NCBI GenBank assembly: GCA_965223855.1
Contig: CBDCXM010000009.1
Location: forward strand, 1,024,001-1,088,000
DNA: 64,000 nucleotides
Source: Candidatus Multivoradales bacterium
GTDB taxonomy: Bacteria; Acidobacteriota; Thermoanaerobaculia; Multivoradales; JAHEKO01
Direction of reading: 5' to 3'
The notes below the pieces were generated by a model, which was not told where the DNA came from, ran no database searches, and was given only the letters and a program-made list of their open reading frames with translations. The translations under genes and the position numbers were made by a program. Positions 1 through 64,000 of the stretch are shown here, one piece after another (the first letter of the stretch is position 1; the number at the start of each line of letters is the position of its first letter).

Positions 1-17
1 GCGATGCTCGGTCGCAG

Positions 18-974
18 CTAGCGCAGCGCAGCTTCGATCGCCCGCAAGAGCGGCGCCGGCTTCTCGTCGGCGTTCCACGTGTTCCAGGCGGGGAGATCTG
101 CGGCGGCGAACTCTTCGTCGCTGATCTCCCCTCGGTCGCGTCTCGCGTCGACCCACTCGATCGAAGCCTGGAGCGCAGCGCGGTAGCGACGCACGTCTTC
201 GACCGTCGAGACGGCGCCGAGGTCGCCGTGGCCGCCGACGATGAGTGCGTCGTCGGGAGCCAGTTCGAGCAGGCGATCGAGTGTTGCGAGAAGGCCCGGG
301 AACGTGCCGCCGGAGATCGGCGCCGCGACCGCTCTGCGACCGCCGCCGAGGAAGACGTCGCCGGCGTGGATCACCCGCGCTTCCTCGAAGACCACCAACG
401 CGTCACCCGCCGTGTGAGCGGGGCCGAAGTGCCGGAGCACGACACGCTCGCCGTTGAGCTCGATCTCGTCACGTTCGCGGAACGTGCGTCCCGGCACTGC
501 GGCCGGCGGCAGCGGATCGGTCGCCGGCAGGAGCGGAAACGGCTCGAGTGAGCTCGCCATCTCCTGCGCCGCCCGTTCGTGAGCGATCCGCACCGCGCCG
601 TCGGTGAAGACGACGTTGCCGCGCGTGTGGTCCGGGTGGGCGTGGGTGTTGACGACGAAGCGCACCGGTGTGCCGTGCTCCTCGAGCAGGGTGGAGATCT
701 TCCCGGCGAGAGCGGCGCTCACCATCGGATCGACGATCAGGGCACCGTCGGGGCCGAGGCTCGCCAGCGACGCCACGTAGTCGAACGGCCGCTCGCCGTC
801 GAGCGTCGCCTCGATCAGATGAACGGTGCCGCGCAGGGGCGTCATTCGGACCTCGGCGCGGGCGTCACGCGACTCCTGCAGGTAGCCGAGGATCGACCAG
901 GCGTTCCACCAGGCGAGTGCCAGCAGAGCGAGACCCGCCAGTGCGATCGCGGCCAGAATCTTGAGGATCTTCAA
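18..974 (-). CDS. MBL-fold metallo-hydrolase with N-terminal membrane anchor/signal
   Basis: THAHPDH (HxHxDH), GPAHTAGD, HAGD and GGHG motifs; hydrophobic N-terminus. Confidence 0.85.
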   Translation of the reverse strand: MKILKILAAIALAGLALLALAWWNAWSILGYLQESRDARAEVRMTPLRGTVHLIEATLDGERPFDYVASLASLGPDGALIVDPMVSAALAGKISTLLEEHGTPVRFVVNTHAHPDHTRGNVVFTDGAVRIAHERAAQEMASSLEPFPLLPATDPLPPAAVPGRTFRERDEIELNGERVVLRHFGPAHTAGDALVVFEEARVIHAGDVFLGGGRRAVAAPISGGTFPGLLATLDRLLELAPDDALIVGGHGDLGAVSTVEDVRRYRAALQASIEWVDARRDRGEISDEEFAAADLPAWNTWNADEKPAPLLRAIEAALR

Positions 975-1136
975 CGTCGACCTCCCTTGTCGAGTGGGCG
1001 CTTCGTTGCGCCCGCGGCTCGAAGCTAGGGCCGGCGGCTCCTCGACTCCAACAGCTTTGTTGCGAGCCGGATCCGGCCTGTTGTGGGCCGGACGCAGGCT
1101 GCAAGCGCGGCTCTGCAGATCGCGAGCTGTCGACGA

Positions 1137-1931
1137 TCAGGGTGCCGGCAGGGCGCGCTCGAACTCCGCTCGGAAGGTGCGACTCACCCGCACCCGGGTG
1201 CCGTCCTCGAGCACCACGCTGCCGTCACCGTGGCCGGTCGACTCCACCGCCCGGACGCGGGCGACATTGACCATTGCGGAGCGGTGGACCCGCGCGAAAC
1301 CGCTCGGCTCCAGCTCGTCGCTCAGCCGAGTAAGCGAGCGACGCACCAGCTCGCTGCTATCACCGAGGTGAAGACGTGCGTAGGAGCCCTCGGCCTCGAT
1401 CCAGTCGATCTCCCGCGCCGGCACGACCGTCGTCCGGCCGTGGCGGCGGATGGCGATCCCGCGTACCGGCGTCGCCGCGGGTCGAGCGGCGCGCGGCCGC
1501 CCGCGAGTCGCGAACCCGGCCGTCGCGATCAGCCCGTAGGCGAGCAACGCACCGACCAGATGCTCTCCGAAGACGTCGCGCAGGCTCTGCGGCCAGCCGT
1601 CCACCGTCATCGGTAGCGGCAGCGAGCGGAAGAGAGCGAGGTAGCCGAGATAGAGAAGTGTCGTTGTCGCCGCCAGCGCCAGGTGCAACCCGACCAACCT
1701 CGACCACGCAGCCTCGCGCCGGCTCAGACGGACGATCGGGATCGAGAAGACGAGCCACGGCAACCAGGCCAGCAGCGCCCCCGTCATCAGGTGATCCCAG
1801 CTCCGATCGGGGTCCCGAAGACTCGACTGCAGCGCCGACAGCGCGGCGAGCCCGAGCCACGCGACCAGGGCTACCAGCGGCCAGGAGGGTTCCCGCCGCA
1901 AGGGTCGGTCGAGGGTGGCCGAACGGGACAT
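1137..1931 (-). CDS. Membrane-anchored LytTR-family DNA-binding regulator
   Basis: About 4 hydrophobic segments, then a LytTR domain (IDWIEAEGSY...FARVHRSAMVN...VSRT). Confidence 0.85.
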   Translation of the reverse strand: MSRSATLDRPLRREPSWPLVALVAWLGLAALSALQSSLRDPDRSWDHLMTGALLAWLPWLVFSIPIVRLSRREAAWSRLVGLHLALAATTTLLYLGYLALFRSLPLPMTVDGWPQSLRDVFGEHLVGALLAYGLIATAGFATRGRPRAARPAATPVRGIAIRRHGRTTVVPAREIDWIEAEGSYARLHLGDSSELVRRSLTRLSDELEPSGFARVHRSAMVNVARVRAVESTGHGDGSVVLEDGTRVRVSRTFRAEFERALPAP

Positions 1932-2050
1932 CTCGCCCAGCCTATCCCCCGACGTTGCGGTTATGCCGCCTGGCCCGCCGACAGGTCACGGGGCCGTGAG
2001 CCGGGCGCCTCCAGGCCTGACTCAGAGCCGTCGCAGCAATGCCCGACCGG

Positions 2051-3130
2051 TCAGGGCAGCGTCGACGACCAGGCGGAGGTGTCTCCGCTTTCGAAGCCGT
2101 CGGCGAAGATGTCGCTCTCGATGACCGCCAGCTCGATGAAACGTGCACTGACGCCACTGATCTTCGTTTCCACAAGAGATCCGGAGGTCGTGATCTCGTA
2201 GACGCCGTCGCCGTTGGTGATCAGCAGATTGCCGTTGGGGAGCGGGTAGACGCCGCGGAAACCACCGAGGCCTGCCGGGACGATCGTGTCGAGCAGCGTC
2301 CCGGCTGCGTCGTAGACCAGAATCCCTTCCTGCGCTCCGATGAAGTTCGCGACGTAGACCGAAGCAACTCCCGGTGTGGTGACCCCCTCCACGACGTGGA
2401 TCTGCTCCGGGAAAGTATCGACCGTGGCGAAGAGGGCTCCTGAGGAGGCGCAGCCGGTGTAGGAGCGGATCTCGTCGGAATCGATGTTCCCGACCAGGCC
2501 GGCCGAGAGATCCACTCGGATGTTGACGTCGAACGCGCTGTCGATTCCGGTTGCGGCCGTCCAGCAGTCGAAGTCGAAGGCTCCGGTACTCGTGAACGAG
2601 GGTATGGTGTCCGTGCCGCCCGACGTGGCGAGATAGTTGTCCCCGAAAGGGTTGAGCTCGAAGCCGCGAGCGTTGTCGTACACCGACGTATCGACTCCGC
2701 CGGCCGGCGCGAAAAGGCCCAGCGGTGCGCCACCGAGGTCGAAGGCAAAGATGGCATCCTCGCTCTGGTCCGAGACAAGAATGCGACTGCCCTCGACGCT
2801 CAAGATGGCGTTGATGGGTAGGGAGAGGTCTCCACTCGCGGGGACGAAGTCGGGATCGATCAGGTCCCCTGTCATCGCATCAAACGCCATGACCCGGTTA
2901 TTGCTCGACTCAGGGATCAGCAGAATGCCGCCGGAACCGAGGGCTTCGAGCGCCTGCTGACGCCGCGCCGGATCGGGCCGCGTCTCGCGCGGTTCGGGTG
3001 CGCCCGGTAACTCGAGCCCTGACGCTTCGCGCACTTCGGCTTCGGTTGTCCGAGCCGTCTTGTCGGGCGTATAGGCGACCAGTACGGGAGCCAGGAGCAG
3101 GCCGAGCAAAGCTGCAGCGGTGCGAGTCAT
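2051..3130 (-). CDS. Secreted beta-propeller-like protein with C-terminal IFADGFESGDTSAWS tail
   Basis: Signal peptide, NHL-like repeats, tail motif; same-length paralog at 49075-50154. Confidence 0.8.
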   Translation of the reverse strand: MTRTAAALLGLLLAPVLVAYTPDKTARTTEAEVREASGLELPGAPEPRETRPDPARRQQALEALGSGGILLIPESSNNRVMAFDAMTGDLIDPDFVPASGDLSLPINAILSVEGSRILVSDQSEDAIFAFDLGGAPLGLFAPAGGVDTSVYDNARGFELNPFGDNYLATSGGTDTIPSFTSTGAFDFDCWTAATGIDSAFDVNIRVDLSAGLVGNIDSDEIRSYTGCASSGALFATVDTFPEQIHVVEGVTTPGVASVYVANFIGAQEGILVYDAAGTLLDTIVPAGLGGFRGVYPLPNGNLLITNGDGVYEITTSGSLVETKISGVSARFIELAVIESDIFADGFESGDTSAWSSTLP

Positions 3131-3232
3131 CGTTCCCCCTGTCGTTCAGATTGTCGGTGGACAGGAGTGTAGCGCACGGCCGTCGAGGCGGCGGCAGGAG
3201 CGTCGCTGGAGGATCGGAGCGAAGTCATCTGC

Positions 3233-6136
3233 TTGCCGGCAGAGGTAACGAAACCCACCGCCCCGCCGCCCATCTCACCGGCCCAGCTTCATGGCACACG
3301 TGCCGGGAGGTTTCCGATGTTCCCCACCTCTCCCCTGCTGACGGTCTCGCCGCGCCGCCTCTTCACGGTCGGCGCCGCAGTCCTTCTCACCATCCTCGCA
3401 GCCGGTTGCGACCCCGGGCCGCCGCCTCACTCGGACGTCGAGGACTTCGTCGCCCCCGAGATCCTGCCACCCGAGCTGATCGATCGCCCCGCGGTGCGGG
3501 TGAACCCGCAGGCGCTTCCCGATGGAGCGACGGCGACCTACCCGGCCTCCGACGGCGACCCGTTCTTCGTCTCGCTGCCGGCTCGTGAGGTCGCGACGCT
3601 CGACGCCGCCGAAGTGGCCGACACGGTCGTCGCGCCGGTGCTCGAGGCGATCGGCTTCGAACCCGGCCTCGCCGCACTCGAGAGTTCGACCGAATCTGGG
3701 GTCTCCTTCCCCAGGGGCAGCTTCCAGCCGCTGGCGGACGAGATGATCGCCGAGGCATCGACCAACCGCGAGGCGCAGAGCCCGCGCACCCAGGAGATGC
3801 TCGAGGTGTTCGCCGGGGCGCCGTCGACGCCCGACGTCGACAAGGCGCTCGAGACCGGCGAGGGGGTGACCTTTGCCCAGTTCGTCGCCGGCATCGAGCG
3901 CGAGGAGATCGCCTACCCGTTTCTGCAGGTTCACGGCGGGGTGCCGATCGAGCACACCTCGGTCGTCGCGACCCGCTGGGAAGGCCAATCGATCACCTCG
4001 GTCTACGGCAGTGTGGTCTCGAACTTCAGCGTCGCCAACGCGGTGGCACTGTCGGAGTCGGACGCCGAGCGCGACGCCCCGCAGGCACTCACCTCCCTCG
4101 ACGGCGTCGACTGCCTCGACGACGTGGAGCGCCGGCGCTTCCACGCGCGCCGTGCCGCAGTCGACGACGACTCCTCGAGGCCGCTGCCCGAGTGCGGTGT
4201 CGTCGAGGACGGCCCCGCGCTGGTCCTGCTGGCCACCGGCCGGGACTCCGCCGGCGATGTCGAGCTTCGGCACGCCTACCGGATGATCGTCCGCATGGGG
4301 TACCAGGCGCCGATCGGCGTCCTCATGCCGGCACCGTTTCAGCTCTGGCTCGACGCTGAGACGGGCTCGCTGCTGAAGGTCCTGCCGCTGGTCCACAACG
4401 TGAACGGCCGCGGTGAGGTCTACACCCGCGACCCGGGCGTCGGCACCGCGGTGCGTGGCTTCGAGGTCGACGCGGCGGCGAGCGGTCTCTACGACCTCGA
4501 GCTGGCGAGCACGATCGACCGGATCGACTTCCAGGCCGACGGCTACAACGCCTCCGACGTCTCGATCTCCGACAGCTCGGGCGGCAGCAGCTCGACGCTG
4601 GCCAACTTCGACCAGGCGCCCCACAACAACGAGGCGCAGGCGCTGTGCGGCTCCGGCACCAACAAGGCGTTCCAGCAGATCAACGTCTTCGGCAAGCTCC
4701 ACCACTACACGGAGAGGGGCCGCGCGCTCGGCGTCTTCACCCCCTTCCCGCGCACCGGTGACTTCATCGTCGACGTCGAGGACGGCTCGTTCTGCAACGC
4801 CTTCAACTCCGGCGACTTCGTCAGCTTCGGTGCCTGCCAGGGATACTTCTCGGCGTCGTGCCCGAACCTGACCGGCACCGCGCTCACCGACCGCCGCATG
4901 AACCCGGCGCACGACAACACCGTGGCCGCTCACGAGCATGCCCACAGCCTGACGCCGCGCTTCACCAACGCCCGGCCGACCGACTGGTGCGGCATGCCGA
5001 CCTGCAACGTGCCCACCGGCTGGTCGGCGTTCCACGACCTCGCTGACATCTGGGCCGATCACTTCGAGTCGACCAACTGCACCGCCGGCTGGTACGCCAA
5101 GAACCAGGGCGGCGTCGACAACAGCCTCAACTGCGCCAACAGCAGCGAGGGCGGTGCCTTCCCTCGCCAGCACGTGGTCGAGACGCCGTTCGACTCCACC
5201 GATCCCCACGACCACTTCCCCGAGCACCGTACGCTCGCGACCGGTCCCTACGCAGAGATGCAGATGCCGACCGCCGCGGTGTGGCAGGTGCGCGCCGGCA
5301 TGCGCAGCAAATGCCGCTGGTCGGGGGTGCCGCAGTTCGGGGTTCGCTTCGCCCGCGCGTTGCGGCGTACGGGCTTCTTCGGCATCTCCGCACCGGGCAC
5401 CAACGACCAGGGGCTCTACCGCTACCTCTACGACCTCGAGCAGATGATGATGGACGAGTGGGCCACCGCCGGCTCCCCCGGCGGACCGCCCGCATTCCGG
5501 CACAACGGCGCCCACACCGCCAACAAGGTGGCGGCCGGCTTCGCTCGTACCGGGCTCTTCCTCATCCCCAATCAGTGCCTCGACTCCTCCGCCGCGACGA
5601 CCGATGCGACGGCCTGTTCCGGCGGCACCAATGGGGGCGACGCCGTGATCGACATCGACGACAACGACACCGCCGACGACTACCAGATCCACGGTGTGCC
5701 GTCCGCCGAGGTCGACTTCCTCGAACTCGGAGGCGCGTCGCCGACCTTCCACGTCTGGACCGGGCCGAGGTACCAGTTCAACGCCTCGGGCGCCGCGACC
5801 TTCCCCAACCCGTCGCTGTGCAACGCCGAGTTCCGGGTCGAGGTGTCGACCGACGTCGGCTTCGCTCCGGCCTCGACGGTCACGTCCGCCTGGACCGCTG
5901 TCGATCGTGATCCGACGACCGCGGCCAGCACCGAGTGTTACGGCACCTGGCAGCCGAGCGCCTCGGAATGGACGACCCTCCAGGCCGGAGGCGACGGCTC
6001 GCGGCTCTACTACCGGGCGAGCACTCGCGACAGTGTCGGCGGGAACGTCCGCACCTCGACGTCGCCGGGCGCCGGCATCTGGACGGTGCCGCCTCCCTAC
6101 GCCGTCATCACTTCGGACGGACGCTCGGACTACTGA
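3233..6136 (+). CDS. Large secreted/lipoprotein zinc metalloprotease (M4/M36-like)
   Basis: LAAGC lipobox, propeptide-like region (QVHGGVPIE; WLDAETG), HEHAH (HExxH) followed by HDLADIWA; true start is probably ATG 3317. Confidence 0.65.
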   Translation: MPAEVTKPTAPPPISPAQLHGTRAGRFPMFPTSPLLTVSPRRLFTVGAAVLLTILAAGCDPGPPPHSDVEDFVAPEILPPELIDRPAVRVNPQALPDGATATYPASDGDPFFVSLPAREVATLDAAEVADTVVAPVLEAIGFEPGLAALESSTESGVSFPRGSFQPLADEMIAEASTNREAQSPRTQEMLEVFAGAPSTPDVDKALETGEGVTFAQFVAGIEREEIAYPFLQVHGGVPIEHTSVVATRWEGQSITSVYGSVVSNFSVANAVALSESDAERDAPQALTSLDGVDCLDDVERRRFHARRAAVDDDSSRPLPECGVVEDGPALVLLATGRDSAGDVELRHAYRMIVRMGYQAPIGVLMPAPFQLWLDAETGSLLKVLPLVHNVNGRGEVYTRDPGVGTAVRGFEVDAAASGLYDLELASTIDRIDFQADGYNASDVSISDSSGGSSSTLANFDQAPHNNEAQALCGSGTNKAFQQINVFGKLHHYTERGRALGVFTPFPRTGDFIVDVEDGSFCNAFNSGDFVSFGACQGYFSASCPNLTGTALTDRRMNPAHDNTVAAHEHAHSLTPRFTNARPTDWCGMPTCNVPTGWSAFHDLADIWADHFESTNCTAGWYAKNQGGVDNSLNCANSSEGGAFPRQHVVETPFDSTDPHDHFPEHRTLATGPYAEMQMPTAAVWQVRAGMRSKCRWSGVPQFGVRFARALRRTGFFGISAPGTNDQGLYRYLYDLEQMMMDEWATAGSPGGPPAFRHNGAHTANKVAAGFARTGLFLIPNQCLDSSAATTDATACSGGTNGGDAVIDIDDNDTADDYQIHGVPSAEVDFLELGGASPTFHVWTGPRYQFNASGAATFPNPSLCNAEFRVEVSTDVGFAPASTVTSAWTAVDRDPTTAASTECYGTWQPSASEWTTLQAGGDGSRLYYRASTRDSVGGNVRTSTSPGAGIWTVPPPYAVITSDGRSDY

Positions 6137-6236
6137 TCGGCCTCGACCGGGTCGGCGTCCGGGAGTCGACAGCCTGGGCGTCGGCCCGGCCCGTGGGGAA
6201 GGCCGGGTTCGAGCAAGCTTGCGATCGAACGTCGGA

Positions 6237-7496
6237 TCAGTTGACGACGTTCGACCAGGCCTGCGTGTCGCCGGTCTCGAAACCGTCCTGGAAGATCACC
6301 CCGAGGTCGAGGATGCCGAGCACCTGGCTCCCCGGGCCGACGGCGAAGCCCTGTGCGAAGCCGGGCGGGAAGACGATGTTGGCCGGTCCGCCGAGGTCGA
6401 GGAACGGATAGCCGGTGATCTCGGTCACGATCAGCGTGTCCGGGTCGACCTGATAGGAGTTGTCGGCGACGACGTAGACCATGCCGTCGGCGCCGGTCTC
6501 GACGTCGACCCCCTGGAAGCCGAAGAGGCTGCCCGGAGTGATCGGCCCGAGTGGGATGGTGACGTCGCCGGGACCGCCGTAGACGATCCGCTCCAGCTCG
6601 AGCATCCCGTCGCGCTGAACCACCGCCCAGACGGGCTCCGAGCCGCCCACCAGGCTGCGACGCAACGGCAGGTCGGCTTCCATCTCGCCGGAGCCGTTCG
6701 CGAAGTTACTCGGCAGGTAGGAGCCGTCGAGCTCCAGGGTGTTCGCGGTTCCGATCAGCAGGTAGCGGTTCAGGTCGATGTTCTCGACGGCAAGACCGAG
6801 AGCGGCTTCGGCTTCGAAGCTGCCGATGACGAACATGCTCATTCGGGTTTCGCCGAACGCGGTGGCGCCGCCGTCGAAGGGAGAGACGGGAGTTCCGCCA
6901 AGCTCGAAGGAGTCGATCGCCACCAGGAAGTCGAAGATTCCGGGGCCGCTTTCCTGCGTCGTCGCTCCCCCCGGCAGGTCGCGCTGGAAGAAGTCGTAGC
7001 GCGCCGCCGAGTCGTTGAGCGCCAGCACGAAAATGCCGTCCTGGCTGATGAAGCAGTCGCTGCTGTGAAAGTCGCCCGCCGCGGTGGCGTCGATGCGCCC
7101 GGTCGTCCACGAGCCGTTCTCGAGCTCGGCGACGAAGACGTCGAAGTTGCCGGCGTTGAACTTCACGTACGGCACGACCGCACGGTTCTCGCCGATGACG
7201 CAGATGTCGCCGACCCCGAAGAGTGGGCCGACGTCGATGTCGGGGGTGAACGTGACGCCGCTGCCGTCGTAGGGCGCCGGCACCCGGAACGCCCCGAGGT
7301 GGTTCATGTTGACGCCGGTGCTCCACAACGTGAACACGAGCAGGTCCGGATCGTCGGCGCCGTGTCCCAGAGCAGCCACACGGTTCTCGAGCGGCGTGAT
7401 CGTGGTGCTGAGCGTCACCTCCGACCACTCCGCGGCGCTCGTGACCTGGGTCGCCGCCAGCAGAGCCGCGAGGGAGACCACTGCGCGAGTTCTCAT
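6237..7496 (-). CDS. Secreted protein with C-terminal IFQDGFETGDTQAWS tail
   Basis: Signal peptide; acidic beta-rich body; tail motif. Confidence 0.75.
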   Translation of the reverse strand: MRTRAVVSLAALLAATQVTSAAEWSEVTLSTTITPLENRVAALGHGADDPDLLVFTLWSTGVNMNHLGAFRVPAPYDGSGVTFTPDIDVGPLFGVGDICVIGENRAVVPYVKFNAGNFDVFVAELENGSWTTGRIDATAAGDFHSSDCFISQDGIFVLALNDSAARYDFFQRDLPGGATTQESGPGIFDFLVAIDSFELGGTPVSPFDGGATAFGETRMSMFVIGSFEAEAALGLAVENIDLNRYLLIGTANTLELDGSYLPSNFANGSGEMEADLPLRRSLVGGSEPVWAVVQRDGMLELERIVYGGPGDVTIPLGPITPGSLFGFQGVDVETGADGMVYVVADNSYQVDPDTLIVTEITGYPFLDLGGPANIVFPPGFAQGFAVGPGSQVLGILDLGVIFQDGFETGDTQAWSNVVN

Positions 7497-7705
7497 GGGG
7501 AGAGTCGATGCTAGCGCCGCGGAGCCGTCTGCTCAACCTTCACGACACCCGCCGTGGGTCGGGGCCGACTTCCTGCCCTGCGGGCGTCGGGTCCCCGAGC
7601 CCATCTAGAATGTGCCGACTTGACACTGATGAAGTTCATCTTCCGCCGGCTCGCGATCCCTCCTCAGGTGGATCCACGAGGGCCGGTTGCCATGAAGGGA
7701 ATGCC

Positions 7706-8320
7706 ATGTCACGACAGCGCTCTCGCTTCGACTTCCTGTGCCTGCTGCTGATCGCGGCGGCTTTTCCGCCTGCGGCGGCGACCGCTGGTGAGGAAGCAGC
7801 AGCCGAGCCTCCCCCGGAGGCGATGCCGGCGATCGTCCTCGACGGCGGGGAAGGCGAGTCGATCCCCTTCCCGCTCCATCCGACGCTGCGCCTCGCCGGC
7901 CCTGAGTCTCACCTCGCCGGCATGAGCTTTTTCGAGCTCCACGTCGCTGCCGGTGCCGCCGGTGCGCCACCCCACTCCCACGCCAACGAAGACGAGTTCT
8001 TCTACGTCCGCGAGGGCAGCGTGACCTTCATGGCAGGCGACGAAACCCGGACCGTCGGCCCCGGCGGCTTCGCCCTGCTGCCGCGTGACGGCTGGCACGC
8101 CTTCTGGAACGCCGGCGAGAGCGACGCCTACCTCCTGGTGGGCACGTCGGCGGGCACCTTCGGCGACTTCTTCGACGCCGTCGCGATCGCCGCCCGCGAA
8201 GCCGGCGCGACCACGCCTCAGGAACTCGGCGCGATCCTCGGCCGGGTGAGCGGCGAGCGCGGCATCGAGATCGACATGAGCAGGGTGCCGGACGACGTCA
8301 AGTCGCTCTACGGGATGTAG
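7706..8320 (+). CDS. Secreted cupin-domain protein
   Basis: PPHSHANEDEFFYVREG...WHAFWN cupin motifs; signal peptide after ATG 7706. Confidence 0.85.
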   Translation: MSRQRSRFDFLCLLLIAAAFPPAAATAGEEAAAEPPPEAMPAIVLDGGEGESIPFPLHPTLRLAGPESHLAGMSFFELHVAAGAAGAPPHSHANEDEFFYVREGSVTFMAGDETRTVGPGGFALLPRDGWHAFWNAGESDAYLLVGTSAGTFGDFFDAVAIAAREAGATTPQELGAILGRVSGERGIEIDMSRVPDDVKSLYGM

Positions 8321-8323
8321 GCG

Positions 8324-10243
8324 GTGCCGGTGACCGTGTGCGATCCTCTCCCTTGCGCCGATAGGTTCGACTCGAGCGAGCCTCGGGTACGTCCGCCGAG
8401 GCATGGACTCCGGCCGGTCCTCCTCGGGGTAGTGGCGCTCGCCGTCTCAGCGACCGCCTGGACGCAGGAAGCAGAGAACGAGACGCGCGGCTCCCGGAGG
8501 ATCGAGGTCCGGACCGCCGGCGGCGACAGCGTCGCCAACTACCTCGCGAGCCATTCGCTCCTGATCGGCGCCAGTGACTACGAGCGGGGGTGGGACGACC
8601 TCGACAGCGTCCCCGACGAGCTCGAACGGGTGCGGCGCAAGCTCGTCGAACACGACTTCGAGGTCCGTGTGGTGCTCGACCCCGATTCACGCGAGCTCGA
8701 GGACGCGTTCGAAGAGTTCCTCGACGACTACGGTTTCGACGAAGGTAACCGGCTGCTGATCTATTTCGCCGGCCACGGCTATACCCGGAAGACCGATCAG
8801 GGCTTGCGCGGCTACCTCGTTCCGGTGGACGCACCCGATCCCGACAGAGACAAGCGAGGATTCCTGCGCTCCGCGTTCTCGATGAGCAGGGTCGAGCTCT
8901 GGGCTCGCAGGGCGGAGGTTCGCCACCTGCTGGTGCTCTTCGACAGCTGCTTCTCAGGGACGATCCTGAGGACGCGGTCACGCCGGCCGCAACCGCCGCC
9001 GCACATCACCGCCAAGACCGGCAAAAAGGCGCGCCAGTTCATCACCGCCGGGAGCGCCGACGAGCCGGTCCCGGCGGAGAGCTACTTCGCTCCCGCCTTC
9101 ATCCGCGCTCTCGACGGCGCCGGCGATCTCAACGACGACGGCTACGTCACCGGCCTCGAGCTGGCCTCCTACCTTCACGACCATTTGGTGGACGCCAACG
9201 TCGGGCAGACCCCGCAGTTCGGGATCGTCTCGTTCCCCCGTCTGGACGATGGCGACTTCGTGTTCGAGCTTCCCGCGAGGGAGCCCTCGGAACTCGCCAT
9301 CGCAGAACCTCCCGAGGTACCGCGGACCTCTTTCTCCGATCTCCAGGAACTCGCCTCCCGACGCCGTCGCTGGGGTGCGTTTCAGGAGGGCATGAGCGAG
9401 GCCTACTCGAGCGTAGAGAACCTCGACGCGATGAAGGAGTTGACGCCTGCCGAGAAGGTCGAGGCCTGGACCCGGTTTCTGTCGGACTTCGAAGCGGACA
9501 ACCCGCTTTCCGAAGAGGACGATCAGCAGCGCTTCGAGGCTCGCCAGCGGATCGTCTTCTGGGATGCCACCCAGGCCGCCGAACAGAACCGCGAGCGGCT
9601 GGGCGAGTTGGTCGACATGAAGGGACGGCTGGACTACCTGAGAGCCTCACGCGCGGAGAAGCTGGACCTTACAGCAGCCTTCAGTTCGCAGGATGCCACT
9701 CGAAGGTTGCTGGATGCAGAGATCGAGGTCCTCGAGCAGCAGATCCTGGAGGCGAGCGACAGGTTCCTCACGGAGGTCGTCGACTTCCTCAACCAGGACC
9801 CTCCCGTCGTAGGAGAGCCGTTGACCGAAACCCAGCGGGTGGCCGTGAGGCTCAAGAGTTCCGAAGACATGATCCTCGCCCGCGAGTGGATCGAGCTGGG
9901 TGGCGACTATCAGCGGGCGATCGCCATCTACGAGAACGCGCTGGCGCTCGATCCCGACAACGAGGAGCTCCAGGCCGCGCTCGCCGAGGCCCAGCGCCTG
10001 CGCTACATGTCCGCCGAGCGCTTCGAGGCGGTCAGAAAGGGGATGACCACCGCGGAGGTGCGAGCGGTGCTGGGTACTCCGCTGATCCACAACGTCAAGA
10101 CCTACGAAGACCGGGGAGTCACCGCCTGGTTCTACCTGACGGCTGAGAGTGGCAGTGCCGCCGCGGTCTGGTTCCGGGGCTTGAGCGAGGATCAGATGGA
10201 GGTCTATCTTGCGACCTACGACGCGGTCCCGGCTCGCGAGTAG
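8324..10243 (+). CDS. Secreted caspase-family (C14) protease with TPR and SmpA/BamE-like C-terminal domain
   Basis: YFAGHG and FDSCFSG catalytic motifs; ALALDPDN TPR; RFEAVRKGMTTAEVRAVLGTP. Confidence 0.8.
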   Translation: MPVTVCDPLPCADRFDSSEPRVRPPRHGLRPVLLGVVALAVSATAWTQEAENETRGSRRIEVRTAGGDSVANYLASHSLLIGASDYERGWDDLDSVPDELERVRRKLVEHDFEVRVVLDPDSRELEDAFEEFLDDYGFDEGNRLLIYFAGHGYTRKTDQGLRGYLVPVDAPDPDRDKRGFLRSAFSMSRVELWARRAEVRHLLVLFDSCFSGTILRTRSRRPQPPPHITAKTGKKARQFITAGSADEPVPAESYFAPAFIRALDGAGDLNDDGYVTGLELASYLHDHLVDANVGQTPQFGIVSFPRLDDGDFVFELPAREPSELAIAEPPEVPRTSFSDLQELASRRRRWGAFQEGMSEAYSSVENLDAMKELTPAEKVEAWTRFLSDFEADNPLSEEDDQQRFEARQRIVFWDATQAAEQNRERLGELVDMKGRLDYLRASRAEKLDLTAAFSSQDATRRLLDAEIEVLEQQILEASDRFLTEVVDFLNQDPPVVGEPLTETQRVAVRLKSSEDMILAREWIELGGDYQRAIAIYENALALDPDNEELQAALAEAQRLRYMSAERFEAVRKGMTTAEVRAVLGTPLIHNVKTYEDRGVTAWFYLTAESGSAAAVWFRGLSEDQMEVYLATYDAVPARE

Positions 10244-10267
10244 GTGAGCAAGTGCCTTGCTGGCCCG

Positions 10268-12415
10268 TCAGGGGTCGAGGACCAGACAGCTCAGCAGGTT
10301 CTCCGCGTCGTACCGCCACGAGCCCTGACCGAAGGTCGAGACGTAAAGGAAGCGGCTCTCGAGCGGGTCGATCTCGATATCGGGAATGGCGGTGAAACGC
10401 AGCGGTAGCGCACCGGTGAGGGAGCGGAAGCTCGCGCCGCTGTCCTCACTGATCTCGACCCCCCCGCCGTGCATGCCGCGGTGGCCGGCGTAGCCGTGAG
10501 CGACATAGATCCGCCATGGGCAACTCGGGTCGGCTTCGACGTCGCTGACGGTGCGGCCCGGCGCGCCGTGGACCCGCACGAAGTCGCCGCGACCGACCTT
10601 GCGGTAGAGGCCGTCGGTGGTGGCCGCGAACACGGTCAGAGGCGACTGGCCGCTCGCCGGCACGACTTCGATCTTGAAGACGACCGCCGGCGGTGCCTGC
10701 TGAAGCCCGAACGGCCGGAAGTTCGCCCCGCCGTCGCTCGAATAGAAGATGCCACCGCCGGCGGTGCCGACCAGCAGCTCCCTGGTGAAGACGAGCTGGC
10801 CGGGAGGGAGGAAGGCCACCGACACCGCACCCGCTCCCAGCGAAGGACTCGAGCTCCAGATGCGGCCGCCGTCGCTACTCACGGAGACCGTGTCGCCGGT
10901 GGCGAAGGCCACCAGGTCGGGGTCTGTCGGATAGATGGCGATCGACGCCGGGGTCCAAACTGCAGGGGCCTCGAGACGGCTGGCGCGGTGAATCGCCGGC
11001 TGGATCCGAGGCCGCACCGTCGACCAGACGACGTCTTCGCACACGGCCGCCGATCGTGCGTTGAACGTCCGCCCGAGTACTTCTCCGTCACAACTGCGGA
11101 CGTAACCGTGGTCCGGATCGCTGGGTGCGATCGCCAGCGCGAAATTGTCGCCGCAACCGGTGCCGTCCTGAATCGCCTCCCAGTTGAGGCCGAGATTGTC
11201 GGAACACAGCAGGCCGTTGTCCTGTGAGCCACTGAAGAGGCGCCGTTTGTAGCCCGGCTGGGAGATGCCGGCGAGCGTCGTGACGTACGGCTGCCAGGTC
11301 GAGAGGCCGGGAGTGACGAAGACGAACGGGTTGGTCGGCGCCTGCCCGGGGATGAAGTCGAAGGTGCCGAAGACCCCGGCGGTGCCGATCGTGTGACCGT
11401 CGGTGGCGAACCACAGCTTGCGACGCGGCTCGTCCCAGTAGATGCCCCGCACATCCGGGTGCAGCTCGTCGGCCCAGACGCTCGACCAGGTCTCGCCGCC
11501 GTCGGTCGTCTGGTAGCCGATCACCGCTCCGAGAATCAACTGATGCTCGCTCGGCGCGATCAGGGTGCGCGGCGCCCACGAAGCCGTCGGCAGCGCTCCG
11601 TCCGTGGCGCACCACGGCTCCCCGCCGTCGCTCGTCACGACCCGCGTCGGCGACTCGAGAACCGCGGCGAGCCGATGCGCGGTGCCACGCCAGGTGAGCT
11701 CGACGACGCGACCGTGCTCCGGCAACCCGTCCGACATCGGCTCCCAGCTCGTGCACGGATCGGTGTCCCACCAGGAGCAGCGGGTGCGGTAGATCCGGTT
11801 GCCGTAGGTCGCCTCGGCGAGCGCGATGTAGACGCGCCCCGACACGTCGTCGGCGGCGATGGCGGAGACACAGTTGTCCGGATTCGACGTGCCGCCGGTG
11901 AAAGGAAAGTGCTGCACGAACTTCGCCCCGTCGAGCGAGTAGAAGAGCCCCGAGCACGGCTTGGCCCACAGCACCACCTGACCCTCCGCCCCGGCCAGAT
12001 GGGCGAACCCCTTGTACTCGCCGCCCGAGGTCAGCGGCGCCGGCGAGCGCGTGCCCGTGAGATTCGACCAGGTGCCGCCGAAATCGATCGAAGCATAGAG
12101 GTCGCTTCGCGTGGAGGCGTAGATCCGCTCGCCGTGGGTGCGGTCCCATGCGAGGTGTCGGACGTGGAAGTCCTCGAGCCCGAGGTTGCGGGCGAGAGCC
12201 CAGCCGGAGGTCGTGGAGGTCGAGACCCAGACACCGCCGCCTGAAGCCCCCGCCATCCTGTAGAGGGGATTCGTCGGGTGCACCAGAACTGCGTTGATGC
12301 GCCCCGGAAGTTCGGGGCCGAGCGGGATCCAGCCGGCAAGCAGCGAGGTCGAGCAGGCCGCGATCGCCAGACAGACGAGAAGCAGGGTCGTCGAAGCGCG
12401 ATTCGAGTCGGTCAT
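10268..12415 (-). CDS. Secreted BNR/Asp-box repeat beta-propeller (VPS10/GH74-like)
   Basis: Repeated SxDGGxxW/F motifs, LHPDVR, GSQDNG, STFGQGSW. Confidence 0.8.
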   Translation of the reverse strand: MTDSNRASTTLLLVCLAIAACSTSLLAGWIPLGPELPGRINAVLVHPTNPLYRMAGASGGGVWVSTSTTSGWALARNLGLEDFHVRHLAWDRTHGERIYASTRSDLYASIDFGGTWSNLTGTRSPAPLTSGGEYKGFAHLAGAEGQVVLWAKPCSGLFYSLDGAKFVQHFPFTGGTSNPDNCVSAIAADDVSGRVYIALAEATYGNRIYRTRCSWWDTDPCTSWEPMSDGLPEHGRVVELTWRGTAHRLAAVLESPTRVVTSDGGEPWCATDGALPTASWAPRTLIAPSEHQLILGAVIGYQTTDGGETWSSVWADELHPDVRGIYWDEPRRKLWFATDGHTIGTAGVFGTFDFIPGQAPTNPFVFVTPGLSTWQPYVTTLAGISQPGYKRRLFSGSQDNGLLCSDNLGLNWEAIQDGTGCGDNFALAIAPSDPDHGYVRSCDGEVLGRTFNARSAAVCEDVVWSTVRPRIQPAIHRASRLEAPAVWTPASIAIYPTDPDLVAFATGDTVSVSSDGGRIWSSSPSLGAGAVSVAFLPPGQLVFTRELLVGTAGGGIFYSSDGGANFRPFGLQQAPPAVVFKIEVVPASGQSPLTVFAATTDGLYRKVGRGDFVRVHGAPGRTVSDVEADPSCPWRIYVAHGYAGHRGMHGGGVEISEDSGASFRSLTGALPLRFTAIPDIEIDPLESRFLYVSTFGQGSWRYDAENLLSCLVLDP

Positions 12416-12615
12416 GGGTGTCTCCCTGGAGCGGTAGGCGTCAGCGGGTGGCCGACGAAGCTGTCGGGCTCAGGTGCGTTAGCCGGATGAGCCTACGAGT
12501 ATGGGCGTTGCCCTTCTCTCTTGATTACGCCGTGAGTGCGGGGAAACCGCCACGCCTCCTCATCACTGCGAGGCAGGCGGGCGAAGCTCCGCTGCAGCTG
12601 CAAGCGCGGGCGAAC

Positions 12616-13068
12616 TCAGGTGCCGGCTTCCGGCAGGACGTAGGTTCCCTGGCCGGTCGCACAGGGCTCGCCCTCGTTGTCGTCCGTCCACACCGTGACC
12701 GTACCGATCACCGTCCGCCGCGTCGCTCGATTGAGCTCCGCCCTGGCGTAGACCGCGTCGCCCACCGCCGGCCGGAGGAAGCGGATCGACAGGTCCGAAG
12801 TCAGCGCCAGCGGCTCGATACGACCGCCGGCGCCGAAGGCGAGGTACCACAGCGCGGCATCGGCGGCGGCAAAGAGCGTCGGTCCGGAGATGTAGCCCCC
12901 TGGCCGTATCGCATCGGCACCGGGGCGCAGCTGTGCAGTAGCCCTCGTCGGGCCGATGTCGATGCAGGTGCATCGGGCGTTGGGCCACGCGTGATCGATG
13001 GCGGCGTTGACTTCGGCGGGGTTCGGCACCTGGTGACTCACGGGTTGATCATTGCCGATCTCGGTCAC
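12616..13068 (-). CDS. PaaI-family (hotdog-fold) thioesterase
   Basis: RPGGYISGPTLFAAAD...LTSDLSIRFLRPA. Confidence 0.85.
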   Translation of the reverse strand: MTEIGNDQPVSHQVPNPAEVNAAIDHAWPNARCTCIDIGPTRATAQLRPGADAIRPGGYISGPTLFAAADAALWYLAFGAGGRIEPLALTSDLSIRFLRPAVGDAVYARAELNRATRRTVIGTVTVWTDDNEGEPCATGQGTYVLPEAGT

Positions 13069-13221
13069 TCGGAGTACATGTGGATGCTACGGCATTTGAA
13101 TGAGTTCTCTCCTGAAGGAGAGCGGTGCCGTCGCCAGTCGCTCGCCTGCTCGAACTCGAGGACATCGACCGCGACGCCGTCCGGGCGGCGTTCGAGCGCC
13201 ACGGAATGCTACGGTACTGGC

Positions 13222-13428
13222 GTGAACTCGAAGGCCTCGCCGGCTCTGGAGACTCTGGAAGCGGACCTGCCGACGACTGAAGCCGACAGCCGCCGGCTTG
13301 CCGAGCTGCGCCGTCGCCGTCCGGCCAACCCGTTCGACGAACTCGAAGCCCTTCTGCGAGCCCTCCCTCCCGAGGCGCGGCGGCAATCGCACGCGACCTC
13401 GGAGGGGTGGCCCGAGTTCGAGCTATAG
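13222..13428 (+). CDS. Small hypothetical protein (68 aa)
   Basis: GTG-started 3' part of ORF 12418-13428 (LEADLPTTEAD...EGWPEFEL) in an otherwise empty gap. Confidence 0.45.
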   Translation: MNSKASPALETLEADLPTTEADSRRLAELRRRRPANPFDELEALLRALPPEARRQSHATSEGWPEFEL

Positions 13429-13540
13429 GGTCAGGAGGGGCTGCGCCGGCTCGCCGGCCGGCTGAAAGGGCCTGAAGGGATCGATCTCCGAACGCGAGCA
13501 GCAGCGCGCCGGAGCATCTGCTCTCTTCGGCAGGCAACCC

Positions 13541-14011
13541 CTACCGCTTCGGCTGTGCCTGCGAGATGAGGTGACTCACGATCACCCACCGCCCATCGCG
13601 CCGCTCGAGAACCCGGAGGTGGTTCACGTGCCGGTCCGGCATCGGGTCGCCGCTCCTGAGCAACTGACCCTTCCGGACGAGCTTGCTGCGAATCAGCGCC
13701 GTGTCGTCGTCGAGGAAGGTGACGTCCTCGAACTCGTTGGTGCCTGAAGTTCCCGCCATGACGAAGTCGAGCGAGAAGATGTGCCCGAGGCCCTGGCGGA
13801 GGGCCTCGATGCCCTGGAACCGATCGCCGAACGCGTTGGTCCAGTCGACGTCACTGGCGTAGTCCTGCACCGCCAGCTCGACGTTCTTCTCGGCCCACCC
13901 CTGCTCCCACGAAGCGAGAACTGCGAGGACCTCGGAAGGGTCGGGTTCCGGCTGCGCAACGGAAGCCAGAGGGACGAGTAGCACGATCAGCCAGACCGAA
14001 CGGACCAACAT
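13541..14011 (-). CDS. Secreted NTF2/SnoaL-like protein (SgcJ/EcaC-like)
   Basis: Signal peptide; WTNAFG...RRDGRWVIVSH; ATG 14011 preceded by an RBS-like GGAGG. Confidence 0.8.
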   Translation of the reverse strand: MLVRSVWLIVLLVPLASVAQPEPDPSEVLAVLASWEQGWAEKNVELAVQDYASDVDWTNAFGDRFQGIEALRQGLGHIFSLDFVMAGTSGTNEFEDVTFLDDDTALIRSKLVRKGQLLRSGDPMPDRHVNHLRVLERRDGRWVIVSHLISQAQPKR

Positions 14012-14157
14012 GGAGCACCTCCGGTTGTCGAAGAGTGAACCTCTGCCGCAGGATACCTGGTCCACCTCGGATGCCCGGTTCGAGAGCCAGGGCGATCGGA
14101 CCTCGGCTCCACGCCCTGGGCCTGCCTGCGCAGGTCGAGCAAAGGCCGGCGCTCTCC

Positions 14158-15075
14158 TCAGGGCCCCTCCTTCCACAGCGGGCAGGGATTGTTGAACTCC
14201 GAGAGCATCATCCACTTGATCGTCGTGATCGTCGGCTTCTGGCTGTTGTAGTTCTTGACGTACGTCTTCCGCGAACCGCTGACGATCTCCAGCGTGTAGA
14301 AATCGTTGGTCTCGTCCTCGAAGCACAGCACCAGGTTGTAGATCCCCAACGGACCGCTGCCCTGGGCGTCGACATAGAGCGTGTAGCGGTAGATCCAGGG
14401 ATGGGTGTTCTCCACCAGCCGGATGCTGAACACCTTCGGCGCGGGACCGCCCAGCGGTGGCTCCTTGGAGTGGATGCACTGGCTCAGATCGCGGCTGCCG
14501 CCGATCGTGACCTGCGAGTTGACCGCGAGCTTGCCCCGCATGGCGACGCAGTAGGCCCCCTCCGGAATGCCGCACTTGCCGACGAACGGCGAGCCCGGAT
14601 ACGACGGCTCGAGCGTCGCCGGCGCCCAGAAGGCGATCCCGCGCTGGACGAAGCCCGGCGGCGGATCCTCGTAGCTCGTGTAAAAGAAGAGCTGCGAGCG
14701 GTTCGGATCGTCGGCGAAGCTTATGTACTCGTAGACCGCGACCGCGCCTTCGGCTTGCTCCGGATAGGCGTAGAAGGCGAGGTCTCCCCCGCTGAAGCCG
14801 GGCGGCGGGGTTGCGCTGCGGGTGAACCGGTAGACCGGCGTGCCGGTCGAATCCGACATCGGCTTCGAATGGACGAAGATCGGCGCGGTACCGGGGCCCT
14901 CGCCCGGCTTGAAGACCCCGAAGCCGAGCTGCTTGCCGCGCTGGAAGTAAGGCGGCACATCGGACCCGGTCGAGTAGTAGTAGACCGTCGACTGCTGCGG
15001 ATCGTGGGCGTGCATCGTGTACTCGTAAAGCGGCTCCGGCTGGAACAGCGCCTCGGCCATGGACTTGTCGCACAT
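14158..15075 (-). CDS. Hypothetical protein with aromatic-rich internal repeats
   Basis: Coding-like 305-aa ORF; repeated PVYRF / FFYT / GIAFWA-type segments. Confidence 0.65.
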   Translation of the reverse strand: MCDKSMAEALFQPEPLYEYTMHAHDPQQSTVYYYSTGSDVPPYFQRGKQLGFGVFKPGEGPGTAPIFVHSKPMSDSTGTPVYRFTRSATPPPGFSGGDLAFYAYPEQAEGAVAVYEYISFADDPNRSQLFFYTSYEDPPPGFVQRGIAFWAPATLEPSYPGSPFVGKCGIPEGAYCVAMRGKLAVNSQVTIGGSRDLSQCIHSKEPPLGGPAPKVFSIRLVENTHPWIYRYTLYVDAQGSGPLGIYNLVLCFEDETNDFYTLEIVSGSRKTYVKNYNSQKPTITTIKWMMLSEFNNPCPLWKEGP

Positions 15076-15271
15076 CAGGCTCTCCCCGGGTTGCTGCGGC
15101 AGATGCCGGCGGGATCTCCCCGCTTGCCCCGGCTCGCTGCCGCTTCGAGTTGTAGAAGGCTTCCGGCAGGGACGCTAGCACGCAGGAAGCGGCAGTGAGG
15201 CAAGGGTCCCGGGCAACCGCAGGTTCGTCGATACAGTCGCCTGTCTGAGAAGCGGGAGGTGGGTCGTTGGT

Positions 15272-15649
15272 CTAGGTTCTCTGGACCACCGCGCGGATCC
15301 AGGTGTCCAGCCGCGCCATGTCGAGTGTGCCGGCTTCCAGCTCGCCGACGAGGAACGCATGCGCCTCCGGCCCGTCGACCTCGAAGCGCCAGCCGTTGAG
15401 TCGCAGGAAGACGTCGGTGGCGAAGAAGGCGACCCGCTTGTTGCCGTCGACGAACGGGTGGTTCATCAGCTGCGATTCGAAGAGCGCCGCCGCCATCTGC
15501 ACCAGGTCGGCGTAGTAGCCGGTCTGGGGCCGATAGAGCGCGCTCTCCAGGAGGCCGTAGTCGCGTACCCCGGCCGCGCCGCCGAACGCCTCCAGCAGCC
15601 GCTCGTGGATCGCCAGCGCCTCGTCGACCGAGAGGAACGCGACCGTCAC
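15272..15649 (-). CDS. Doc/Fic-family toxin, copy 1
   Basis: HPFVDGNKR motif; GTG start overlaps the antitoxin stop (GTGA). Confidence 0.9.
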   Translation of the reverse strand: MTVAFLSVDEALAIHERLLEAFGGAAGVRDYGLLESALYRPQTGYYADLVQMAAALFESQLMNHPFVDGNKRVAFFATDVFLRLNGWRFEVDGPEAHAFLVGELEAGTLDMARLDTWIRAVVQRT

Positions 15650-15855
15650 TGGGCCAGCAGCCGCCCGAGCTCCTCGTTCGCCTCGATCGACGCCTCGAGG
15701 TGCTCGAGAACCTTGGGCCGGACGCGCCGCCGCCGCACGTAGTCGCGAATCGCCTCCGTCAACAGGCCGGAGATGCTCTGGTGCGACTCGGCGGCCAGCG
15801 CCTTGAGGTCGCGCCACGCCTGCTCGTCGACTTTCGAGCTGACCTTGATCGCCAT
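15646..15855 (-). CDS. Ribbon-helix-helix-like antitoxin, copy 1
   Basis: 69 aa, directly upstream of doc; SISGLLTEAIRDYV. Confidence 0.8.
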   Translation of the reverse strand: MAIKVSSKVDEQAWRDLKALAAESHQSISGLLTEAIRDYVRRRRVRPKVLEHLEASIEANEELGRLLAQ

Positions 15856-15861
15856 GTCAGG

Positions 15862-15891
15862 ATTCTAGGTTGACATGTCAAGAATCGTCAA
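15862..15891 (-). promoter_or_regulatory. Sigma70-type promoter with palindromic operator for TA copy 1
   Basis: Minus strand TTGACG-N18-TAGAAT ending 6 nt before the ATG; perfect palindrome TTGACATGTCAA at 15870-15881. Confidence 0.65.
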
Positions 15892-16049
15892 GCACTCGAC
15901 CTGCGAGCTCGGCGGTGTCCGCCAGCGTCGGATGAAGGGGCCACTCGAACGCAGTCCAGCTCGCTTCTATGTCGCCACCGCCGCCGCTTCTGCTCCGGGC
16001 CGTTCAGGGCGTCCGAAACGCGGCCTGCGACGCCGCTACTCGACCCCGG

Positions 16050-17297
16050 CTACCGCAGGCACGACCAGGCGCCGCGCTGGGCGAGAAAGTCCACCGCCAC
16101 CTCGACCTCGAGAATCTCGTCGGTGGCCACTCCCGGGACGGTGTAAGGCCCCTTGGTCTTGAGCGTGCCGCGCAGCCAACCGCGTATCAGGTTCTCTCCG
16201 AGGAGTGCCCCCCTGATCTCGAGACCGCCGCCCTCGGGCATCTCGAACCGGATGCTGCCACTCTCGGTCGCAAGCGGAAGGGTCGCCGTGACCGTGCCCG
16301 GCGTGACGTCGAGGTAGTTGCCGTACTGCCCGCCGTCTGCGGTCGGTATCTCGATGTTGCCCGACACCGTAAGGGTGAACGCATCGCCGAGCATCGCCTG
16401 TGCGTTCGCCAGCGTCGCTTTCGGGCCGGAACCTCCCTTGAGATCGGTGAGGCTCAGGCCGAAGTTGTCGCCGCTCGAGCCTTCGTCCGGTGAGAGTTCC
16501 TTCTCGAAGAACGCTTCGAGCTCCTTCTGCCCGGCGGTCGGCTCGCCCTCGGGGCGTTGTTCCTCCTCGCGCAGCTCTTCGAGCTGCTCCTCGTCGAGGC
16601 CGGTATCGAACCCCATCTCGTCGAGCTGGAGGAGCGCCTCGTTGATCCCGCCGACGAAGTCGCCCAGCATCTCCTGGCTGGTCGGATCGGCGATCGTGCC
16701 GACGGCAAACCCCTCCTTGACCCCCTCGTCGAAGGCGTTGAAGTAGGCGACGTCGCCATGAAAGTTGCCGTTGACGTGCCCGCGCACCGTGGCGGTCATC
16801 AGGCAGCGGTTGTCGAGCCGCTGGAGCACCACAACGAGCTCGGAGCTGGTGATCGCTTCGATCACGGCGTACCCCTCGTCCCCCGACACGTCCTCGTAGT
16901 CGAAGTCGATCCGCACGTTGCGATCGACCCGGCCTTCGTACGGCAGGATCTCCCGGTACATCCGCTCGATCGGGATCTCGTCGACCCACATCTCGATGAG
17001 CCCCGGGTAGCGCTCCATGCCCGAGTGTGCCGGCACGATCGACGCCTGGACCACCCCGGAGTCCCCCTCCCCCGCACGGGCGGCGAGCCGCAGGCAGCGA
17101 CTCCGCTCGGACTCCCACTCGCCCGAGAAGATGTGCGAGGCGGCATTGGCGGCGAGCGGAATCCGCTCGATCACCTGGTCCTCCCCGGCCGGCAGCGTGA
17201 TCTCGAGGCAACCGCCGTAGTCCACCGCCTCGACGGCGAGGGGCAGGCAGGTCAGCGTGGCGACGAGCATCAAAGTGGATCGTCGAAGTCGTGTCAT
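16050..17297 (-). CDS. Secreted acidic hypothetical protein
   Basis: Signal peptide; 415-aa ORF with host-like codon usage. Confidence 0.7.
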   Translation of the reverse strand: MTRLRRSTLMLVATLTCLPLAVEAVDYGGCLEITLPAGEDQVIERIPLAANAASHIFSGEWESERSRCLRLAARAGEGDSGVVQASIVPAHSGMERYPGLIEMWVDEIPIERMYREILPYEGRVDRNVRIDFDYEDVSGDEGYAVIEAITSSELVVVLQRLDNRCLMTATVRGHVNGNFHGDVAYFNAFDEGVKEGFAVGTIADPTSQEMLGDFVGGINEALLQLDEMGFDTGLDEEQLEELREEEQRPEGEPTAGQKELEAFFEKELSPDEGSSGDNFGLSLTDLKGGSGPKATLANAQAMLGDAFTLTVSGNIEIPTADGGQYGNYLDVTPGTVTATLPLATESGSIRFEMPEGGGLEIRGALLGENLIRGWLRGTLKTKGPYTVPGVATDEILEVEVAVDFLAQRGAWSCLR

Positions 17298-17445
17298 TTC
17301 GTTCCTGTCTCCGGTTCCCGGGTTTCTGCCGACAGCAGGGGCATCCTAGCTTCCGGGTAGCTCGAGACCACAGGCCTCCGACGGCGGCCGCCTCGGAGCC
17401 CACCTCGACCGGTGTCCTTGTGAGGCCCCCCAGTCAGGCCTGGAG

Positions 17446-18786
17446 TCACGGACCGAGCGGCCGGAGAAAGCGGCTCGTCACGTGCTCTCCGATCCGGCTG
17501 CCGAGCACGTTGCCCGCCTCCGAGTCGTAGCGGAAGTGGATCCCCAGGTAGATCCGGGAGAGGGCGCACTCCATCGCCGCGGACGAGAAGTCGTCGAACG
17601 ACCGCGTCGGCGGCTCCATCGCCACCTTTCCCGAGAACGGCCCGGCAATGTCGATTTCGTTCGTCGTCATCGTGAACGCGTAGCCGGTCCCGAAGGTGTC
17701 CTCCATCGCCGCCATGGCGGCCGCGCACGCCGTGCCGTGAGCCGACGGGTAGGACGGGAAGGCGTAGGTGTGGCGATGGAGGTTGTCCCAACCTTCGTCG
17801 GGCTCGGTGCTCGGGTTGCCGTCGTTGGCGGCCCAGCGGATCGCCGTGTAGGGGCGCCAGTGGTTGTAGAGGAACTTGTTCTCGAAGACGTTGATGTAGG
17901 CGTCGTAGAGGCTCATGTTGAGCAGGGCGAAGAGCCGCGCCGCATCCCACAGGTCGAGCGACTCGGCGACGACCAGCTGCCGAGCGAGACGATTGTGGGA
18001 GTTCTCGGCGAAGTCCTTCCACCACATCGCCAGATGAGCCTGGTCCTCGGTTCGCGTCTCGCTCTCGTGGCGCCCGACGCTCTTCACCTCCTCGAAGGCC
18101 GCCGTGTATTCGGCGCTCGCGATGTCCGGCGGCGGCGGCGCGCGAAACTGTCCCGGGTTGTCGAGGGTGAACGGGCGGGCGGCGGCCCACCCGGCGCCGA
18201 AGATGAACCCCTCGGGCGTGCCGCTGTGCTCGGCGAAATCGGCATAGACACCGGGACCCATCGGGTGCCACTGATACTGCGCCTCGGCGTCCCAGCCGTC
18301 GCCGGCACGCTCGGCCAGCACACGCTGTGCGCTCGCCCTCCCGAGCGCGCGGCCGCGCTCTCGAGCCTCCCCGCTCGGGGTTGCCTGCAGCCAAGCGGCT
18401 CCCTCGGTCTCGAACCGTTCGGCGTTGTCAGGGTACTCGTGAACGGCGATGGCCGTGGCTGCGGCGACCACGGCTGCCAACGGATCGGCATCGGCGGCCG
18501 ACTCCGCGGGAAGGTCCGGCTCTCCGGAGATGTAGCTCTCGTAGCGGGGCTCGATGGCGTTGAGGGCGTCATGAACCGCCAGGTGCATCATAGTGGCGGT
18601 GCGCAGACCCTTGAGGGTGAGGAAGCCGTCTTCTGCTTCCGCGACAGCCAGCACCAGCTGGTTCCAGCCGACCAGGGGTCGGGCGTCGGGAGGAGGCGGC
18701 GCCGGTTCCTCGGGCTTCGAGCAGGCGAGCGTCGCGGCGCAGCACAGTGTCAGGAGAATGGCGATCGGTGGTTGGGCTCGGCGCAT
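17446..18786 (-). CDS. Vanadium-dependent haloperoxidase / PAP2-superfamily lipoprotein
   Basis: ENKFLYNHWRP, FPSYPSAH and SRIYLGIHF motifs; lipobox LAC. Confidence 0.9.
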   Translation of the reverse strand: MRRAQPPIAILLTLCCAATLACSKPEEPAPPPPDARPLVGWNQLVLAVAEAEDGFLTLKGLRTATMMHLAVHDALNAIEPRYESYISGEPDLPAESAADADPLAAVVAAATAIAVHEYPDNAERFETEGAAWLQATPSGEARERGRALGRASAQRVLAERAGDGWDAEAQYQWHPMGPGVYADFAEHSGTPEGFIFGAGWAAARPFTLDNPGQFRAPPPPDIASAEYTAAFEEVKSVGRHESETRTEDQAHLAMWWKDFAENSHNRLARQLVVAESLDLWDAARLFALLNMSLYDAYINVFENKFLYNHWRPYTAIRWAANDGNPSTEPDEGWDNLHRHTYAFPSYPSAHGTACAAAMAAMEDTFGTGYAFTMTTNEIDIAGPFSGKVAMEPPTRSFDDFSSAAMECALSRIYLGIHFRYDSEAGNVLGSRIGEHVTSRFLRPLGP

Positions 18787-18899
18787 CTCGACCTCCGGCG
18801 GAGTGAATGTGGCGACACCGTATCCGGGCGTCGCTGTCGGCGGAAGTACAGAAAGTGTAGTTGCCGCTCCCGTGTGCACGCTGTCAGGATGCTGAGGCG

Positions 18900-19613
18900 A
18901 TGCCCAGAGGCTACGGTCAATACTGCCCCCTGGCGCTGGCAGCGGAGCTGCTGTGCCAGCGTTGGACGCTCCTCGTCGTCAGCCGGCTCATCGACGGCTG
19001 TACCCGCTTCAACGAGATCCACCGGGGGGTGCCGCAGATGTCGCCCTCGCTGCTGTCGAAGCGCCTTTCGGAGCTGGAGAGCGCCGGTCTTCTCGAGGCG
19101 CGAAGAGTCGGTGCCGGGCACCAGTACCTGCCCACGGCAGCGAGCCTGGAGCTCGCGCCGCTGATCGACGACCTGGCGATCTGGGGCCAGAGGTGGGCGC
19201 GCGACATGGAGGAACACGATCTTGACCCCGCGTTCCTCGTCTGGAGCATGCACCTGCGCATGGACGTCGAAGCGATGCCCGCCGGGCGCACCGTCATCGA
19301 GTTCAAGTTCAGCGGTGCGCCGAAGGACCTCGAGCGCTTCTGGCTGGTCCACCGCGACGGCACGATGGAGATGTGCCTCAAAGATCCCGACCTCGACGTC
19401 GATCTTCTCGTCTCCGCCGACCTGCGCCTCTTCGTCGAGGCCTGGCGCGGCTTCAGGGATCTCGGCAAAGAGATCGGGCGGGGCCGCATCCGGCTCGACG
19501 GGCCGGAGAGGCTATGCAGGGACTTCCCGCGATGGCTGCAGCTCAGCGCTCTGGCGAGCTACCCGCGCATGCGAAGCGGGCGGGAGAGGAGGCTCTCGCG
19601 CTCGGCGCAGTGA
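18900..19613 (+). CDS. HxlR-family winged-helix regulator with C-terminal SCP2-like domain
   Basis: YGQYCPLA...RWTLLVV...SPSLLSKRLSELE; divergent from the haloperoxidase gene. Confidence 0.9.
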   Translation: MPRGYGQYCPLALAAELLCQRWTLLVVSRLIDGCTRFNEIHRGVPQMSPSLLSKRLSELESAGLLEARRVGAGHQYLPTAASLELAPLIDDLAIWGQRWARDMEEHDLDPAFLVWSMHLRMDVEAMPAGRTVIEFKFSGAPKDLERFWLVHRDGTMEMCLKDPDLDVDLLVSADLRLFVEAWRGFRDLGKEIGRGRIRLDGPERLCRDFPRWLQLSALASYPRMRSGRERRLSRSAQ

Positions 19614-19624
19614 AGCGCCCAGGT

Positions 19625-19643
19625 AGGTGTCACAGGAATACTG
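19625..19643 (+). repeat. Isolated left-type end motif AGGTGTCACAGGAATACTG
   Basis: Identical to the motif at 50432-50450. Confidence 0.85.
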
Positions 19644-19840
19644 GAGTACTGCACTCGTTGAGGAGCGAAATCGGCTGACGGTCAGGCCCCATCTGGAGCT
19701 CGCTTGGGAGTAGGTGCCATCGGGGGGAACGGGTGTCCGCAACCACCGAACCCATGAAGTAGGAAGAGGCCTGGGGCCGCCGCGGCCGCTCAGAACTTCG
19801 GGGGTCTGGCGCCGTCGGATCTGCTGCGAGGTCCTGTCTG

Positions 19841-20374
19841 TCAGCTCTCGCCGCCGAAGAAGAACGAGCTGAGAGTAAGGTCCGCATCCGCCCACTCACC
19901 ATGCTCGAGGCGAAGCTCGATCGCTGTCACCCGTCGCAGCGGAGCCTGGCTTTCGAGACCCGAGATCCAACTCTTGACTTCCTCCATGTTGGGGCTCTCG
20001 AGGGTGAAGCGAGCTTCCAGCGTCGAATAAAAGTCCAGAACCGTCGGAGGGCCCATGTCCAGCACAGGTCTCGACCAGCCCAGCTGCTCAGCGAGGCGCT
20101 CGATTCGCTGGGCTTCGAACTCAGCGTCCAGCGACGGTGGAAGCCGGCTCTCGAGCTCCCGAAGATCGCGCTCGAGCCCGGCGATCGCCTGTGTCCACGA
20201 GTCTCCAGCAGCGGATGCGGCGCGCGACTCGGACAGGAGTTGCCGCATGTCGTCACGCTGCTTTCGCAACGCGCGCTCCTCGAGAGAGCGGTCATGCCCG
20301 CGCAGAGCGTCGTGTGCCACGAACACCACGATCGCCGCCAGAAGCGCGGGAACCCATCCCGAAGTCCGTTTCAT
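19841..20374 (-). CDS. PilO/GspM-like protein
   Basis: N-terminal TM, coiled coil, LESRLP...DFYSTL...ferredoxin-like C-terminus. Confidence 0.55.
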   Translation of the reverse strand: MKRTSGWVPALLAAIVVFVAHDALRGHDRSLEERALRKQRDDMRQLLSESRAASAAGDSWTQAIAGLERDLRELESRLPPSLDAEFEAQRIERLAEQLGWSRPVLDMGPPTVLDFYSTLEARFTLESPNMEEVKSWISGLESQAPLRRVTAIELRLEHGEWADADLTLSSFFFGGES

Positions 20375-20871
20375 CGCGACACCGGTTGCCTCGCAACAGT
20401 CACGACGAATCCGACGACATCGTCATGAAGGGAGGCGACCTCTACATCGGCCCGGTGGAGCCTTGCGAGGGACTCGAGAGCTCCGGCGATCTCTACGGCC
20501 TCGGCCGGCCCATGCGCGAAGAGGCCGATCTCCACACCTTTGTTCGAGAGCTTCACGTTTCGCAGGTCGATGTCCCGACCGGTGGCAACCGCGGCTGCGA
20601 GGACTTCCTCCATCGGCACGCTGGCGTCTGCCAGAGTCGCGGTGACGACAGCCAGATTCTCGAGGCGAGCTTTCCTCCGTTTGAAGTCCTCGACCTGTTC
20701 GGCGGCCGCGATCAGGCCCTCTTTCTCGAGGGCGGCCTTCAACTCGTAGATCTCCAGCTCAGCCGTTCGGCTGCCACGGTAGGCCTTGATCTCGAGTGCA
20801 AGCGAGACCAGAAGGCCGATCGAGCCTCCTACGATGATCGCCAGCACCCGGCGTCTAGCGAGAGGCGACAA
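20371..20871 (-). CDS. PilN/GspL-like protein
   Basis: TM plus coiled coil (QVEDFKRRKARLE) plus beta/alpha domain; overlaps the PilO-like gene by 4 nt. Confidence 0.5.
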   Translation of the reverse strand: MSPLARRRVLAIIVGGSIGLLVSLALEIKAYRGSRTAELEIYELKAALEKEGLIAAAEQVEDFKRRKARLENLAVVTATLADASVPMEEVLAAAVATGRDIDLRNVKLSNKGVEIGLFAHGPAEAVEIAGALESLARLHRADVEVASLHDDVVGFVVTVARQPVSR

Positions 20872-21646
20872 CTTGCGCCTCCCCTGGCGTGCGCTCGATC
20901 GCCGCGGCCCTTTTCAGCTGGTCGATCTCATGATTCAGAAACAGAATGGCCGCTTCGTCGAATCCGATTCCGATCGCCAGCATGATCGGACTGAAGCCGT
21001 TCTCGTTGGTGCTGCGATGCTGCGCGCCGTGCTTCGACAGGAGTTCGATCATGGGGAAGTTTCGCCGGTCGACAGCCTCCAGGAGCGGCGAAGTCCGATC
21101 GAACTCCCACTCGGGATCGACTCCGACGGTGAGGAGAAACGAGGCGCGCTTCAGATCGCCGGCTTCGACGGCGCCAAGCAACGCAGCTCTGCCGATCGGC
21201 GGCGAGTAGACGAGGAAGAGGCCGATGGCCGCGGCGAGAAACGCCCACATGACGAGCCTGCGCCGAACCGGAGAAGAGCGCAGGCCCTGCACCACGGCGA
21301 CCGCGCTTGCCAGAAGCAGCGGCAGAGTGGCGGGCGTCAGGTGCTCCGGACTGAAGTTGAGAGCGATTGCCAGGACCGGTGCGGCCGGAAGGAGCCAGTC
21401 CGCGCCTCCCCGGCGCTCAGCGACAGCCCTCCGACCAAGCCAGAAGAGAAGTGGCGCCGAGAGGCCGGCCAGCAGGCCGCTGGCCAGGAGCTTTGCAGCA
21501 CCGGAAACTCCCTCCTGCAGCCTCGGCCAGGCGACTTCCGCGGCAAGGTAGAAGCCCAGGACGCTCAGCGGGAGAGCGCTTGCACCCAGCACCCAGTGGA
21601 CCTGTCTCCAGACCGGGGAGTCTCTGAGTCTTGTCGAGAAACGCAC
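20855..21646 (-). CDS. Membrane protein with C-terminal ankyrin repeats
   Basis: Several TM segments, then SPLLEAV...LLSKHGA...GFSPIMLA; start is approximate. Confidence 0.65.
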   Translation of the reverse strand: MRFSTRLRDSPVWRQVHWVLGASALPLSVLGFYLAAEVAWPRLQEGVSGAAKLLASGLLAGLSAPLLFWLGRRAVAERRGGADWLLPAAPVLAIALNFSPEHLTPATLPLLLASAVAVVQGLRSSPVRRRLVMWAFLAAAIGLFLVYSPPIGRAALLGAVEAGDLKRASFLLTVGVDPEWEFDRTSPLLEAVDRRNFPMIELLSKHGAQHRSTNENGFSPIMLAIGIGFDEAAILFLNHEIDQLKRAAAIERTPGEAQVVASR

Positions 21647-21856
21647 GGTGACCTCAGCTGCCCAGGGGCTCCGGTGCTCGTCCACTGCAGCTGGCGACTC
21701 GGTCCAGACCAGGAGTGTCTGCTGCCGCAGGCATAGATGGGAGAGATCGATGGTAGCAAGGGGAGTTCGAGAGACCGGGCCCTCGAGGGACCAGCCGTAG
21801 CCGGTTGCTGCCGCTACGCTTGCATCGGGCCAACGCCGGAGCGAGGATGGCCTGGG

Positions 21857-22285
21857 ATGACCGACTTCCACCTCGACCGCTTCCACCAGATGCCGCTCGC
21901 CGGGGCGGCGATGACCCCCTTCCCCCACTTCGTCAGTCCCGACGACCCGGTGGATCTGGTGGAGGAGCTCATGAGCCGCTACGACATCCGGCACATCCCG
22001 GTCCACGACGGCGGCGAGCCCGTCGGCGTGATCTCCGAGCGCGAGCTGGCCGGTTGCGGTGCGGGCGCGACCGCCGAAGACGTCATGGCGACCCATCCCT
22101 GCGTCGTCGGCATCGGAGCGCCGCTCAACGAAGTCCTGCGCGAGATGGCCGACCGCCGCAGCGGCGCCGCCCTCGTCGTCCGCAAGGGCAAGCTTGCCGG
22201 CATCCTGTCGGTCACTGACGCCTGCAGGATCCTCGCGGAGGTGCTCGAGGACCGGTATCCGGGTGACGGCGACGATGCGGCCTAG
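21857..22285 (+). CDS. CBS-domain protein
   Basis: IRHIPVHDGGEPVGVISERE; GKLAGILSVTD. Confidence 0.85.
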   Translation: MTDFHLDRFHQMPLAGAAMTPFPHFVSPDDPVDLVEELMSRYDIRHIPVHDGGEPVGVISERELAGCGAGATAEDVMATHPCVVGIGAPLNEVLREMADRRSGAALVVRKGKLAGILSVTDACRILAEVLEDRYPGDGDDAA

Positions 22286-22319
22286 CAAGATGGGCGGGGT
22301 GAGGACTGCTGCCCGGCCG

Positions 22320-23441
22320 CTACGGTACCGACGTGGACCAGGCCGAGGTGTCGCCCGACTCGAAGCCGTCGGCGAAGATCGAGAGCAGCACCTCGAAGGC
22401 GTTGTCACTGATCACACCTGTCACGTAGACGTTCCCTGAGCTTCCGGGGACGATCCCTGCCGGGCCGTCGAGCGGGTGAACGCCATCGCCGGAGCTGTCG
22501 ATCAACAACTGGACCTCGCCCGAGGCCCTGATCCGGAAGGCGTTGTCGCTCGCGGTACCGGTGACGTAGACGTTGCCAGAGTGATCCGCCTCGACTGCCT
22601 GAGGCCAGGTCAGCATGTTGCCGGTCCCGTCCCCCGAACTATCGATGATCTGAGTGGCAACGCCGGCCGGCGACACCTTGAAGACGTTGGCGCTGAAGAA
22701 CCCGGTGACGTAGGCGTTGTCGGCGGCATCGACGGCGATGCCGAACGGCGTGTCGAGCGGATGGCTACCGTCTCCCGTCGCGTCGATGATCTCGCTCACG
22801 ATGCCGGCTGGTGTGACTCTGAAGGCGTTGGAGCTGCTGAAGCCCGCGACGTAGACGTTGCCGGTAGGGCCGACGGCGATGCCGTAGGCGTCGTCGAGCT
22901 CGTTGCCGGCGCCATCGCCCGAAGCGTCGATTATCTGGATGATGGCTCCGCCCGGCTCGATCCTGAAGGCGTTGTCGCTGCCGAACCCGCTGACGTAGAC
23001 GTTCCCCGCGGCGTCGACGTCGACGTCCTGAGGATTGGTGAGGGGGTGAGTGCCGTCCCCGGTCGGATCGATCACGACGCTGATCGCTCCCCCCGGCGCG
23101 ATTCTGAAGACGTTGTGACTCGACAGGCCCGCAACATAGACGTTGCCGGCCAGGTCCACCGCGACAGCCGTCGCCTGGTCTAGCGGCTGGCCTGCGCCGT
23201 CGCCGGTCGAGTCGATGATCTGAGAGACCACTCCGGCGGGCGTGATCCTGAACGCGTTGTCGCTTTCTCCCCCGGTGACGAACACGTTGCCTGAGCCGTC
23301 CACGGCAACTCCGAAGGGCGAGTCGAGGGCCGCCGAGCCGTCGCCGGAGGCGTCGATGATCTGGCTAGAAGGCGGTTGGGCGACCGCCGAGATCGCCGGC
23401 AGGAGTGTGACGAGAAGTACGGAACTCATTCGCAGACGCAC
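22320..23441 (-). CDS. Secreted NHL/SBBP-repeat beta-propeller with IFADGFESGDTSAWS tail
   Basis: Seven repeats of about 47 aa (IID.SGDG...AVD..GNVYV.G..SDNAFRI); tail motif. Confidence 0.85.
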   Translation of the reverse strand: MRLRMSSVLLVTLLPAISAVAQPPSSQIIDASGDGSAALDSPFGVAVDGSGNVFVTGGESDNAFRITPAGVVSQIIDSTGDGAGQPLDQATAVAVDLAGNVYVAGLSSHNVFRIAPGGAISVVIDPTGDGTHPLTNPQDVDVDAAGNVYVSGFGSDNAFRIEPGGAIIQIIDASGDGAGNELDDAYGIAVGPTGNVYVAGFSSSNAFRVTPAGIVSEIIDATGDGSHPLDTPFGIAVDAADNAYVTGFFSANVFKVSPAGVATQIIDSSGDGTGNMLTWPQAVEADHSGNVYVTGTASDNAFRIRASGEVQLLIDSSGDGVHPLDGPAGIVPGSSGNVYVTGVISDNAFEVLLSIFADGFESGDTSAWSTSVP

Positions 23442-23489
23442 GGTGCCTCCAATCAGGAAGTGAACGTCGAGAGGGCAGCCGGGCCGGTG

Positions 23490-24242
23490 TCAGTCGTCCA
23501 GGGACAACTCGTTCTTGCCTCCGCGGTCGCCGGCTCCGGTGAGCGCGCCGTTGACGAAGCGAATCGTGAGCGCTTCGCCAGGCTGCTGCACCTTCGCCCT
23601 CCAGAAGCCCACCTTCACACCGGAATCGGTGCGCAGCGTCCAGACCTCGACCTGGTCGCCGTTCTCCTCGAACTTCTCGAATCTCTCGGGGCTCCCGACG
23701 ACGTAGAAGGCCTGGCGCTTGTTCATGCCGTCGACCAGCTCTCTGCGCGCAATCGCGCTGCGGATGCTCTCAGGCCAGTCCGGGTGCTCGTCCTGAAGCG
23801 GGCGGGTCGCGAAGGTCTTGTCGAACGCCGCGCGGAAGTCGTCGAACGAGCCGATCTCGATGAACTTGACGACGGTATGTCCGCCTCTCGAGCTGTCGAG
23901 CTCGATCTCGCACTCGGCGTCCTCGCAGTCCATCTCGTCGAGCGTGACCTCGTCGTTGACCCGCACGCTCAACTGAGTCGACCCCATGTGGTAGAAGCCC
24001 GCGTTGAAGCCCATCTCACCTTCCTCCGATCCTCTCGGTGAGACCTCGACGACGGGTGAGTAATAGACCCCGAAAGGATGGCGCCCCGTCTCGCAGGGCG
24101 CGTCGATTCGCATGTAGAGCGGCCCGTTCTTCAGAAGCTGCTTGGCCCGTTTTCGATCGCTCTTGGAGAGCGCCTCTGCGACGGAGGGAATCAGAAGGGC
24201 GAGAGCGACGAGGGCTACGGTGGACTTTTCAATGTGGCGCAT
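23490..24242 (-). CDS. Secreted hypothetical protein with SmpA-like C-terminal motif
   Basis: Signal peptide; GMNKRQAFYVVGSPER. Confidence 0.7.
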   Translation of the reverse strand: MRHIEKSTVALVALALLIPSVAEALSKSDRKRAKQLLKNGPLYMRIDAPCETGRHPFGVYYSPVVEVSPRGSEEGEMGFNAGFYHMGSTQLSVRVNDEVTLDEMDCEDAECEIELDSSRGGHTVVKFIEIGSFDDFRAAFDKTFATRPLQDEHPDWPESIRSAIARRELVDGMNKRQAFYVVGSPERFEKFEENGDQVEVWTLRTDSGVKVGFWRAKVQQPGEALTIRFVNGALTGAGDRGGKNELSLDD

Positions 24243-24284
24243 TGGAGAGTTCCCCTATCTGGTTTCTTGGCGTTGAGGGGCGTC

Positions 24285-24800
24285 TCAGTCCCCGCCCAGG
24301 GAGAGGGCGGCACAGACGGAGATGTGGCTCAGGCCGGTTGCGTAGCGCGCCTCGGCCTTGAGAGCCGGGCCGAAGCTGAAGCCGGCCACGCCGATGACCC
24401 CCGAAGAGGAGATCCCCAGGCTGGCAGAAGCGTCCGACAGACTGACGTCGTAGATGTAGGGACCTCCACCGAAATACCATCCCGAAGTGGACCCTTCGTT
24501 GAGCCAGTAGCGAACCTCGGCGCCGAGCGCGAGCACATCGATCTCGATCGGCAGGAACAGAAGGGGGTCGATCTCGGTCGAGTAGTAGAAGACGCTCGGG
24601 TAGAGCCTGAGTCCGTCATGGAGCTCACCCAGATCGACGGCGGCGCCGAAGCCGTAGGTCGAGTCGCCCAGATCCGGTTCGACCATGCCGGCGCGAAGCT
24701 CGAATCCTCGGAAGCCGAGGTCAGCAGCCTCGGAAGGCCAGCAGGTCAGCAGCCCCATGAGCAGGACTGCCGCTCGAACTGCAGGTGTGGGTCGTTTCAT
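24285..24800 (-). CDS. Small outer-membrane beta-barrel protein
   Basis: Signal peptide; alternating aromatic strands (GWYFGGG, AEARY). Confidence 0.75.
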   Translation of the reverse strand: MKRPTPAVRAAVLLMGLLTCWPSEAADLGFRGFELRAGMVEPDLGDSTYGFGAAVDLGELHDGLRLYPSVFYYSTEIDPLLFLPIEIDVLALGAEVRYWLNEGSTSGWYFGGGPYIYDVSLSDASASLGISSSGVIGVAGFSFGPALKAEARYATGLSHISVCAALSLGGD

Positions 24801-24934
24801 TTCGGTCTCCCTCGTTCCTGGTACTCGATGAGTGGATCGGTTGCCCGTTTCACCCCTCTAAGCGACAACGCGGGCGATAGGGTCCGACCGGGTCCACTCA
24901 GTCCGACTGCGGCCCGCGACGCCCGTCTACCGAC

Positions 24935-25456
24935 TCAGTTCGAGCGGAAGGTCGCGATCCGGAACCTCCCGCCGTTCGAAACCGGCTCCGCCCCTTCCAA
25001 CTCGATCAGCTGCACCTGGGTGCCGTCGATCCGGGAGACCCGCAGCGTCCCGACCCAGCCGTAGCCCAGGATGTTGCCGTCGCTCACGCCTCCCTGGTGT
25101 TCCACGGCGACGATCTCGAGGGCGTGCTCCCCGCTTCTGAGCGCGGAGTGGACCGTGGTCAGGATGCAGGTTCGACAGCCGCCGGTGGCCCGGCGATCGG
25201 AGGTGAGGATCCGCTCGCCGTCGAGTTCGAGCCCGAGGACGAGGGCTCTCGCATTGTCGAAGCCGCCGATCACGGACACGCGGAGTGAGACAGAAAGAAC
25301 ACCCGCGGGAGGTTCGGCCGGGTTGCTGTCCGAGCAGGCGGCCAGCAGGAGCAGCGCGCTCGAAAGGAGCAACACAGGTGTGAAGAGCCGGGACGAAGAT
25401 GCGTGCCGGTTCCGAGCGACGAGAAGGGGTGACGGCGGATGCGTGTGTCGATTCAT
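24935..25456 (-). CDS. Hypothetical lipoprotein
   Basis: LLLLAAC lipobox; divergent from the ECF gene. Confidence 0.6.
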   Translation of the reverse strand: MNRHTHPPSPLLVARNRHASSSRLFTPVLLLSSALLLLAACSDSNPAEPPAGVLSVSLRVSVIGGFDNARALVLGLELDGERILTSDRRATGGCRTCILTTVHSALRSGEHALEIVAVEHQGGVSDGNILGYGWVGTLRVSRIDGTQVQLIELEGAEPVSNGGRFRIATFRSN

Positions 25457-25519
25457 GTCTACAATGGCGCAGGATGAGACCGATCGGTCCGAAGAGCATC
25501 GGCGGCGCCGGGCTCCGCC

Positions 25520-26149
25520 GTGGCCTTGCGTCGGCAGGCTCTGCGACGGCATCAGGGGGGCGAAGTGCCGACGGGTCCCGGTGACGTCACGAGACTCCTG
25601 CAAGCCTGGGGAGACGGTGACCCGGAGGCTCGCGATGAGCTGATTCCCCTGATCTTCGACGATCTGCGAAGGATCGCTCAGCAGTACTACTCGCGCGAGC
25701 GGCAGGGCCACACCCTCCACCCCACGGCGCTCGTCAACGAGCTCTATCTGAAGCTCGAGGGGCGCAAGGGGCCGCCATGGCGCAATCGCGAGCAGTTCTT
25801 CGCTGTGGCGTCCAAGATGATCCGCCACATCCTGGTCGACTATGCCCGCCGGCGCAGCGCGCAGAAGCGCGGCGGCGACGCGATACGAGTCGTCTTCGAC
25901 GAGGCGATGTCGTTCTCCGAGGGCAGGAGCGACGAACTCCTCGCTCTCCACGAAGCGCTCGCTCGCCTGGCCGAGGAGGATGCGCGGAGCGCGAGGGTCG
26001 TCGAACTCCATGCCTTCGGCGGGTTGACCTTCGATGAGATCGCGAGGGTCCTGGACCTGGCCCGTAGCACCGTCATGCGGGACTGGAAGTTCGCGCGCCT
26101 GTGGCTGCGGAGGTACCTGTCCGGCACTCCGCCGGGCGAGTCGTCATGA
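25520..26149 (+). CDS. ECF sigma factor, kinase-associated type
   Basis: VTRLLQAW...HTLHPTALVNE...RRRSAQKRGG...RDWKFARLWL; true start is probably near 25565. Confidence 0.92.
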   Translation: MALRRQALRRHQGGEVPTGPGDVTRLLQAWGDGDPEARDELIPLIFDDLRRIAQQYYSRERQGHTLHPTALVNELYLKLEGRKGPPWRNREQFFAVASKMIRHILVDYARRRSAQKRGGDAIRVVFDEAMSFSEGRSDELLALHEALARLAEEDARSARVVELHAFGGLTFDEIARVLDLARSTVMRDWKFARLWLRRYLSGTPPGESS

Positions 26150-28476
26150 AGCCACCGGGAGACGAGACTCTCAAGCGCTGCCTGGAGCGGATCCTTGCGC
26201 TCGAGTCGAAGGATCGCAACGCCGCGCTGGAGGAGCTGCGCTCCAGGCAGCCCGACCTTGCTCGAGAGGTGATGTCGCTCCTCGAGTTCGATGAAGTCGA
26301 GGCTCTGTGGTCGGAGAGCCCCCTCTTCTCCTTGAGCCGGCCGGACCCGGGGCACCGGCTTGCGGTGGGCCGGCGAATCGGTCCTTATCGCATCGTCCAG
26401 AAGCTCGGCGAGGGAGGCATGGGATCCGTGGCGCGGGCGGTCCGCGAAGGCGACTTCGAACTCGAGGTGGCGATCAAGACTCTCGGTGCCGGCGTCACTG
26501 CCGGCAGCGCGACGAGGCGGTTCCGGCGCGAGCGCCGGCTACTGGCCCTCCTCGACCACCCCAATATCGCGAGGATCCTGGATGGAGGCGAGACGGAAGA
26601 GGGAACGCCGTTCTTCGTACTCGAGTTCGTCGATGGTAGCCCCATCGACATGCACGTCGCCCGCTCGCAGCTGTCGCTGAGAGCTCGCATCGAGCTGTTT
26701 CTCAAGGTCTGCTCTGCCGTGAGTTCAGCCCACGAGCATCTGGTGATCCACCGGGACTTGAAACCGGCGAACGTCCTGGTCGATCGGGACGGTGAGCCGA
26801 AGGTGCTGGACTTCGGGATCGCCAAGCTCATCGATAGCGGAGTCGTGGGCGACGATCTGACGTCGGATCATCAGCTACCCATGACCCTGCGCTACGCGAG
26901 CCCCGAGCAGCTCCGCGGCAACGAGCTCACGACCCGCTCCGACATCTATTCCCTGGGGGTTGTGCTGTTCGAAGTGTTGACCGAGAGGCACCCGTTCGCC
27001 GAATCCGGTGACGACGCCCTGGCGCTGGTCGAGGCGATCGGTGGGCCGCGGCCGCTACCCAGCAAGGTGGCCGGGAGCAGCGATCTGGCGGGGGATCTGG
27101 ACAGCATCGTGCTCAAGGCGATGGCTCCTCTTGCCGGAGATCGCTATCGGACGGTCGATGAGCTGGCGAGCGACCTCGAGCGCCATCTCGAGGGCCTCCC
27201 GGTTCGAGCCCGGGAGGCGACCGTCGCCTACCGGTTGTCGAGATTCGCGGCCAGGCATCGGGCAGCGCTCCTGGCGCTGGGCGCGTTCCTGGTGCTTCTC
27301 ATGAGCACCACGGCCGCAACGACGATCCTCTGGCGGCGGGCCGTCGAGCAGCGATCGCTGGCCGATGCGGCGCGAGCGCGTTCGGACACGGCTCTCGAGT
27401 TCACCAAGGACCTCTTCTGGAACTCGCTCGAGGCACCCGGGGTCGAAGGTCAGCCTCAGGCCATGGATCTGCTCCGCAGGGCCGAGGAGGCGCTCAACGA
27501 CGAAGGGGGCGATCCGCTGGTGAGGGCCGATCTGCTCGGCTCCGTCGGCCAGGCACTGGTTCGCCTCGGTCGGCTGGAAGAGGCCCGGCGGCCCATCGAC
27601 AAGGCCGAGCAGTTGCTTCGCGCCGAGTACCCGGAGGACCATCCCGAGCTGACCGAGGTGCTCAGCAACCGCGCCAGCCTCTACTTCCGGCTCGGGCGAT
27701 ATCGCGAGGCCGAGCCTCTCTACCGCGACGTACTCGCTCGACGCCAGGCACTCGGCGCTTCGAACCCGTGCGATCCGCGGCTCGTCAAGGCATGGGGGAA
27801 TATGGCGCTGATTCTCGCCACACAGGGAGAGGTGCGCGAGCCCGAGCGGCTCTACCTCCGGGCACTGGCCTGCAGAAGGTCGAGCGAGTCGCCCGACTCG
27901 CCGGTGCTGGCGCGCAGCCTCCTGGGCCTGGGGTCGCTCTACCGTCAGTCCGGCGAGCTGGAGGAGTCGGAGCGCCTGCTGCGCGAGGCGCTGAGAATCC
28001 GACGGGCGAACTTCGCCGCCGACGATCCGAGGGTCGCGAGCGCTCTGTCCGCCCTCGGTCGGTTGCTGCTCCAGAAGGGAGACTCCCGGGAGGCCTCGGA
28101 GGTGCTCGAAGAGTCCCTGCGAGTTCGGCGGGCCGAGCTCGGAGCAGACCATACGAGTACCGCCCTGGGCGAACTCGATCTGGCGGAGCTCTACCTCGAG
28201 ACGGACCGCGAAGAGGCCGGAGAAGAACTGGTGACACATGCGCTGGCGAGCCTCGAGAGCCGACACGCGCCGGACTCGTGGGAGATCGCTCGGGCACGGT
28301 CGCTGTTGGCCCGCTGCCTGGCCGCGAAGGGCGAGACCGCCGAGGCGACACGGCTGCTTCGCGTGGCTCACGCCACCCTGAGCAGGGTGCGAGGCGCGAA
28401 GGCGCCTTACACGGTGGAAGCGGAGAACGCTCTCCTGGCGCTGGGCGAGTTTCCGGCAGCCGGTTCTGCCAGATAG
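26146..28476 (+). CDS. Membrane Ser/Thr protein kinase with C-terminal TPRs
   Basis: GEGGMG, HRDLKPAN, DFG, YASPEQ; TM; TPRs; ATGA overlap with the ECF gene. Confidence 0.92.
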   Translation: MKPPGDETLKRCLERILALESKDRNAALEELRSRQPDLAREVMSLLEFDEVEALWSESPLFSLSRPDPGHRLAVGRRIGPYRIVQKLGEGGMGSVARAVREGDFELEVAIKTLGAGVTAGSATRRFRRERRLLALLDHPNIARILDGGETEEGTPFFVLEFVDGSPIDMHVARSQLSLRARIELFLKVCSAVSSAHEHLVIHRDLKPANVLVDRDGEPKVLDFGIAKLIDSGVVGDDLTSDHQLPMTLRYASPEQLRGNELTTRSDIYSLGVVLFEVLTERHPFAESGDDALALVEAIGGPRPLPSKVAGSSDLAGDLDSIVLKAMAPLAGDRYRTVDELASDLERHLEGLPVRAREATVAYRLSRFAARHRAALLALGAFLVLLMSTTAATTILWRRAVEQRSLADAARARSDTALEFTKDLFWNSLEAPGVEGQPQAMDLLRRAEEALNDEGGDPLVRADLLGSVGQALVRLGRLEEARRPIDKAEQLLRAEYPEDHPELTEVLSNRASLYFRLGRYREAEPLYRDVLARRQALGASNPCDPRLVKAWGNMALILATQGEVREPERLYLRALACRRSSESPDSPVLARSLLGLGSLYRQSGELEESERLLREALRIRRANFAADDPRVASALSALGRLLLQKGDSREASEVLEESLRVRRAELGADHTSTALGELDLAELYLETDREEAGEELVTHALASLESRHAPDSWEIARARSLLARCLAAKGETAEATRLLRVAHATLSRVRGAKAPYTVEAENALLALGEFPAAGSAR

Positions 28477-28528
28477 CTGCGAAATGCCGGAGGGCCGGCC
28501 GCTGCCGACCCTCCGGACACCTCGACAC

Positions 28529-28744
28529 CTAGGCGCCGAGCGTGCGCGCGACGAGGCTGGGCGGATCGGGCTCGTCCTCCTCACGGTCGTCGTCTTCGCA
28601 GCAGGACGCGAGGACGACTATCGGCGCCGGCTGGTCCGCCGACGATGGCGCTTCCCCGGCGCCGGTGCTCGCCGGAAGCCCCGACAGTGAGGCAATGGCT
28701 GCCACGGCCAGTAGTGCTGCGAGATGAATCCTGAACTGCTTCAT
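28529..28744 (-). CDS. Small secreted acidic peptide (71 aa)
   Basis: AAGGAG RBS, signal peptide MKQFRIHLAALLAVAAIA, then SCCEDDDREEDEPD. Confidence 0.6.
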   Translation of the reverse strand: MKQFRIHLAALLAVAAIASLSGLPASTGAGEAPSSADQPAPIVVLASCCEDDDREEDEPDPPSLVARTLGA

Positions 28745-28824
28745 GGAGTGCTCCTTCCCTGAACGGGTGGGTGTTTCCGTGGCCCAACTGCTGATGGCCA
28801 CGGGGTTCAGGAGCACTCCTGCGT

Positions 28825-29436
28825 TTGGTGGAAAAACCGGTCACAGAGCGGGTAGGGTCTTCCCAGGTGAAGATCCAGGAAGACGTGATCCGTGCGTTGC
28901 GCGAGGCCTTCGCGCTGAGGGGATCCGTGGTCTCGGAGGACGAAGTCGTCCAGGTCGCGATGGAGTCGCTTCGCAGGACCGGCCGGTCGTGCCTGCGCTA
29001 TCTGCGGGGCAAGACGGCCACGTACCAAACGGACGACCTGATGATCGAGGCGGCCCTCGTTCTCTTCGGCAAGGAACCCAGGTTCTTCGAGAGCGAGAAG
29101 CACTTCGAGAACTGGGCCTGGCAGGTCGCCCGGCGGCTGCACATGGCACACTGGCAGCGGAAGTTGCGGCTGAAACGGGGAGGAGACTTCACCCACATCC
29201 CGATCGCCGACGTGGACCCCGCTGACGCCTCGACCGTGATGGACGTCGATGTCCTGGCGCTCTACGAGGCGCTGGTGGAACTCGATCGCACGGAGCCCGA
29301 GCTCGTGAGCGTGGTGACAGTGCGGTTCCTTCTCGGCAACTCCGTGCTCGAGACGGCCGAGCTGCTGGGCATGAGCGAGAAGACGGTGCGTCGCAAGTCC
29401 GACGCCGCCAAGGCGTGGCTGCGGAGCGTGCTCTGA
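28825..29436 (+). CDS. Divergent ECF sigma factor, kinase-associated type
   Basis: RLKRGG, DVLALYEALVEL, ETAELLGMSEKTVRR..AKAWL; start uncertain. Confidence 0.8.
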   Translation: MVEKPVTERVGSSQVKIQEDVIRALREAFALRGSVVSEDEVVQVAMESLRRTGRSCLRYLRGKTATYQTDDLMIEAALVLFGKEPRFFESEKHFENWAWQVARRLHMAHWQRKLRLKRGGDFTHIPIADVDPADASTVMDVDVLALYEALVELDRTEPELVSVVTVRFLLGNSVLETAELLGMSEKTVRRKSDAAKAWLRSVL

Positions 29437-31466
29437 GAGGAAGCGAGGGGGCGGTGCGCCTCGGGGCCGACCTCGGCCAGCGTGTGATACCTCTGCTCGA
29501 GGAGTACTACGACTCGGTCGAGTCGGATCCGGAAGCCTGGGCGAGGGCTAGGATTCGCGATCGCGAGATCCTGGATGGGTTCGTCGAAGCTGCGCGGGCG
29601 AACGCAGCGGAGCCGATCACCTGGCAGGAGGGGGGGCTGCCCGAGATTGCGGGCTTCACCGACCTGCAGCCGATCGGCTCGGGCGGCCACTCGCTGGTGT
29701 TCCGGGCGCGGGAGACGGAGCTTCATGATCGCGCCGTGGCGATCAAGATTCCCAGGTCAGGGGCGCTGAGCGAGACGGCTCGCTCCCGCTTCGAGCGGGA
29801 GGTTCGAGCCCTTGTGCTGTTGCGCCACACCAACGTCGCCCAGGTCTACGGAACCGCGATGGCCGTCGATGGGCGGCCGTGCATCGTGATGGAGCTTGTC
29901 GAGGGGGTTTCGATCACCCGGCACTGCGACGCCTACGGGCTGGACACGAGGGCCCGCCTGGAGCTGTTCGCCCAGGCGGCAGCCGGTGTCGCCGCCGCTC
30001 AGGCGCGCGGGATCCTCCACCGCGATCTCAAGCCGAACAACCTGCTGGTGGTCCAGCAGATCGAGGGAGCGGTCGCCAAGGTGATCGACTTCGGAGTGTC
30101 CCGCCTCCCACCCGGACCGGCCGCCGCGACGACGGGAGGGTTGAAGGGCACGCTTCCGTACATGAGCCCGGAGCAGCTCGACGCCTCGTACGGTCCCATC
30201 GGGCCGGCGACGGACGTCTACTCCCTGGGCTTGGTTCTTTACAGCCTGGTGTACGGGCAACAACCCTTCGCGCGAGCGGAGCTCCAGGCCTACGAGGAGC
30301 AGAGGCTGGCGCGACAGGAGGTGCCGCCCATCCCTCCGGACGAGGCCGTGCGCCGGCCCGAAGACTCCAACGGCTCCCTCGAGAGCCTGCTCGCCGCGGC
30401 GCTCGCACCCCATGTACATGAGCGGGAGGCGACGGCCGCATCGCTTCTCGAACGCACGAGGAGCGCGATCGAAGAAGAGAAGGCCATGGGTCCTCGCGGC
30501 GGCGCCCGGCGCCGCGGTGCGCTGCTTGTGCTGGCCGGCGTTGTCGTCCTCCTGGCTGCAGTCGCAGTTTGGTTCCAGGGCCGGACGGAGCCTGCGGTCG
30601 ATACGGTGGCATCGCCCCCGTCGACCTCCGGCCTTCACGAAACTGCGGAGATGGATCAGGCGACACCAGCGGTGCGATCCGAGCCTGACGGCGCCGAGGC
30701 TGCGCCGGAGGACACCGAGCCGGCCGGAGATGCCGGTGCCGGATCTCGAGGAGAGGGCCCGGGGGAGGCTCCGACAGCTCGCCCGAGACGGACTTCCTGG
30801 CCCGCCGGAAGCAGGGCCGGCGAGACGAAGCTCAACCCGAGGGATGGGCTCGCGTACGTGTGGGTGCCTCCGGGCAGTTTCCTCTTCGGGTGCTCGCCAG
30901 GAGATGACGAGTGTGAGCCCGATGAGCAGCCGGCAGAGCGGAAGCAGGTGGCCCGCGGCTTCTGGCTCGGCGAATCCGAGGTCACGGTGTCCGCCTACGT
31001 CCGGGTGATGTCGCGTTCGCGGTTGCCCCCCTCCCCTTCCTTCAACGCCGAGTGGGGAGACGGGGATCAGCCGGTGGTCAACGTCGAGTATTCGGAAGCC
31101 ACGAGGTTCTGCACCCTCGCGGCCACTCGCCTGCCGACCGAGGTCGAGTGGGAGTACGCCGCTCGAGCAGGCGAAGCTCGAGAGCTGCCCCAACGCTTGG
31201 AGGATGCGGCCTGGTACTCCGCCAACTCCGCGCAGAGGGCTCGAGGGGTGAAACGAAGAGCGCCGAATCGGTTCGGCCTCTTCGACATGCTGGGCAACGC
31301 CGCAGAGTGGGTCGCGTCCGACCCACGCGGCGCCACGGCCGTGCTTCGAGGAGGGTCGTGGCGCCACGACGAAAGTTTCCTCCGCTTCTCCTTCCGCCTG
31401 ATCGACTCGCACGGGAGCCGAACTCCGATGTACGGCTTCCGATGCGGCGTCTTCGCGTCCGGCTGA
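29415..31466 (+). CDS. Ser/Thr kinase with TM and C-terminal FGE-sulfatase (SUMF1-like) domain
   Basis: HRDLKPNN, DFG, YMSPEQ; RLPTEVEWEYAAR, NRFGLFDMLGNAAEW, GFRC. Confidence 0.9.
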   Translation: MAAERALRGSEGAVRLGADLGQRVIPLLEEYYDSVESDPEAWARARIRDREILDGFVEAARANAAEPITWQEGGLPEIAGFTDLQPIGSGGHSLVFRARETELHDRAVAIKIPRSGALSETARSRFEREVRALVLLRHTNVAQVYGTAMAVDGRPCIVMELVEGVSITRHCDAYGLDTRARLELFAQAAAGVAAAQARGILHRDLKPNNLLVVQQIEGAVAKVIDFGVSRLPPGPAAATTGGLKGTLPYMSPEQLDASYGPIGPATDVYSLGLVLYSLVYGQQPFARAELQAYEEQRLARQEVPPIPPDEAVRRPEDSNGSLESLLAAALAPHVHEREATAASLLERTRSAIEEEKAMGPRGGARRRGALLVLAGVVVLLAAVAVWFQGRTEPAVDTVASPPSTSGLHETAEMDQATPAVRSEPDGAEAAPEDTEPAGDAGAGSRGEGPGEAPTARPRRTSWPAGSRAGETKLNPRDGLAYVWVPPGSFLFGCSPGDDECEPDEQPAERKQVARGFWLGESEVTVSAYVRVMSRSRLPPSPSFNAEWGDGDQPVVNVEYSEATRFCTLAATRLPTEVEWEYAARAGEARELPQRLEDAAWYSANSAQRARGVKRRAPNRFGLFDMLGNAAEWVASDPRGATAVLRGGSWRHDESFLRFSFRLIDSHGSRTPMYGFRCGVFASG

Positions 31467-31503
31467 ACGAGCCGAACGCCCCGGAGTGTGGCACCCGAGC
31501 CGG

Positions 31504-32940
31504 TCAGTCCAGGCTCTGGTCGCGCAGGAAGTCGAAGACCTCGGTCGACGTCAGGACCCGGTCCTGGTTGAGATCCGCCGCCCCCAGGGTGCCCTCGGTC
31601 AGCCTGTCGAGAAACGTCATGGCAAGCCCTTCGTCCGCGTACCCCGGGTCCGGAGCGAGCACGACGATGTTCTCACTGCCCGCACCGAGATCGGCCAGCC
31701 GACCGATCAGCTGCCGGCGGCCGGCGGCTCCCCCGATGGCGTTGAGGGGCTCGAAAACGTCGAGCACGAGGATCACGCGTGCTTCAGGGTGCAACCCCTC
31801 GTCGAGCATGTAGGCGAGGTCCTCGAGATCGACCGCCGTCGCGCGAAGCTGCCCCGGCCGGGTGTCGCTCGTGGCCAGATAGGTACGGTCGAGAGGGAAT
31901 CCCGGCTCGCGAATTCCGTAGCCTGCGAAATAGACGATCAGGACCTCGGACGGCCCGAGGGCTCGCACCAGCCTGCCGAAGGAGGACTTCACGGCGGTGG
32001 AGGACGCGAGGCCGTCTTCGAGGGCCGTCAGGTCCTCCTCGCCAAGCAGGCCCAGTTCGTCCAGTCCGGCTGCGATGGCCGCCGAGTTGACTTCACTCGC
32101 CCGATGAAACGGCATGTCCTCACCGCCCTCCGGGTAGCGCGCGATCGCGATCGAAAGCAGACGCATTCGACCTGAGAGGCGAGGAGGGGCCCGGCGAGGG
32201 GCGTACGAGACCGGGATCCAGATGCGCGAGGCGTTCCCTCGAGTATCGACGACCGCCAGGGGCACGAGAGCAGGAAGTTCGCCTACCTGGATCTCGGTCT
32301 CGAGGTCGCCCTGCGTCTTGCCTTTCAGGTCGGTCAGTGCGAGCTCCCCCAGTCGCACGCTCCGAATCGGATTGCGGCTCCGGATCTTTGCGACAACCGA
32401 CACCGTCGTCTCCGCCTGGGACCTATCGACTTTCAGCGGCTCCTGCGGGCGCAGCAGGTTCACGTCCGGGTAGCCGGGATTGACGACCCCCGGTCCACCC
32501 GTGAACTCATAGACGAAGTCGTCTCGTTCCCCGAGGTTGATCTGCCAGGTGCGGTCGAACTCTCGTCCGCGCTGATTCTGAACGGAGATCGACACGGTGT
32601 TCTCGCCGGGCTGCAGGCGGAATTCCTCCCGCCGGTCGAGATGGAGGATGACGGTCAGCGCGTCGCCGTTGCGTCTCACCTCGGAGATCGTCGCGGTGGC
32701 GAGCCCGTTGAGCGACGTATGGATGAGGTTCTTCCTGAGCTGCTCGGAGAGCGGGCTCAGCACGTCGATCTCGATCCTGCGAACCGTCGCCGCCGGGGCA
32801 TCGACGCGATCCCCCGAGATCGCCCCGACCTGGAGGTCCGGCAGCCGCAATTGGAAGCGCTGGATGCGCCCCGCTCCGTTGGCTGCCGGGGCCAGAGCGA
32901 TGAGGGCAACGCAGGTCGAGACCAACCGCTTCGAAATCAC
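31504..32940 (-). CDS. Secreted protein with degenerate caspase-like (C14) domain
   Basis: VYFAGYG and VLDVF at the His/Cys positions; GAADLNQDRVLTSTEVFDFL. Confidence 0.7.
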   Translation of the reverse strand: MISKRLVSTCVALIALAPAANGAGRIQRFQLRLPDLQVGAISGDRVDAPAATVRRIEIDVLSPLSEQLRKNLIHTSLNGLATATISEVRRNGDALTVILHLDRREEFRLQPGENTVSISVQNQRGREFDRTWQINLGERDDFVYEFTGGPGVVNPGYPDVNLLRPQEPLKVDRSQAETTVSVVAKIRSRNPIRSVRLGELALTDLKGKTQGDLETEIQVGELPALVPLAVVDTRGNASRIWIPVSYAPRRAPPRLSGRMRLLSIAIARYPEGGEDMPFHRASEVNSAAIAAGLDELGLLGEEDLTALEDGLASSTAVKSSFGRLVRALGPSEVLIVYFAGYGIREPGFPLDRTYLATSDTRPGQLRATAVDLEDLAYMLDEGLHPEARVILVLDVFEPLNAIGGAAGRRQLIGRLADLGAGSENIVVLAPDPGYADEGLAMTFLDRLTEGTLGAADLNQDRVLTSTEVFDFLRDQSLD

Positions 32941-34475
32941 TCGACCTTCCTCGCGCCTTCCTCCCAGTCCGCGAAGAGATAGTCGGGTGGAGCCTCAGGA
33001 AGATCGGGACTCCACCCCGCCTGGCCGCTCATGCTCATGAAGTCGTAGAGCGTGTCCAGGTGAGAGGGAAGCTGGCGGATCGCGTACTGCCGGACCCAGT
33101 AGTTGGAGTAGCTCTCGATGTAGGCCTGGAGCTGCTCCGCCGCCATCTGAACGGTAGCGGGATCGGCGGTCTCGCTCAGGAGCGTCATGGCGTAGTGGAG
33201 GTGCGCACCGAAGTTCCAGTTTCTGGTGTCGTGCTCGGCAGCCCGCCGGAAGTACTCCCGCGCCTGTGCCAGTTCGTCCTCGGTCCGCCCGACCCTCGAG
33301 AGGAGCTTGCCGTAGTAGTAGAGCGCGGTGGGGTCGTTGGATCGAACCTCGACCGCCTGCCGGAGGTTGTTCTCCGCGGTACGGAACATGTCGAACAGAA
33401 GCGCCTGGATCCCGTTGTCCCGCCAGAGTTCGGCCATCAGTTGGCGATAGCGATGAGTGTCGATCAGCAACGAGCCGGATCCAGTTGCAGCGGTGGCGAA
33501 AGAGGTCTCCACCAGTAGCCGTTCCGCCTGGGCCAGGCGTTCGCGGAGACGAGCGGGGTTCCCGATGAAACCGAGTCCGACGCGCCGATCCTGAACCGCC
33601 GTGTCCAGGAGTTTCGCGAGGACGATCGGCACCTCTTGAGTGTCGTAGGAGAGTTCCCGCAGAGCGTCGAAGGCGAGTCGGTCGGCCTCGTCCTCCTGTG
33701 CGGTGTCCCAATCCACTTCCACTCTGGGTTGAGTGAGGGCCACGGCGGCGGCTCCAACGAAGGCGCCGGCCATCATTCCGCTGTCTCCATCGATCTGTTT
33801 GCCGACGGCGGCGCCGAGTCCGCCCGCAAGTAGGATCTTCCAGCGTTGCCGGCGCTCCTGCCTCTCCATGTACTCCTCCGTAGCGAGCTCCAGCTTGGCC
33901 CAGTCCTTCCAGTGGTCGAGGTAGACGTGGGCCATCTCATGCGCCAGCACATAGGCCAGCTGAGCCTCGTTCTCCAATGAGGCGACGAGGCCGGTGGAGA
34001 GGTAGATCGTGCCCGTCGACAATGTCTCCGCGAACGGCACCGGGTCGTTGATGAGTCGGAACGAGAAATAAGTGAGTGTTCCCTCGGGCACGAGGCTCTG
34101 GCCGAGTCGATTGACGTAGGCCTGAATCATCAGGTTGTCGTAGAGCGTGTCTCGACCGTGCAGCCGAAGTCTGTCCTCGCGAATCACCACGGGACTTGAC
34201 GGCTGGGATGTATTCACCTCGAACGCCCGCCTCATGTGCTTCTTGAGGTTGTTGCCATGCTGTTGATCCACGGCTTCTCGGAACTCTTCGTCCGTCTCGT
34301 AGAGCTCTGCCGCCAACTCCTCGATCCGAGCTCGCGTCCGCTGCTCGCGCTTCTCCTTGCGCTGCTCGCTCCCCTCGCGACTCATCACCTTCTTGAGCTT
34401 CTTGAGCTGCGCCGCTTCCAGACTGGGTTCGAGGGCCACTGCCCCCAGGACGATCAAGGCGAGTAGACGCTTCAT
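32937..34475 (-). CDS. Secreted M48-family metalloprotease with TPRs
   Basis: NEAQLAYVLAHEMAH, QEDEAD; start at MKRLLAL. Confidence 0.85.
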   Translation of the reverse strand: MKRLLALIVLGAVALEPSLEAAQLKKLKKVMSREGSEQRKEKREQRTRARIEELAAELYETDEEFREAVDQQHGNNLKKHMRRAFEVNTSQPSSPVVIREDRLRLHGRDTLYDNLMIQAYVNRLGQSLVPEGTLTYFSFRLINDPVPFAETLSTGTIYLSTGLVASLENEAQLAYVLAHEMAHVYLDHWKDWAKLELATEEYMERQERRQRWKILLAGGLGAAVGKQIDGDSGMMAGAFVGAAAVALTQPRVEVDWDTAQEDEADRLAFDALRELSYDTQEVPIVLAKLLDTAVQDRRVGLGFIGNPARLRERLAQAERLLVETSFATAATGSGSLLIDTHRYRQLMAELWRDNGIQALLFDMFRTAENNLRQAVEVRSNDPTALYYYGKLLSRVGRTEDELAQAREYFRRAAEHDTRNWNFGAHLHYAMTLLSETADPATVQMAAEQLQAYIESYSNYWVRQYAIRQLPSHLDTLYDFMSMSGQAGWSPDLPEAPPDYLFADWEEGARKVE

Positions 34476-35128
34476 CAGTTGCCTCCTGCGGAAGATAGGA
34501 ACTCCTGACCGAGGCGGACGACCAACTGCGCCTCGGCCTCGGTACGACCGATCGACCGCATGCGGTACTTCGGTCCGGTGGTTTCGATTCCAAAGGCCCC
34601 ACTCGTCACCGACTGCCATCGCTCAGAAAAGACGAACGCTTCGACATCGCCGGGGCTGACCGAGAAGCCGTCGTCCGACACCTCGGTCAGGTAGTGGACA
34701 CCGCTAGCCCCGAACTTGAGGTGGCCGAAGCAACTGCCCTCGGACTTGGCGAATCCCCTCAGCCCGCGATGGAGGTGAAAGACCCGCACTACGGCGTCGC
34801 CTCCGTTCTCGAGTGAGAAGCGCATCAGAGCCTCGGCCTCGGAAAGTGCTGCTCCGGTCGGCGGGCGATGCTCGTTCAGGATCGCGAACGCCAGGTTCTG
34901 CGCGATCATCGGATCGGCGCCATCGAGCTCCCACGCTTCCTCGAGAGAATTGATCGCCGCGGAGTAGCGCTCGTACTGAAGGTGCCGCAGCCCCTGCTGG
35001 AGGAGCCGGGTGACCTCGGCCGGTTGAGAGGTGGATGGGGAAACTGAGCCGAGGGCAAGGCAAAGGAACACCTGGCCTACAGCCGGGAAGACACGTCGAT
35101 TCACAGAGAGTCCCTCCGAACTCCGCAA
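34475..35128 (-). CDS. Secreted TPR-containing hypothetical protein
   Basis: Signal peptide; TPR-like helix pair; first gene of the operon. Confidence 0.6.
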   Translation of the reverse strand: MRSSEGLSVNRRVFPAVGQVFLCLALGSVSPSTSQPAEVTRLLQQGLRHLQYERYSAAINSLEEAWELDGADPMIAQNLAFAILNEHRPPTGAALSEAEALMRFSLENGGDAVVRVFHLHRGLRGFAKSEGSCFGHLKFGASGVHYLTEVSDDGFSVSPGDVEAFVFSERWQSVTSGAFGIETTGPKYRMRSIGRTEAEAQLVVRLGQEFLSSAGGN

Positions 35129-35484
35129 AGCGGACGGCAGTACTGCAAACAGAGATGGGCGGATACTTGGAATTAGAGTAGCACTCCTAAGGGTATGCCC
35201 GCGTCGGCCGGTCCCGGTCGCAGGTAGCTGTTCCGTCCGAACGCACCCCCTCAGGGAGACAAGCGGAAATCAGCGGCGAAGAGTCCGATGCCGCGCAACA
35301 TCGAGCGGCCTTCTTCCTGGCCCGTCCTGAAGGGCACGCTCCAACCTACTCGTGGAAGCCGTCGCGGAGAGCTGTGAGCGTAGGTGTCCGCACCTGAGAC
35401 GCGACTCCTCTGGCGCCGTCGGGTCCGCTCGAGACCCGAAGCACGGGATCGGACTCCAGGAGACGATTCTCCGCGAGTTCTTGT

Positions 35485-36858
<1,374 letters not shown>

Positions 36859-37007
36859 CTATTCCGTCTATTCCGCGGGGTGGGCAGGCCCTGCATTGCG
36901 AGGATCCAGCGTCAGTTCGTCGAGAGCGCGTCAGTCGAAGGTCGAGACCGAGTGTATCGAGACACGCCCGCCGACCGAGTTCGTGATCGGCGACGAGTGA
37001 GGTAGCC

Positions 37008-38330
37008 CTAAGAGCCGGTCGCCAACTCGAGCGCGAGTTCGAGCGCGGCCTCCGGGGTGGAAGGGTGGTCGGGGTCGAGGCCGTTCCCTTCCCAGCCGAG
37101 GCCTGTGTCGGGGTCATAGGTGCGCCCGATCGGCAGCTGGAGCCCGAAGTCTCCGGGCAATCGCCGCAGGTCGGCGAGGTGGCCGGCGCCCGCGGTCGTC
37201 TCACCGACAAGGGTCGCGCGGCCGTTGCGGCGCAGGCCGAAGGCGAAGCTCTCGGCGGCGGAAGCGGTGAGGCTGCTGGTGAGCAGGTAGAGCGGCACGG
37301 TCGGCAGGCGGCCGGCCTCCGTGACGGGCTCGGTCCAGCGCTCCTCGGGGCCGGAGGTCCAGGGCGCTTCGCTCACGGCCAGAAGGGTCGGTTCGGCGAA
37401 GAAGTACGACGACAGCGCACGGACCATGGCCGGCTCGCCGCCGGGGCAGCCGCGCAGATCGATGACCATCGCATCGACATCGCGGAAGCGCGGCATCAGC
37501 GCGGCGAGGCGCTCGAGGGCGGGAGGCGAGCCGTCGAAGCCGGCGACCTCGAGGTAACCGATGTTGCCGTCGCGGAGCTCGGCTCTGGCGAGACCGTAGT
37601 CCGCACCGGTCGAGCGCTTCTCCGGCACCGGGCCGCCGTGCTCGGGCTGTCCGTCGTTCGGGCTATGCGAGGAGTCCTCCCAGCGGCCGTCGGCCGTGAC
37701 GGGATCGAGCACGGCGAGATGTCGGTCGTCCTGCAGCTCGCGCAGTTCGCGCGTCAGCGTCTCCGCCAGCCGGATGTTCGAGTCGATGTCGGCGAAGCGC
37801 TCGACCTCCCAGGCGGCCACCGCATCCGCCAGCCGCTCGCGCTGCTCGCGCAGCACATAGGCGGAGCGCAGCAGATGGGCAACCTCCTCGAGCAGGCTCC
37901 CGAGCACGATGCGGTCGATCGTCGGCGTCGCCGGCGCCGGTCGGCCGGGACGGAAGCTGACGGAGAGGGGAGTGTCGCTCCCAGCGTTCTCGAAGGCGAG
38001 GTTCAGGGTGAGGTAGTCGCCCTCCTGTTCGCCTGCGAGCACCAGAGTGGCAAAGGTCGGTCCGGAGTCGGCGATCTCCTCGACCGCTACCTGCCCGTGG
38101 CGGGAGGCGAGAAAGCCGAGCGCTGTCGCCAGTTTCGCGTTGCGTTCGCGCTCGCCGAAGACGGCGTCGAGCCGGGCTTCGCGCTCTGCCGGGTCGGGAT
38201 CGTTGAAGGCCGCGACGATCGCTTCGGCGAGGCGTTGCTCGCGCCCCACCTCGTCGGCTTCGAGGCCGCGGTGACCGACCGCGCTCAGCGCCGCGATCAG
38301 AAGGAGCATGCGGGGGTGTAGGAGCTTCAT
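37008..38330 (-). CDS. S41-family peptidase
   Basis: IDLRGCPGG, TASAAESF, GETTAGA, WEGNGLDPD. Confidence 0.9.
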   Translation of the reverse strand: MKLLHPRMLLLIAALSAVGHRGLEADEVGREQRLAEAIVAAFNDPDPAEREARLDAVFGERERNAKLATALGFLASRHGQVAVEEIADSGPTFATLVLAGEQEGDYLTLNLAFENAGSDTPLSVSFRPGRPAPATPTIDRIVLGSLLEEVAHLLRSAYVLREQRERLADAVAAWEVERFADIDSNIRLAETLTRELRELQDDRHLAVLDPVTADGRWEDSSHSPNDGQPEHGGPVPEKRSTGADYGLARAELRDGNIGYLEVAGFDGSPPALERLAALMPRFRDVDAMVIDLRGCPGGEPAMVRALSSYFFAEPTLLAVSEAPWTSGPEERWTEPVTEAGRLPTVPLYLLTSSLTASAAESFAFGLRRNGRATLVGETTAGAGHLADLRRLPGDFGLQLPIGRTYDPDTGLGWEGNGLDPDHPSTPEAALELALELATGS

Positions 38331-38493
38331 CGAGGTCTCCTTGCTTCGTTGGGTCCACTGGTGCAAACGCCAGAGGGAAGAAGCGGTTCCCGGGAGCCTG
38401 CTGCCGCTCCTGGTCGGGGAACCCACGTCGTGGCGCCGGCAGAGTCGTCGTTGCATCCTCGACGACAGCTGCAGTGGTTTCGCCTGCAGCGCC

Positions 38494-39108
38494 TCAGTAG
38501 GGCAGCGCCTCGTAGACGACGTTCTCCACCAGACCTCCCGGGTGTGGCGTGGTGTTGCTGAAGGTCACCGGCAGTGTGGTGCAGGCGAGGTTGCTGCCGC
38601 ACGGTACGAGATCGAAGTGGACGTGCGGGAAGGTGCCGACATCACCGGTGTCGCCGGTGCGGGCGATCGGGTCGCCCGCCTGCACGGCGTCGCCGACCTC
38701 GACGAGGTTGCCGAACTGCTCGAGATGGACGTACTCGCTGACCACTCCGTCGGCATGCTGGATCTGAATCCAGTTCGATCCGGTCAATCCTCGGCTGCCG
38801 GCCGGCTGGTCGATCCTGAGTCCGACGACCACGCCGTCGCGGGCCGAGGTGACGATGGAACCGAACGGCATCTCGAGGTCGTACGCGTACCTGAGGGTCC
38901 CCTGATGGCTGTGCTGCGTGCAGTTGCCTTGCGAAACTCGATGGGCTCGCCCGACCGGATAGGGAAGTACGTAAGCTGAAGTCGCCCAGTCCGGGTAGCC
39001 GCCGCAGATCTCGTCGGTCGGCGCCGTCGGCCCCGAGGCGTTGTCGTCGCCGGACTCACATCCGGCGGCTAGGAGGGCCAGAACGGCCAGGGCGAGTGAG
39101 CGGGCCAT
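38494..39108 (-). CDS. M23-family metallopeptidase lipoprotein
   Basis: LAAGC lipobox; SHQ...AYD, YVHL, PHVHF. Confidence 0.88.
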   Translation of the reverse strand: MARSLALAVLALLAAGCESGDDNASGPTAPTDEICGGYPDWATSAYVLPYPVGRAHRVSQGNCTQHSHQGTLRYAYDLEMPFGSIVTSARDGVVVGLRIDQPAGSRGLTGSNWIQIQHADGVVSEYVHLEQFGNLVEVGDAVQAGDPIARTGDTGDVGTFPHVHFDLVPCGSNLACTTLPVTFSNTTPHPGGLVENVVYEALPY

Positions 39109-39186
39109 CGCGACGAGCCTACTCTCTTCGGGTCGAAACCTCGTTGACTGGGCGGACGCCCCAGGTTCAGGTGTCACTCCAGCTTC

Positions 39187-39205
39187 AGGTGTCACAGGAA
39201 CACCG
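39187..39205 (+). repeat. Left-type end motif (variant), preceded by a partial copy at 39169-39177
   Basis: AGGTGTCACAGGAACACCG. Confidence 0.75.
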
Positions 39206-39310
39206 CAAGGAGTCGCCCGATCTCGTGGGCTCGACGCCACCTTCGCTGGGGAGATAGTGCCGTAGCGTTAATGCAAGGATGAGGATCGTCCCTCCGTCTG
39301 TAGGGACGAG

Positions 39311-39592
39311 ATGGGCTACAGACTTCGCCACCTCCCCGGCCCTCGCCTCGTCGAGGTCACAGCCCGCGCTGTGCAGCGTCGCTTCCTGCTACGGCCCTCT
39401 GCCAAGGTCAACGCCATCATCATCGGCGCCCTGGCCCGTGCTCAACGCAAGTACGGAATGAAGGTCTGCTACTGCGTCTACCTCTCGAACCACGCCCACC
39501 TGCTGCTGTGGCCCGACGACTCGAAGCAGCTCGCCGACTTCATGCGCTACGCCCACTCGAAGATCGCCAAGGAGCTAGGCCGGACCCACGAC
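39311..39592 (+). pseudogene. 3'-truncated RAYT-like HUH transposase
   Basis: First ~94 codons match the intact copies (YLSNHAHLL), then homology stops. Confidence 0.9.
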
Positions 39593-39637
39593 CCTTCAGA
39601 CGCAGCCCGAAGGGAGGCGAAGGGAAATGAGTCTGGG

Positions 39638-39688
39638 TCTTCAGTACTCCTGTCAGGCCTCCACCCGTCAGTATTCCTCTGAGGCCTC
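39638..39688 (+). repeat. Two degenerate right-type end motifs
   Basis: TCTTCAGTACTCCTGTCAGGCCTC and TCAGTATTCCTCTGAGGCCTC. Confidence 0.75.
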
Positions 39689-39711
39689 CTCCCCACCTCC
39701 CCAGAGGGACC

Positions 39712-40233
39712 TCACCCCTTCGGTCGATCGCCGATCCGGTCCAGCAGGCGACGCAGTCGAGGCAGAGCCGCGCGGTCCTTCTCGCGGCCGGCGGCTTCCT
39801 TCGAGCGAATGACGTCGGCGAGTGCCGCCACGGTTGCGCTCACTCCTTCGCCGACCTCGACGACCACCGCCTGTCGCTTCAGGTCGGGATAGCCGCGTGT
39901 GCCGCTGGGAACGAAGGTCAAATCGAGATCCCCGGCGGCGGTGGTGAGGTTGAGGATCGCGTCCGGCGAGAGGCTCCCCAGAAACTCGGCCGAACAATCG
40001 AACGGCAGGCCCTCGGCGACGCCGTCCGTGCGGATCCTCGCCGAGAGCTCCCCGAGCGCCCCGGCCAGTCGTCTCAGGTTGTCGGGTGAACGTTCCGGCA
40101 CCACGTCGAGATCGATCGTTACTCCGACATCGCCGTAGAGCACGGCGGCCATTCCGCCGATCAGGACGAAGCGAACCCCCGCAGCCTCGAGGACCCGGAG
40201 CATCCTCTCCGGGTCGAACTCACCCGCTGCCAT
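39712..40233 (-). CDS. Nucleotidyltransferase-fold protein (putative TA component)
   Basis: LIGGMAA...TIDLDVV...SKEAAGREKD. Confidence 0.8.
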   Translation of the reverse strand: MAAGEFDPERMLRVLEAAGVRFVLIGGMAAVLYGDVGVTIDLDVVPERSPDNLRRLAGALGELSARIRTDGVAEGLPFDCSAEFLGSLSPDAILNLTTAAGDLDLTFVPSGTRGYPDLKRQAVVVEVGEGVSATVAALADVIRSKEAAGREKDRAALPRLRRLLDRIGDRPKG

Positions 40234-40549
40234 GAAGGGCCGCCAACGATGCCCGCCCGCGCTGAACCAGGCGCGCCGCGCGGGCGGCCGCGCTCAACCG
40301 CTCGGCCGGTGTCAGTCTGAGAGTGCGCTCGAACATCGAATCGGTCCCCGGATCCGGCTCGCCGAGCGCGGCTTCGATCTCGAACCCGGCGGCACGCACC
40401 AACCGCTCGACCAACTCCGCTGCCGGCTGGCGCACCCCATTCTCGATCCGCGCCACGGTCGATGTGGCGGTTCCAGCCCGCCGGGCGAGGGCTGCCTGGG
40501 AGAGCCCGGCGCGGAGGCGCGCCTCGCGGACGAGAGAGGAGAGGCCCAT
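40220..40549 (-). CDS. XRE-family HTH protein (putative antitoxin)
   Basis: GLSQAALARRAGT...VARIENG; LTPAERL; overlaps the downstream gene. Confidence 0.85.
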   Translation of the reverse strand: MGLSSLVREARLRAGLSQAALARRAGTATSTVARIENGVRQPAAELVERLVRAAGFEIEAALGEPDPGTDSMFERTLRLTPAERLSAAARAARLVQRGRASLAALHGSG

Positions 40550-40627
40550 AGCGAGGATGATAGCCGATTGGCGTCCATCGAGCCTCGAGTTGGACCACAA
40601 CCTCGGTCCGCTCGTAGTAGCGATCCA

Positions 40628-40653
40628 CTCTTCAGTATTCCTGAGAGGCCTCT
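40628..40653 (+). repeat. Right-type end motif
   Basis: CTCTTCAGTATTCCTGAGAGGCCTCT. Confidence 0.85.
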
Positions 40654-40799
40654 AATTCGGGCCTCCAATTCGGAGCTCAATTGTGCTTGGGGTTCGCAGG
40701 GAGCAGGCCTCCGATCGTCAGAGCTGGGGTGAACTCGGCGGCAAGCCGGCAGCATGGCCCGCTGCGATCTCGCTGATTCTCTGAGATAGCTCAGCGAGG

Positions 40800-40864
40800 G
40801 GCGGTTCCGGTTTCTCGACGGCGCTTCAGGAAACGCTCACCGCCATCGAGACATCGCGGCCTGG
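40800..40864 (+). repeat. About 65-bp direct repeat of 43504-43569
   Basis: GGCGGTTCCGGTTT.TCGACGGCGC.TTCAGGAAACGCTCACCGCCATCGAGACATCGCGGC.TGG; 2 mismatches and 1 indel. Confidence 0.9.
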
Positions 40865-41084
40865 GGAGGTGCGACGGCACCCGATCCGGCGAGCCACCAC
40901 CCAACCAAGTGATAGTCTCTTGAGCACAGGCAAGCCACTCAAGACCCCACGCCGAGGCCCATCGTCCGGGCGCCGTTCGAACTGCCCAGCCGACCGGAGC
41001 CAGAGGAACCGCGAGTCCAAGGCTCTCTCAGGCGGGACGCATCGGGCGCGGCAGCGACATCGTCGCGCACCCCGAGGAGACAGC

Positions 41085-41789
41085 ATGCCCGACCTGACGG
41101 CTAGGCGCTCCACCATTGTGATGGCAATGCTCCTGACGACGCTCCTGCTCGGAGCGCCGAGAGCCGCCCGAGCGTGGTGCGAGTTGAGTGATGGGAAGCA
41201 GTACAGAATCTTCCAACTGCGCACCGAGCTGATCCTCGATGCCTACGAGAGCAACGGCATCCGAAAGGACGGACGACGCAAGGACCACGCAGCCGTCTTG
41301 AGGCCTCCGAGAGGCATCAACGACGGGACCCAGGTTTGGGTCGCCGAGCGAGGATCGGCTCGTGGGAGGGGGCAATCCAATGCGGAGCTGGGCTGCACCC
41401 TCAAGCAGGCGAGCTCGGTAGACGAAGACCGCGGCTATCTGGACGCCTACAGCACTTCATATGACGACCACATGGTCGTGACCAGGCGGAGGCAGTTTCC
41501 CGACGAGAACTGCAGCGTCCCTTGCCTCGGCCATCATCCCAGCCAGGTTTGGGACATCCAGCGCAGCCACAGGCGGCGCCCTCGCGGCTTCGACGGATGC
41601 TCTGTTTATTCCGTGCAGCAGTTCTCGTCCAGTCGATGGTTGGATGCCTATCTCTATCCCAACAACGACGGGCAGGTCGTCACGAGGCGCTTTGTGCGCA
41701 ACGAGCAGAAGCCCGACGGCGAGAACCAACATGAGCGACAGCTGTGGCTCTTCTGTGGTCGAACCGAGGGTCCGCGCTCTTCGAACTGA
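41085..41789 (+). CDS. Secreted ricin-B / beta-trefoil-like protein
   Basis: Signal peptide; three repeats of Q....LDAY....VVTR....Q.W. Confidence 0.65.
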   Translation: MPDLTARRSTIVMAMLLTTLLLGAPRAARAWCELSDGKQYRIFQLRTELILDAYESNGIRKDGRRKDHAAVLRPPRGINDGTQVWVAERGSARGRGQSNAELGCTLKQASSVDEDRGYLDAYSTSYDDHMVVTRRRQFPDENCSVPCLGHHPSQVWDIQRSHRRRPRGFDGCSVYSVQQFSSSRWLDAYLYPNNDGQVVTRRFVRNEQKPDGENQHERQLWLFCGRTEGPRSSN

Positions 41790-41868
41790 GTTCTGGCTGA
41801 GTGCCGAGATGAGTCGACACATCCTCTCTCGAGGTTCGGGCTCAGGACCTGCCGGCGACCCGGAGGTG

Positions 41869-42822
41869 TCAGTCGCTCTGTGTCAGAAACCGAACGATCT
41901 CCGGCAGCACCTCTTCGCCACGTTCGTACACAGCAGCGTGCCCAGCATCGGCCACGGGCAGGAAGCTGGCTCCCGGCATCGCCTGCAGAATCGATTCATG
42001 ATCCTCGAAGGGCAGCACACGATCGTCCCTTCCCCAGATCAAGAGGACCTCGCGCTCGTGACGCCCCACCGACGTGTACTTGTCGAGGATGTTCGGTGGT
42101 AGCTCTCGCCACGAAGAGAGGTGTGCCCGCCGCCAGCCTTTGAGCGAGATCTCCTGCTCGACGAGCCCAACGACCCTGTCCACATCGATCCTCTCGGTGC
42201 TCGAGAAGTTGATCTCGGGGAACCTCTCGACGATCTTCCGGCTCAGCAGCCTCAGAGCGAGATTGCCGAGGATGGGCACTCGGAAGAGCCGGAAGTCTCG
42301 CTCCACCGAGGGCGATGCACCAGCAGGTGAATGTAGGACCAATCGATCGACTCGATCGGGGAACCGCTCAGCGAAGGCGACCGCCACGCCGCCTCCCAAT
42401 GAGGCGGCCACCAGGTGAATCGGTTCCGTCACACCGACCGCCTCCAGGAGTTCACTTAGCTGGCGCAAGAAGAGGTCCTCGTTGTATCTGGCGGAAGGGC
42501 GATCAGAGAGCCAGCGGCCGTAGAGGTCGTAGCGCAGAACGCGCAGGCCCGCTTCCGACAAGACACCGGCTGCTTCGTCGAACCACCAGTAACCTCCGAT
42601 GTCGCCCGGGATCAGCACGACCGTTGGTGCGTCGGAGTCTCCTTCAAGATCGTAGTGAACGATGCCGTCGCTGAGTTCTACAAAGCTGCCCGGAGAGGCC
42701 GCTCTGACGCCTTCGTCGAGGACTACTTGTTCCGGATCGAGAAGTTGGAGCCCGAGCATGATGATTAGGGCAATAGAGACCGCTGCGGCGCCGACGGTCC
42801 GAGGCAGCGGCACTCTAATCAT
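41869..42822 (-). CDS. Alpha/beta hydrolase with N-terminal anchor
   Basis: YDLYGRWLSD, AASLGG nucleophile elbow, WGRDD, DAGH. Confidence 0.88.
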   Translation of the reverse strand: MIRVPLPRTVGAAAVSIALIIMLGLQLLDPEQVVLDEGVRAASPGSFVELSDGIVHYDLEGDSDAPTVVLIPGDIGGYWWFDEAAGVLSEAGLRVLRYDLYGRWLSDRPSARYNEDLFLRQLSELLEAVGVTEPIHLVAASLGGGVAVAFAERFPDRVDRLVLHSPAGASPSVERDFRLFRVPILGNLALRLLSRKIVERFPEINFSSTERIDVDRVVGLVEQEISLKGWRRAHLSSWRELPPNILDKYTSVGRHEREVLLIWGRDDRVLPFEDHESILQAMPGASFLPVADAGHAAVYERGEEVLPEIVRFLTQSD

Positions 42823-43372
42823 CCCCGGACAAGGCGCTCCACCCCAGCCTGCGAAGGACGTAGAAGTAGCGAGCCAAGAGCAGAGCGAGGACCGGAAGCA
42901 TCGCGAAGTTCACCCAGGGGAAGCGATCGATCGCGGCGGCGGCGGCGAGCAGAACAGCGACTGCGATGGCAGCCAGAGGAAGGAATACACGGTTCTTCAG
43001 CGTCAGGTTCCAGAGCTGCTGCAAGACCGGAATAGCGGCCACCGTCAGATAGAAACGCTGCCACTGCTCGGTTCCAGCTCTACCAATGTCCAGGTATCCG
43101 AGGAAGAAGAAGGCCAGAAACAGCAACACGATCTCGCCAAGGTCGAGAAGGAACGGCACTGCGCCATAGCTTCCTGGAGGTCGTGCCTCTGTTCGCAAGT
43201 AGGAAGCACTGAAGAAGGCGACCAGGACGAGGCCGAAGTAGAGAGAAGTGTCGGCAGCGGCGCTGGCCAAGTCCGGGTGGTTGGCCGCCTTGTGAATCCA
43301 CAGCACAAGGCCGGTGCCGAGAACCGCCGGGTAGTACAGGGAGTGCATGAGCACTCGGTAGGAAGTGGACAT
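42815..43372 (-). CDS. Multi-pass membrane protein
   Basis: About 6 hydrophobic segments; overlaps the hydrolase start. Confidence 0.7.
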   Translation of the reverse strand: MSTSYRVLMHSLYYPAVLGTGLVLWIHKAANHPDLASAAADTSLYFGLVLVAFFSASYLRTEARPPGSYGAVPFLLDLGEIVLLFLAFFFLGYLDIGRAGTEQWQRFYLTVAAIPVLQQLWNLTLKNRVFLPLAAIAVAVLLAAAAAIDRFPWVNFAMLPVLALLLARYFYVLRRLGWSALSGDD

Positions 43373-43472
43373 CTGGGGCGGATCTTAGCCGCAGGAATGC
43401 GGTTCCGACTTGGTTTGAGCCTCGGTTCTAGGGAATCGTCGCGCTCCACGCCGAGGTGTCGCCCGCTGGTTC

Positions 43473-43491
43473 AGGTGCCACAGGAATCCTG
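43473..43491 (+). repeat. Left-type end motif (variant)
   Basis: AGGTGCCACAGGAATCCTG. Confidence 0.7.
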
Positions 43492-43541
43492 CTGGCAGCC
43501 ACTGGCGGTTCCGGTTTTTCGACGGCGCCTTCAGGAAACGC

Positions 43542-43919
43542 TCACCGCCATCGAGACATCGCGGCTTGGTAGAGGCTCTTCTGTCTTGCAGGATCGTCCT
43601 GAATCTCCAGGTGGAGGTCGAAGAGGTCGAGCAACCGGCCGTCTTCCGTCATCACGGTGCCCTCCTCCTCACCAGCCGACCGGACGCCGAACCATGCCTG
43701 GAGCATGCCGGCCACTTCCCGGTCGCCAACTCTGACGAGTTCTAGGAAGTCGGAGAATCTGAGAGCGTAGCCCGTATCGGGGATCACAGTGTCGGCCTTT
43801 ACCTGTGGGATAGTGCTGACGCCGCACTGCGGGCAGTTCATCTCACGACCAAGCGCGTTGTAGGGCAGCTGGTAGCCGGTAGCGCAGCTAGGGCAGGTGA
43901 CCTCGATCAGGGGAGTCAA
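43542..43919 (-). CDS. Putative immunity protein with N-terminal zinc ribbon
   Basis: CPSC...CPQC; overlaps the RHS toxin stop by 4 nt. Confidence 0.6.
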   Translation of the reverse strand: MTPLIEVTCPSCATGYQLPYNALGREMNCPQCGVSTIPQVKADTVIPDTGYALRFSDFLELVRVGDREVAGMLQAWFGVRSAGEEEGTVMTEDGRLLDLFDLHLEIQDDPARQKSLYQAAMSRWR

Positions 43920-45562
43920 GGGATGGGCTCCAAGTAGCCGGCATCGACGAGCTGTTCGACCGATTGGTCGAAGTAGTACTGTAGCGCCCCTCCTCTGGCT
44001 CCGAATTCTGGTACTGGAGCGGCCGGGCCGGCTTCGGCCTCGAATGCGCGCACGACTCGATACTGAGAGTAGGCCAAGTCCTCAGAGCCGACCGGTAGTC
44101 CCAGATCAGAGACCGATGCGCCGGGAGGAGCGGCATATCGGCCGCTGGGAGGGCCATACCGCGCGACCACCGTACCCTCAGACACGGAAGTGCGCACGCT
44201 GGAGGCGAACCCCCTGTTAGGGGGATAGGGCAAGTCACGAGCTGAGACAAATCTGCCCGTCTCGAGGTCTCTGTATCGGCTCGCGCGAGAATCGAAGATG
44301 AAGCGGGCGTCGCTAGCCGAGGGCAACCGGGGTAGCCCGCTTGTCATGGGGGGGCTCAGGCCCTCCCTTGCCTTAGAGACCAAACGCTTGGTTGCGCCGC
44401 CAAGAAACAAGGCCTCCAACATCACCTCCGTGCTGTTGGCAGCCAGCTCGACCCTCTCCCGTTCGCTGCCGTAGAACGCCGTGTCCAACGCCTGCCGGGC
44501 CATTCCGGACGGGATCTCGACGACAGCCCGGAGGCCTCCCTGCGGATCCTCGGCGATGATGCGGCCGAGTTGGTGGGCCGACTGCTCGATGGTCATCGCC
44601 AGTTCGCCCAGTTCCTCGTCCGCCTCCTGGCGCAGGCGGTGGTCCGGGGGAAGCGCTTCCGTCACGATCATGTTGGCCGCAAAGTTCGCGGCGTTGACGC
44701 CCCGCTGCAGCAGGCCGAGAACGCCAGCGTTGATAGCGCGGCTGGCTGCATCGCCGATCACCGCTCCCGAGACTCCCTGATCGACTTCCCCCGCAAGCAC
44801 CGCTTCGCGCTCCTCGGCGAGGTTCCTGGCGAGCTCGACCAGCTCCTGGATTTCCCCGCTCGGGTCCACCCACACGGTCGGATTCGAGTAGGCGTAGAGA
44901 TAGCGATGGAGACTGCCCGGCGTGGTGGGAGTCCCCAGCTGGGGATCCTCCGTGAGAAACCTCCCCACCGCAGGGTCGTAGCGACGGGCACGGGCGTAGT
45001 AGCCCCCCATCTCTGCGTCATGCCGATAGCCCGTGAACCCGTAGGTGTCCGGGAGCGTCCCCTGGACCTGCTCCCGCACGTTGCCCCAGGCGTCGTACTG
45101 CTTGTAGCTGTCGACCGACCCGTCCGGCCTGGAGATCTGGGTGGGTGAGCCGAGCGCGTCCTGCTGGTAGTAGCCCGCGTTCCCGCCACTCTCGACCGAG
45201 AAGGGACCTCCCGGTCCGTGGTGGTAGCGAGCGACTGTTGCCCCCGAGTCGTCGGTCTCGAGCAAGAGCAGCTCGTCGTCGTAGACGAAGTTGCGACCTC
45301 CAGCGGGCGTGACCTTGCGGACGAGGCGACCCTGATAGTCGTAGTAGTAGCGAGCCAGCGTCGTACCGGCGTCGTCCGTGATCTGAATCAGCCGGTCTCG
45401 GGCGTCGTAGGCGAAATGTGTGGTTTCGCCGTCGATCGTCCGCGACGTCTGGTTCCCGTTGCCGTCGTACGTGTAGGTCACGTCGGCCGTCTGACCGGCA
45501 GCCGCGACGGCATGGAGGAGAGCGATGAGCAGCGTCTGCCGCAGCCACAATCGGTAGCGCAC
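43916..45562 (-). CDS. Short RHS-repeat polymorphic toxin with C-terminal TNT (NAD+ glycohydrolase) domain
   Basis: YD repeats, GFTG...YYARARRYDPAVGRF, NPTVWVDPSG; C-terminal YPPNRGF...ARYG..SGRYAAP...GGALQY...LVDAGYL. Confidence 0.85.
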   Translation of the reverse strand: MRYRLWLRQTLLIALLHAVAAAGQTADVTYTYDGNGNQTSRTIDGETTHFAYDARDRLIQITDDAGTTLARYYYDYQGRLVRKVTPAGGRNFVYDDELLLLETDDSGATVARYHHGPGGPFSVESGGNAGYYQQDALGSPTQISRPDGSVDSYKQYDAWGNVREQVQGTLPDTYGFTGYRHDAEMGGYYARARRYDPAVGRFLTEDPQLGTPTTPGSLHRYLYAYSNPTVWVDPSGEIQELVELARNLAEEREAVLAGEVDQGVSGAVIGDAASRAINAGVLGLLQRGVNAANFAANMIVTEALPPDHRLRQEADEELGELAMTIEQSAHQLGRIIAEDPQGGLRAVVEIPSGMARQALDTAFYGSERERVELAANSTEVMLEALFLGGATKRLVSKAREGLSPPMTSGLPRLPSASDARFIFDSRASRYRDLETGRFVSARDLPYPPNRGFASSVRTSVSEGTVVARYGPPSGRYAAPPGASVSDLGLPVGSEDLAYSQYRVVRAFEAEAGPAAPVPEFGARGGALQYYFDQSVEQLVDAGYLEPIP

Positions 45563-45703
45563 GAGTGCCCCTATCCAGCCATCTTGTAGAAACGTAGAGA
45601 AGCTTGCACTTTAGCACTGAAACCTTCAGCGCGGTTCGGTCCGGCTCCCGAGCCGCACGGAATGTGCAAGGAGGAAGCGCCCTTTTCCGTCTGCGGGAAC
45701 AGG

Positions 45704-46609
45704 ATGGGCTACCGACTTCGCCACCTTGCCGGCCCTCGCCTCGTCGAGGTCACGACCCGCGCCGTGCAGCGTCGCTTCCTGCTGCGGCCGTCGCCCAAGG
45801 TCAACGCCATCATCATCGGTGCGCTCGCCCGTGCTCAACGCAAGTACGGAATGAAGCTCTGCTACTGCGTCTACCTCTCGAACCACGCCCACCTGCTCCT
45901 GTGGCCCGACGACTCGAAGCAGCTCGCCGACTTCATGCGCTACGCCCACTCGAAGATCGCCAAGGAGCTCGGTCGCATCCACGACTGGCGCGGCGGGATC
46001 TTCGAGCGCCGCTACACCGCTATCGAGCTGAGCGAGGAAGAGGCCCAGCCGGAGAAACGCTTGCGCTACCTGCTTGCCCAGGGATGCAAGGAGAGGCTCG
46101 TCGCTTCTCCCAGGCACTGGCCGGGGGCGACGAGCCTGCGGGTTCTGACCGAAGGTCGAGAGCTCAAAGGCATCTGGATCGATCGCACGGCGCAGTACCG
46201 GGCTCGGGAGAATGGGCACCGCGCTCCCGAGCGGAAGTTCACTGAGGAAGAGCGACTGGAGATCACGCCGCTGCCGACCTGGGGCGATCTGACTGAGTCG
46301 CAGCAGCAGGCAAGGGTCCGCGCGATCGTCCGGGAGATCGAAGCTGAGACCGAAGGCCACAAGGTGCTGGGCCGCAAGGCCATCCTCGAACAGGATCCTC
46401 ATGGGCGGCCTTCAAGCCATCCTGCGCGCACTCCGGCGCCGAGGTTTCACGCGACCGACCGAGGCGTTCGCAGGGCGCTGGAAGAGGCCTACCAGTGGTT
46501 CGTGATCGAGTACAGGCGCGCGGCGGAAGCGCTTCGGGCAGGGAGGCCTGCGGACTTCCCTCCGGGCTGCTTCCTGCCCGCAGGGCGCTACATCCCGCTG
46601 AGGATCTAG
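45704..46609 (+). mobile_element. RAYT-like HUH (Y1) transposase, intact copy 1
   Basis: 301 aa; N-terminal VTTR, SNHAH (HUH), IFERRY, LRY (candidate catalytic Tyr)...PRHWPG. Confidence 0.88.
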
Positions 46610-46820
46610 GCAGAGCTCGCGTTCCATGCCGAACCGGTCGTCGCCGAGCGCGACGGCCGGTTGCGGCGTGGAGGGGCGTCGCGGAAATGCTGCGAAGGGG
46701 TCGCTGAGTCACGAGAACTAGCCCGAGAACGCCCTCGACGAGGCTACTTCGAGAGGTCCCCGAGTCTGAGAGCGTGCTCGATCGGCGAGGACGAGGTGCG
46801 GGCCGCGTCGCGAACGTGGA

Positions 46821-46855
46821 CTCTTCAGTATTCCCAGTATTCCTGTGAGGCCTCT
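46821..46855 (+). repeat. Right-type end motif with internal duplication
   Basis: CTCTTCAGTATTCCCAGTATTCCTGTGAGGCCTCT, 211 nt after the transposase stop. Confidence 0.88.
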
Positions 46856-47005
46856 ATTTCGGGGTGCGGGCTGTGCCGTTGCAGTCTTTGAGAGACGAAG
46901 TCGGCTGACGGACGGCTGGGGTTCTTCTCGATCTCGACCTCCTGGGAGTAGGTGCCCTTGCGGCACTGCAAGGATGTGGACGCACCCTCCGTCTGAAGAG
47001 GCGAG

Positions 47006-47911
47006 ATGGGCTACCGCCTTCGCCACCTTGCCGGCCCTCGCCTCGTCGAGGTCACGACCCGCGCCGTGCAGCGCCGCTTCCTTCTGCGGCCTTCGGCCAA
47101 GGTCAACTCCATCATCATCGGCGCCCTGGCTCGTGCTCAGCGCAAGTACGGCATGAAGGTCTGCTACTGCGTCTATCTCTCGAACCACGCCCACCTGCTC
47201 CTGTGGCCCGACGACTCGAAGCAGCTCGCCGACTTCATTCGCTACGCCCACTCGAAGATCGCCAAGGAGCTAGGCCGGATCCATGATTGGCGAGGCGGGA
47301 TCTTCGAGCGCCGCTACACCGCCATCGAGCTGAGCGAGGAAGAGGCCCAGCCGGAGAAGCGCTTGCGCTACCTGTTGTCCCAGGGATGCAAGGAGAGGCT
47401 CGTGGCTTCCCCCAGGCACTGGCCGGGAGCGACGAGCCTGCGGGTACTGACCGAAGGCCGGGAGCTCAAGGGCATCTGGATCGATCGCACGGCGCAGTAC
47501 CGGGCTCGGGAGAGCGGACACCGGGCTCCCGAGCGCAACTTCACCGAGGAAGAGCGACTGGAGATCACCCCGCTGCCGACCTGGGGCGACCTGAGCGAAT
47601 CACAACGACAGGCGAAGGTCCGCTCGATCGTTCGGGAGATCGAAGCGGAGACCGAAGGCCACAAAGTCCTCGGCCGAAAGGCCATCCTCGAGCAGGATCC
47701 TCATGGTCGTCCTTCCAGCCGACCCGAGCGCACTCCAGCGCCGAGGTTCCATGCAATCGATCGAGGTGTTCGCCGAGCCCTGGAAGAGGCCTACCAGTGG
47801 TTCGTGATCGAGTACCGGTGTGCGGCGGAAGCACTTCAGGCAGGCAAGCCTGCGGACTTCCCTCCGGGCTGCTTCCTGCCAGCTGGGCGCTACATCCCGT
47901 TGAGACTCTAG
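47006..47911 (+). mobile_element. RAYT-like HUH (Y1) transposase, intact copy 2
   Basis: 301 aa; near-identical protein to copy 1 with many synonymous changes. Confidence 0.88.
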
Positions 47912-48121
47912 CTAGGTTGATTCTCTCGAGTCGGACCGGTCGTCGCCGAGTGCGACGGCCGGTTGCGGCGTGGAGCGGGGACTCGGGAATGCTGCCGGGA
48001 GGTCGCTGAGCCGCGCCACGCCCTCAAGAGTGGCCACGACGAGGCGTTCCGGGCAGTCGCCGAGTGCCGAGCACGTGCGCGATCAGAGAAGTTGAAGCGC
48101 GAGCGGCGGTGCGGGTGTGGG

Positions 48122-48147
48122 CTCTTCAGTATTCCTGTGAGGCCTCT
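48122..48147 (+). repeat. Right-type end motif
   Basis: CTCTTCAGTATTCCTGTGAGGCCTCT, 210 nt after the transposase stop. Confidence 0.9.
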
Positions 48148-48309
48148 ATTCCGGCACCCCCGCCTTTACCGCAATCGAGCCGCCGCCGAGGTGTGAGGCG
48201 ACTCAGACCCAGGGGATGTGGCCGGATGTGGTTCTTCGGCTTCGGGTGGAGTGTTCGGGTTCGTGAGGCGAGGTGGCGAGCGCCGGGTTCGCCGGGCCCG
48301 CGGTCCGGG

Positions 48310-48687
48310 CTAGACCCGGCGGACGACCGCGCGGATCCAGGTCGCGAGCCGCGCCATGTCGAGCGTGCCGGCTTCCAGCTCGCCGACCAGGAACGCATGC
48401 GCCTCCGGCCCGTCGACGTCGAAGCGCCAGCCGTTGAGTCGCAGGAAGACGTCGGTGGCGAAGAACGCGACCCGCTTGTTGCCGTCGACGAACGGATGAT
48501 TCATCAGCAGCGATTCGAAGAGTGCCGCCGCCATCTGCAAGAGGTCGGCGTAGTAGCCGGTCTGGGGCCGGTAGAGCGCGCTCTCCAGCAAGCCGTGGTC
48601 GCGCACCCCAGCAGCGCCGCCGAACGCCTCCAGCAGCCGTTCGTGGATCGCCAGCGCTTCGTCGACCGACAGGAACGCGACGGTCAC
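48310..48687 (-). CDS. Doc/Fic-family toxin, copy 2
   Basis: HPFVDGNKR; 7 aa differences from copy 1 by hand count. Confidence 0.9.
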   Translation of the reverse strand: MTVAFLSVDEALAIHERLLEAFGGAAGVRDHGLLESALYRPQTGYYADLLQMAAALFESLLMNHPFVDGNKRVAFFATDVFLRLNGWRFDVDGPEAHAFLVGELEAGTLDMARLATWIRAVVRRV

Positions 48688-48893
48688 TGGGCGAGCAGCC
48701 GCCCGAGTTCCTCGTTCGCCTCGATCGACGCCTCGAGGTGCTCGAGAACCTGCGGCCGGACACGCCGCCGCCGCACGTAGTCGCGAATCGCCTCCGTCAG
48801 CAGTCCGGAGATGCTCTGGTGCGACTCCGCGGCCAGCGCCTTGAGGTCGCGCCACGCTTGCTCGTCGACTTTCGAGCTGACCTTGATCGACAT
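48684..48893 (-). CDS. Ribbon-helix-helix-like antitoxin, copy 2
   Basis: 69 aa; 2 aa differences from copy 1. Confidence 0.8.
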   Translation of the reverse strand: MSIKVSSKVDEQAWRDLKALAAESHQSISGLLTEAIRDYVRRRRVRPQVLEHLEASIEANEELGRLLAQ

Positions 48894-48899
48894 GCGGAG

Positions 48900-48929
48900 A
48901 TTGTAGGTTGACGTATCAAGATTTGTCAA
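48900..48929 (-). promoter_or_regulatory. Sigma70-type promoter for TA copy 2
   Basis: Minus strand TTGACA-N18-TACAAT ending 6 nt before the ATG; same geometry as copy 1. Confidence 0.7.
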
Positions 48930-48979
48930 GATCGAGAGCCTCTCGGCGAGGCCGCGACCTGGATCTCGCGGAAAAGGGG

Positions 48980-49004
48980 CTCTTCAGCGTTCCTGTGAGG
49001 CCTC
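48980..49004 (+). repeat. Right-type end motif (variant)
   Basis: CTCTTCAGCGTTCCTGTGAGGCCTC. Confidence 0.8.
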
Positions 49005-49032
49005 GATCTGCCTCTATCTCGTCTATCTCGAC

Positions 49033-49058
49033 CTCTCTCTCTCTCTCTCTCTCTCTCT
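49033..49058. repeat. (CT)13 dinucleotide microsatellite
   Basis: Read directly from the sequence. Confidence 0.9.
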
Positions 49059-49074
49059 GAGACCCGCCAGGCCG

Positions 49075-50154
49075 TCAAGGCAGAGTCGAGGACCACGCCG
49101 AGGTATCGCCGCTCTCGAAGCCGTCGGCGAAGATGTCGGTCTCGATGACCGCCAGTTCGATGAAGCGCGCGCTGACCCCACTGATCTTCGTATCGACCAG
49201 AGCTCCCGCGGTGTTGATCTCGAAGACGCCGTCGCCGTTGGTGACCAGCAGATTGCCGTTCGGGAGCGGATAGACCCCGCGAAGCCCGCCGAGCCCGGCC
49301 GGTACGATCGTGTCGAGCAGCGCCCCCGTCGCGTCGTAGACGAGGACCCCGGCCTGCGCACCCGAGAAATTGGCGACGTAGACGGAAGCGACGCCGGGCG
49401 CGGTCACACCTTCCACGACGTGAACCTGCTCCGGGAAGTTGTCGACCGCTGCGAACACGGAGGCACTGGCTCCACAAGCCGTAGAGGCGAGCACCGCGTC
49501 GACGTCGATGTCGGTGATCAGCGCCACCGAGAGGTCGACGCGAATGTTGACGTCGAACGGACTGTCGAGGCCCTGTGCGGCTGCCCAGCAGTCGAAGTCG
49601 TACGTCCCATCCACCTCGAAGGAGGGCACGGTCTGGGTGTTGCCGGACGTGGCGAGGTAGTTGTCACCGAACGGATTGAGCTCGAAGCCGCGGGCGTTGT
49701 CGTAGACGGAGGTGTTGACCCCGCCGGCCGGCGCGAAGAGCCCCAGCGGTGCCCCCGCAAGGTTGTACGCGAAGATGCCGTCGTTGAGTTGATCGGCAAC
49801 CAGGATGCGGTTGCCCTCGACACTCAGGATGGCGTTGATCGGCGTCGCGAGATCTCCGCTCGAAGGGACGAAGTCGGGATCGATCAGATCCCCTGTCGTC
49901 GCGTCGAACGCCATCACCCGATCGTTGCTCGACTCCGGGATCAGGAGGATCCCGCCACTCCCCAGCGCCTCCAGCGCTCGCGCGCGCCGTGCCGGGTCGG
50001 GTCGGGTCTCACGAGCCTCGGGTGCGTCCGGCAGCTCGAGGCCCGCCGCTTCCAGACTCTCGATCTCGGTCGCACGAGCAGTCTTATCGACCTCGCCCGC
50101 GACCACGTGAGGAGCCAAAAGCAGACTCAAGAAAACCACGCCGTTACGAGTCAT
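49075..50154 (-). CDS. Secreted beta-propeller-like protein with IFADGFESGDTSAWS tail (paralog of 2051-3130)
   Basis: Same length (359 aa) and colinear with 2051-3130. Confidence 0.85.
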   Translation of the reverse strand: MTRNGVVFLSLLLAPHVVAGEVDKTARATEIESLEAAGLELPDAPEARETRPDPARRARALEALGSGGILLIPESSNDRVMAFDATTGDLIDPDFVPSSGDLATPINAILSVEGNRILVADQLNDGIFAYNLAGAPLGLFAPAGGVNTSVYDNARGFELNPFGDNYLATSGNTQTVPSFEVDGTYDFDCWAAAQGLDSPFDVNIRVDLSVALITDIDVDAVLASTACGASASVFAAVDNFPEQVHVVEGVTAPGVASVYVANFSGAQAGVLVYDATGALLDTIVPAGLGGLRGVYPLPNGNLLVTNGDGVFEINTAGALVDTKISGVSARFIELAVIETDIFADGFESGDTSAWSSTLP

Positions 50155-50264
50155 AGTTCCCCCTGTCGTTCTGATGGATGGTGCCGGACAGTGTAGCTCA
50201 GCTCTTCGCACCGAAGCGGCGCGGCAGGAGCGCTTCTCCGCGGTCGCGGAGCGGAACCTCGATC

Positions 50265-50428
50265 GTGGATAGGCCGTTCCGAGTCGGCGACTGGACCGTC
50301 GATCCCGACCGGGGCATCGGTCGAGAGCTCGAGCGCCACCGCGTCGCTGAGCGCGTCGGCGCTCGCGGTTCTCACCGAGCTGGCGGCGCACGCGCTGGGG
50401 GAACGGTCGGGCCAAAGGAGCGGCCTAA
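50265..50428 (+). pseudogene. 5' fragment of a CadC/OmpR-type winged-helix regulator
   Basis: FRVGDWTVDPDRG then, across frameshifts, SLSASALAVLTELAAHA-GGTVGPKE; ends at a left-type motif. Confidence 0.5.
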
Positions 50429-50431
50429 GGT

Positions 50432-50583
50432 AGGTGTCACAGGAATACTGCAAGGATGAGGATCGGATCTCCGTCTGAAGAGACGAGATGGGCTACCGAC
50501 TTCGCCACCTTCCCGGCCCTCGCCTCGTCGAGGTCACGACCCGCGCCGTCCAGCGCCGCTTCCTGCTGCGGCCGTCGCCCAAG
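50432..50583 (+). pseudogene. Left-type end motif, leader and first 32 codons of the RAYT-like transposase
   Basis: AGGTGTCACAGGAATACTG; ATG 50488 MGYRLRHLPGPRLVEVTTRAVQRRFLLRPSPK, then unrelated sequence. Confidence 0.9.
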
Positions 50584-50776
50584 GGATGGCGCCGTTGGGC
50601 CTCTTTGCCCGGTTCTTCGGAATCCTGTGGGGCCTCCGTTCCGGGCCTCTGCTCCGGCTAGCGCCGACCTCCGCCCCGCGATCTCTCATGGACCGTCGAT
50701 CGTCAGCGGGCTACACTGCCTCTGAAGCCAGGCTCTTCAAGAGAACCGCCACAGACCGAGAAGGTGAGGTGCTCGA

Positions 50777-51493
50777 GTGAAATCGACTCCGGAAAGATAT
50801 CGCTTTGTGGGTCTCACCGTCGGACTCGCCGTCCTCGGGCTTCTCTCCTCGGGTGCCTCCGGCACTCCTGCCCGGGCGGAGGCGGTTGCCAAGGAGCGCC
50901 CGCCCGAGGAGACCAAGGCCGGACGCGCCAGGCCGGACAGGCAGCCAGTGGGGGTCCATTCTCTTGGCCAGAACGGTGGGGAGCTGGGAACCGGCACCGT
51001 GCAGTACGACCCTCCAGGTCCAGCGGACATCCTCCTGGCCGCCAACCTCAACTGGTTCGTTGGCAACCGGTTCGACACTCGCAATGGCAATCCGCTGAGT
51101 TCGGGCGTCGTGACGCAGATCGCCGCCTACTGGGGCCCGGCACCCACGGCGACCTACCCGGTCTGGGGCATCAAGAACGTCGCAAACACGCAGATCCTGC
51201 ACTTGACCTACGTGCCCGGGCAGGTGCCGCTTCAGTTCAACACGCTCAACGTCTCCTGGGCTGTGCCGTCGGTCTTCCTGGGTGGGCTCAGGATCGGCAA
51301 CGGAGGGTTTCCGTCGTCGGCCTACAGTGTCGGCGTGCGCTACTCGAGCTACAACAGCCAGGGCTTCCACGGGCTGGTGTTTGCGCAGAGCACCTCCGCG
51401 ACCTCTCAGATCGCCAGCGGCAACGCCATGTTCCGGGTCTCTGGAGATCTGGTCATTCCGGTCGAGTTGGTGGAGTTCGAGCTGGAACGCTGA
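50777..51493 (+). CDS. Secreted protein with C-terminal IPVELVEFELE motif
   Basis: Signal peptide; beta-rich body; terminal PVELxxF motif. Confidence 0.75.
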   Translation: MKSTPERYRFVGLTVGLAVLGLLSSGASGTPARAEAVAKERPPEETKAGRARPDRQPVGVHSLGQNGGELGTGTVQYDPPGPADILLAANLNWFVGNRFDTRNGNPLSSGVVTQIAAYWGPAPTATYPVWGIKNVANTQILHLTYVPGQVPLQFNTLNVSWAVPSVFLGGLRIGNGGFPSSAYSVGVRYSSYNSQGFHGLVFAQSTSATSQIASGNAMFRVSGDLVIPVELVEFELER

Positions 51494-51547
51494 CCGCGGT
51501 TCACGTCGGCCCCTGCAGCCGAGAGGCCGGCGTCAGGGAGTGCAGTC

Positions 51548-51751
51548 AGGTGTCACAGGAGTACCGCAGCTTCTCGGCCGTCACCTCGGCCTGCCGCTGA
51601 AGGGTCTCCTCCCGCACCCTGGCACTGAGGTCCTAGGCTGGGCGGGCCGCGCCGACGAACCACATGGAGACTCAAAACCCGAAGACCAGAAGCATCGGCA
51701 GCGCAATTAGTTTGCTCATCGCCCCGCGGAACAGGTGTCACAGGAACACTG
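51548..51751 (+). repeat. Two left-type end motifs (51548-51566 and 51733-51751)
   Basis: AGGTGTCACAGGAGTACCG and AGGTGTCACAGGAACACTG. Confidence 0.8.
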
Positions 51752-51767
51752 CAGGAGGGCGGGTGCG

Positions 51768-52139
51768 CTACGGAGCGGTCAGAACGGCGTCGGAGTAGGC
51801 CACCTCACACTCGGACCAGGTGTCGCACACGCCTGAGACCTCGACGCACAGGTCGAGGCAGGGCTTCTGGCGGAGATCGCAGCTCAGGCAGGTTTCCAGT
51901 GCATCCTCGCACTGATTGCTGAGTTCATCGCAGAACGCTCTGAAGGCCTGGAGGCTCCTGCGGTGCGGGCTCGATAGCTCCTCCGGAACCGGTGGCCGCT
52001 CGAAGTCTTCGTAGCCGTCCAGCTTCGCCTGGAGCTTCGCAGCCTCCCTCGGGAGGTCTGTGTCCTCAGCCTGTTGACAGCTCACACTGACAAGCGAGGC
52101 TCCAGCGAATGTCGCCAACACCAGGACTCGGGTTCGCAT
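51768..52139 (-). CDS. Small Cys-rich lipoprotein
   Basis: LVSVSC lipobox; 8 further Cys residues. Confidence 0.65.
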   Translation of the reverse strand: MRTRVLVLATFAGASLVSVSCQQAEDTDLPREAAKLQAKLDGYEDFERPPVPEELSSPHRRSLQAFRAFCDELSNQCEDALETCLSCDLRQKPCLDLCVEVSGVCDTWSECEVAYSDAVLTAP

Positions 52140-52279
52140 CTGGATCCTTCCTTCGATCTGGGCCACGCGCCGCCAGAGATGGCGGCGCCGGTAGATCTGC
52201 TGGCGCTCAGTCGGGGCGGTTTGTTACGCAAAGGGGCTGGAGTCGGACGCCCGCAGGGACAAGAGCTCGGTTACACGGG

Positions 52280-53461
52280 CTACCGATACCAGATCGCTTG
52301 ATGCCGCTCGGAGCCTCTGACATCGGTATACGCTTGATACCAGACAAGCACAAAGCCGGCTCTGGCCAGCTCTGCACTCCTTCGACCGAAGGTGCGTGAG
52401 TCGAGCCCATGATGAGACCAGAAGACACGTTCATCATTCGAGGCGAATTCCGCACGGAACACACTCCTGCCAGATCGAACTCCTCCTTCGCATCTGGTAG
52501 GTACCCAGCCCGAATCAACGGCTTCTTCGAAGACGGCCTGGTACGCCTGGGAGGAGAGCCAGGGAGTGACCCATGCTTGGCTAGTTTCCTGGGCATCGTA
52601 ATTTGGGAATGCTGCCGTGGAGCTGCCGACGCTGTCTCCCTCCTGCCCTGGATACTGTTCGTTGTCGAGATCGAGCTCAGCGTGACTGGGAGGAACGATC
52701 GAGGTGATTACCAGGGAGATATCCGTTGCGAGAACCCAGCCCTTTGGGCCCCCGGAGACGCGCACCTCGAACCAGCCTTTGTCGAGACGAACGATCTCCA
52801 GCGAGGCCCCCTGCCTAAGGGCTCTAACCGAAGGGTAGCTGGTCGCTGGTCCCCGAAAGAGGTGGGTGCCCTGATTACGGACACTCCCGCGCACATGACC
52901 GATCGGGGTGGAGGCCCTTCCGGACGAGTCGATTTCCCAGATCCTAGACTGAGAAACTCGGCCTATTCCGCGGCTTCGTCCGAAGCCAACATCCTCGAAG
53001 AGCGTTCCGTTTCGGCCAAGGGCGCCAACCCGACGCCCGCGATGGAAGATGACACCCGTCGAGTCGATGCGGACCGAGGCCCTGATGGTGCCGCGTTGCG
53101 TGATCTTGTCGAGTGTCGCGCTCAAGCGAGTAGCCCTTGGCTGCAGACTACTGCCAGGCTGTTGCGCCCTCATCCGTGGTGGCGCGATGCCGCGCCCTCG
53201 GAGGCTGCCCCCTCCTCGAAGACCTCCGGAGCCCCCTGCTGATGAACCGCCGCGAACTGCGCTGCCGGCGCCACCGCCCCTGGGCACTGCTCCAACTACT
53301 CCGCCTCGCGCAATGCCGGCTGCGCCTCCGCGCGCGAGAGCAGAAGCTGCTGCACCCGCAGCCGCACCTCCGCCTCTCGAATGAAGCCCCTCGGCCGAAG
53401 CGATCGAGAGAATCGGCAGTAGCGTAAGCGCTGAGAGTCGATCTCGATTCAAGAAGGGCAT
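52280..53461 (-). CDS. Secreted protein: Gly-rich region, bacterial SH3 domain and C-terminal tandem-repeat domain
   Basis: FRGPATSYPSV...GWFEV...GWV (SH3b); LSSQAYQAVF...SHHGLD...QAIW repeats. Confidence 0.65.
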   Translation of the reverse strand: MPFLNRDRLSALTLLPILSIASAEGLHSRGGGAAAGAAASALARGGAAGIARGGVVGAVPRGGGAGSAVRGGSSAGGSGGLRGGGSLRGRGIAPPRMRAQQPGSSLQPRATRLSATLDKITQRGTIRASVRIDSTGVIFHRGRRVGALGRNGTLFEDVGFGRSRGIGRVSQSRIWEIDSSGRASTPIGHVRGSVRNQGTHLFRGPATSYPSVRALRQGASLEIVRLDKGWFEVRVSGGPKGWVLATDISLVITSIVPPSHAELDLDNEQYPGQEGDSVGSSTAAFPNYDAQETSQAWVTPWLSSQAYQAVFEEAVDSGWVPTRCEGGVRSGRSVFRAEFASNDERVFWSHHGLDSRTFGRRSAELARAGFVLVWYQAYTDVRGSERHQAIWYR

Positions 53462-53547
53462 AATCTGGGCAACGTCCGCTTCGAGACTACTATTCCAATG
53501 CAGTGGCAGCGGAGCCTTGAGCGAAGGCTGCGTCTCCCCAAAGGAGC

Positions 53548-54761
53548 AGGTGTCATAGGAATACTGCAAGGATGAGCATCGGATCTCCGTCTGAAGAGAC
53601 GAGATGGGTTACAGACTTCGCCACCTCGCCGGCCCCCGCCTCGTCGAGGTCACCGCTCGCGCTGTCCAGCGCCGCTTCCTGCTGCGGCCGTCCCCGAAGG
53701 TCAACGCCATCATCCTCGGCGCCCTAGCCCGAGCACAACGCAAGTACGGCATGAAGGTCTGCTACTGCGTCTACCTTTCGAACCACGGCCACCTGCTCCT
53801 GTGGCCCGACGACTCGAAGCAGCTCGCCGACTTCATGCGCTACGCCCACTCGAAGATCGCCAAGGAGCTCGGCCGGATCCACGACTGGCGCGGCGGAATC
53901 TTCGAGCGCCGCTACACCGCCATCGAGCTGAGCGAGGAAGAGACTCAGCCGGAGAAGCGGCTGCGGTACCTGCTGGCCCAAGGGTGCAAGGAGAGGCTCG
54001 TCGCATCCCCCAGGCACTGGCCGGGAGCCACGAGTCTGAGAGCACTGACCGACGGCCAAGAGCTCAGAGGCATCTGGATCGATCGCACGGCGCAGTACCG
54101 GGCCCGTGAGAACGGGCACCGAGCTCCTGAGCGGAACTTCACCGAGGAAGAGCGACTGGAGATCACCCCGCTGCCGACCTGGGGCGACCTGAGCGAATCA
54201 CAACGACAGGCGAAGGTCCGCTCGATCGTTCGGGAGATCGAAGCGGAGACCGAAGGCCACAAGGTGCTCGGTCGCAAGGCCATCCTCGAGCAGGATCCTC
54301 ATGGGCGGCCCTCCAGCCATCCTGAGCGCACTCCGGCGCCGAGGTTTCATGCGATCGCTCGGGGTGTGCGCAGAGCCCTGGAAGAGGCCTACCAGTGGTT
54401 CGTCATTGAGTACCGGCGCGCGGCCGAGGCGCTCCAAGCGGGCAAGCCCGCGGACTTCCCTCCAGGCTGCTTCCTGCCCGCTGGGCGCTACATCCCGCTG
54501 AGAATCTAGGCAGGTCGCGTCCCTCGAGTCGGACCGGACCGGTTGCCGCCGAGCGCGACGGCCGGTCGCGGCGTGGAGGGGCGTCGCACAACTGCAGCCG
54601 AGAGATTGCTCCGCGGCGATAGCCAGCTCGAGAACGTCCTCGACGCGGCGTTCTCGAGGCCTCCGAGTCGAAGGACATGCGCGATCGCAGCGGATGCGGT
54701 GCGAGCCGCAGCGCGCGTGTGGGCTCTTCAGTATTCCCTTCAGTATTCCTGTGAGGCCTCT
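53548..54761 (+). mobile_element. Complete ~1.2-kb unit: left motif, RAYT-like transposase copy 3 (CDS 53604-54509), 3' region, right motif
   Basis: AGGTGTCATAGGAATACTG at 53548; SNHGH HUH motif; right motif at 54724-54761; the two ends are inverted repeats of core TCACAGGAATACTG. Confidence 0.85.
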
Positions 54762-55012
54762 AGTCGGCTAGTCGGCTCTTCAGTATTCCCTTCAGTATTC
54801 CTGTGAGGCCTCTAGTCCGGGGGCCTCTAGTCCGGGGAGTGGGATCGGCGAGACGGCCTCTAGTCCGGGGGCCTCTAGTCCGGGGAGTGGGATCGGCGAG
54901 ACCAACGTGCGAGCCTCGACGCAAGCATGCGCTCTCCAGTATTCCTGTGAGGCCTCTACCTGGCGGAGCGGCGGCGCGAGTGTGCGCTCTTCAGTATTCC
55001 TGTGAGGCCTCT
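54722..55012 (+). repeat. Cluster of four right-type motifs with nested tandem duplications
   Basis: 44-bp unit at 54722 and 54774; 48-bp unit at 54807 and 54855; further motifs at 54932 and 54987. Confidence 0.9.
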
Positions 55013-55053
55013 ATTTGATTTGCGGCGTCTATTTCCGGCGCCTCCCTCGACCT

Positions 55054-55473
55054 CTATCTCGGGTGCAGTTGGTCGAGAGAGTGGACAATAGCCCTCACTG
55101 AGTCGATTCCGAGTTGAGTCAATCGTCCGCTCTCTTGCCAGCAGGCAAAGTCGTCGTGCAGTTCCTCCAAGCCCTCCCAGAAGTGGGATGGAAGCCCGCG
55201 CGCCGACTCAACGAAGAGGTCCTCTTCACTGCCGGCTTCACATAGCAGCTGCCCGACGGGCAGATCGCCGTACTTCTCTTGAATGCCCTCGGGGTCCACC
55301 AGCCAGCGACCAACGAAGCAGACTCTACCCTCGGCCGAATGATAGGTCGGCTGAGGGTCATCGCCGTCGTAGTCGATGGCCCGAAAGTTGCGCTCCTCCT
55401 GAGAGAAGAGGAGCGTTTGGATTAGGATCCTCAGGCCGGTAGCGGAAACCGTGCTTGCGGTGTTTGGCTGCAA
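55054..55473 (-). CDS. Hypothetical protein
   Basis: 139-aa ORF with an AGGAGG RBS. Confidence 0.6.
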   Translation of the reverse strand: MQPNTASTVSATGLRILIQTLLFSQEERNFRAIDYDGDDPQPTYHSAEGRVCFVGRWLVDPEGIQEKYGDLPVGQLLCEAGSEEDLFVESARGLPSHFWEGLEELHDDFACWQESGRLTQLGIDSVRAIVHSLDQLHPR

Positions 55474-55698
55474 CTCAAACCTCCTAGCTGTTGGGAAGCG
55501 GTGGGCCTCTCGCTAAGCCGGCGTCGGGCTGGCAGCTCTTTAAGATTAGTAGGCCCTATGATGCGTGTCAATGGGCTGGTACGAGAGAGGTGGCACACGT
55601 CGTTGGCCTGGGAACGGTCGAGATCATTCGACGCGACCGGGAGAAAGGGCTCGCGAATAGGTTCCGGGAGAGCCAGCCCTCCTTTGTCTCAAAACCGC

Positions 55699-58413
55699 TC
55701 AACTCCCTCGAAGCCGCCTAGCCTTCATCTTTGCGAAACCCAGGTCCTCCTCCCAACTTGGTGGGAGTTCGATCTCAAGCTCCTCCTGGTAGAACGCTTG
55801 GATTGGTTCGGCAAGTCGCAGCCAGTCCTTCGCGACTCTCTTGATGTGGCGAGGTCGTGCACGACTACGACCAATGTCCTCAAGAAACGATGGGAGGCAG
55901 TTGAAGTAGCACCACGAGATCGGCATCAGACTGTTGCGGATTCCGTCCTCTTCTGCCAGATGAAGCGTTCCTCGTTCAACTCGAGGGCGTGTTCGTTCTC
56001 TTTCCCTGTCTAGAGCCTGTTCGAAGACCTGCCGCACCCTGTCTATGCGTCCCAAGGCAGTCGTTCTTCGGTGCCACGCTTCTGTGATTTCAAGGCTCCT
56101 TCGAAACTCGCCAATACCGAGGAGACACCACTGTACGTAGGCCGGGAAGTAGGTCAGGGTGAATATGAAGCGCGTGCCGGCAGCCGAGGGACTGACCTTG
56201 TTGGCTCCTCCTGACCACCATCTCTCAACTCCATCGCGATCGTCGCGAACGCCAGAGTAGATTAGACGTTGATCGAAGCGGACGAGTTCCATCAGAGCGG
56301 CTATCACCTGAGAGTGGTCAGTGAAGCCTCGCTCCCGAAGCTCCCGCTTTAGCGTGCCGGTGTAGACCTGAGTCTTGGCCTCAGCCAAGATTGCTAGCAC
56401 GACAAGTGGGATCTCGAGAAGCGTCTCGCCGCTAACAGTGAAGAGGTTGGTGGCCGACGTCGAGTGCGGTCCGATAGCCTCGTCTGGTGCGATAAGAACG
56501 CTAGCGCCGAGCCAGTTGCTAGGCAGCGCCTCTTGAGTCCTGAGCCTTCGCTTCGTGGTTGAGAGAAGGGGCTTTAGGACTTTCTCAATGCCTGGACGCC
56601 GTTGTCGAATCCGCTCGGAGCTTTCCGTCTGAGATCTTCGTGAGCCGCGCAGGTCGCTCTCCATCAAGCGGTCAAGGAGAGGTCCGAACAGCCATTGGCG
56701 CCAGCTATCAGCGTCGGGTTTGAAGCTGGCTTTCGCCCGCTCGAAGGCTCGACGGACCTCGGTTGGAGTCAACTTGCGCTTCCCGAAGTGCTGAGCGAGT
56801 CCATCTACGAGGATTGACAGGCACGTCGCGCGTACCTTCTGAAACTTTTGCGACAAGAGCCCAGAGCCCTGATTCGTGCCACAGACGGCATGCAGCCGGT
56901 GCCGAAAATCCTCAGCCTGTGCGTAGGTTTCGGAATCACCGAACGTGCCGGCCTTGGCTAGGGAGTCCAAGAAACTCTCAAGCAGGCGCTCAGCCAAGGC
57001 CACTCGCGACTCTCCTGGAGTTCTGTTGACGCGTTCGGTCTCGAAAGACCAGCGCGCCGCCGCTTCGAAGCGCTGAATCACCACTGCAGCTAAGAGCACC
57101 GTCTTGATCTGCCTTTGGTAGTCCCTTCTTGGAGGAGGGCACTGCTGGATGCGCGGACTGAGTAGCCACCGGCGCGCGTACAACAAGGCGTTCCGGATAT
57201 TGGTGCCGGATCGGGCCGAGAGGATGCGTTCGAGCGGAGAAGGCACCGCTAGAGAGCGCCACAGGTACCAAGCTCGAGCAAGCAGCTGCTTCCGATCCGC
57301 TGGGTCGAGGCGCTTCAGCAGGTCGGGTCTATCCGGCAGCCACAAGTGCTTGGTGAGCTGAAGAAAGACGATGTCGGTCGGGTTTGGAGCGGGATAAGGC
57401 TCGATGCTGGAGTACTGGCCGAATGAGTGCGCAATGTTCTCTGCCGTCGAGAGGCGTACAAAGATCGTGAGCGAGAAGGGTGGGTTCACAACGCGATCGT
57501 TCATGTAGCAACCGGGAGCCGTAGAGGTTGCGAGTGATCGGACCAAAGTGCGCTGAAGAAACTCCGGAAAGTTGTCAACGTTGTCGAGGACTAGGGAGGT
57601 GGGCATGCTGTCAGCGTCCGACAGGCGGAACGCGAGCTCCTGCATTACCAAGATCCGTAGCTGTAAATGGTCGTGAGGCGCTAGCCCCTTGTGGAGGTGA
57701 TTGGCTCGGGCTTTTGCCACAGGAAGTAGCTCTTGGGAGAGCTCGGACCAGTCGAGATCGGCTGGGATCTGTTTTGTCCCGATGATGCGACCGAGCTTGT
57801 CTTGGAACTGGTCCACGATGCCATTCTTAAAGTGTGCGGGGGTGGGACTCCTATTCTTCTTCTGCGGGAAGAGGCCCAAGAAGCTGTCAACAAGAAGGGC
57901 GCTGCCGAAACGACTCTTGAGTCGCGCATCGAGAACATGGGCAACCGCAATCAAGAAGGCCTGACGAATCTTCTCCTTCTCTTTCCGGGTGTCACAAAGA
58001 TCCCAGTACTTGGTCGGGTCGAGTGTCTGGAGGTCGATTATCAATAGGTTGTTTCGAGGAATCCGCTTCTCGCGGCTGAGCGCTCGGAACAGACCTGCGA
58101 GAAACGAAACCACACTACTCTTGCCGGACCCAGTTCCGCTCGAGACAACGCGCAGTGGCTTCTCAGAGAAGAGAAGGGACAGTGCGAGATCTTCACAAGG
58201 AGGTAGGGCAGTGTCGCCAGGAAACCAGGGAAGGTCCGAGTGACGCTCTTCGAAGACAAGTACATCATCGACCTGTTCGGTCTCAGAATTCCGAGCCCTC
58301 CTCAAGTCCAAGAGGGCGCTTCGTAGGTAGCGGCCGGGTGAGTCTGTTGGTCTGTCGAGGAGCCAATGATCCAGGACATCCCCGACCTTCTTGGCGCTGC
58401 GATAGAGGGCCAC
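55699..58413 (-). CDS. Large P-loop NTPase (904 aa)
   Basis: Walker A SGTGSGKS, Walker B LVLDNVD, RSGTNIRNAL; lower GC than the host genes. Confidence 0.7.
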   Translation of the reverse strand: MALYRSAKKVGDVLDHWLLDRPTDSPGRYLRSALLDLRRARNSETEQVDDVLVFEERHSDLPWFPGDTALPPCEDLALSLLFSEKPLRVVSSGTGSGKSSVVSFLAGLFRALSREKRIPRNNLLIIDLQTLDPTKYWDLCDTRKEKEKIRQAFLIAVAHVLDARLKSRFGSALLVDSFLGLFPQKKNRSPTPAHFKNGIVDQFQDKLGRIIGTKQIPADLDWSELSQELLPVAKARANHLHKGLAPHDHLQLRILVMQELAFRLSDADSMPTSLVLDNVDNFPEFLQRTLVRSLATSTAPGCYMNDRVVNPPFSLTIFVRLSTAENIAHSFGQYSSIEPYPAPNPTDIVFLQLTKHLWLPDRPDLLKRLDPADRKQLLARAWYLWRSLAVPSPLERILSARSGTNIRNALLYARRWLLSPRIQQCPPPRRDYQRQIKTVLLAAVVIQRFEAAARWSFETERVNRTPGESRVALAERLLESFLDSLAKAGTFGDSETYAQAEDFRHRLHAVCGTNQGSGLLSQKFQKVRATCLSILVDGLAQHFGKRKLTPTEVRRAFERAKASFKPDADSWRQWLFGPLLDRLMESDLRGSRRSQTESSERIRQRRPGIEKVLKPLLSTTKRRLRTQEALPSNWLGASVLIAPDEAIGPHSTSATNLFTVSGETLLEIPLVVLAILAEAKTQVYTGTLKRELRERGFTDHSQVIAALMELVRFDQRLIYSGVRDDRDGVERWWSGGANKVSPSAAGTRFIFTLTYFPAYVQWCLLGIGEFRRSLEITEAWHRRTTALGRIDRVRQVFEQALDRERERTRPRVERGTLHLAEEDGIRNSLMPISWCYFNCLPSFLEDIGRSRARPRHIKRVAKDWLRLAEPIQAFYQEELEIELPPSWEEDLGFAKMKARRLRGS

Positions 58414-58416
58414 GGC

Positions 58417-58725
58417 TTACTCTGAGCTACAGAGATCGTTCGCGGCGATTGTGTTGTCCTGATGGCAGGTACATGGGCAATCGACGGTGAAACTCCCATT
58501 GGCGCTGGGTGCGAACGCGGAGAGAATGCCTGAGATACCTTGGACTAGGCCAACGCCGATGAGAGCCAGTGTCAACCAGAAGATGACACGCTGGTGGCGC
58601 TCAAGCTGCTCGGCATGTGAGAACGTGAGCTCTATCTGAGCGCGAGCGGGATCTTCAAGCTGGATATCTGAAGTTGCAGCTTCGCGCAAATCCTGGAGTT
58701 CTTGAAGCCTTGATTTCCTAGGCAC
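58417..58725 (-). CDS. Small single-TM protein upstream of the NTPase
   Basis: One TM segment and CPCTC; 3-nt gap to the NTPase. Confidence 0.55.
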   Translation of the reverse strand: MPRKSRLQELQDLREAATSDIQLEDPARAQIELTFSHAEQLERHQRVIFWLTLALIGVGLVQGISGILSAFAPSANGSFTVDCPCTCHQDNTIAANDLCSSE

Positions 58726-59024
58726 CAGCCTACGTCCTCCTAAAAGGGCTTAAGTCGTCTAAGTTTCTGGGGGGGTGAGAAGCGCAGATAGTCGCAGACC
58801 GGCCGTTTGCGGTCAAGTAGCAAGTAGGTCGTCCTCGGCTGGCTGGCGGAGAATCGCGATCTCAGGCGGTAGCTCGGCACAGGGTTCTGTCCAGAGTTGT
58901 AGGGTCTGCAGCTGCTCGGCGGCGTCAGTCGAGCAGCGTGACGATCGAGTGATCGCGCTATCGAATAGTTGGGAAGCCTCGCCACCACGGTTCTCAAGAC
59001 AGGACCTGCTAGCCAACCTGCGAT

Positions 59025-59180
59025 AGCCAGGTCTTCCGTACGCTCAACGTGGTCGACGACACTTTCTGGGAGCGCCCGACGATCTAGGTCGACACCCTGC
59101 TGTCCGGCTGCTCGCGTGCTCGATCGGATCGCCGAGAAGCGAATCGGCCAACCAGATTGCATCGTGTTCGAAAACGCCGC
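59025..59180 (+). pseudogene. Degraded IS3-family transposase (integrase core) fragment
   Basis: FRTLNVVDD..WERPTI*VDTLLSG / RVLDRIAEKR.GQPDCIVFEN, with a stop and a frameshift. Confidence 0.7.
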
Positions 59181-59613
59181 GAACGCACGAGCATTCCCTC
59201 GAGCAATGGGCCCGCGAGGGTGCTGTGACGCTAGCTTCGATCCGGCTAGGCAAAGCCGATCGAGACTGCCTCGTCTCGATCTCAACGATCGCTTCTGCGA
59301 CGAATGCCTAGACCTCCACTGGTCTCTCGTCTTCTGCGACGCTAAGAAGCGGATCGAGGCGTGGCCGCCCGCCTTGGGTGCCAGCGGCCTCACCGCTCAC
59401 TAGAGAGTCTCGCTCAAGAGAGCACGTCCCGGCTGCTGGGCTCCAGCCGGCTTTGCCGGCCCGGCCCCGGCTCCACCTCACAGGGCGAGCTGAGGCGAAG
59501 CGGTTGCAGCAGGAACTCTCAACAAGTGGGCGGTGTCAACCTATCGATTCGGTCCAGGCCGTGGAACGCCATTCGGCCGAGTCACTGGAGCGGTCATTTG
59601 GGCGGGAGACCAA

Positions 59614-61247
59614 TCACGAACCCGATAGGCGCTCCAGCGCAAAGAGAGGCCCCCGACGAAGCAGGCCCACCAGCTTCCTAGGCGTGTCACCCTCGCGATG
59701 ACTCGCCGCTCCACCCCGAGTCTTCTTAAGGAGTAGTCTTCCTCCGAGGAAGTCTAGTACGTGGAGCCCTTGCTTAAGTCGAGATGCGCTGTACTGACTG
59801 AGATCCAAGAGGTACACCTCAGAGCGACGACCAGCCTCATGTGCGGCCGAGAGGCTGCTGTTAATAAGGTGCAGCATCCTGAGGTCCGCCAAGCTCTGGA
59901 TGAGTGCATAGTCGTCAGGGCGCAACTCCTTGTCACGGTAGTCGATTCTGAAGAAGGTGAAGTGTTTCTCCGAGAGGAGAAAGTCTCGGATGGTGTTCAG
60001 TGCGTTCACAAGCTCCTGCGACCGGCCGTGGTCCGCAGCAGCGTCCTCTTCTAGCTCCTGCAGCTTCGTCTGAGCGGCAAGCCCTGCAGCCTTGTTGACG
60101 TCCTGAACCCCCAATGTACTGGCGCTGGTGCGCTGTCTGGCTAGCTGAATCGAGGCCGCACAGAGCGTCAGGAAATCTCGGGGAACGCCGCCAGAAGCTA
60201 GCAGCAGCCGGTCGAGGGAGGCACCAGGGAGGAAATTGCTCATCGGGAGCGCGTTCAGTTCTCTCAGGTATCCCTGCAGCACGTTCCTCAGGAACTCTCG
60301 AGCGCGGGCAGGCTCCTCTAGTGTCACGTCCAAGTCTATGATTGTGGCGTCGTGTCCAGTTTGGAGTCCTGTCGGCGGCTCCGGTGAAAACCAGCGTGTC
60401 TGGTGTTTGATGCCAGCTACCTTCAGCCACACTGGGTTGTCGCGCGCGAGGCCGTGAAGCATGTCGAGCAGCTCGGGAACATCGTTCCGCGCCAAGTAGT
60501 GAACGTCATCGAGAAAGATAAAGACTGGCCGACTGTTCGCGATCGTGAAGTGTGCAAGCGCTTGCTGAAGATCAGCGAGGAGACTCGCCACAGTAGTGTC
60601 TCGAGTTTCTTGCTCGGAGAGTAGGGCCAGAGCCCTCTCCCTTACCCTGGGAACCAAACTCCCAGAGAGGGTTCTTTGCTTGTGCAATCCGGTCGACGAG
60701 ATCATTACATCGCACAACCGAAGTACGATCTGGAGGAAGATCCGATTGACTGAGAGCTTCCGCATGCTGTGGACGTTCACCCAGAGCGTGGCAGCTTCCT
60801 TTCGCTGAAGCAGTCGTTGAGCCTCCCAGCATCAACGCAGTCTTGCCGACCCCGCGCCTACCGAAGATCAAGTGGTGCCTCGGCGCCATGGCGAGGTTGA
60901 GTCGCTCCGCAGCGGTCTGGCACGTAGTTGAGACTCGGCTGGGCTTCGGATGTTCTCGAGCGAGCGTTCAGTAGCTCAACGAGAGCTCCAGCGCGATCAT
61001 CGAGGATCGACTCTATTGGCTCCGAGTGTTGAGGCGTAGGCTCCGCTCTCCTTACCGTTACGAAGCCGTCTTCAAACTCGCTGTCGAGTTGTGACGCGAT
61101 AGCGATGGCTGCCTCGTAGTCGCGATCCACCTCTACCACGACAATGGTCTCTCCGGGGAACGATCGTAGCTCTATAGCTCTCGGAACTACCCCCTGTGAA
61201 GTAAAGGCATCTTCAACTAGAGCCCTCAGCGATCTCTCTGACCTCAT
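59614..61247 (-). CDS. P-loop ATPase (ORC/CDC6- or STAND-like) split by two frameshifts near 60.8 and 60.9 kb
   Basis: Three ORF pieces join: N-terminal domain; LIFGRRGVGKT (Walker A); FIFLDDVH (Walker B) and ASGGVPRDFL. Confidence 0.75.
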
Positions 61248-61767
61248 GCGCGCCAATCCTTCGAATTGAGGAAGTCTCGAGTGAGCCTCAAGAACTCCTG
61301 CGCAGAGGAACAGAGCGATCTCGCCGGCTCAAGGAACCTTCGGTCGGCGCGCGGATAAGGATCGTAGTCGGCGCGATTCCTCTCGAGCCGAGCATGCTTG
61401 AGCAGCGCCTCCCACTCATGCCGATCCCGGCAAGTCTGAGGGTAAGTGCTTAGGGAGCTCTGAGTGGTCTTGGTGGTCGTCACCACCACTGTCAAAGAAC
61501 ACCATTGCTCTCGCAGAGTGGTACATGGAGTAATAGGCTCTGCTGACCGCAGTCCTGTTGGACTTGTGGATGCCGTCGAGAGAAGTCCTAGCCGACCGAA
61601 GCAGGCTGCGAGCGAGAGAAAGCCGATGCTCGACGACGAGCACCAAGAGCTCTCTTGTTGTGTAGCCGGTTGCAGCCTCAAGTTTCGGGCCGAGTTGAAG
61701 CCACGCCCAGTTGCTTCTTTCGACCCTCAGCTAGAGGTCTAAGGTGCTTCTGTAGGGCTCGCGGCAT
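61244..61767 (-). CDS. HEPN-domain protein split by two frameshifts
   Basis: AVSRAYYSMYHSARA...H...ARLERNRADY; its stop overlaps the ATPase start (ATGA). Confidence 0.75.
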
Positions 61768-61846
61768 TTGTGCAAGCGTAACAGTTGCGGCCGTCGAAGA
61801 TATGGCGAGCTCGGCGCCGCGAGCAGCACGCGCTGAAGCCCCCTAC

Positions 61847-62299
61847 TCAGTAGAGGCGGTCGAGGTTGTCGAGCCCTAGGGCCGCCTCCAACGTATGCCA
61901 ACTCAAGGTCGCACACTTCACCCGAACCGGAAACTCCCTAACCCCTTCAAACACCGCCAACTTCCCCAACTCCGCCCCAGCCTGCGCCCGCACCGCCGGA
62001 TCCCCGTCATCAGATCGTGGAATCCCTTGAAGAGCGCCTCCGCCTCCCCCACCGTCTTCCCCTTCACCGCCTCCGTCATCAGTGAAGCCGAAGCCTTCGA
62101 GATCGCACACCCCGACCCCTCGAACTTGATGTCCTCGGACGATCTCCCCGTCGAGCACCAGATACACCCGTAGCTGATCCCCGCAAAGCGGATTGTGCCC
62201 GTCGGCCGTCCGATCGGCGTCCTCGATCGCGCCGAAGTTCCGGGGCGATTTGTTGTGGTCGAGGATGACTTCCTGGTAGAGGTCGGTGAGTTCGCTCAA
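61847..62299 (-). CDS. sufU: SUF-system NifU-family scaffold/sulfur-transfer protein, with compensating indels near 62137 and 62004
   Basis: LYQEVILDH...NPLCGD; the alternate frame restores FEGSGCAISKASASLM; RVKCATLSWH. Confidence 0.9.
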   Translation of the reverse strand: MSELTDLYQEVILDHNKSPRNFGAIEDADRTADGHNPLCGDQLRVYLVLDGEIVRGHQVRGVGVCDLEGFGFTDDGGGEGEDGGGGGGALQGIPRSDDGDPAVRAQAGAELGKLAVFEGVREFPVRVKCATLSWHTLEAALGLDNLDRLY

Positions 62300-62308
62300 G
62301 CTTGTGTT

Positions 62309-63553
62309 CTAGGAGAAGACTTCCCGGATCTTGCCGATGCCTTCGGCGAGGCGGTCGAGGTCGGATCGGGTGTTGTAGAGGGCGAGCGAGGCTCGGGCGG
62401 TGGCGGCGACGCCGTAGAAGTCCATGACGGGCTGGGCGCAGTGGTGGCCGGCCCTTACGGCGATGCCCTCGCGGTCGAGGATGGTGCCGATGTCGTGGGC
62501 GTGGACGTCGCCGATGAGGAAGGAGAGGACGCTCGCCTTCTTCTCGGCGGTGCCGATGAGGGTGAGGTCGGGGATGGACTCGAGGAGCTCGGTGCCGTAG
62601 GCGAGGAGCTCTTCCTCGTAGGCGGCGACCTGTTTGAGGTCGAGGCTCTTGAGGAAGTCCACGGCCGCGCCCATGCCGATGGCGCCGGCGATGTTGGGGG
62701 TGCCGGCCTCGAACTTCGCCGGCACCTCGGCCCAGTCGCTGCCTTCGAAGGTGACGGTGCGGATCATCTCGCCGCCGCCCTGGTAGGGGGGCATGTCGTT
62801 GAGGTGCTCGAGCTTGCCGTAGAGGGCGCCGATGCCGCTGGGGCCGAACATCTTGTGGCCGGAGATGGTGTAGAAGTCGGCGCCGAGGGTGGCCACGTCG
62901 ATCGGCATGTGGGGCGCGGCCTGGGCGCCGTCGACGAGGACGGGGATGCCCTTGGCGTGGGCCGCCTCGATGATCTCGGCGACCGGGTTGATGGTGCCGA
63001 GCGCGTTCGAGATGTGGTTGCAGGCGACGATTCGGGTGCGGTCGGTGAGGCGGCTTTCGAACTCGTCCCAGATGAGCTCGCCCTTCTGGTTCATGGGGGC
63101 GACGACGAGCTTGGCCTTCTTCTCGGCGCACAGCAGCTGCCAGGGGACGATGTTCGAGTGGTGCTCCATCGCGGTGATGAGCACTTCGTCGCCCTCGCCG
63201 ACCCGCTGCCTGCCGAAGGTCTGGGCGACGAGGTTGATGCCCTCGGTGGTGCCGCGGACGAAGACGACCTCTCTGGGGCAGCTGGTGCCGAGGAAGGTGG
63301 CGACCTTCTGGCGCGCCGCCTCGTAGGCCTCGGTCGAGAGCTGGCTGAGCTTGTGAACGCCGCGGTGGACGTTCGAGTAGTACTCGCGGTAGCAGCGCAT
63401 CTCCGCTTCGATCACCGTGTCCGGCTTCTGGGCGGAGGCGGCGCTGTCGAGGTAGATCAGCGGTTTGCCGTAGACCTTGGTCGTCAGCGCCGGGAAGCGG
63501 CGCCTTACGGACTCGACGTCGTAGGCGGTGGCGTTGGTGGCCGCGGTGGTCAT
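62309..63553 (-). CDS. sufS: Cysteine desulfurase SufS
   Basis: [38 protein letters not shown]. Confidence 0.97.
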   Translation of the reverse strand: MTTAATNATAYDVESVRRRFPALTTKVYGKPLIYLDSAASAQKPDTVIEAEMRCYREYYSNVHRGVHKLSQLSTEAYEAARQKVATFLGTSCPREVVFVRGTTEGINLVAQTFGRQRVGEGDEVLITAMEHHSNIVPWQLLCAEKKAKLVVAPMNQKGELIWDEFESRLTDRTRIVACNHISNALGTINPVAEIIEAAHAKGIPVLVDGAQAAPHMPIDVATLGADFYTISGHKMFGPSGIGALYGKLEHLNDMPPYQGGGEMIRTVTFEGSDWAEVPAKFEAGTPNIAGAIGMGAAVDFLKSLDLKQVAAYEEELLAYGTELLESIPDLTLIGTAEKKASVLSFLIGDVHAHDIGTILDREGIAVRAGHHCAQPVMDFYGVAATARASLALYNTRSDLDRLAEGIGKIREVFS

Positions 63554-63574
63554 ACCTGGCGGGAACCGTCGTTG

Positions 63575-64000
63575 TTAGACGGCCTGTCTTACGACCTCAC
63601 CCTTCGGCAGGCGGCGGAAGAGGAACTCCTCCAGATCCTGCCGGAGCTGCGGCACCTTCACTCGCGTGACGATGTCGGCGGCGAAGGCGTAGGTCAGGAG
63701 CGACCGTGCCGCCTCTTCACCGATGCCTCTGGAGCGCAGGTAGAAGACGGCGATGTCGTCGAGCTGGCCCGTGGTGCTGCCGTGGGTGCACTTGACGTCG
63801 TCGGCGAAGATCTCGAGCTGCGGCTGCGAGTGAGCGAGCGCGTCGTCGGAGAGCAGCAGGTTGCGGTTGGTCTGGATGGCGTCGGTCTTCTGGGCGCCTT
63901 CCTTGACGTAGATCCGCCCGGTGAAGGACGTCCGCGCCTTGCCCTCGAGCACGCCCTTGTAGAGGTTGTGCGAAAAGCAGTGCGGAGCGTTGTGCTCGAC
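63575..64000 (-). CDS. sufD: Fe-S cluster assembly protein SufD (3' part; runs off the window)
   Basis: GAQKTDA.Q.NRNLLLS...PQLEIFADDVKCTHG...FYLRSRGI. Confidence 0.95.
   Translation of the reverse strand, partial: VEHNAPHCFSHNLYKGVLEGKARTSFTGRIYVKEGAQKTDAIQTNRNLLLSDDALAHSQPQLEIFADDVKCTHGSTTGQLDDIAVFYLRSRGIGEEAARSLLTYAFAADIVTRVKVPQLRQDLEEFLFRRLPKGEVVRQAV

Follow-up and report, generated by a model that had tools for sequence, protein, structure and literature searches.

The 16-kb region described here, part of a 64,000-nucleotide stretch of DNA (the window) from an uncultured member of the Acidobacteriota, is probably a nest of TIRtron-like elements, mobile elements that have been little studied. 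The elements are of one subfamily, amplified locally in a single orientation, and lie in an accessory toxin island. The nest contains three full units (B, C, and E) and two mini-units with internal deletions (A and D), together with no fewer than seven ends that are solo or stuttered. The island lies downstream of the suf operon and also harbors an orphan Rhs toxin/immunity pair, toxin-antitoxin pairs, and secreted proteins. The original prediction of an integron-like gene-capture device is not supported by the sequence, in which the motifs appear as two inverted ends of an element and not as cassette joints. Coordinates are given in Table 1.

The unit is approximately 1.2 kb in length. It is composed, in order, of a left arm of approximately 25 nucleotides located about 55 nucleotides before the start codon, a 301-amino-acid transposase gene, a conserved hairpin just past the stop codon, and an inverted right arm about 225 nucleotides past the stop. 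Unit boundaries were set by alignment of five full and two truncated copies with different flanks. The same layout of arms and transposase surrounds approximately 20 copies in the genome as well as copies in relatives.

The left and right motifs represent a single sequence of approximately 25 nucleotides in its two complementary orientations, and are thus imperfect terminal inverted repeats (TIRs) of the unit. The two arms differ at only two to three bases (AGGTG-TCACAGG versus AGGCC-TCACAGG), and their inverted pairing is found in the repeat listing of the window (I3, I4, I7, I8, I24, and I25). The 14-mer TCACAGGAATACTG, with up to two mismatches, has 18 matches in the window against 0.11 expected, a count reached by none of 100 shuffles. 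Seven of these are on the + strand (left type) and 11 on the - strand (right type), and the earlier statement that no motif is inverted is wrong. The six left-type (family D9) and ten right-type motifs (families D5/D7) originally reported are all present in the repeat listing; that inventory lacked a right-type motif at 36840, a degenerate right end at approximately 50611-50645, and a left-type motif at 19630. Mapped across the genome, motif and transposase are not unique to this locus, and opposite-strand units exist; for 17 of 18 matches to the arm core (up to one mismatch), a transposase gene or a piece of one is found no more than 1.5 kb away. Neither arm is a palindromic hairpin, the left end having a value of -4 kcal/mol. 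Stutters of an end plus its flank are frequent across the family.

Three intact and two truncated transposases, all on the + strand, were recovered as originally reported. A tblastn search with the product of 47006 returned 301-amino-acid frames at 45704-46606, 47006-47908, and 53604-54506 with 94-100% identity. Both truncated copies (A and D) are mini-elements that have lost internal sequence but retain their two ends. Within the nest, only element E has a canonical end on each side; it also contains a perfect 48-nucleotide tandem duplication at 54807-54902. For elements B and C, no + strand match to a canonical left end was found within two mismatches.

Table 1. Features of the nest and its surroundings (window coordinates).
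Feature	Position	Strand	Details
Solo left-type end	19625-19655	+	AGGTGTCACAGGAATACTG with micro-stutter; 19.5 kb left of nest
sufS fragment	36711-36834	-	124 nt; 89.5% identical to 62425-62548, same orientation
Solo right-type end	36835-36866	+	two mismatches in 14-mer core; adjoins sufS fragment
Mini-element A	39169-39690	+	stuttered left end (39169, 39187); two right ends (39642, 39669)
A, transposase fragment	39311-39592	+	aa 1-94 (tblastn)
Two-gene module	39712-40600	-	HTH antitoxin-like (126 aa) and weak nucleotidyltransferase-like (173 aa); between right ends 39669 and 40633
Solo right end	40628-40672	+	outer part stuttered; variant contig leaves reference at 40630
66-nt direct repeat (D17), copy a	40799-40864	+	copy b at 43503-43569; joint of population variant
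Three genes	40869-43372		306 aa without assigned family, alpha/beta hydrolase, 185 aa without assigned family; present or absent in population
Diverged solo left end	43473-43497	+	5 nt before copy b
Orphan RHS C-terminal fragment with TNT toxin domain (548 aa) and downstream gene (125 aa)	43542-45562	-	125-aa gene presumed immunity
Element B	45648-46853	+	degenerate left end; intact transposase 45704-46609; right end 46821-46853
Element C	46950-48152	+	degenerate left end; intact transposase 47006-47911; right end 48122-48152
C, conserved hairpin	~47930-47969
Doc toxin and weak RHH antitoxin	48310-48930	-	promoter region included
Solo right end	48980-49010	+	two mismatches
446-aa protein	49075-50415	-	76% identical to paralogue at 2050-3176; 3' tail is genus-wide repeat
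Mini-element D	50432-50645	+	left end; transposase aa 1-32 (50488-50583)
D, degenerate right end	~50611-50645		26/33 positions, by reading of sequence
238-aa protein	50777-51493	+	no family assigned; at least six paralogues in genome
Two solo left ends	51548-51757	+	51548-51572 and 51733-51757
132-aa gene and 429-aa SH3/BTRD1 protein	51768-53569	-
Element E	53548-55015	+	left end 53548; intact transposase 53604-54509; right ends 54741, 54793, 54937, 54992
Composite parse, unit 1	39187-40672		remnant A and HTH/NTase pair
Composite parse, unit 2	43473-46853		immunity/RHS-TNT pair and B
Composite parse, unit 3	46950-49010		C and Doc/RHH pair
Composite parse, unit 4	51548-55015		132-aa/SH3 pair and E

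The 301-amino-acid protein has a predicted RAYT/IS200-type fold. The AF2 model (pLDDT 84.4) matches, over its N-terminal 150 or so residues, TnpA-REP 4er8 (E 1.2e-5), followed by the TnpAs of ISDra2, IS608, and IS200. The NCBIfam model REP_Tyr_transpos is matched with an E value of 2e-10 at profile positions 14-144 of 146, scoring 40.6 bits where the curated cut-off is 80. The IS200/IS605-type Pfam TnpA score is 18.7 bits, under the gathering threshold of 23. The HuH and Y-x3-Q motifs match those of ISDra2 TnpA in a profile alignment (2xm3, E 1.2e-3), and all 36 aligned homologues have H61-x-H63 and Y122. Profile matches, catalytic motifs, and fold match together bear out the HUH/RAYT-like assignment made originally. 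The C-terminal half of 150 residues is conserved, and no HTH/DnaA_C-type Pfam domain was found in it. The family comprises 909 clusters at 50% identity (E<=1e-30).

Two further complete units of the array's subfamily are encoded on the opposite strand, one at C9:995.9-997.1 kb, between a 1874-amino-acid RHS/immunity pair and a further RHS fragment, and one at C9:1818.9-1820.4 kb. Each of the other subfamilies has its own inverted arm on a GGTGCC...GAAT theme, and arm type follows transposase clade. Each array copy has its nearest relatives within the array (dS 0.39-0.48, versus 0.61-0.90 to the two outside copies). Co-oriented clusters also occur in G000 (C9:3179184/3183558), G024:C35, L070, and L071.

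The array copies are 85-86% identical in DNA and are under purifying selection (dN/dS 0.06-0.13). The best pair in the genome is 95.3% identical, flanks included, and none is near-identical, which is unlike an active insertion sequence. The same dN/dS range holds among same-genome paralogues at dS 0.39-1.14. The genes of B and C are intact under this selection despite their degenerate left arms, which fits selection beyond self-mobilization. In another species of the genus (G004), a decayed copy, in which a stop stands in place of the catalytic Tyr codon, lies directly after sufU in the same relative orientation. A remnant at the same place in a second species suggests that the position was occupied long ago, an observation that also speaks for the TIRtron reading. 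These observations, together with the general description of RAYTs as domesticated (PMC5581495), would fit a domesticated RAYT-like nuclease whose paralogues are kept by the host for a role at cognate repeats, such as rearranging or regulating the toxin island, with the array formed by tandem duplication. That explanation is considered improbable, as the approximately 20 full, diverged copies in this 4.5-Mb genome, the copy number of 0 to 23 across 31 related genomes, the many public homologues standing alone on 1.1-1.3 kb contigs, and the existence of frameshifted, truncated, and nonsense copies are all IS-like. The repeats number 17-42 per subfamily, without REP-like dispersal.

The gene modules between the ends were originally given functional labels, several of which are backed by profiles: HTH antitoxin-like, alpha/beta hydrolase, RHS core with TNT, Doc, and SH3 with BTRD1. 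The nucleotidyltransferase (DUF6036, E 0.0056) and RHH antitoxin (E 0.0024) labels are weakly backed, while 'ricin-like', 'propeller', 'PVEL', and 'lipoprotein' have no Pfam or NCBIfam support. The 446-amino-acid protein has no family match. The window contains no integrase, as stated originally; Phage_integrase (PF00589) is absent from it, and the nearest of five in the genome is at C9:1292735.

Two sequence comparisons argue against gene capture at the motifs. The Doc module is a 610-nucleotide, 92.8% paralogue of window positions 15283-15892, which contain no motifs, and the homology stops 170 and 48 nucleotides short of the flanking motifs. The single well-supported presence/absence variant in the population lacks 40824-43528 (2705 bp) and is joined inside the 66-nucleotide direct repeat and not at a motif. 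The variant contigs, here and at 40630, come from the same sample as the assembly and have a depth of only 4-5. In neither comparison does a module boundary fall at a motif. The motifs still act as joining points, a part of the original prediction that fared better: homology of the sufS fragment stops precisely where the inner edge of a solo right end lies, and one variant contig leaves the reference at 40630, precisely at the inner edge of the right end there. These two breakpoints count against a TIRtron nest.

A second observation of this kind is the order of transposase, right end, convergent two-gene toxin/antidote module, and right end, which recurs at 39669-40633 and 48127-48985. Pure chance placement is not a sufficient explanation for this recurrence. 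A similar layout is present in G026 (L024), where a small gene and an RHS fragment lie between right ends, and L016 is similar.

The recurring order is consistent with passenger-carrying composites, a weaker form of the capture idea, in which outer left and right arms enclose a transposase (or remnant) and an antisense toxin/antidote pair, and pairs were moved or accreted through surrogate outer ends. The parse in Table 1 accommodates all arms in the span, and the two-gene module is antisense to the transposase in four of four cargo-bearing units. Distant outer arms of the right polarity are present at C2:176627 (-6.3 to -7.0 kb), L024, and L025, and the ends joined to foreign DNA are joined exactly at the end edge. 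This arrangement is nonetheless rather unlikely. The outer arms at C2:176627 surround a housekeeping Nqr/ApbE operon, and arms of opposite polarity also occur near copies. No unit was found twice: a tblastn search with 15 cargo proteins (genome and 63 loci) found no homologue beside another transposase, except RHS fragments. The Doc paralogue has no arms, its homology stopping before them, and the only clean indel uses the 66-nucleotide repeat.

A false array, created by collapsing or chaining strain variants or repeated elements during assembly, is very improbable. More than one haplotype is present in the sample: between 39551 and 40530 contigs show 8-9 differences, there are two alternative joints, and short-read contigs break at the transposase copies. 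However, the three full copies are 14-15% apart in DNA and so are not collapsible duplicates. Independent short-read contigs from the same sample span unique junctions with 0 differences, namely 46651-47050 (B to C), 49106-50491, 50545-53607, 41607-44981, and 54873-56000, and the window lies inside a 3.2-Mb contig.

Under the preferred reading of a TIRtron-like nest, the transposase would nick single strands at the arms and rejoin them. The nest would grow, with its orientation kept, through reinsertion next to an end already present or through tandem duplication. Abortive nick-and-reseal may leave stuttered and solo ends, and now and then link foreign DNA to an end. The modules would be whichever island genes happen to lie between intergenic ends. 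We infer mobility of the element, since the data show neither a transposition event nor an empty site or circle junction.

The closest described kind, judged against the available portion of its published description, is the TIRYT/TIRtron (Di Nocera, De Gregorio and Rocco 2013, PMC3733652), a RAYT-like gene with TIRs and with solo TIRs in dimers and clusters. Quentin et al. (2018, PMC6006769) treat it as the same as TnpA-Y1 subclass 2.1, and an Acidobacteria-specific group has been noted. Shared features are a RAYT-like Y1/HUH gene with TIRs at fixed distances on both sides and no REP hairpins, solo TIRs occurring singly, in dimers, and in clusters, and a moderate copy number. In our own comparison, the outer arm GGTGTCAC fits the TIR consensus GGGGWSAS at seven of eight positions. 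The protein here is 301 amino acids, versus a subclass 2.1 median of 238, with NH[AC]H as its HuH motif and with Y-L-L-x-Q-G, versus Y-x3-N-P, as its Tyr motif; its C-terminal half gave no match to a Pfam domain of the HTH/DnaA_C type. There are approximately 20 copies per genome versus a mean of 1.9, and co-oriented nests do not appear in the available part of the TIRtron description (PMC3733652).

A REPtron (RAYT/TnpA-REP with flanking REPs) is resembled in the best structural match (4er8), in the match to the NCBIfam RAYT model over its whole length, and in the bracketing of the gene by inverted copies of a presumed recognition sequence. It differs in the score below the curated cut-off, in arms that are not palindromic hairpins, in repeats that are not in hundreds of dispersed copies, and in a gene that is multi-copy here versus about single-copy. 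With the IS200/IS605 TnpAs (IS608, ISDra2, and IS200), the element shares the Y1/HUH fold, a Y-x3-Q motif aligned to ISDra2 Y132, and a small one-gene unit in many copies with truncated derivatives. The protein here is twice as large and carries an additional conserved domain at its C-terminus, the ends are TIRs versus distinct subterminal hairpins, and the copies are 70-95% identical versus about 99%. Orientation shows no replichore bias (8 of 14 copies), unlike the lagging-strand template targeting of IS608 and ISDra2 given in the available part of PMC6006769.

The sole resemblance to an integron (IntI, attI/attC) is that small co-oriented repeats separate small accessory modules. The window has no tyrosine recombinase, the repeats are transposon arms in two orientations, module boundaries lie off the repeats, and cargo genes are on both strands. 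IS91/ISCR elements and Helitrons are rolling-circle HUH elements that capture flanking genes by read-through to a surrogate end. They use Y2 or Rep-helicase enzymes and have dissimilar ori/ter ends. Read-through past an end is the model behind the capture idea, and the nest shows no sign of one-ended events. The Rhs elements of E. coli include orphan toxin/immunity modules with associated H-rpt/ISAs1. The element here is Y1/HUH and not a DDE insertion sequence, and only one module in the span is Rhs-derived; as in those loci, an orphan RHS C-terminal toxin and a small downstream gene adjoin a transposase unit.

The genome (G000) is 4.52 Mb in length with 68% GC, comprises 9 contigs, and carries the window inside contig C9. 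Its relatives in the public record are Thermoanaerobaculia (Acidobacteriota) MAGs. A tblastn search with the product of 47006-47908 recovered three intact 301-aa transposase frames, which share 94-100% identity with one another, and two fragments covering amino acids 1-94 and 1-32. All five are on the + strand, as in the original prediction, and the six left-type and ten right-type motifs named there correspond to repeat families D9 and D5/D7. The core 14-mer, TCACAGGAATACTG, occurs 18 times in the window with up to two mismatches against an expected 0.11, and none of 100 shuffles reached 18. The cluster of motifs and transposases is therefore real and far above chance.

In the outside-to-inside direction, the left arm reads AGGTGTCACAGGAATACTGCAGGAG and the right arm TAGAGGCCTCACAGGAATACTGAAGAG. 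The two form an imperfect terminal inverted repeat (TIR) of about 25 nucleotides and differ at a few bases (TG versus CC). Their inversion is also listed as inverted repeats I3, I4, I7, I8, I24, and I25. The earlier statement that no motif is inverted holds only in that all units are co-oriented; the left and right motifs are one sequence on opposite strands (7 on +, 11 on -).

An alignment of seven copies (five full, two truncated), the flanks of which are unrelated, set the unit limits. The unit is about 1.2 kb in length and is composed of the left arm, about 55 nucleotides, the ATG and gene, about 225 nucleotides of conserved 3’ sequence, and the right arm. The 16-kb nest contains three full units (B, C, and E), two mini-elements (A and D), and a number of solo ends.

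Features of the nest and its surroundings, in window coordinates (L, left-type arm; R, right-type arm)
Feature	Strand	Arms or position	Content
sufS fragment		36711-36834	Followed by R36840
Solo right end		R36840
M23 and S41 peptidase genes		37008-39240	Left neighbours of the nest
Mini-element A	+	L39169/39187; R39642, R39669	Transposase aa 1-94 (39311-39592)
HTH and NTase-like pair	-	Between A and R40633
Solo right end		R40633
66-nt repeat, copy a		40799-40864	Followed by three genes
Solo left end		L43473	After the three genes
66-nt repeat, copy b		43503-43569
Immunity-like gene and RHS-TNT fragment	-	Between copy b and B
Element B	+	Degenerate left arm; R46835	Transposase 45704
Element C	+	Degenerate left arm; R48127	Transposase 47006; 97-nt spacer after B
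Doc and RHH pair	-	Between C and R48985	Homology 48321-48930
Solo right end		R48985
446-aa gene	-	49075-50415	Between R48985 and D
Mini-element D	+	L50432; degenerate right arm ~50611-50645	Transposase aa 1-32 (50488-50583)
238-aa gene	+	50777-51493	After D
Solo left ends		L51548, L51733
132-aa gene and SH3/BTRD1 gene	-	Before E
Element E	+	L53548; four right arms reaching 55015	Transposase 53604
Low-GC block		55-62 kb	Right side of the nest, abutting sufU/sufS/sufD
Core matches, left (n=7)	+	19630, 39192, 43478, 50437, 51553, 51738, 53553
Core matches, right (n=11)	-	36840, 39642, 39669, 40633, 46835, 48127, 48985, 54741, 54793, 54937, 54992

Both truncated transposases keep arms at both ends and are therefore internally deleted mini-units; the degenerate right end of D had been overlooked in the first reading. 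Within the nest, canonical arms on both sides are confined to element E; for B and C, a search allowing two mismatches gave no core match on the + strand. The right-end array of element E includes a perfect 48-nucleotide tandem duplication at 54807-54902.

A 17-base-pair hairpin is located about 25 nucleotides after the stop codon and about 180 nucleotides inside the right end. It is kept in five of five subfamily copies, with two-sided changes at five pairs (columns 31/63, 34/60, 35/59, 40/54, and 43/51), and no T run follows it. The left-end consensus folds with a value of -4.1 kcal/mol and no compensatory pairs, and the left arm has no convincing fold.

The ends are often stuttered. Across the family, the outermost 5-6 nucleotides of the arm together with 8-12 nucleotides of flank are often in tandem, with the rest of the arm missing. 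Examples in the window are CCCCAGGTTCAGGTGTCAC / TCCAGCTTCAGGTGTCACAGG at 39159 and the repeated GGCCTCTAGTCCGGG at 54807; in the same-genus genome G002, GACCTCAAGCC is present three times ahead of an arm. The pattern GGTG[CT]C starts at least twice in the 200 nucleotides upstream of 14 of 40 copies (the pattern is narrow, and more are seen by eye). Solo and tandem arms are present in the window, at C9:1978286-1978686, and at G002 locus L036, where seven tandem, heavily stuttered left-type arms fall within 250 nucleotides (10464-10710) with no transposase gene adjoining.

The enzyme scores below the cut-offs of the existing families. Pfam Y1_Tnp (PF01797) gives 18.6-18.8 bits against a gathering cut-off of 23 (E ~2e-3), and NCBIfam REP_Tyr_transpos (NF047646) gives 40.2-42.9 bits against a cut-off of 80 (E 2e-10 to 4e-11), with positions 14-144 of its 146 covered. 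When 36 homologues were aligned, all of them had S59-N60-H61-x-H63 and Y122 unchanged, and Q126 was nearly invariant. The HuH motif of the family is NH[AC]H, and its Tyr motif is R-L-R-Y-L-L-x-Q-G (consensus R-L-R-Y-L-L-E-Q-G). A profile built from the family alignment matched ISDra2 TnpA (2xm3, E 1.2e-3) among solved chains, with HuH placed on HuH and Y122-x3-Q126 on the catalytic Y132 motif. An AlphaFold2 model of the 301-aa protein (pLDDT 84.4, pTM 0.75) has TnpA-REP (4er8_A) as its best Foldseek match (E 1.2e-5, TM 0.61 on target). Next come the transposases of ISDra2, IS200, and IS608, and every one of these matches involves the N-terminal ~120-150 residues. Foldseek gave 22 matches with E<=0.001, and 19 of the 20 listed are Y1 transposase chains. 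By its HuH motif, single Tyr, and modelled fold, the protein belongs to the HUH/Y1 superfamily, and the HUH/RAYT-like class originally assigned is upheld by catalytic motifs, profile, and fold alike. Placement relative to RAYT and IS200 TnpA was made by these same comparisons.

The C-terminal 150 residues are conserved family-wide, with W158, R161, P246-R247-F248, and F290-P292 invariant in the 36 homologues; this region matched nothing in the profile and fold comparisons of the protein. The protein has no Pfam match at E<=0.01 to Bac_DnaA_C, HTH_23, or HTH_28. Among 5359 candidate 90% clusters, 617 matched the family (E<=0.001); several are labelled ‘REP element-mobilizing transposase RayT’ by JGI, and many are on contigs of 1.1-1.3 kb. 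Matches to 50%-identity representatives number 8167 (E<=1e-3), 3498 (E<=1e-10), and 909 (E<=1e-30). The transposase family is large, undescribed, and RAYT-like.

The genome contains 20 full-length copies, one of them frameshifted, in addition to fragments. The copies sort into clades at 70-95% DNA identity, and the top pair shares 95.3% with flanks included. This pair (C4:7999-8896 and C9:92899-93795) is of another subfamily, aligns over 1.7 kb, and includes the frameshifted copy on C4; it is either a segmental duplication or a contig from this region that was left unplaced. The subfamily of the nest has two more complete units, one at C9:995.9-997.1 kb and one at C9:1818.9-1820.4 kb, both on the opposite strand. 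The clades have their own inverted arms on a common theme (GGTGCC-ACACGAATC, GGTGCC-GGGTGAATAGT, GGTGCC-AGGTGAATG, and AGGTGTC-ACAGGAATACTG), so arm and enzyme co-vary.

A 16-mer search with up to three mismatches gave 26 matches genome-wide. Twenty-two fall at five loci, with 15 in the window and two and five at the other two units; the remaining four have three mismatches each. Six arm cores have 17-42 matches each, mostly within 1.5 kb of a transposase gene, a distribution far from REP-like dispersal. The genome-wide map thus has motifs that mostly track transposase genes. Left arms are placed 50-115 nucleotides before the start codon and right arms about 215-300 nucleotides after the stop, and 20 of 27 copies scanned have both a proximal left and a proximal right arm with up to two mismatches. 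Among 31 genomes of the order, a count that takes in this genome and the unpublished G005, 26 have at least one copy (E<=1e-20), with 0-23 matches per genome. A contig scan with the family alignment identified 40 loci; at only two of them, L070 and L071, are two or more copies or fragments grouped within 10 kb. Metagenome matches to the arm RGGYSTCACAGGAATACTG were rejected as chance; they comprise 16 loci with GC of 0.37-0.63 and a transposase homologue in none.

The three full array copies share 85-86% DNA identity. Their dS is 0.39-0.48 among themselves; against the copies outside the array it rises to 0.61-0.83 (996-kb copy) and 0.88-0.90 (1819-kb copy). The array copies are therefore mutual nearest relatives, which points to local amplification. 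Among the five full subfamily copies, dN/dS is 0.060-0.132. The array copies are old, and the genes in B and C have stayed intact despite a decayed left arm. Intact genes of this kind would also be seen if the protein had taken on a domesticated function, which is judged improbable for a gene in so many copies.

Some 12 features of the window, each an independent unit or a solo end, share one orientation. IS608 and ISDra2 insert at the lagging-strand template (PMC6006769). A replichore bias was rejected as the source of the shared orientation: with replichores drawn from the cumulative GC skew of C9 (minimum 0.76 Mb, maximum 2.98 Mb), eight of 14 full C9 copies are on the leading strand and six on the lagging strand. 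Co-oriented clusters also occur at C9:3179184/3183558 and at L071; likewise, each of the four matches on contig C35 of the related genome G024 is on +, as is each of the three fragments at L070. Co-orientation could have come from insertion beside an existing end or from tandem duplication.

The original prediction treated the intervals as cassettes captured, integron-like, at polarised motifs. The modules themselves are bounded otherwise. A second copy of the Doc/RHH operon at 15283-15892 (610 nucleotides, 92.8% DNA and 92% protein identity) has no arm core match, and the homology in the nest stops 170 nucleotides from the end of R48127 and 48 nucleotides from R48985. The boundary of the Doc module is the operon with its promoter rather than the arms.

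Variant contigs were drawn only from the public runs of the source study, in which X1 and X2 are the same sample. One contig form (depth 4.2, shorter side 255 nucleotides) joins 40823 to 43529, omitting 2705 bp, with 37 nucleotides that fit both sides. The joint is inside the 66-nucleotide direct repeat, and the genome has just the two copies of it. Gain and loss of the three-gene module therefore run through this repeat, and solo L43473 goes along with the module. Fifteen cargo proteins were searched against the genome and 63 loci, and apart from RHS fragments no homologue adjoins another transposase copy. Distant outer left arms of the copy at C2:176627 enclose an ApbE/Nqr operon, which is housekeeping and not cassette-like. 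Together, the Doc paralogue, the 66-nucleotide joint, the cargo search, and the ApbE/Nqr enclosure argue against capture at the arms.

The arms can nonetheless be break-and-join points. A second contig form (depth 4.8, shorter side 71 nucleotides) has 31 nucleotides with an opposite-sense core in place of 40631-40854, and the point at which it leaves the reference coincides with the inner edge of R40633. In addition, the sufS fragment is an 89.5% copy of an internal sufS piece (62425-62548, 124 nucleotides, 25 kb apart), and the homology runs right up to the base that precedes solo R36840. The genuine sufS continues past this point with GGTGCC, the family arm start, and the 10 nucleotides preceding the fragment (CCCCAAGAGC) are those of the left-arm flank of the 1819-kb unit. 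Several candidate joints, with low depth or a short side, connect 55015 to 45719, 48151 to 46436, and 46690 to 54966. No L-R circle junction is present among the joints of the assembled contigs.

The initial reading is thus sustained for the ends as joining points and for the enzyme class, as well as for the lack of an integrase (PF00589 has five matches in the genome and none in C9:1024001-1088000). Capture at polarised motifs fails on the Doc homology, which falls short of the arms, and on the 2705-bp indel in the 66-nucleotide repeat, and the integron-like claim should be dropped.

Same-sample short-read contigs match the reference without differences at 46651-47050, 49106-50491, 50545-53607, 41607-44981, and 54873-56000. 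Because contigs of that sample agree across unique junctions and the full copies differ by 14-15%, a chained assembly artefact is unlikely, with the short-read contigs sharing the sample of the reference, and artefact receives next to no weight as an explanation of the array.

RAYT-like genes with TIRs in place of REPs have been named TIRYTs, and the elements TIRtrons (Di Nocera et al. 2013, PMC3733652), so the kind is already in print, although the term TIRYT is rare in the literature searched. In TIRtrons, many arms share GGGGWSAS, solo TIRs occur in dimers and clusters, and the Acidobacteria form a sharply defined group (PMC3733652). The present family likewise has a RAYT-like Y1 gene flanked by TIRs at a fixed distance and solo TIRs singly, in dimers, and in clusters, and its arm start GGTGTCAC fits GGGGWSAS at seven of eight positions. 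Most TIRYTs are in subclass 2.1 (Quentin et al. 2018, PMC6006769), which averages 1.9 copies and has a median of 238 aa; its proteins have a C-terminal HTH, HuH of NHVH or NH[YF]H, and Y-x3-N-P. The family differs in having 301 aa, NH[AC]H, Y-L-L-x-Q-G, about 20 copies, and no C-terminal HTH match; its motifs, length, C-terminal domain, and copy number match none of the 12 rows of Table 1 in that paper.

The family falls outside IS200/IS605, the classical RAYT/REP systems, and the integrons. It is filed here as working like a TIRtron, as a variant of that kind. IS200/IS605 copies within a genome average 99.4% identity (Table 1, PMC6006769), whereas the best pair here is at 95.3% and the array at 85-86%. 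Those elements have subterminal hairpins without TIRs, in contrast to the imperfect TIRs of about 25 nucleotides here, and the family falls under the Pfam Y1_Tnp gathering threshold. RAYTs are present at 1.3-1.8 copies per replicon (Bertels et al. 2017, PMC5581495), as against about 20 in this genome. The high-copy palindromic REPs of REPtrons (>100 per genome) are lacking, with arm cores at 17-42 each, the class 2 motif Y-x3-N-P (PMC6006769) is replaced by Y-L-L-x-Q-G, and the NF047646 cut-off is not reached. Unlike an integron, the array has no IntI-type tyrosine recombinase nearby, and its Doc homology and indel joint are off the arms, where integron cassettes are bounded exactly by their sites. 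No assay of TIR-flanked RAYT-like elements was found in the literature searched.

The nest is probably a locally amplified, co-oriented group of TIRtron-like elements, formed by nicking and rejoining at the arms, with the cargo between ends incidental. The mechanism proposed here builds on established HUH/Y1 knowledge (IS608, ISDra2, TnpA-REP) and takes the observed units, arms, fold, catalytic residues, copy structure, selection, co-orientation, and breakpoints as its starting point. The protein would bind its cognate arm, and Y122 would nick one strand at or next to the outer edge, with H61 and H63 holding the metal and the ends rejoined after the nick. Complete reactions would move or copy the unit, and reinsertion beside an existing arm would keep orientation and build the nest. 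Incomplete or repeated nicking and resealing could leave stutters and solo arms, and occasional joining of an arm to other single-stranded DNA could account for the sufS piece. Mini-units would arise by internal deletion. The toxin and TA genes would be usual island cargo that came by chance to lie between intergenic ends.

For this barely studied element type, 16 kb of the window preserve an unusually rich natural record, with full units and mini-units, ends that are solo or stuttered, a sufS-fused end, and segregating variants. The nest is a good substrate for defining where TIRtron-like enzymes cut and join, and it speaks to the question of whether RAYT-like enzymes can be genuine multi-copy transposons as opposed to domesticated single-copy genes.

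RHS genes are found beside other units as well. The 1874-aa RHS gene with its small downstream gene is within 40 nucleotides of the right arm of the 996-kb unit, and another RHS fragment is present beyond the left arm. The order at this locus (L078, C9:990000-1002000) is 1874-aa RHS, 87-aa gene, subfamily unit, orphan RHS fragment, and IS481-family transposase, an arrangement that resembles an array of Rhs orphans in the company of mobile elements of two types. The 548-aa RHS-TNT protein of the nest, 66 kb away, is an N-terminally short orphan with 53% identity to residues 1315-1526 of the 1874-aa RHS. In G026, from another family of the order, an RHS fragment and a small gene are between two right arms of a unit (L024). 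Such neighbours would fit composite, passenger-carrying units, a reading that appears rather unlikely beside the evidence against capture at the arms; were it right, toxin/immunity modules would have a further, HUH-based route of movement. Quite unlikely, too, is a fuller form, in which the family builds co-oriented nests by nicking and rejoining, assembles composites of transposase and antisense toxin/antidote modules (Rhs-CT/immunity, Doc/RHH, HTH/NTase), and moves cargo with outer surrogate arms. If true, it would mean HUH-driven accretion and shuffling of polymorphic-toxin and TA modules beside Rhs loci.

The M23 and S41 peptidase genes lack conservation within the genus, and for S41 none of four same-genus genomes has an orthologue (best E 9.4e-4). 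When 36500-56000 was compared with these genomes at the DNA level, the only matches were transposase genes, the sufS fragment, a tail repeat of about 60 nucleotides, and a few short pieces. At that level none of the four shares a cargo gene with the nest, so the whole stretch is accessory. The sufS contigs of G002 and G004 end 1.8 kb and 0.45 kb after sufU, respectively, and no empty site is seen in them. In G002 the sequence after sufU is unrelated DNA. In G004 a decayed family copy (L014:6990-7295) is positioned just after sufU in the same relative orientation. Its catalytic Tyr codon is replaced by the stop TAA (…LSTLR*VLEQG…), and the contig ends inside this copy. G014 has no synteny at the suf-adjacent locus. 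No tRNA that could serve as an integration site was identified by ARAGORN in the window or in L013-L015.

The low-GC block (55000-61800) has a GC content of 57-61% compared with ~66-68% elsewhere. It encodes a 904-aa protein that matches no family, as well as a P-loop ATPase of 388 aa (ORC-CDC6-like, E 7e-9; Sll1717 family, E 3e-4). The block may be a foreign islet, for defence or otherwise. The 446-aa secreted-type protein is 76% identical, over 49074-50200, to a paralogue near the left end of the window (2050-3176). The 3’ end of its gene (49071-49150) contains ~45-80 nucleotides present in dozens of copies at 81-95% identity in all four same-genus genomes, adjoins a (CT)n run at 49032-49060, and has a contig depth of 43-46 against ~5. 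This tail is probably a shared C-terminal sorting or anchor signal. The 238-aa protein matches no Pfam or NCBIfam family and has at least six paralogues in the genome at 34-51% identity.
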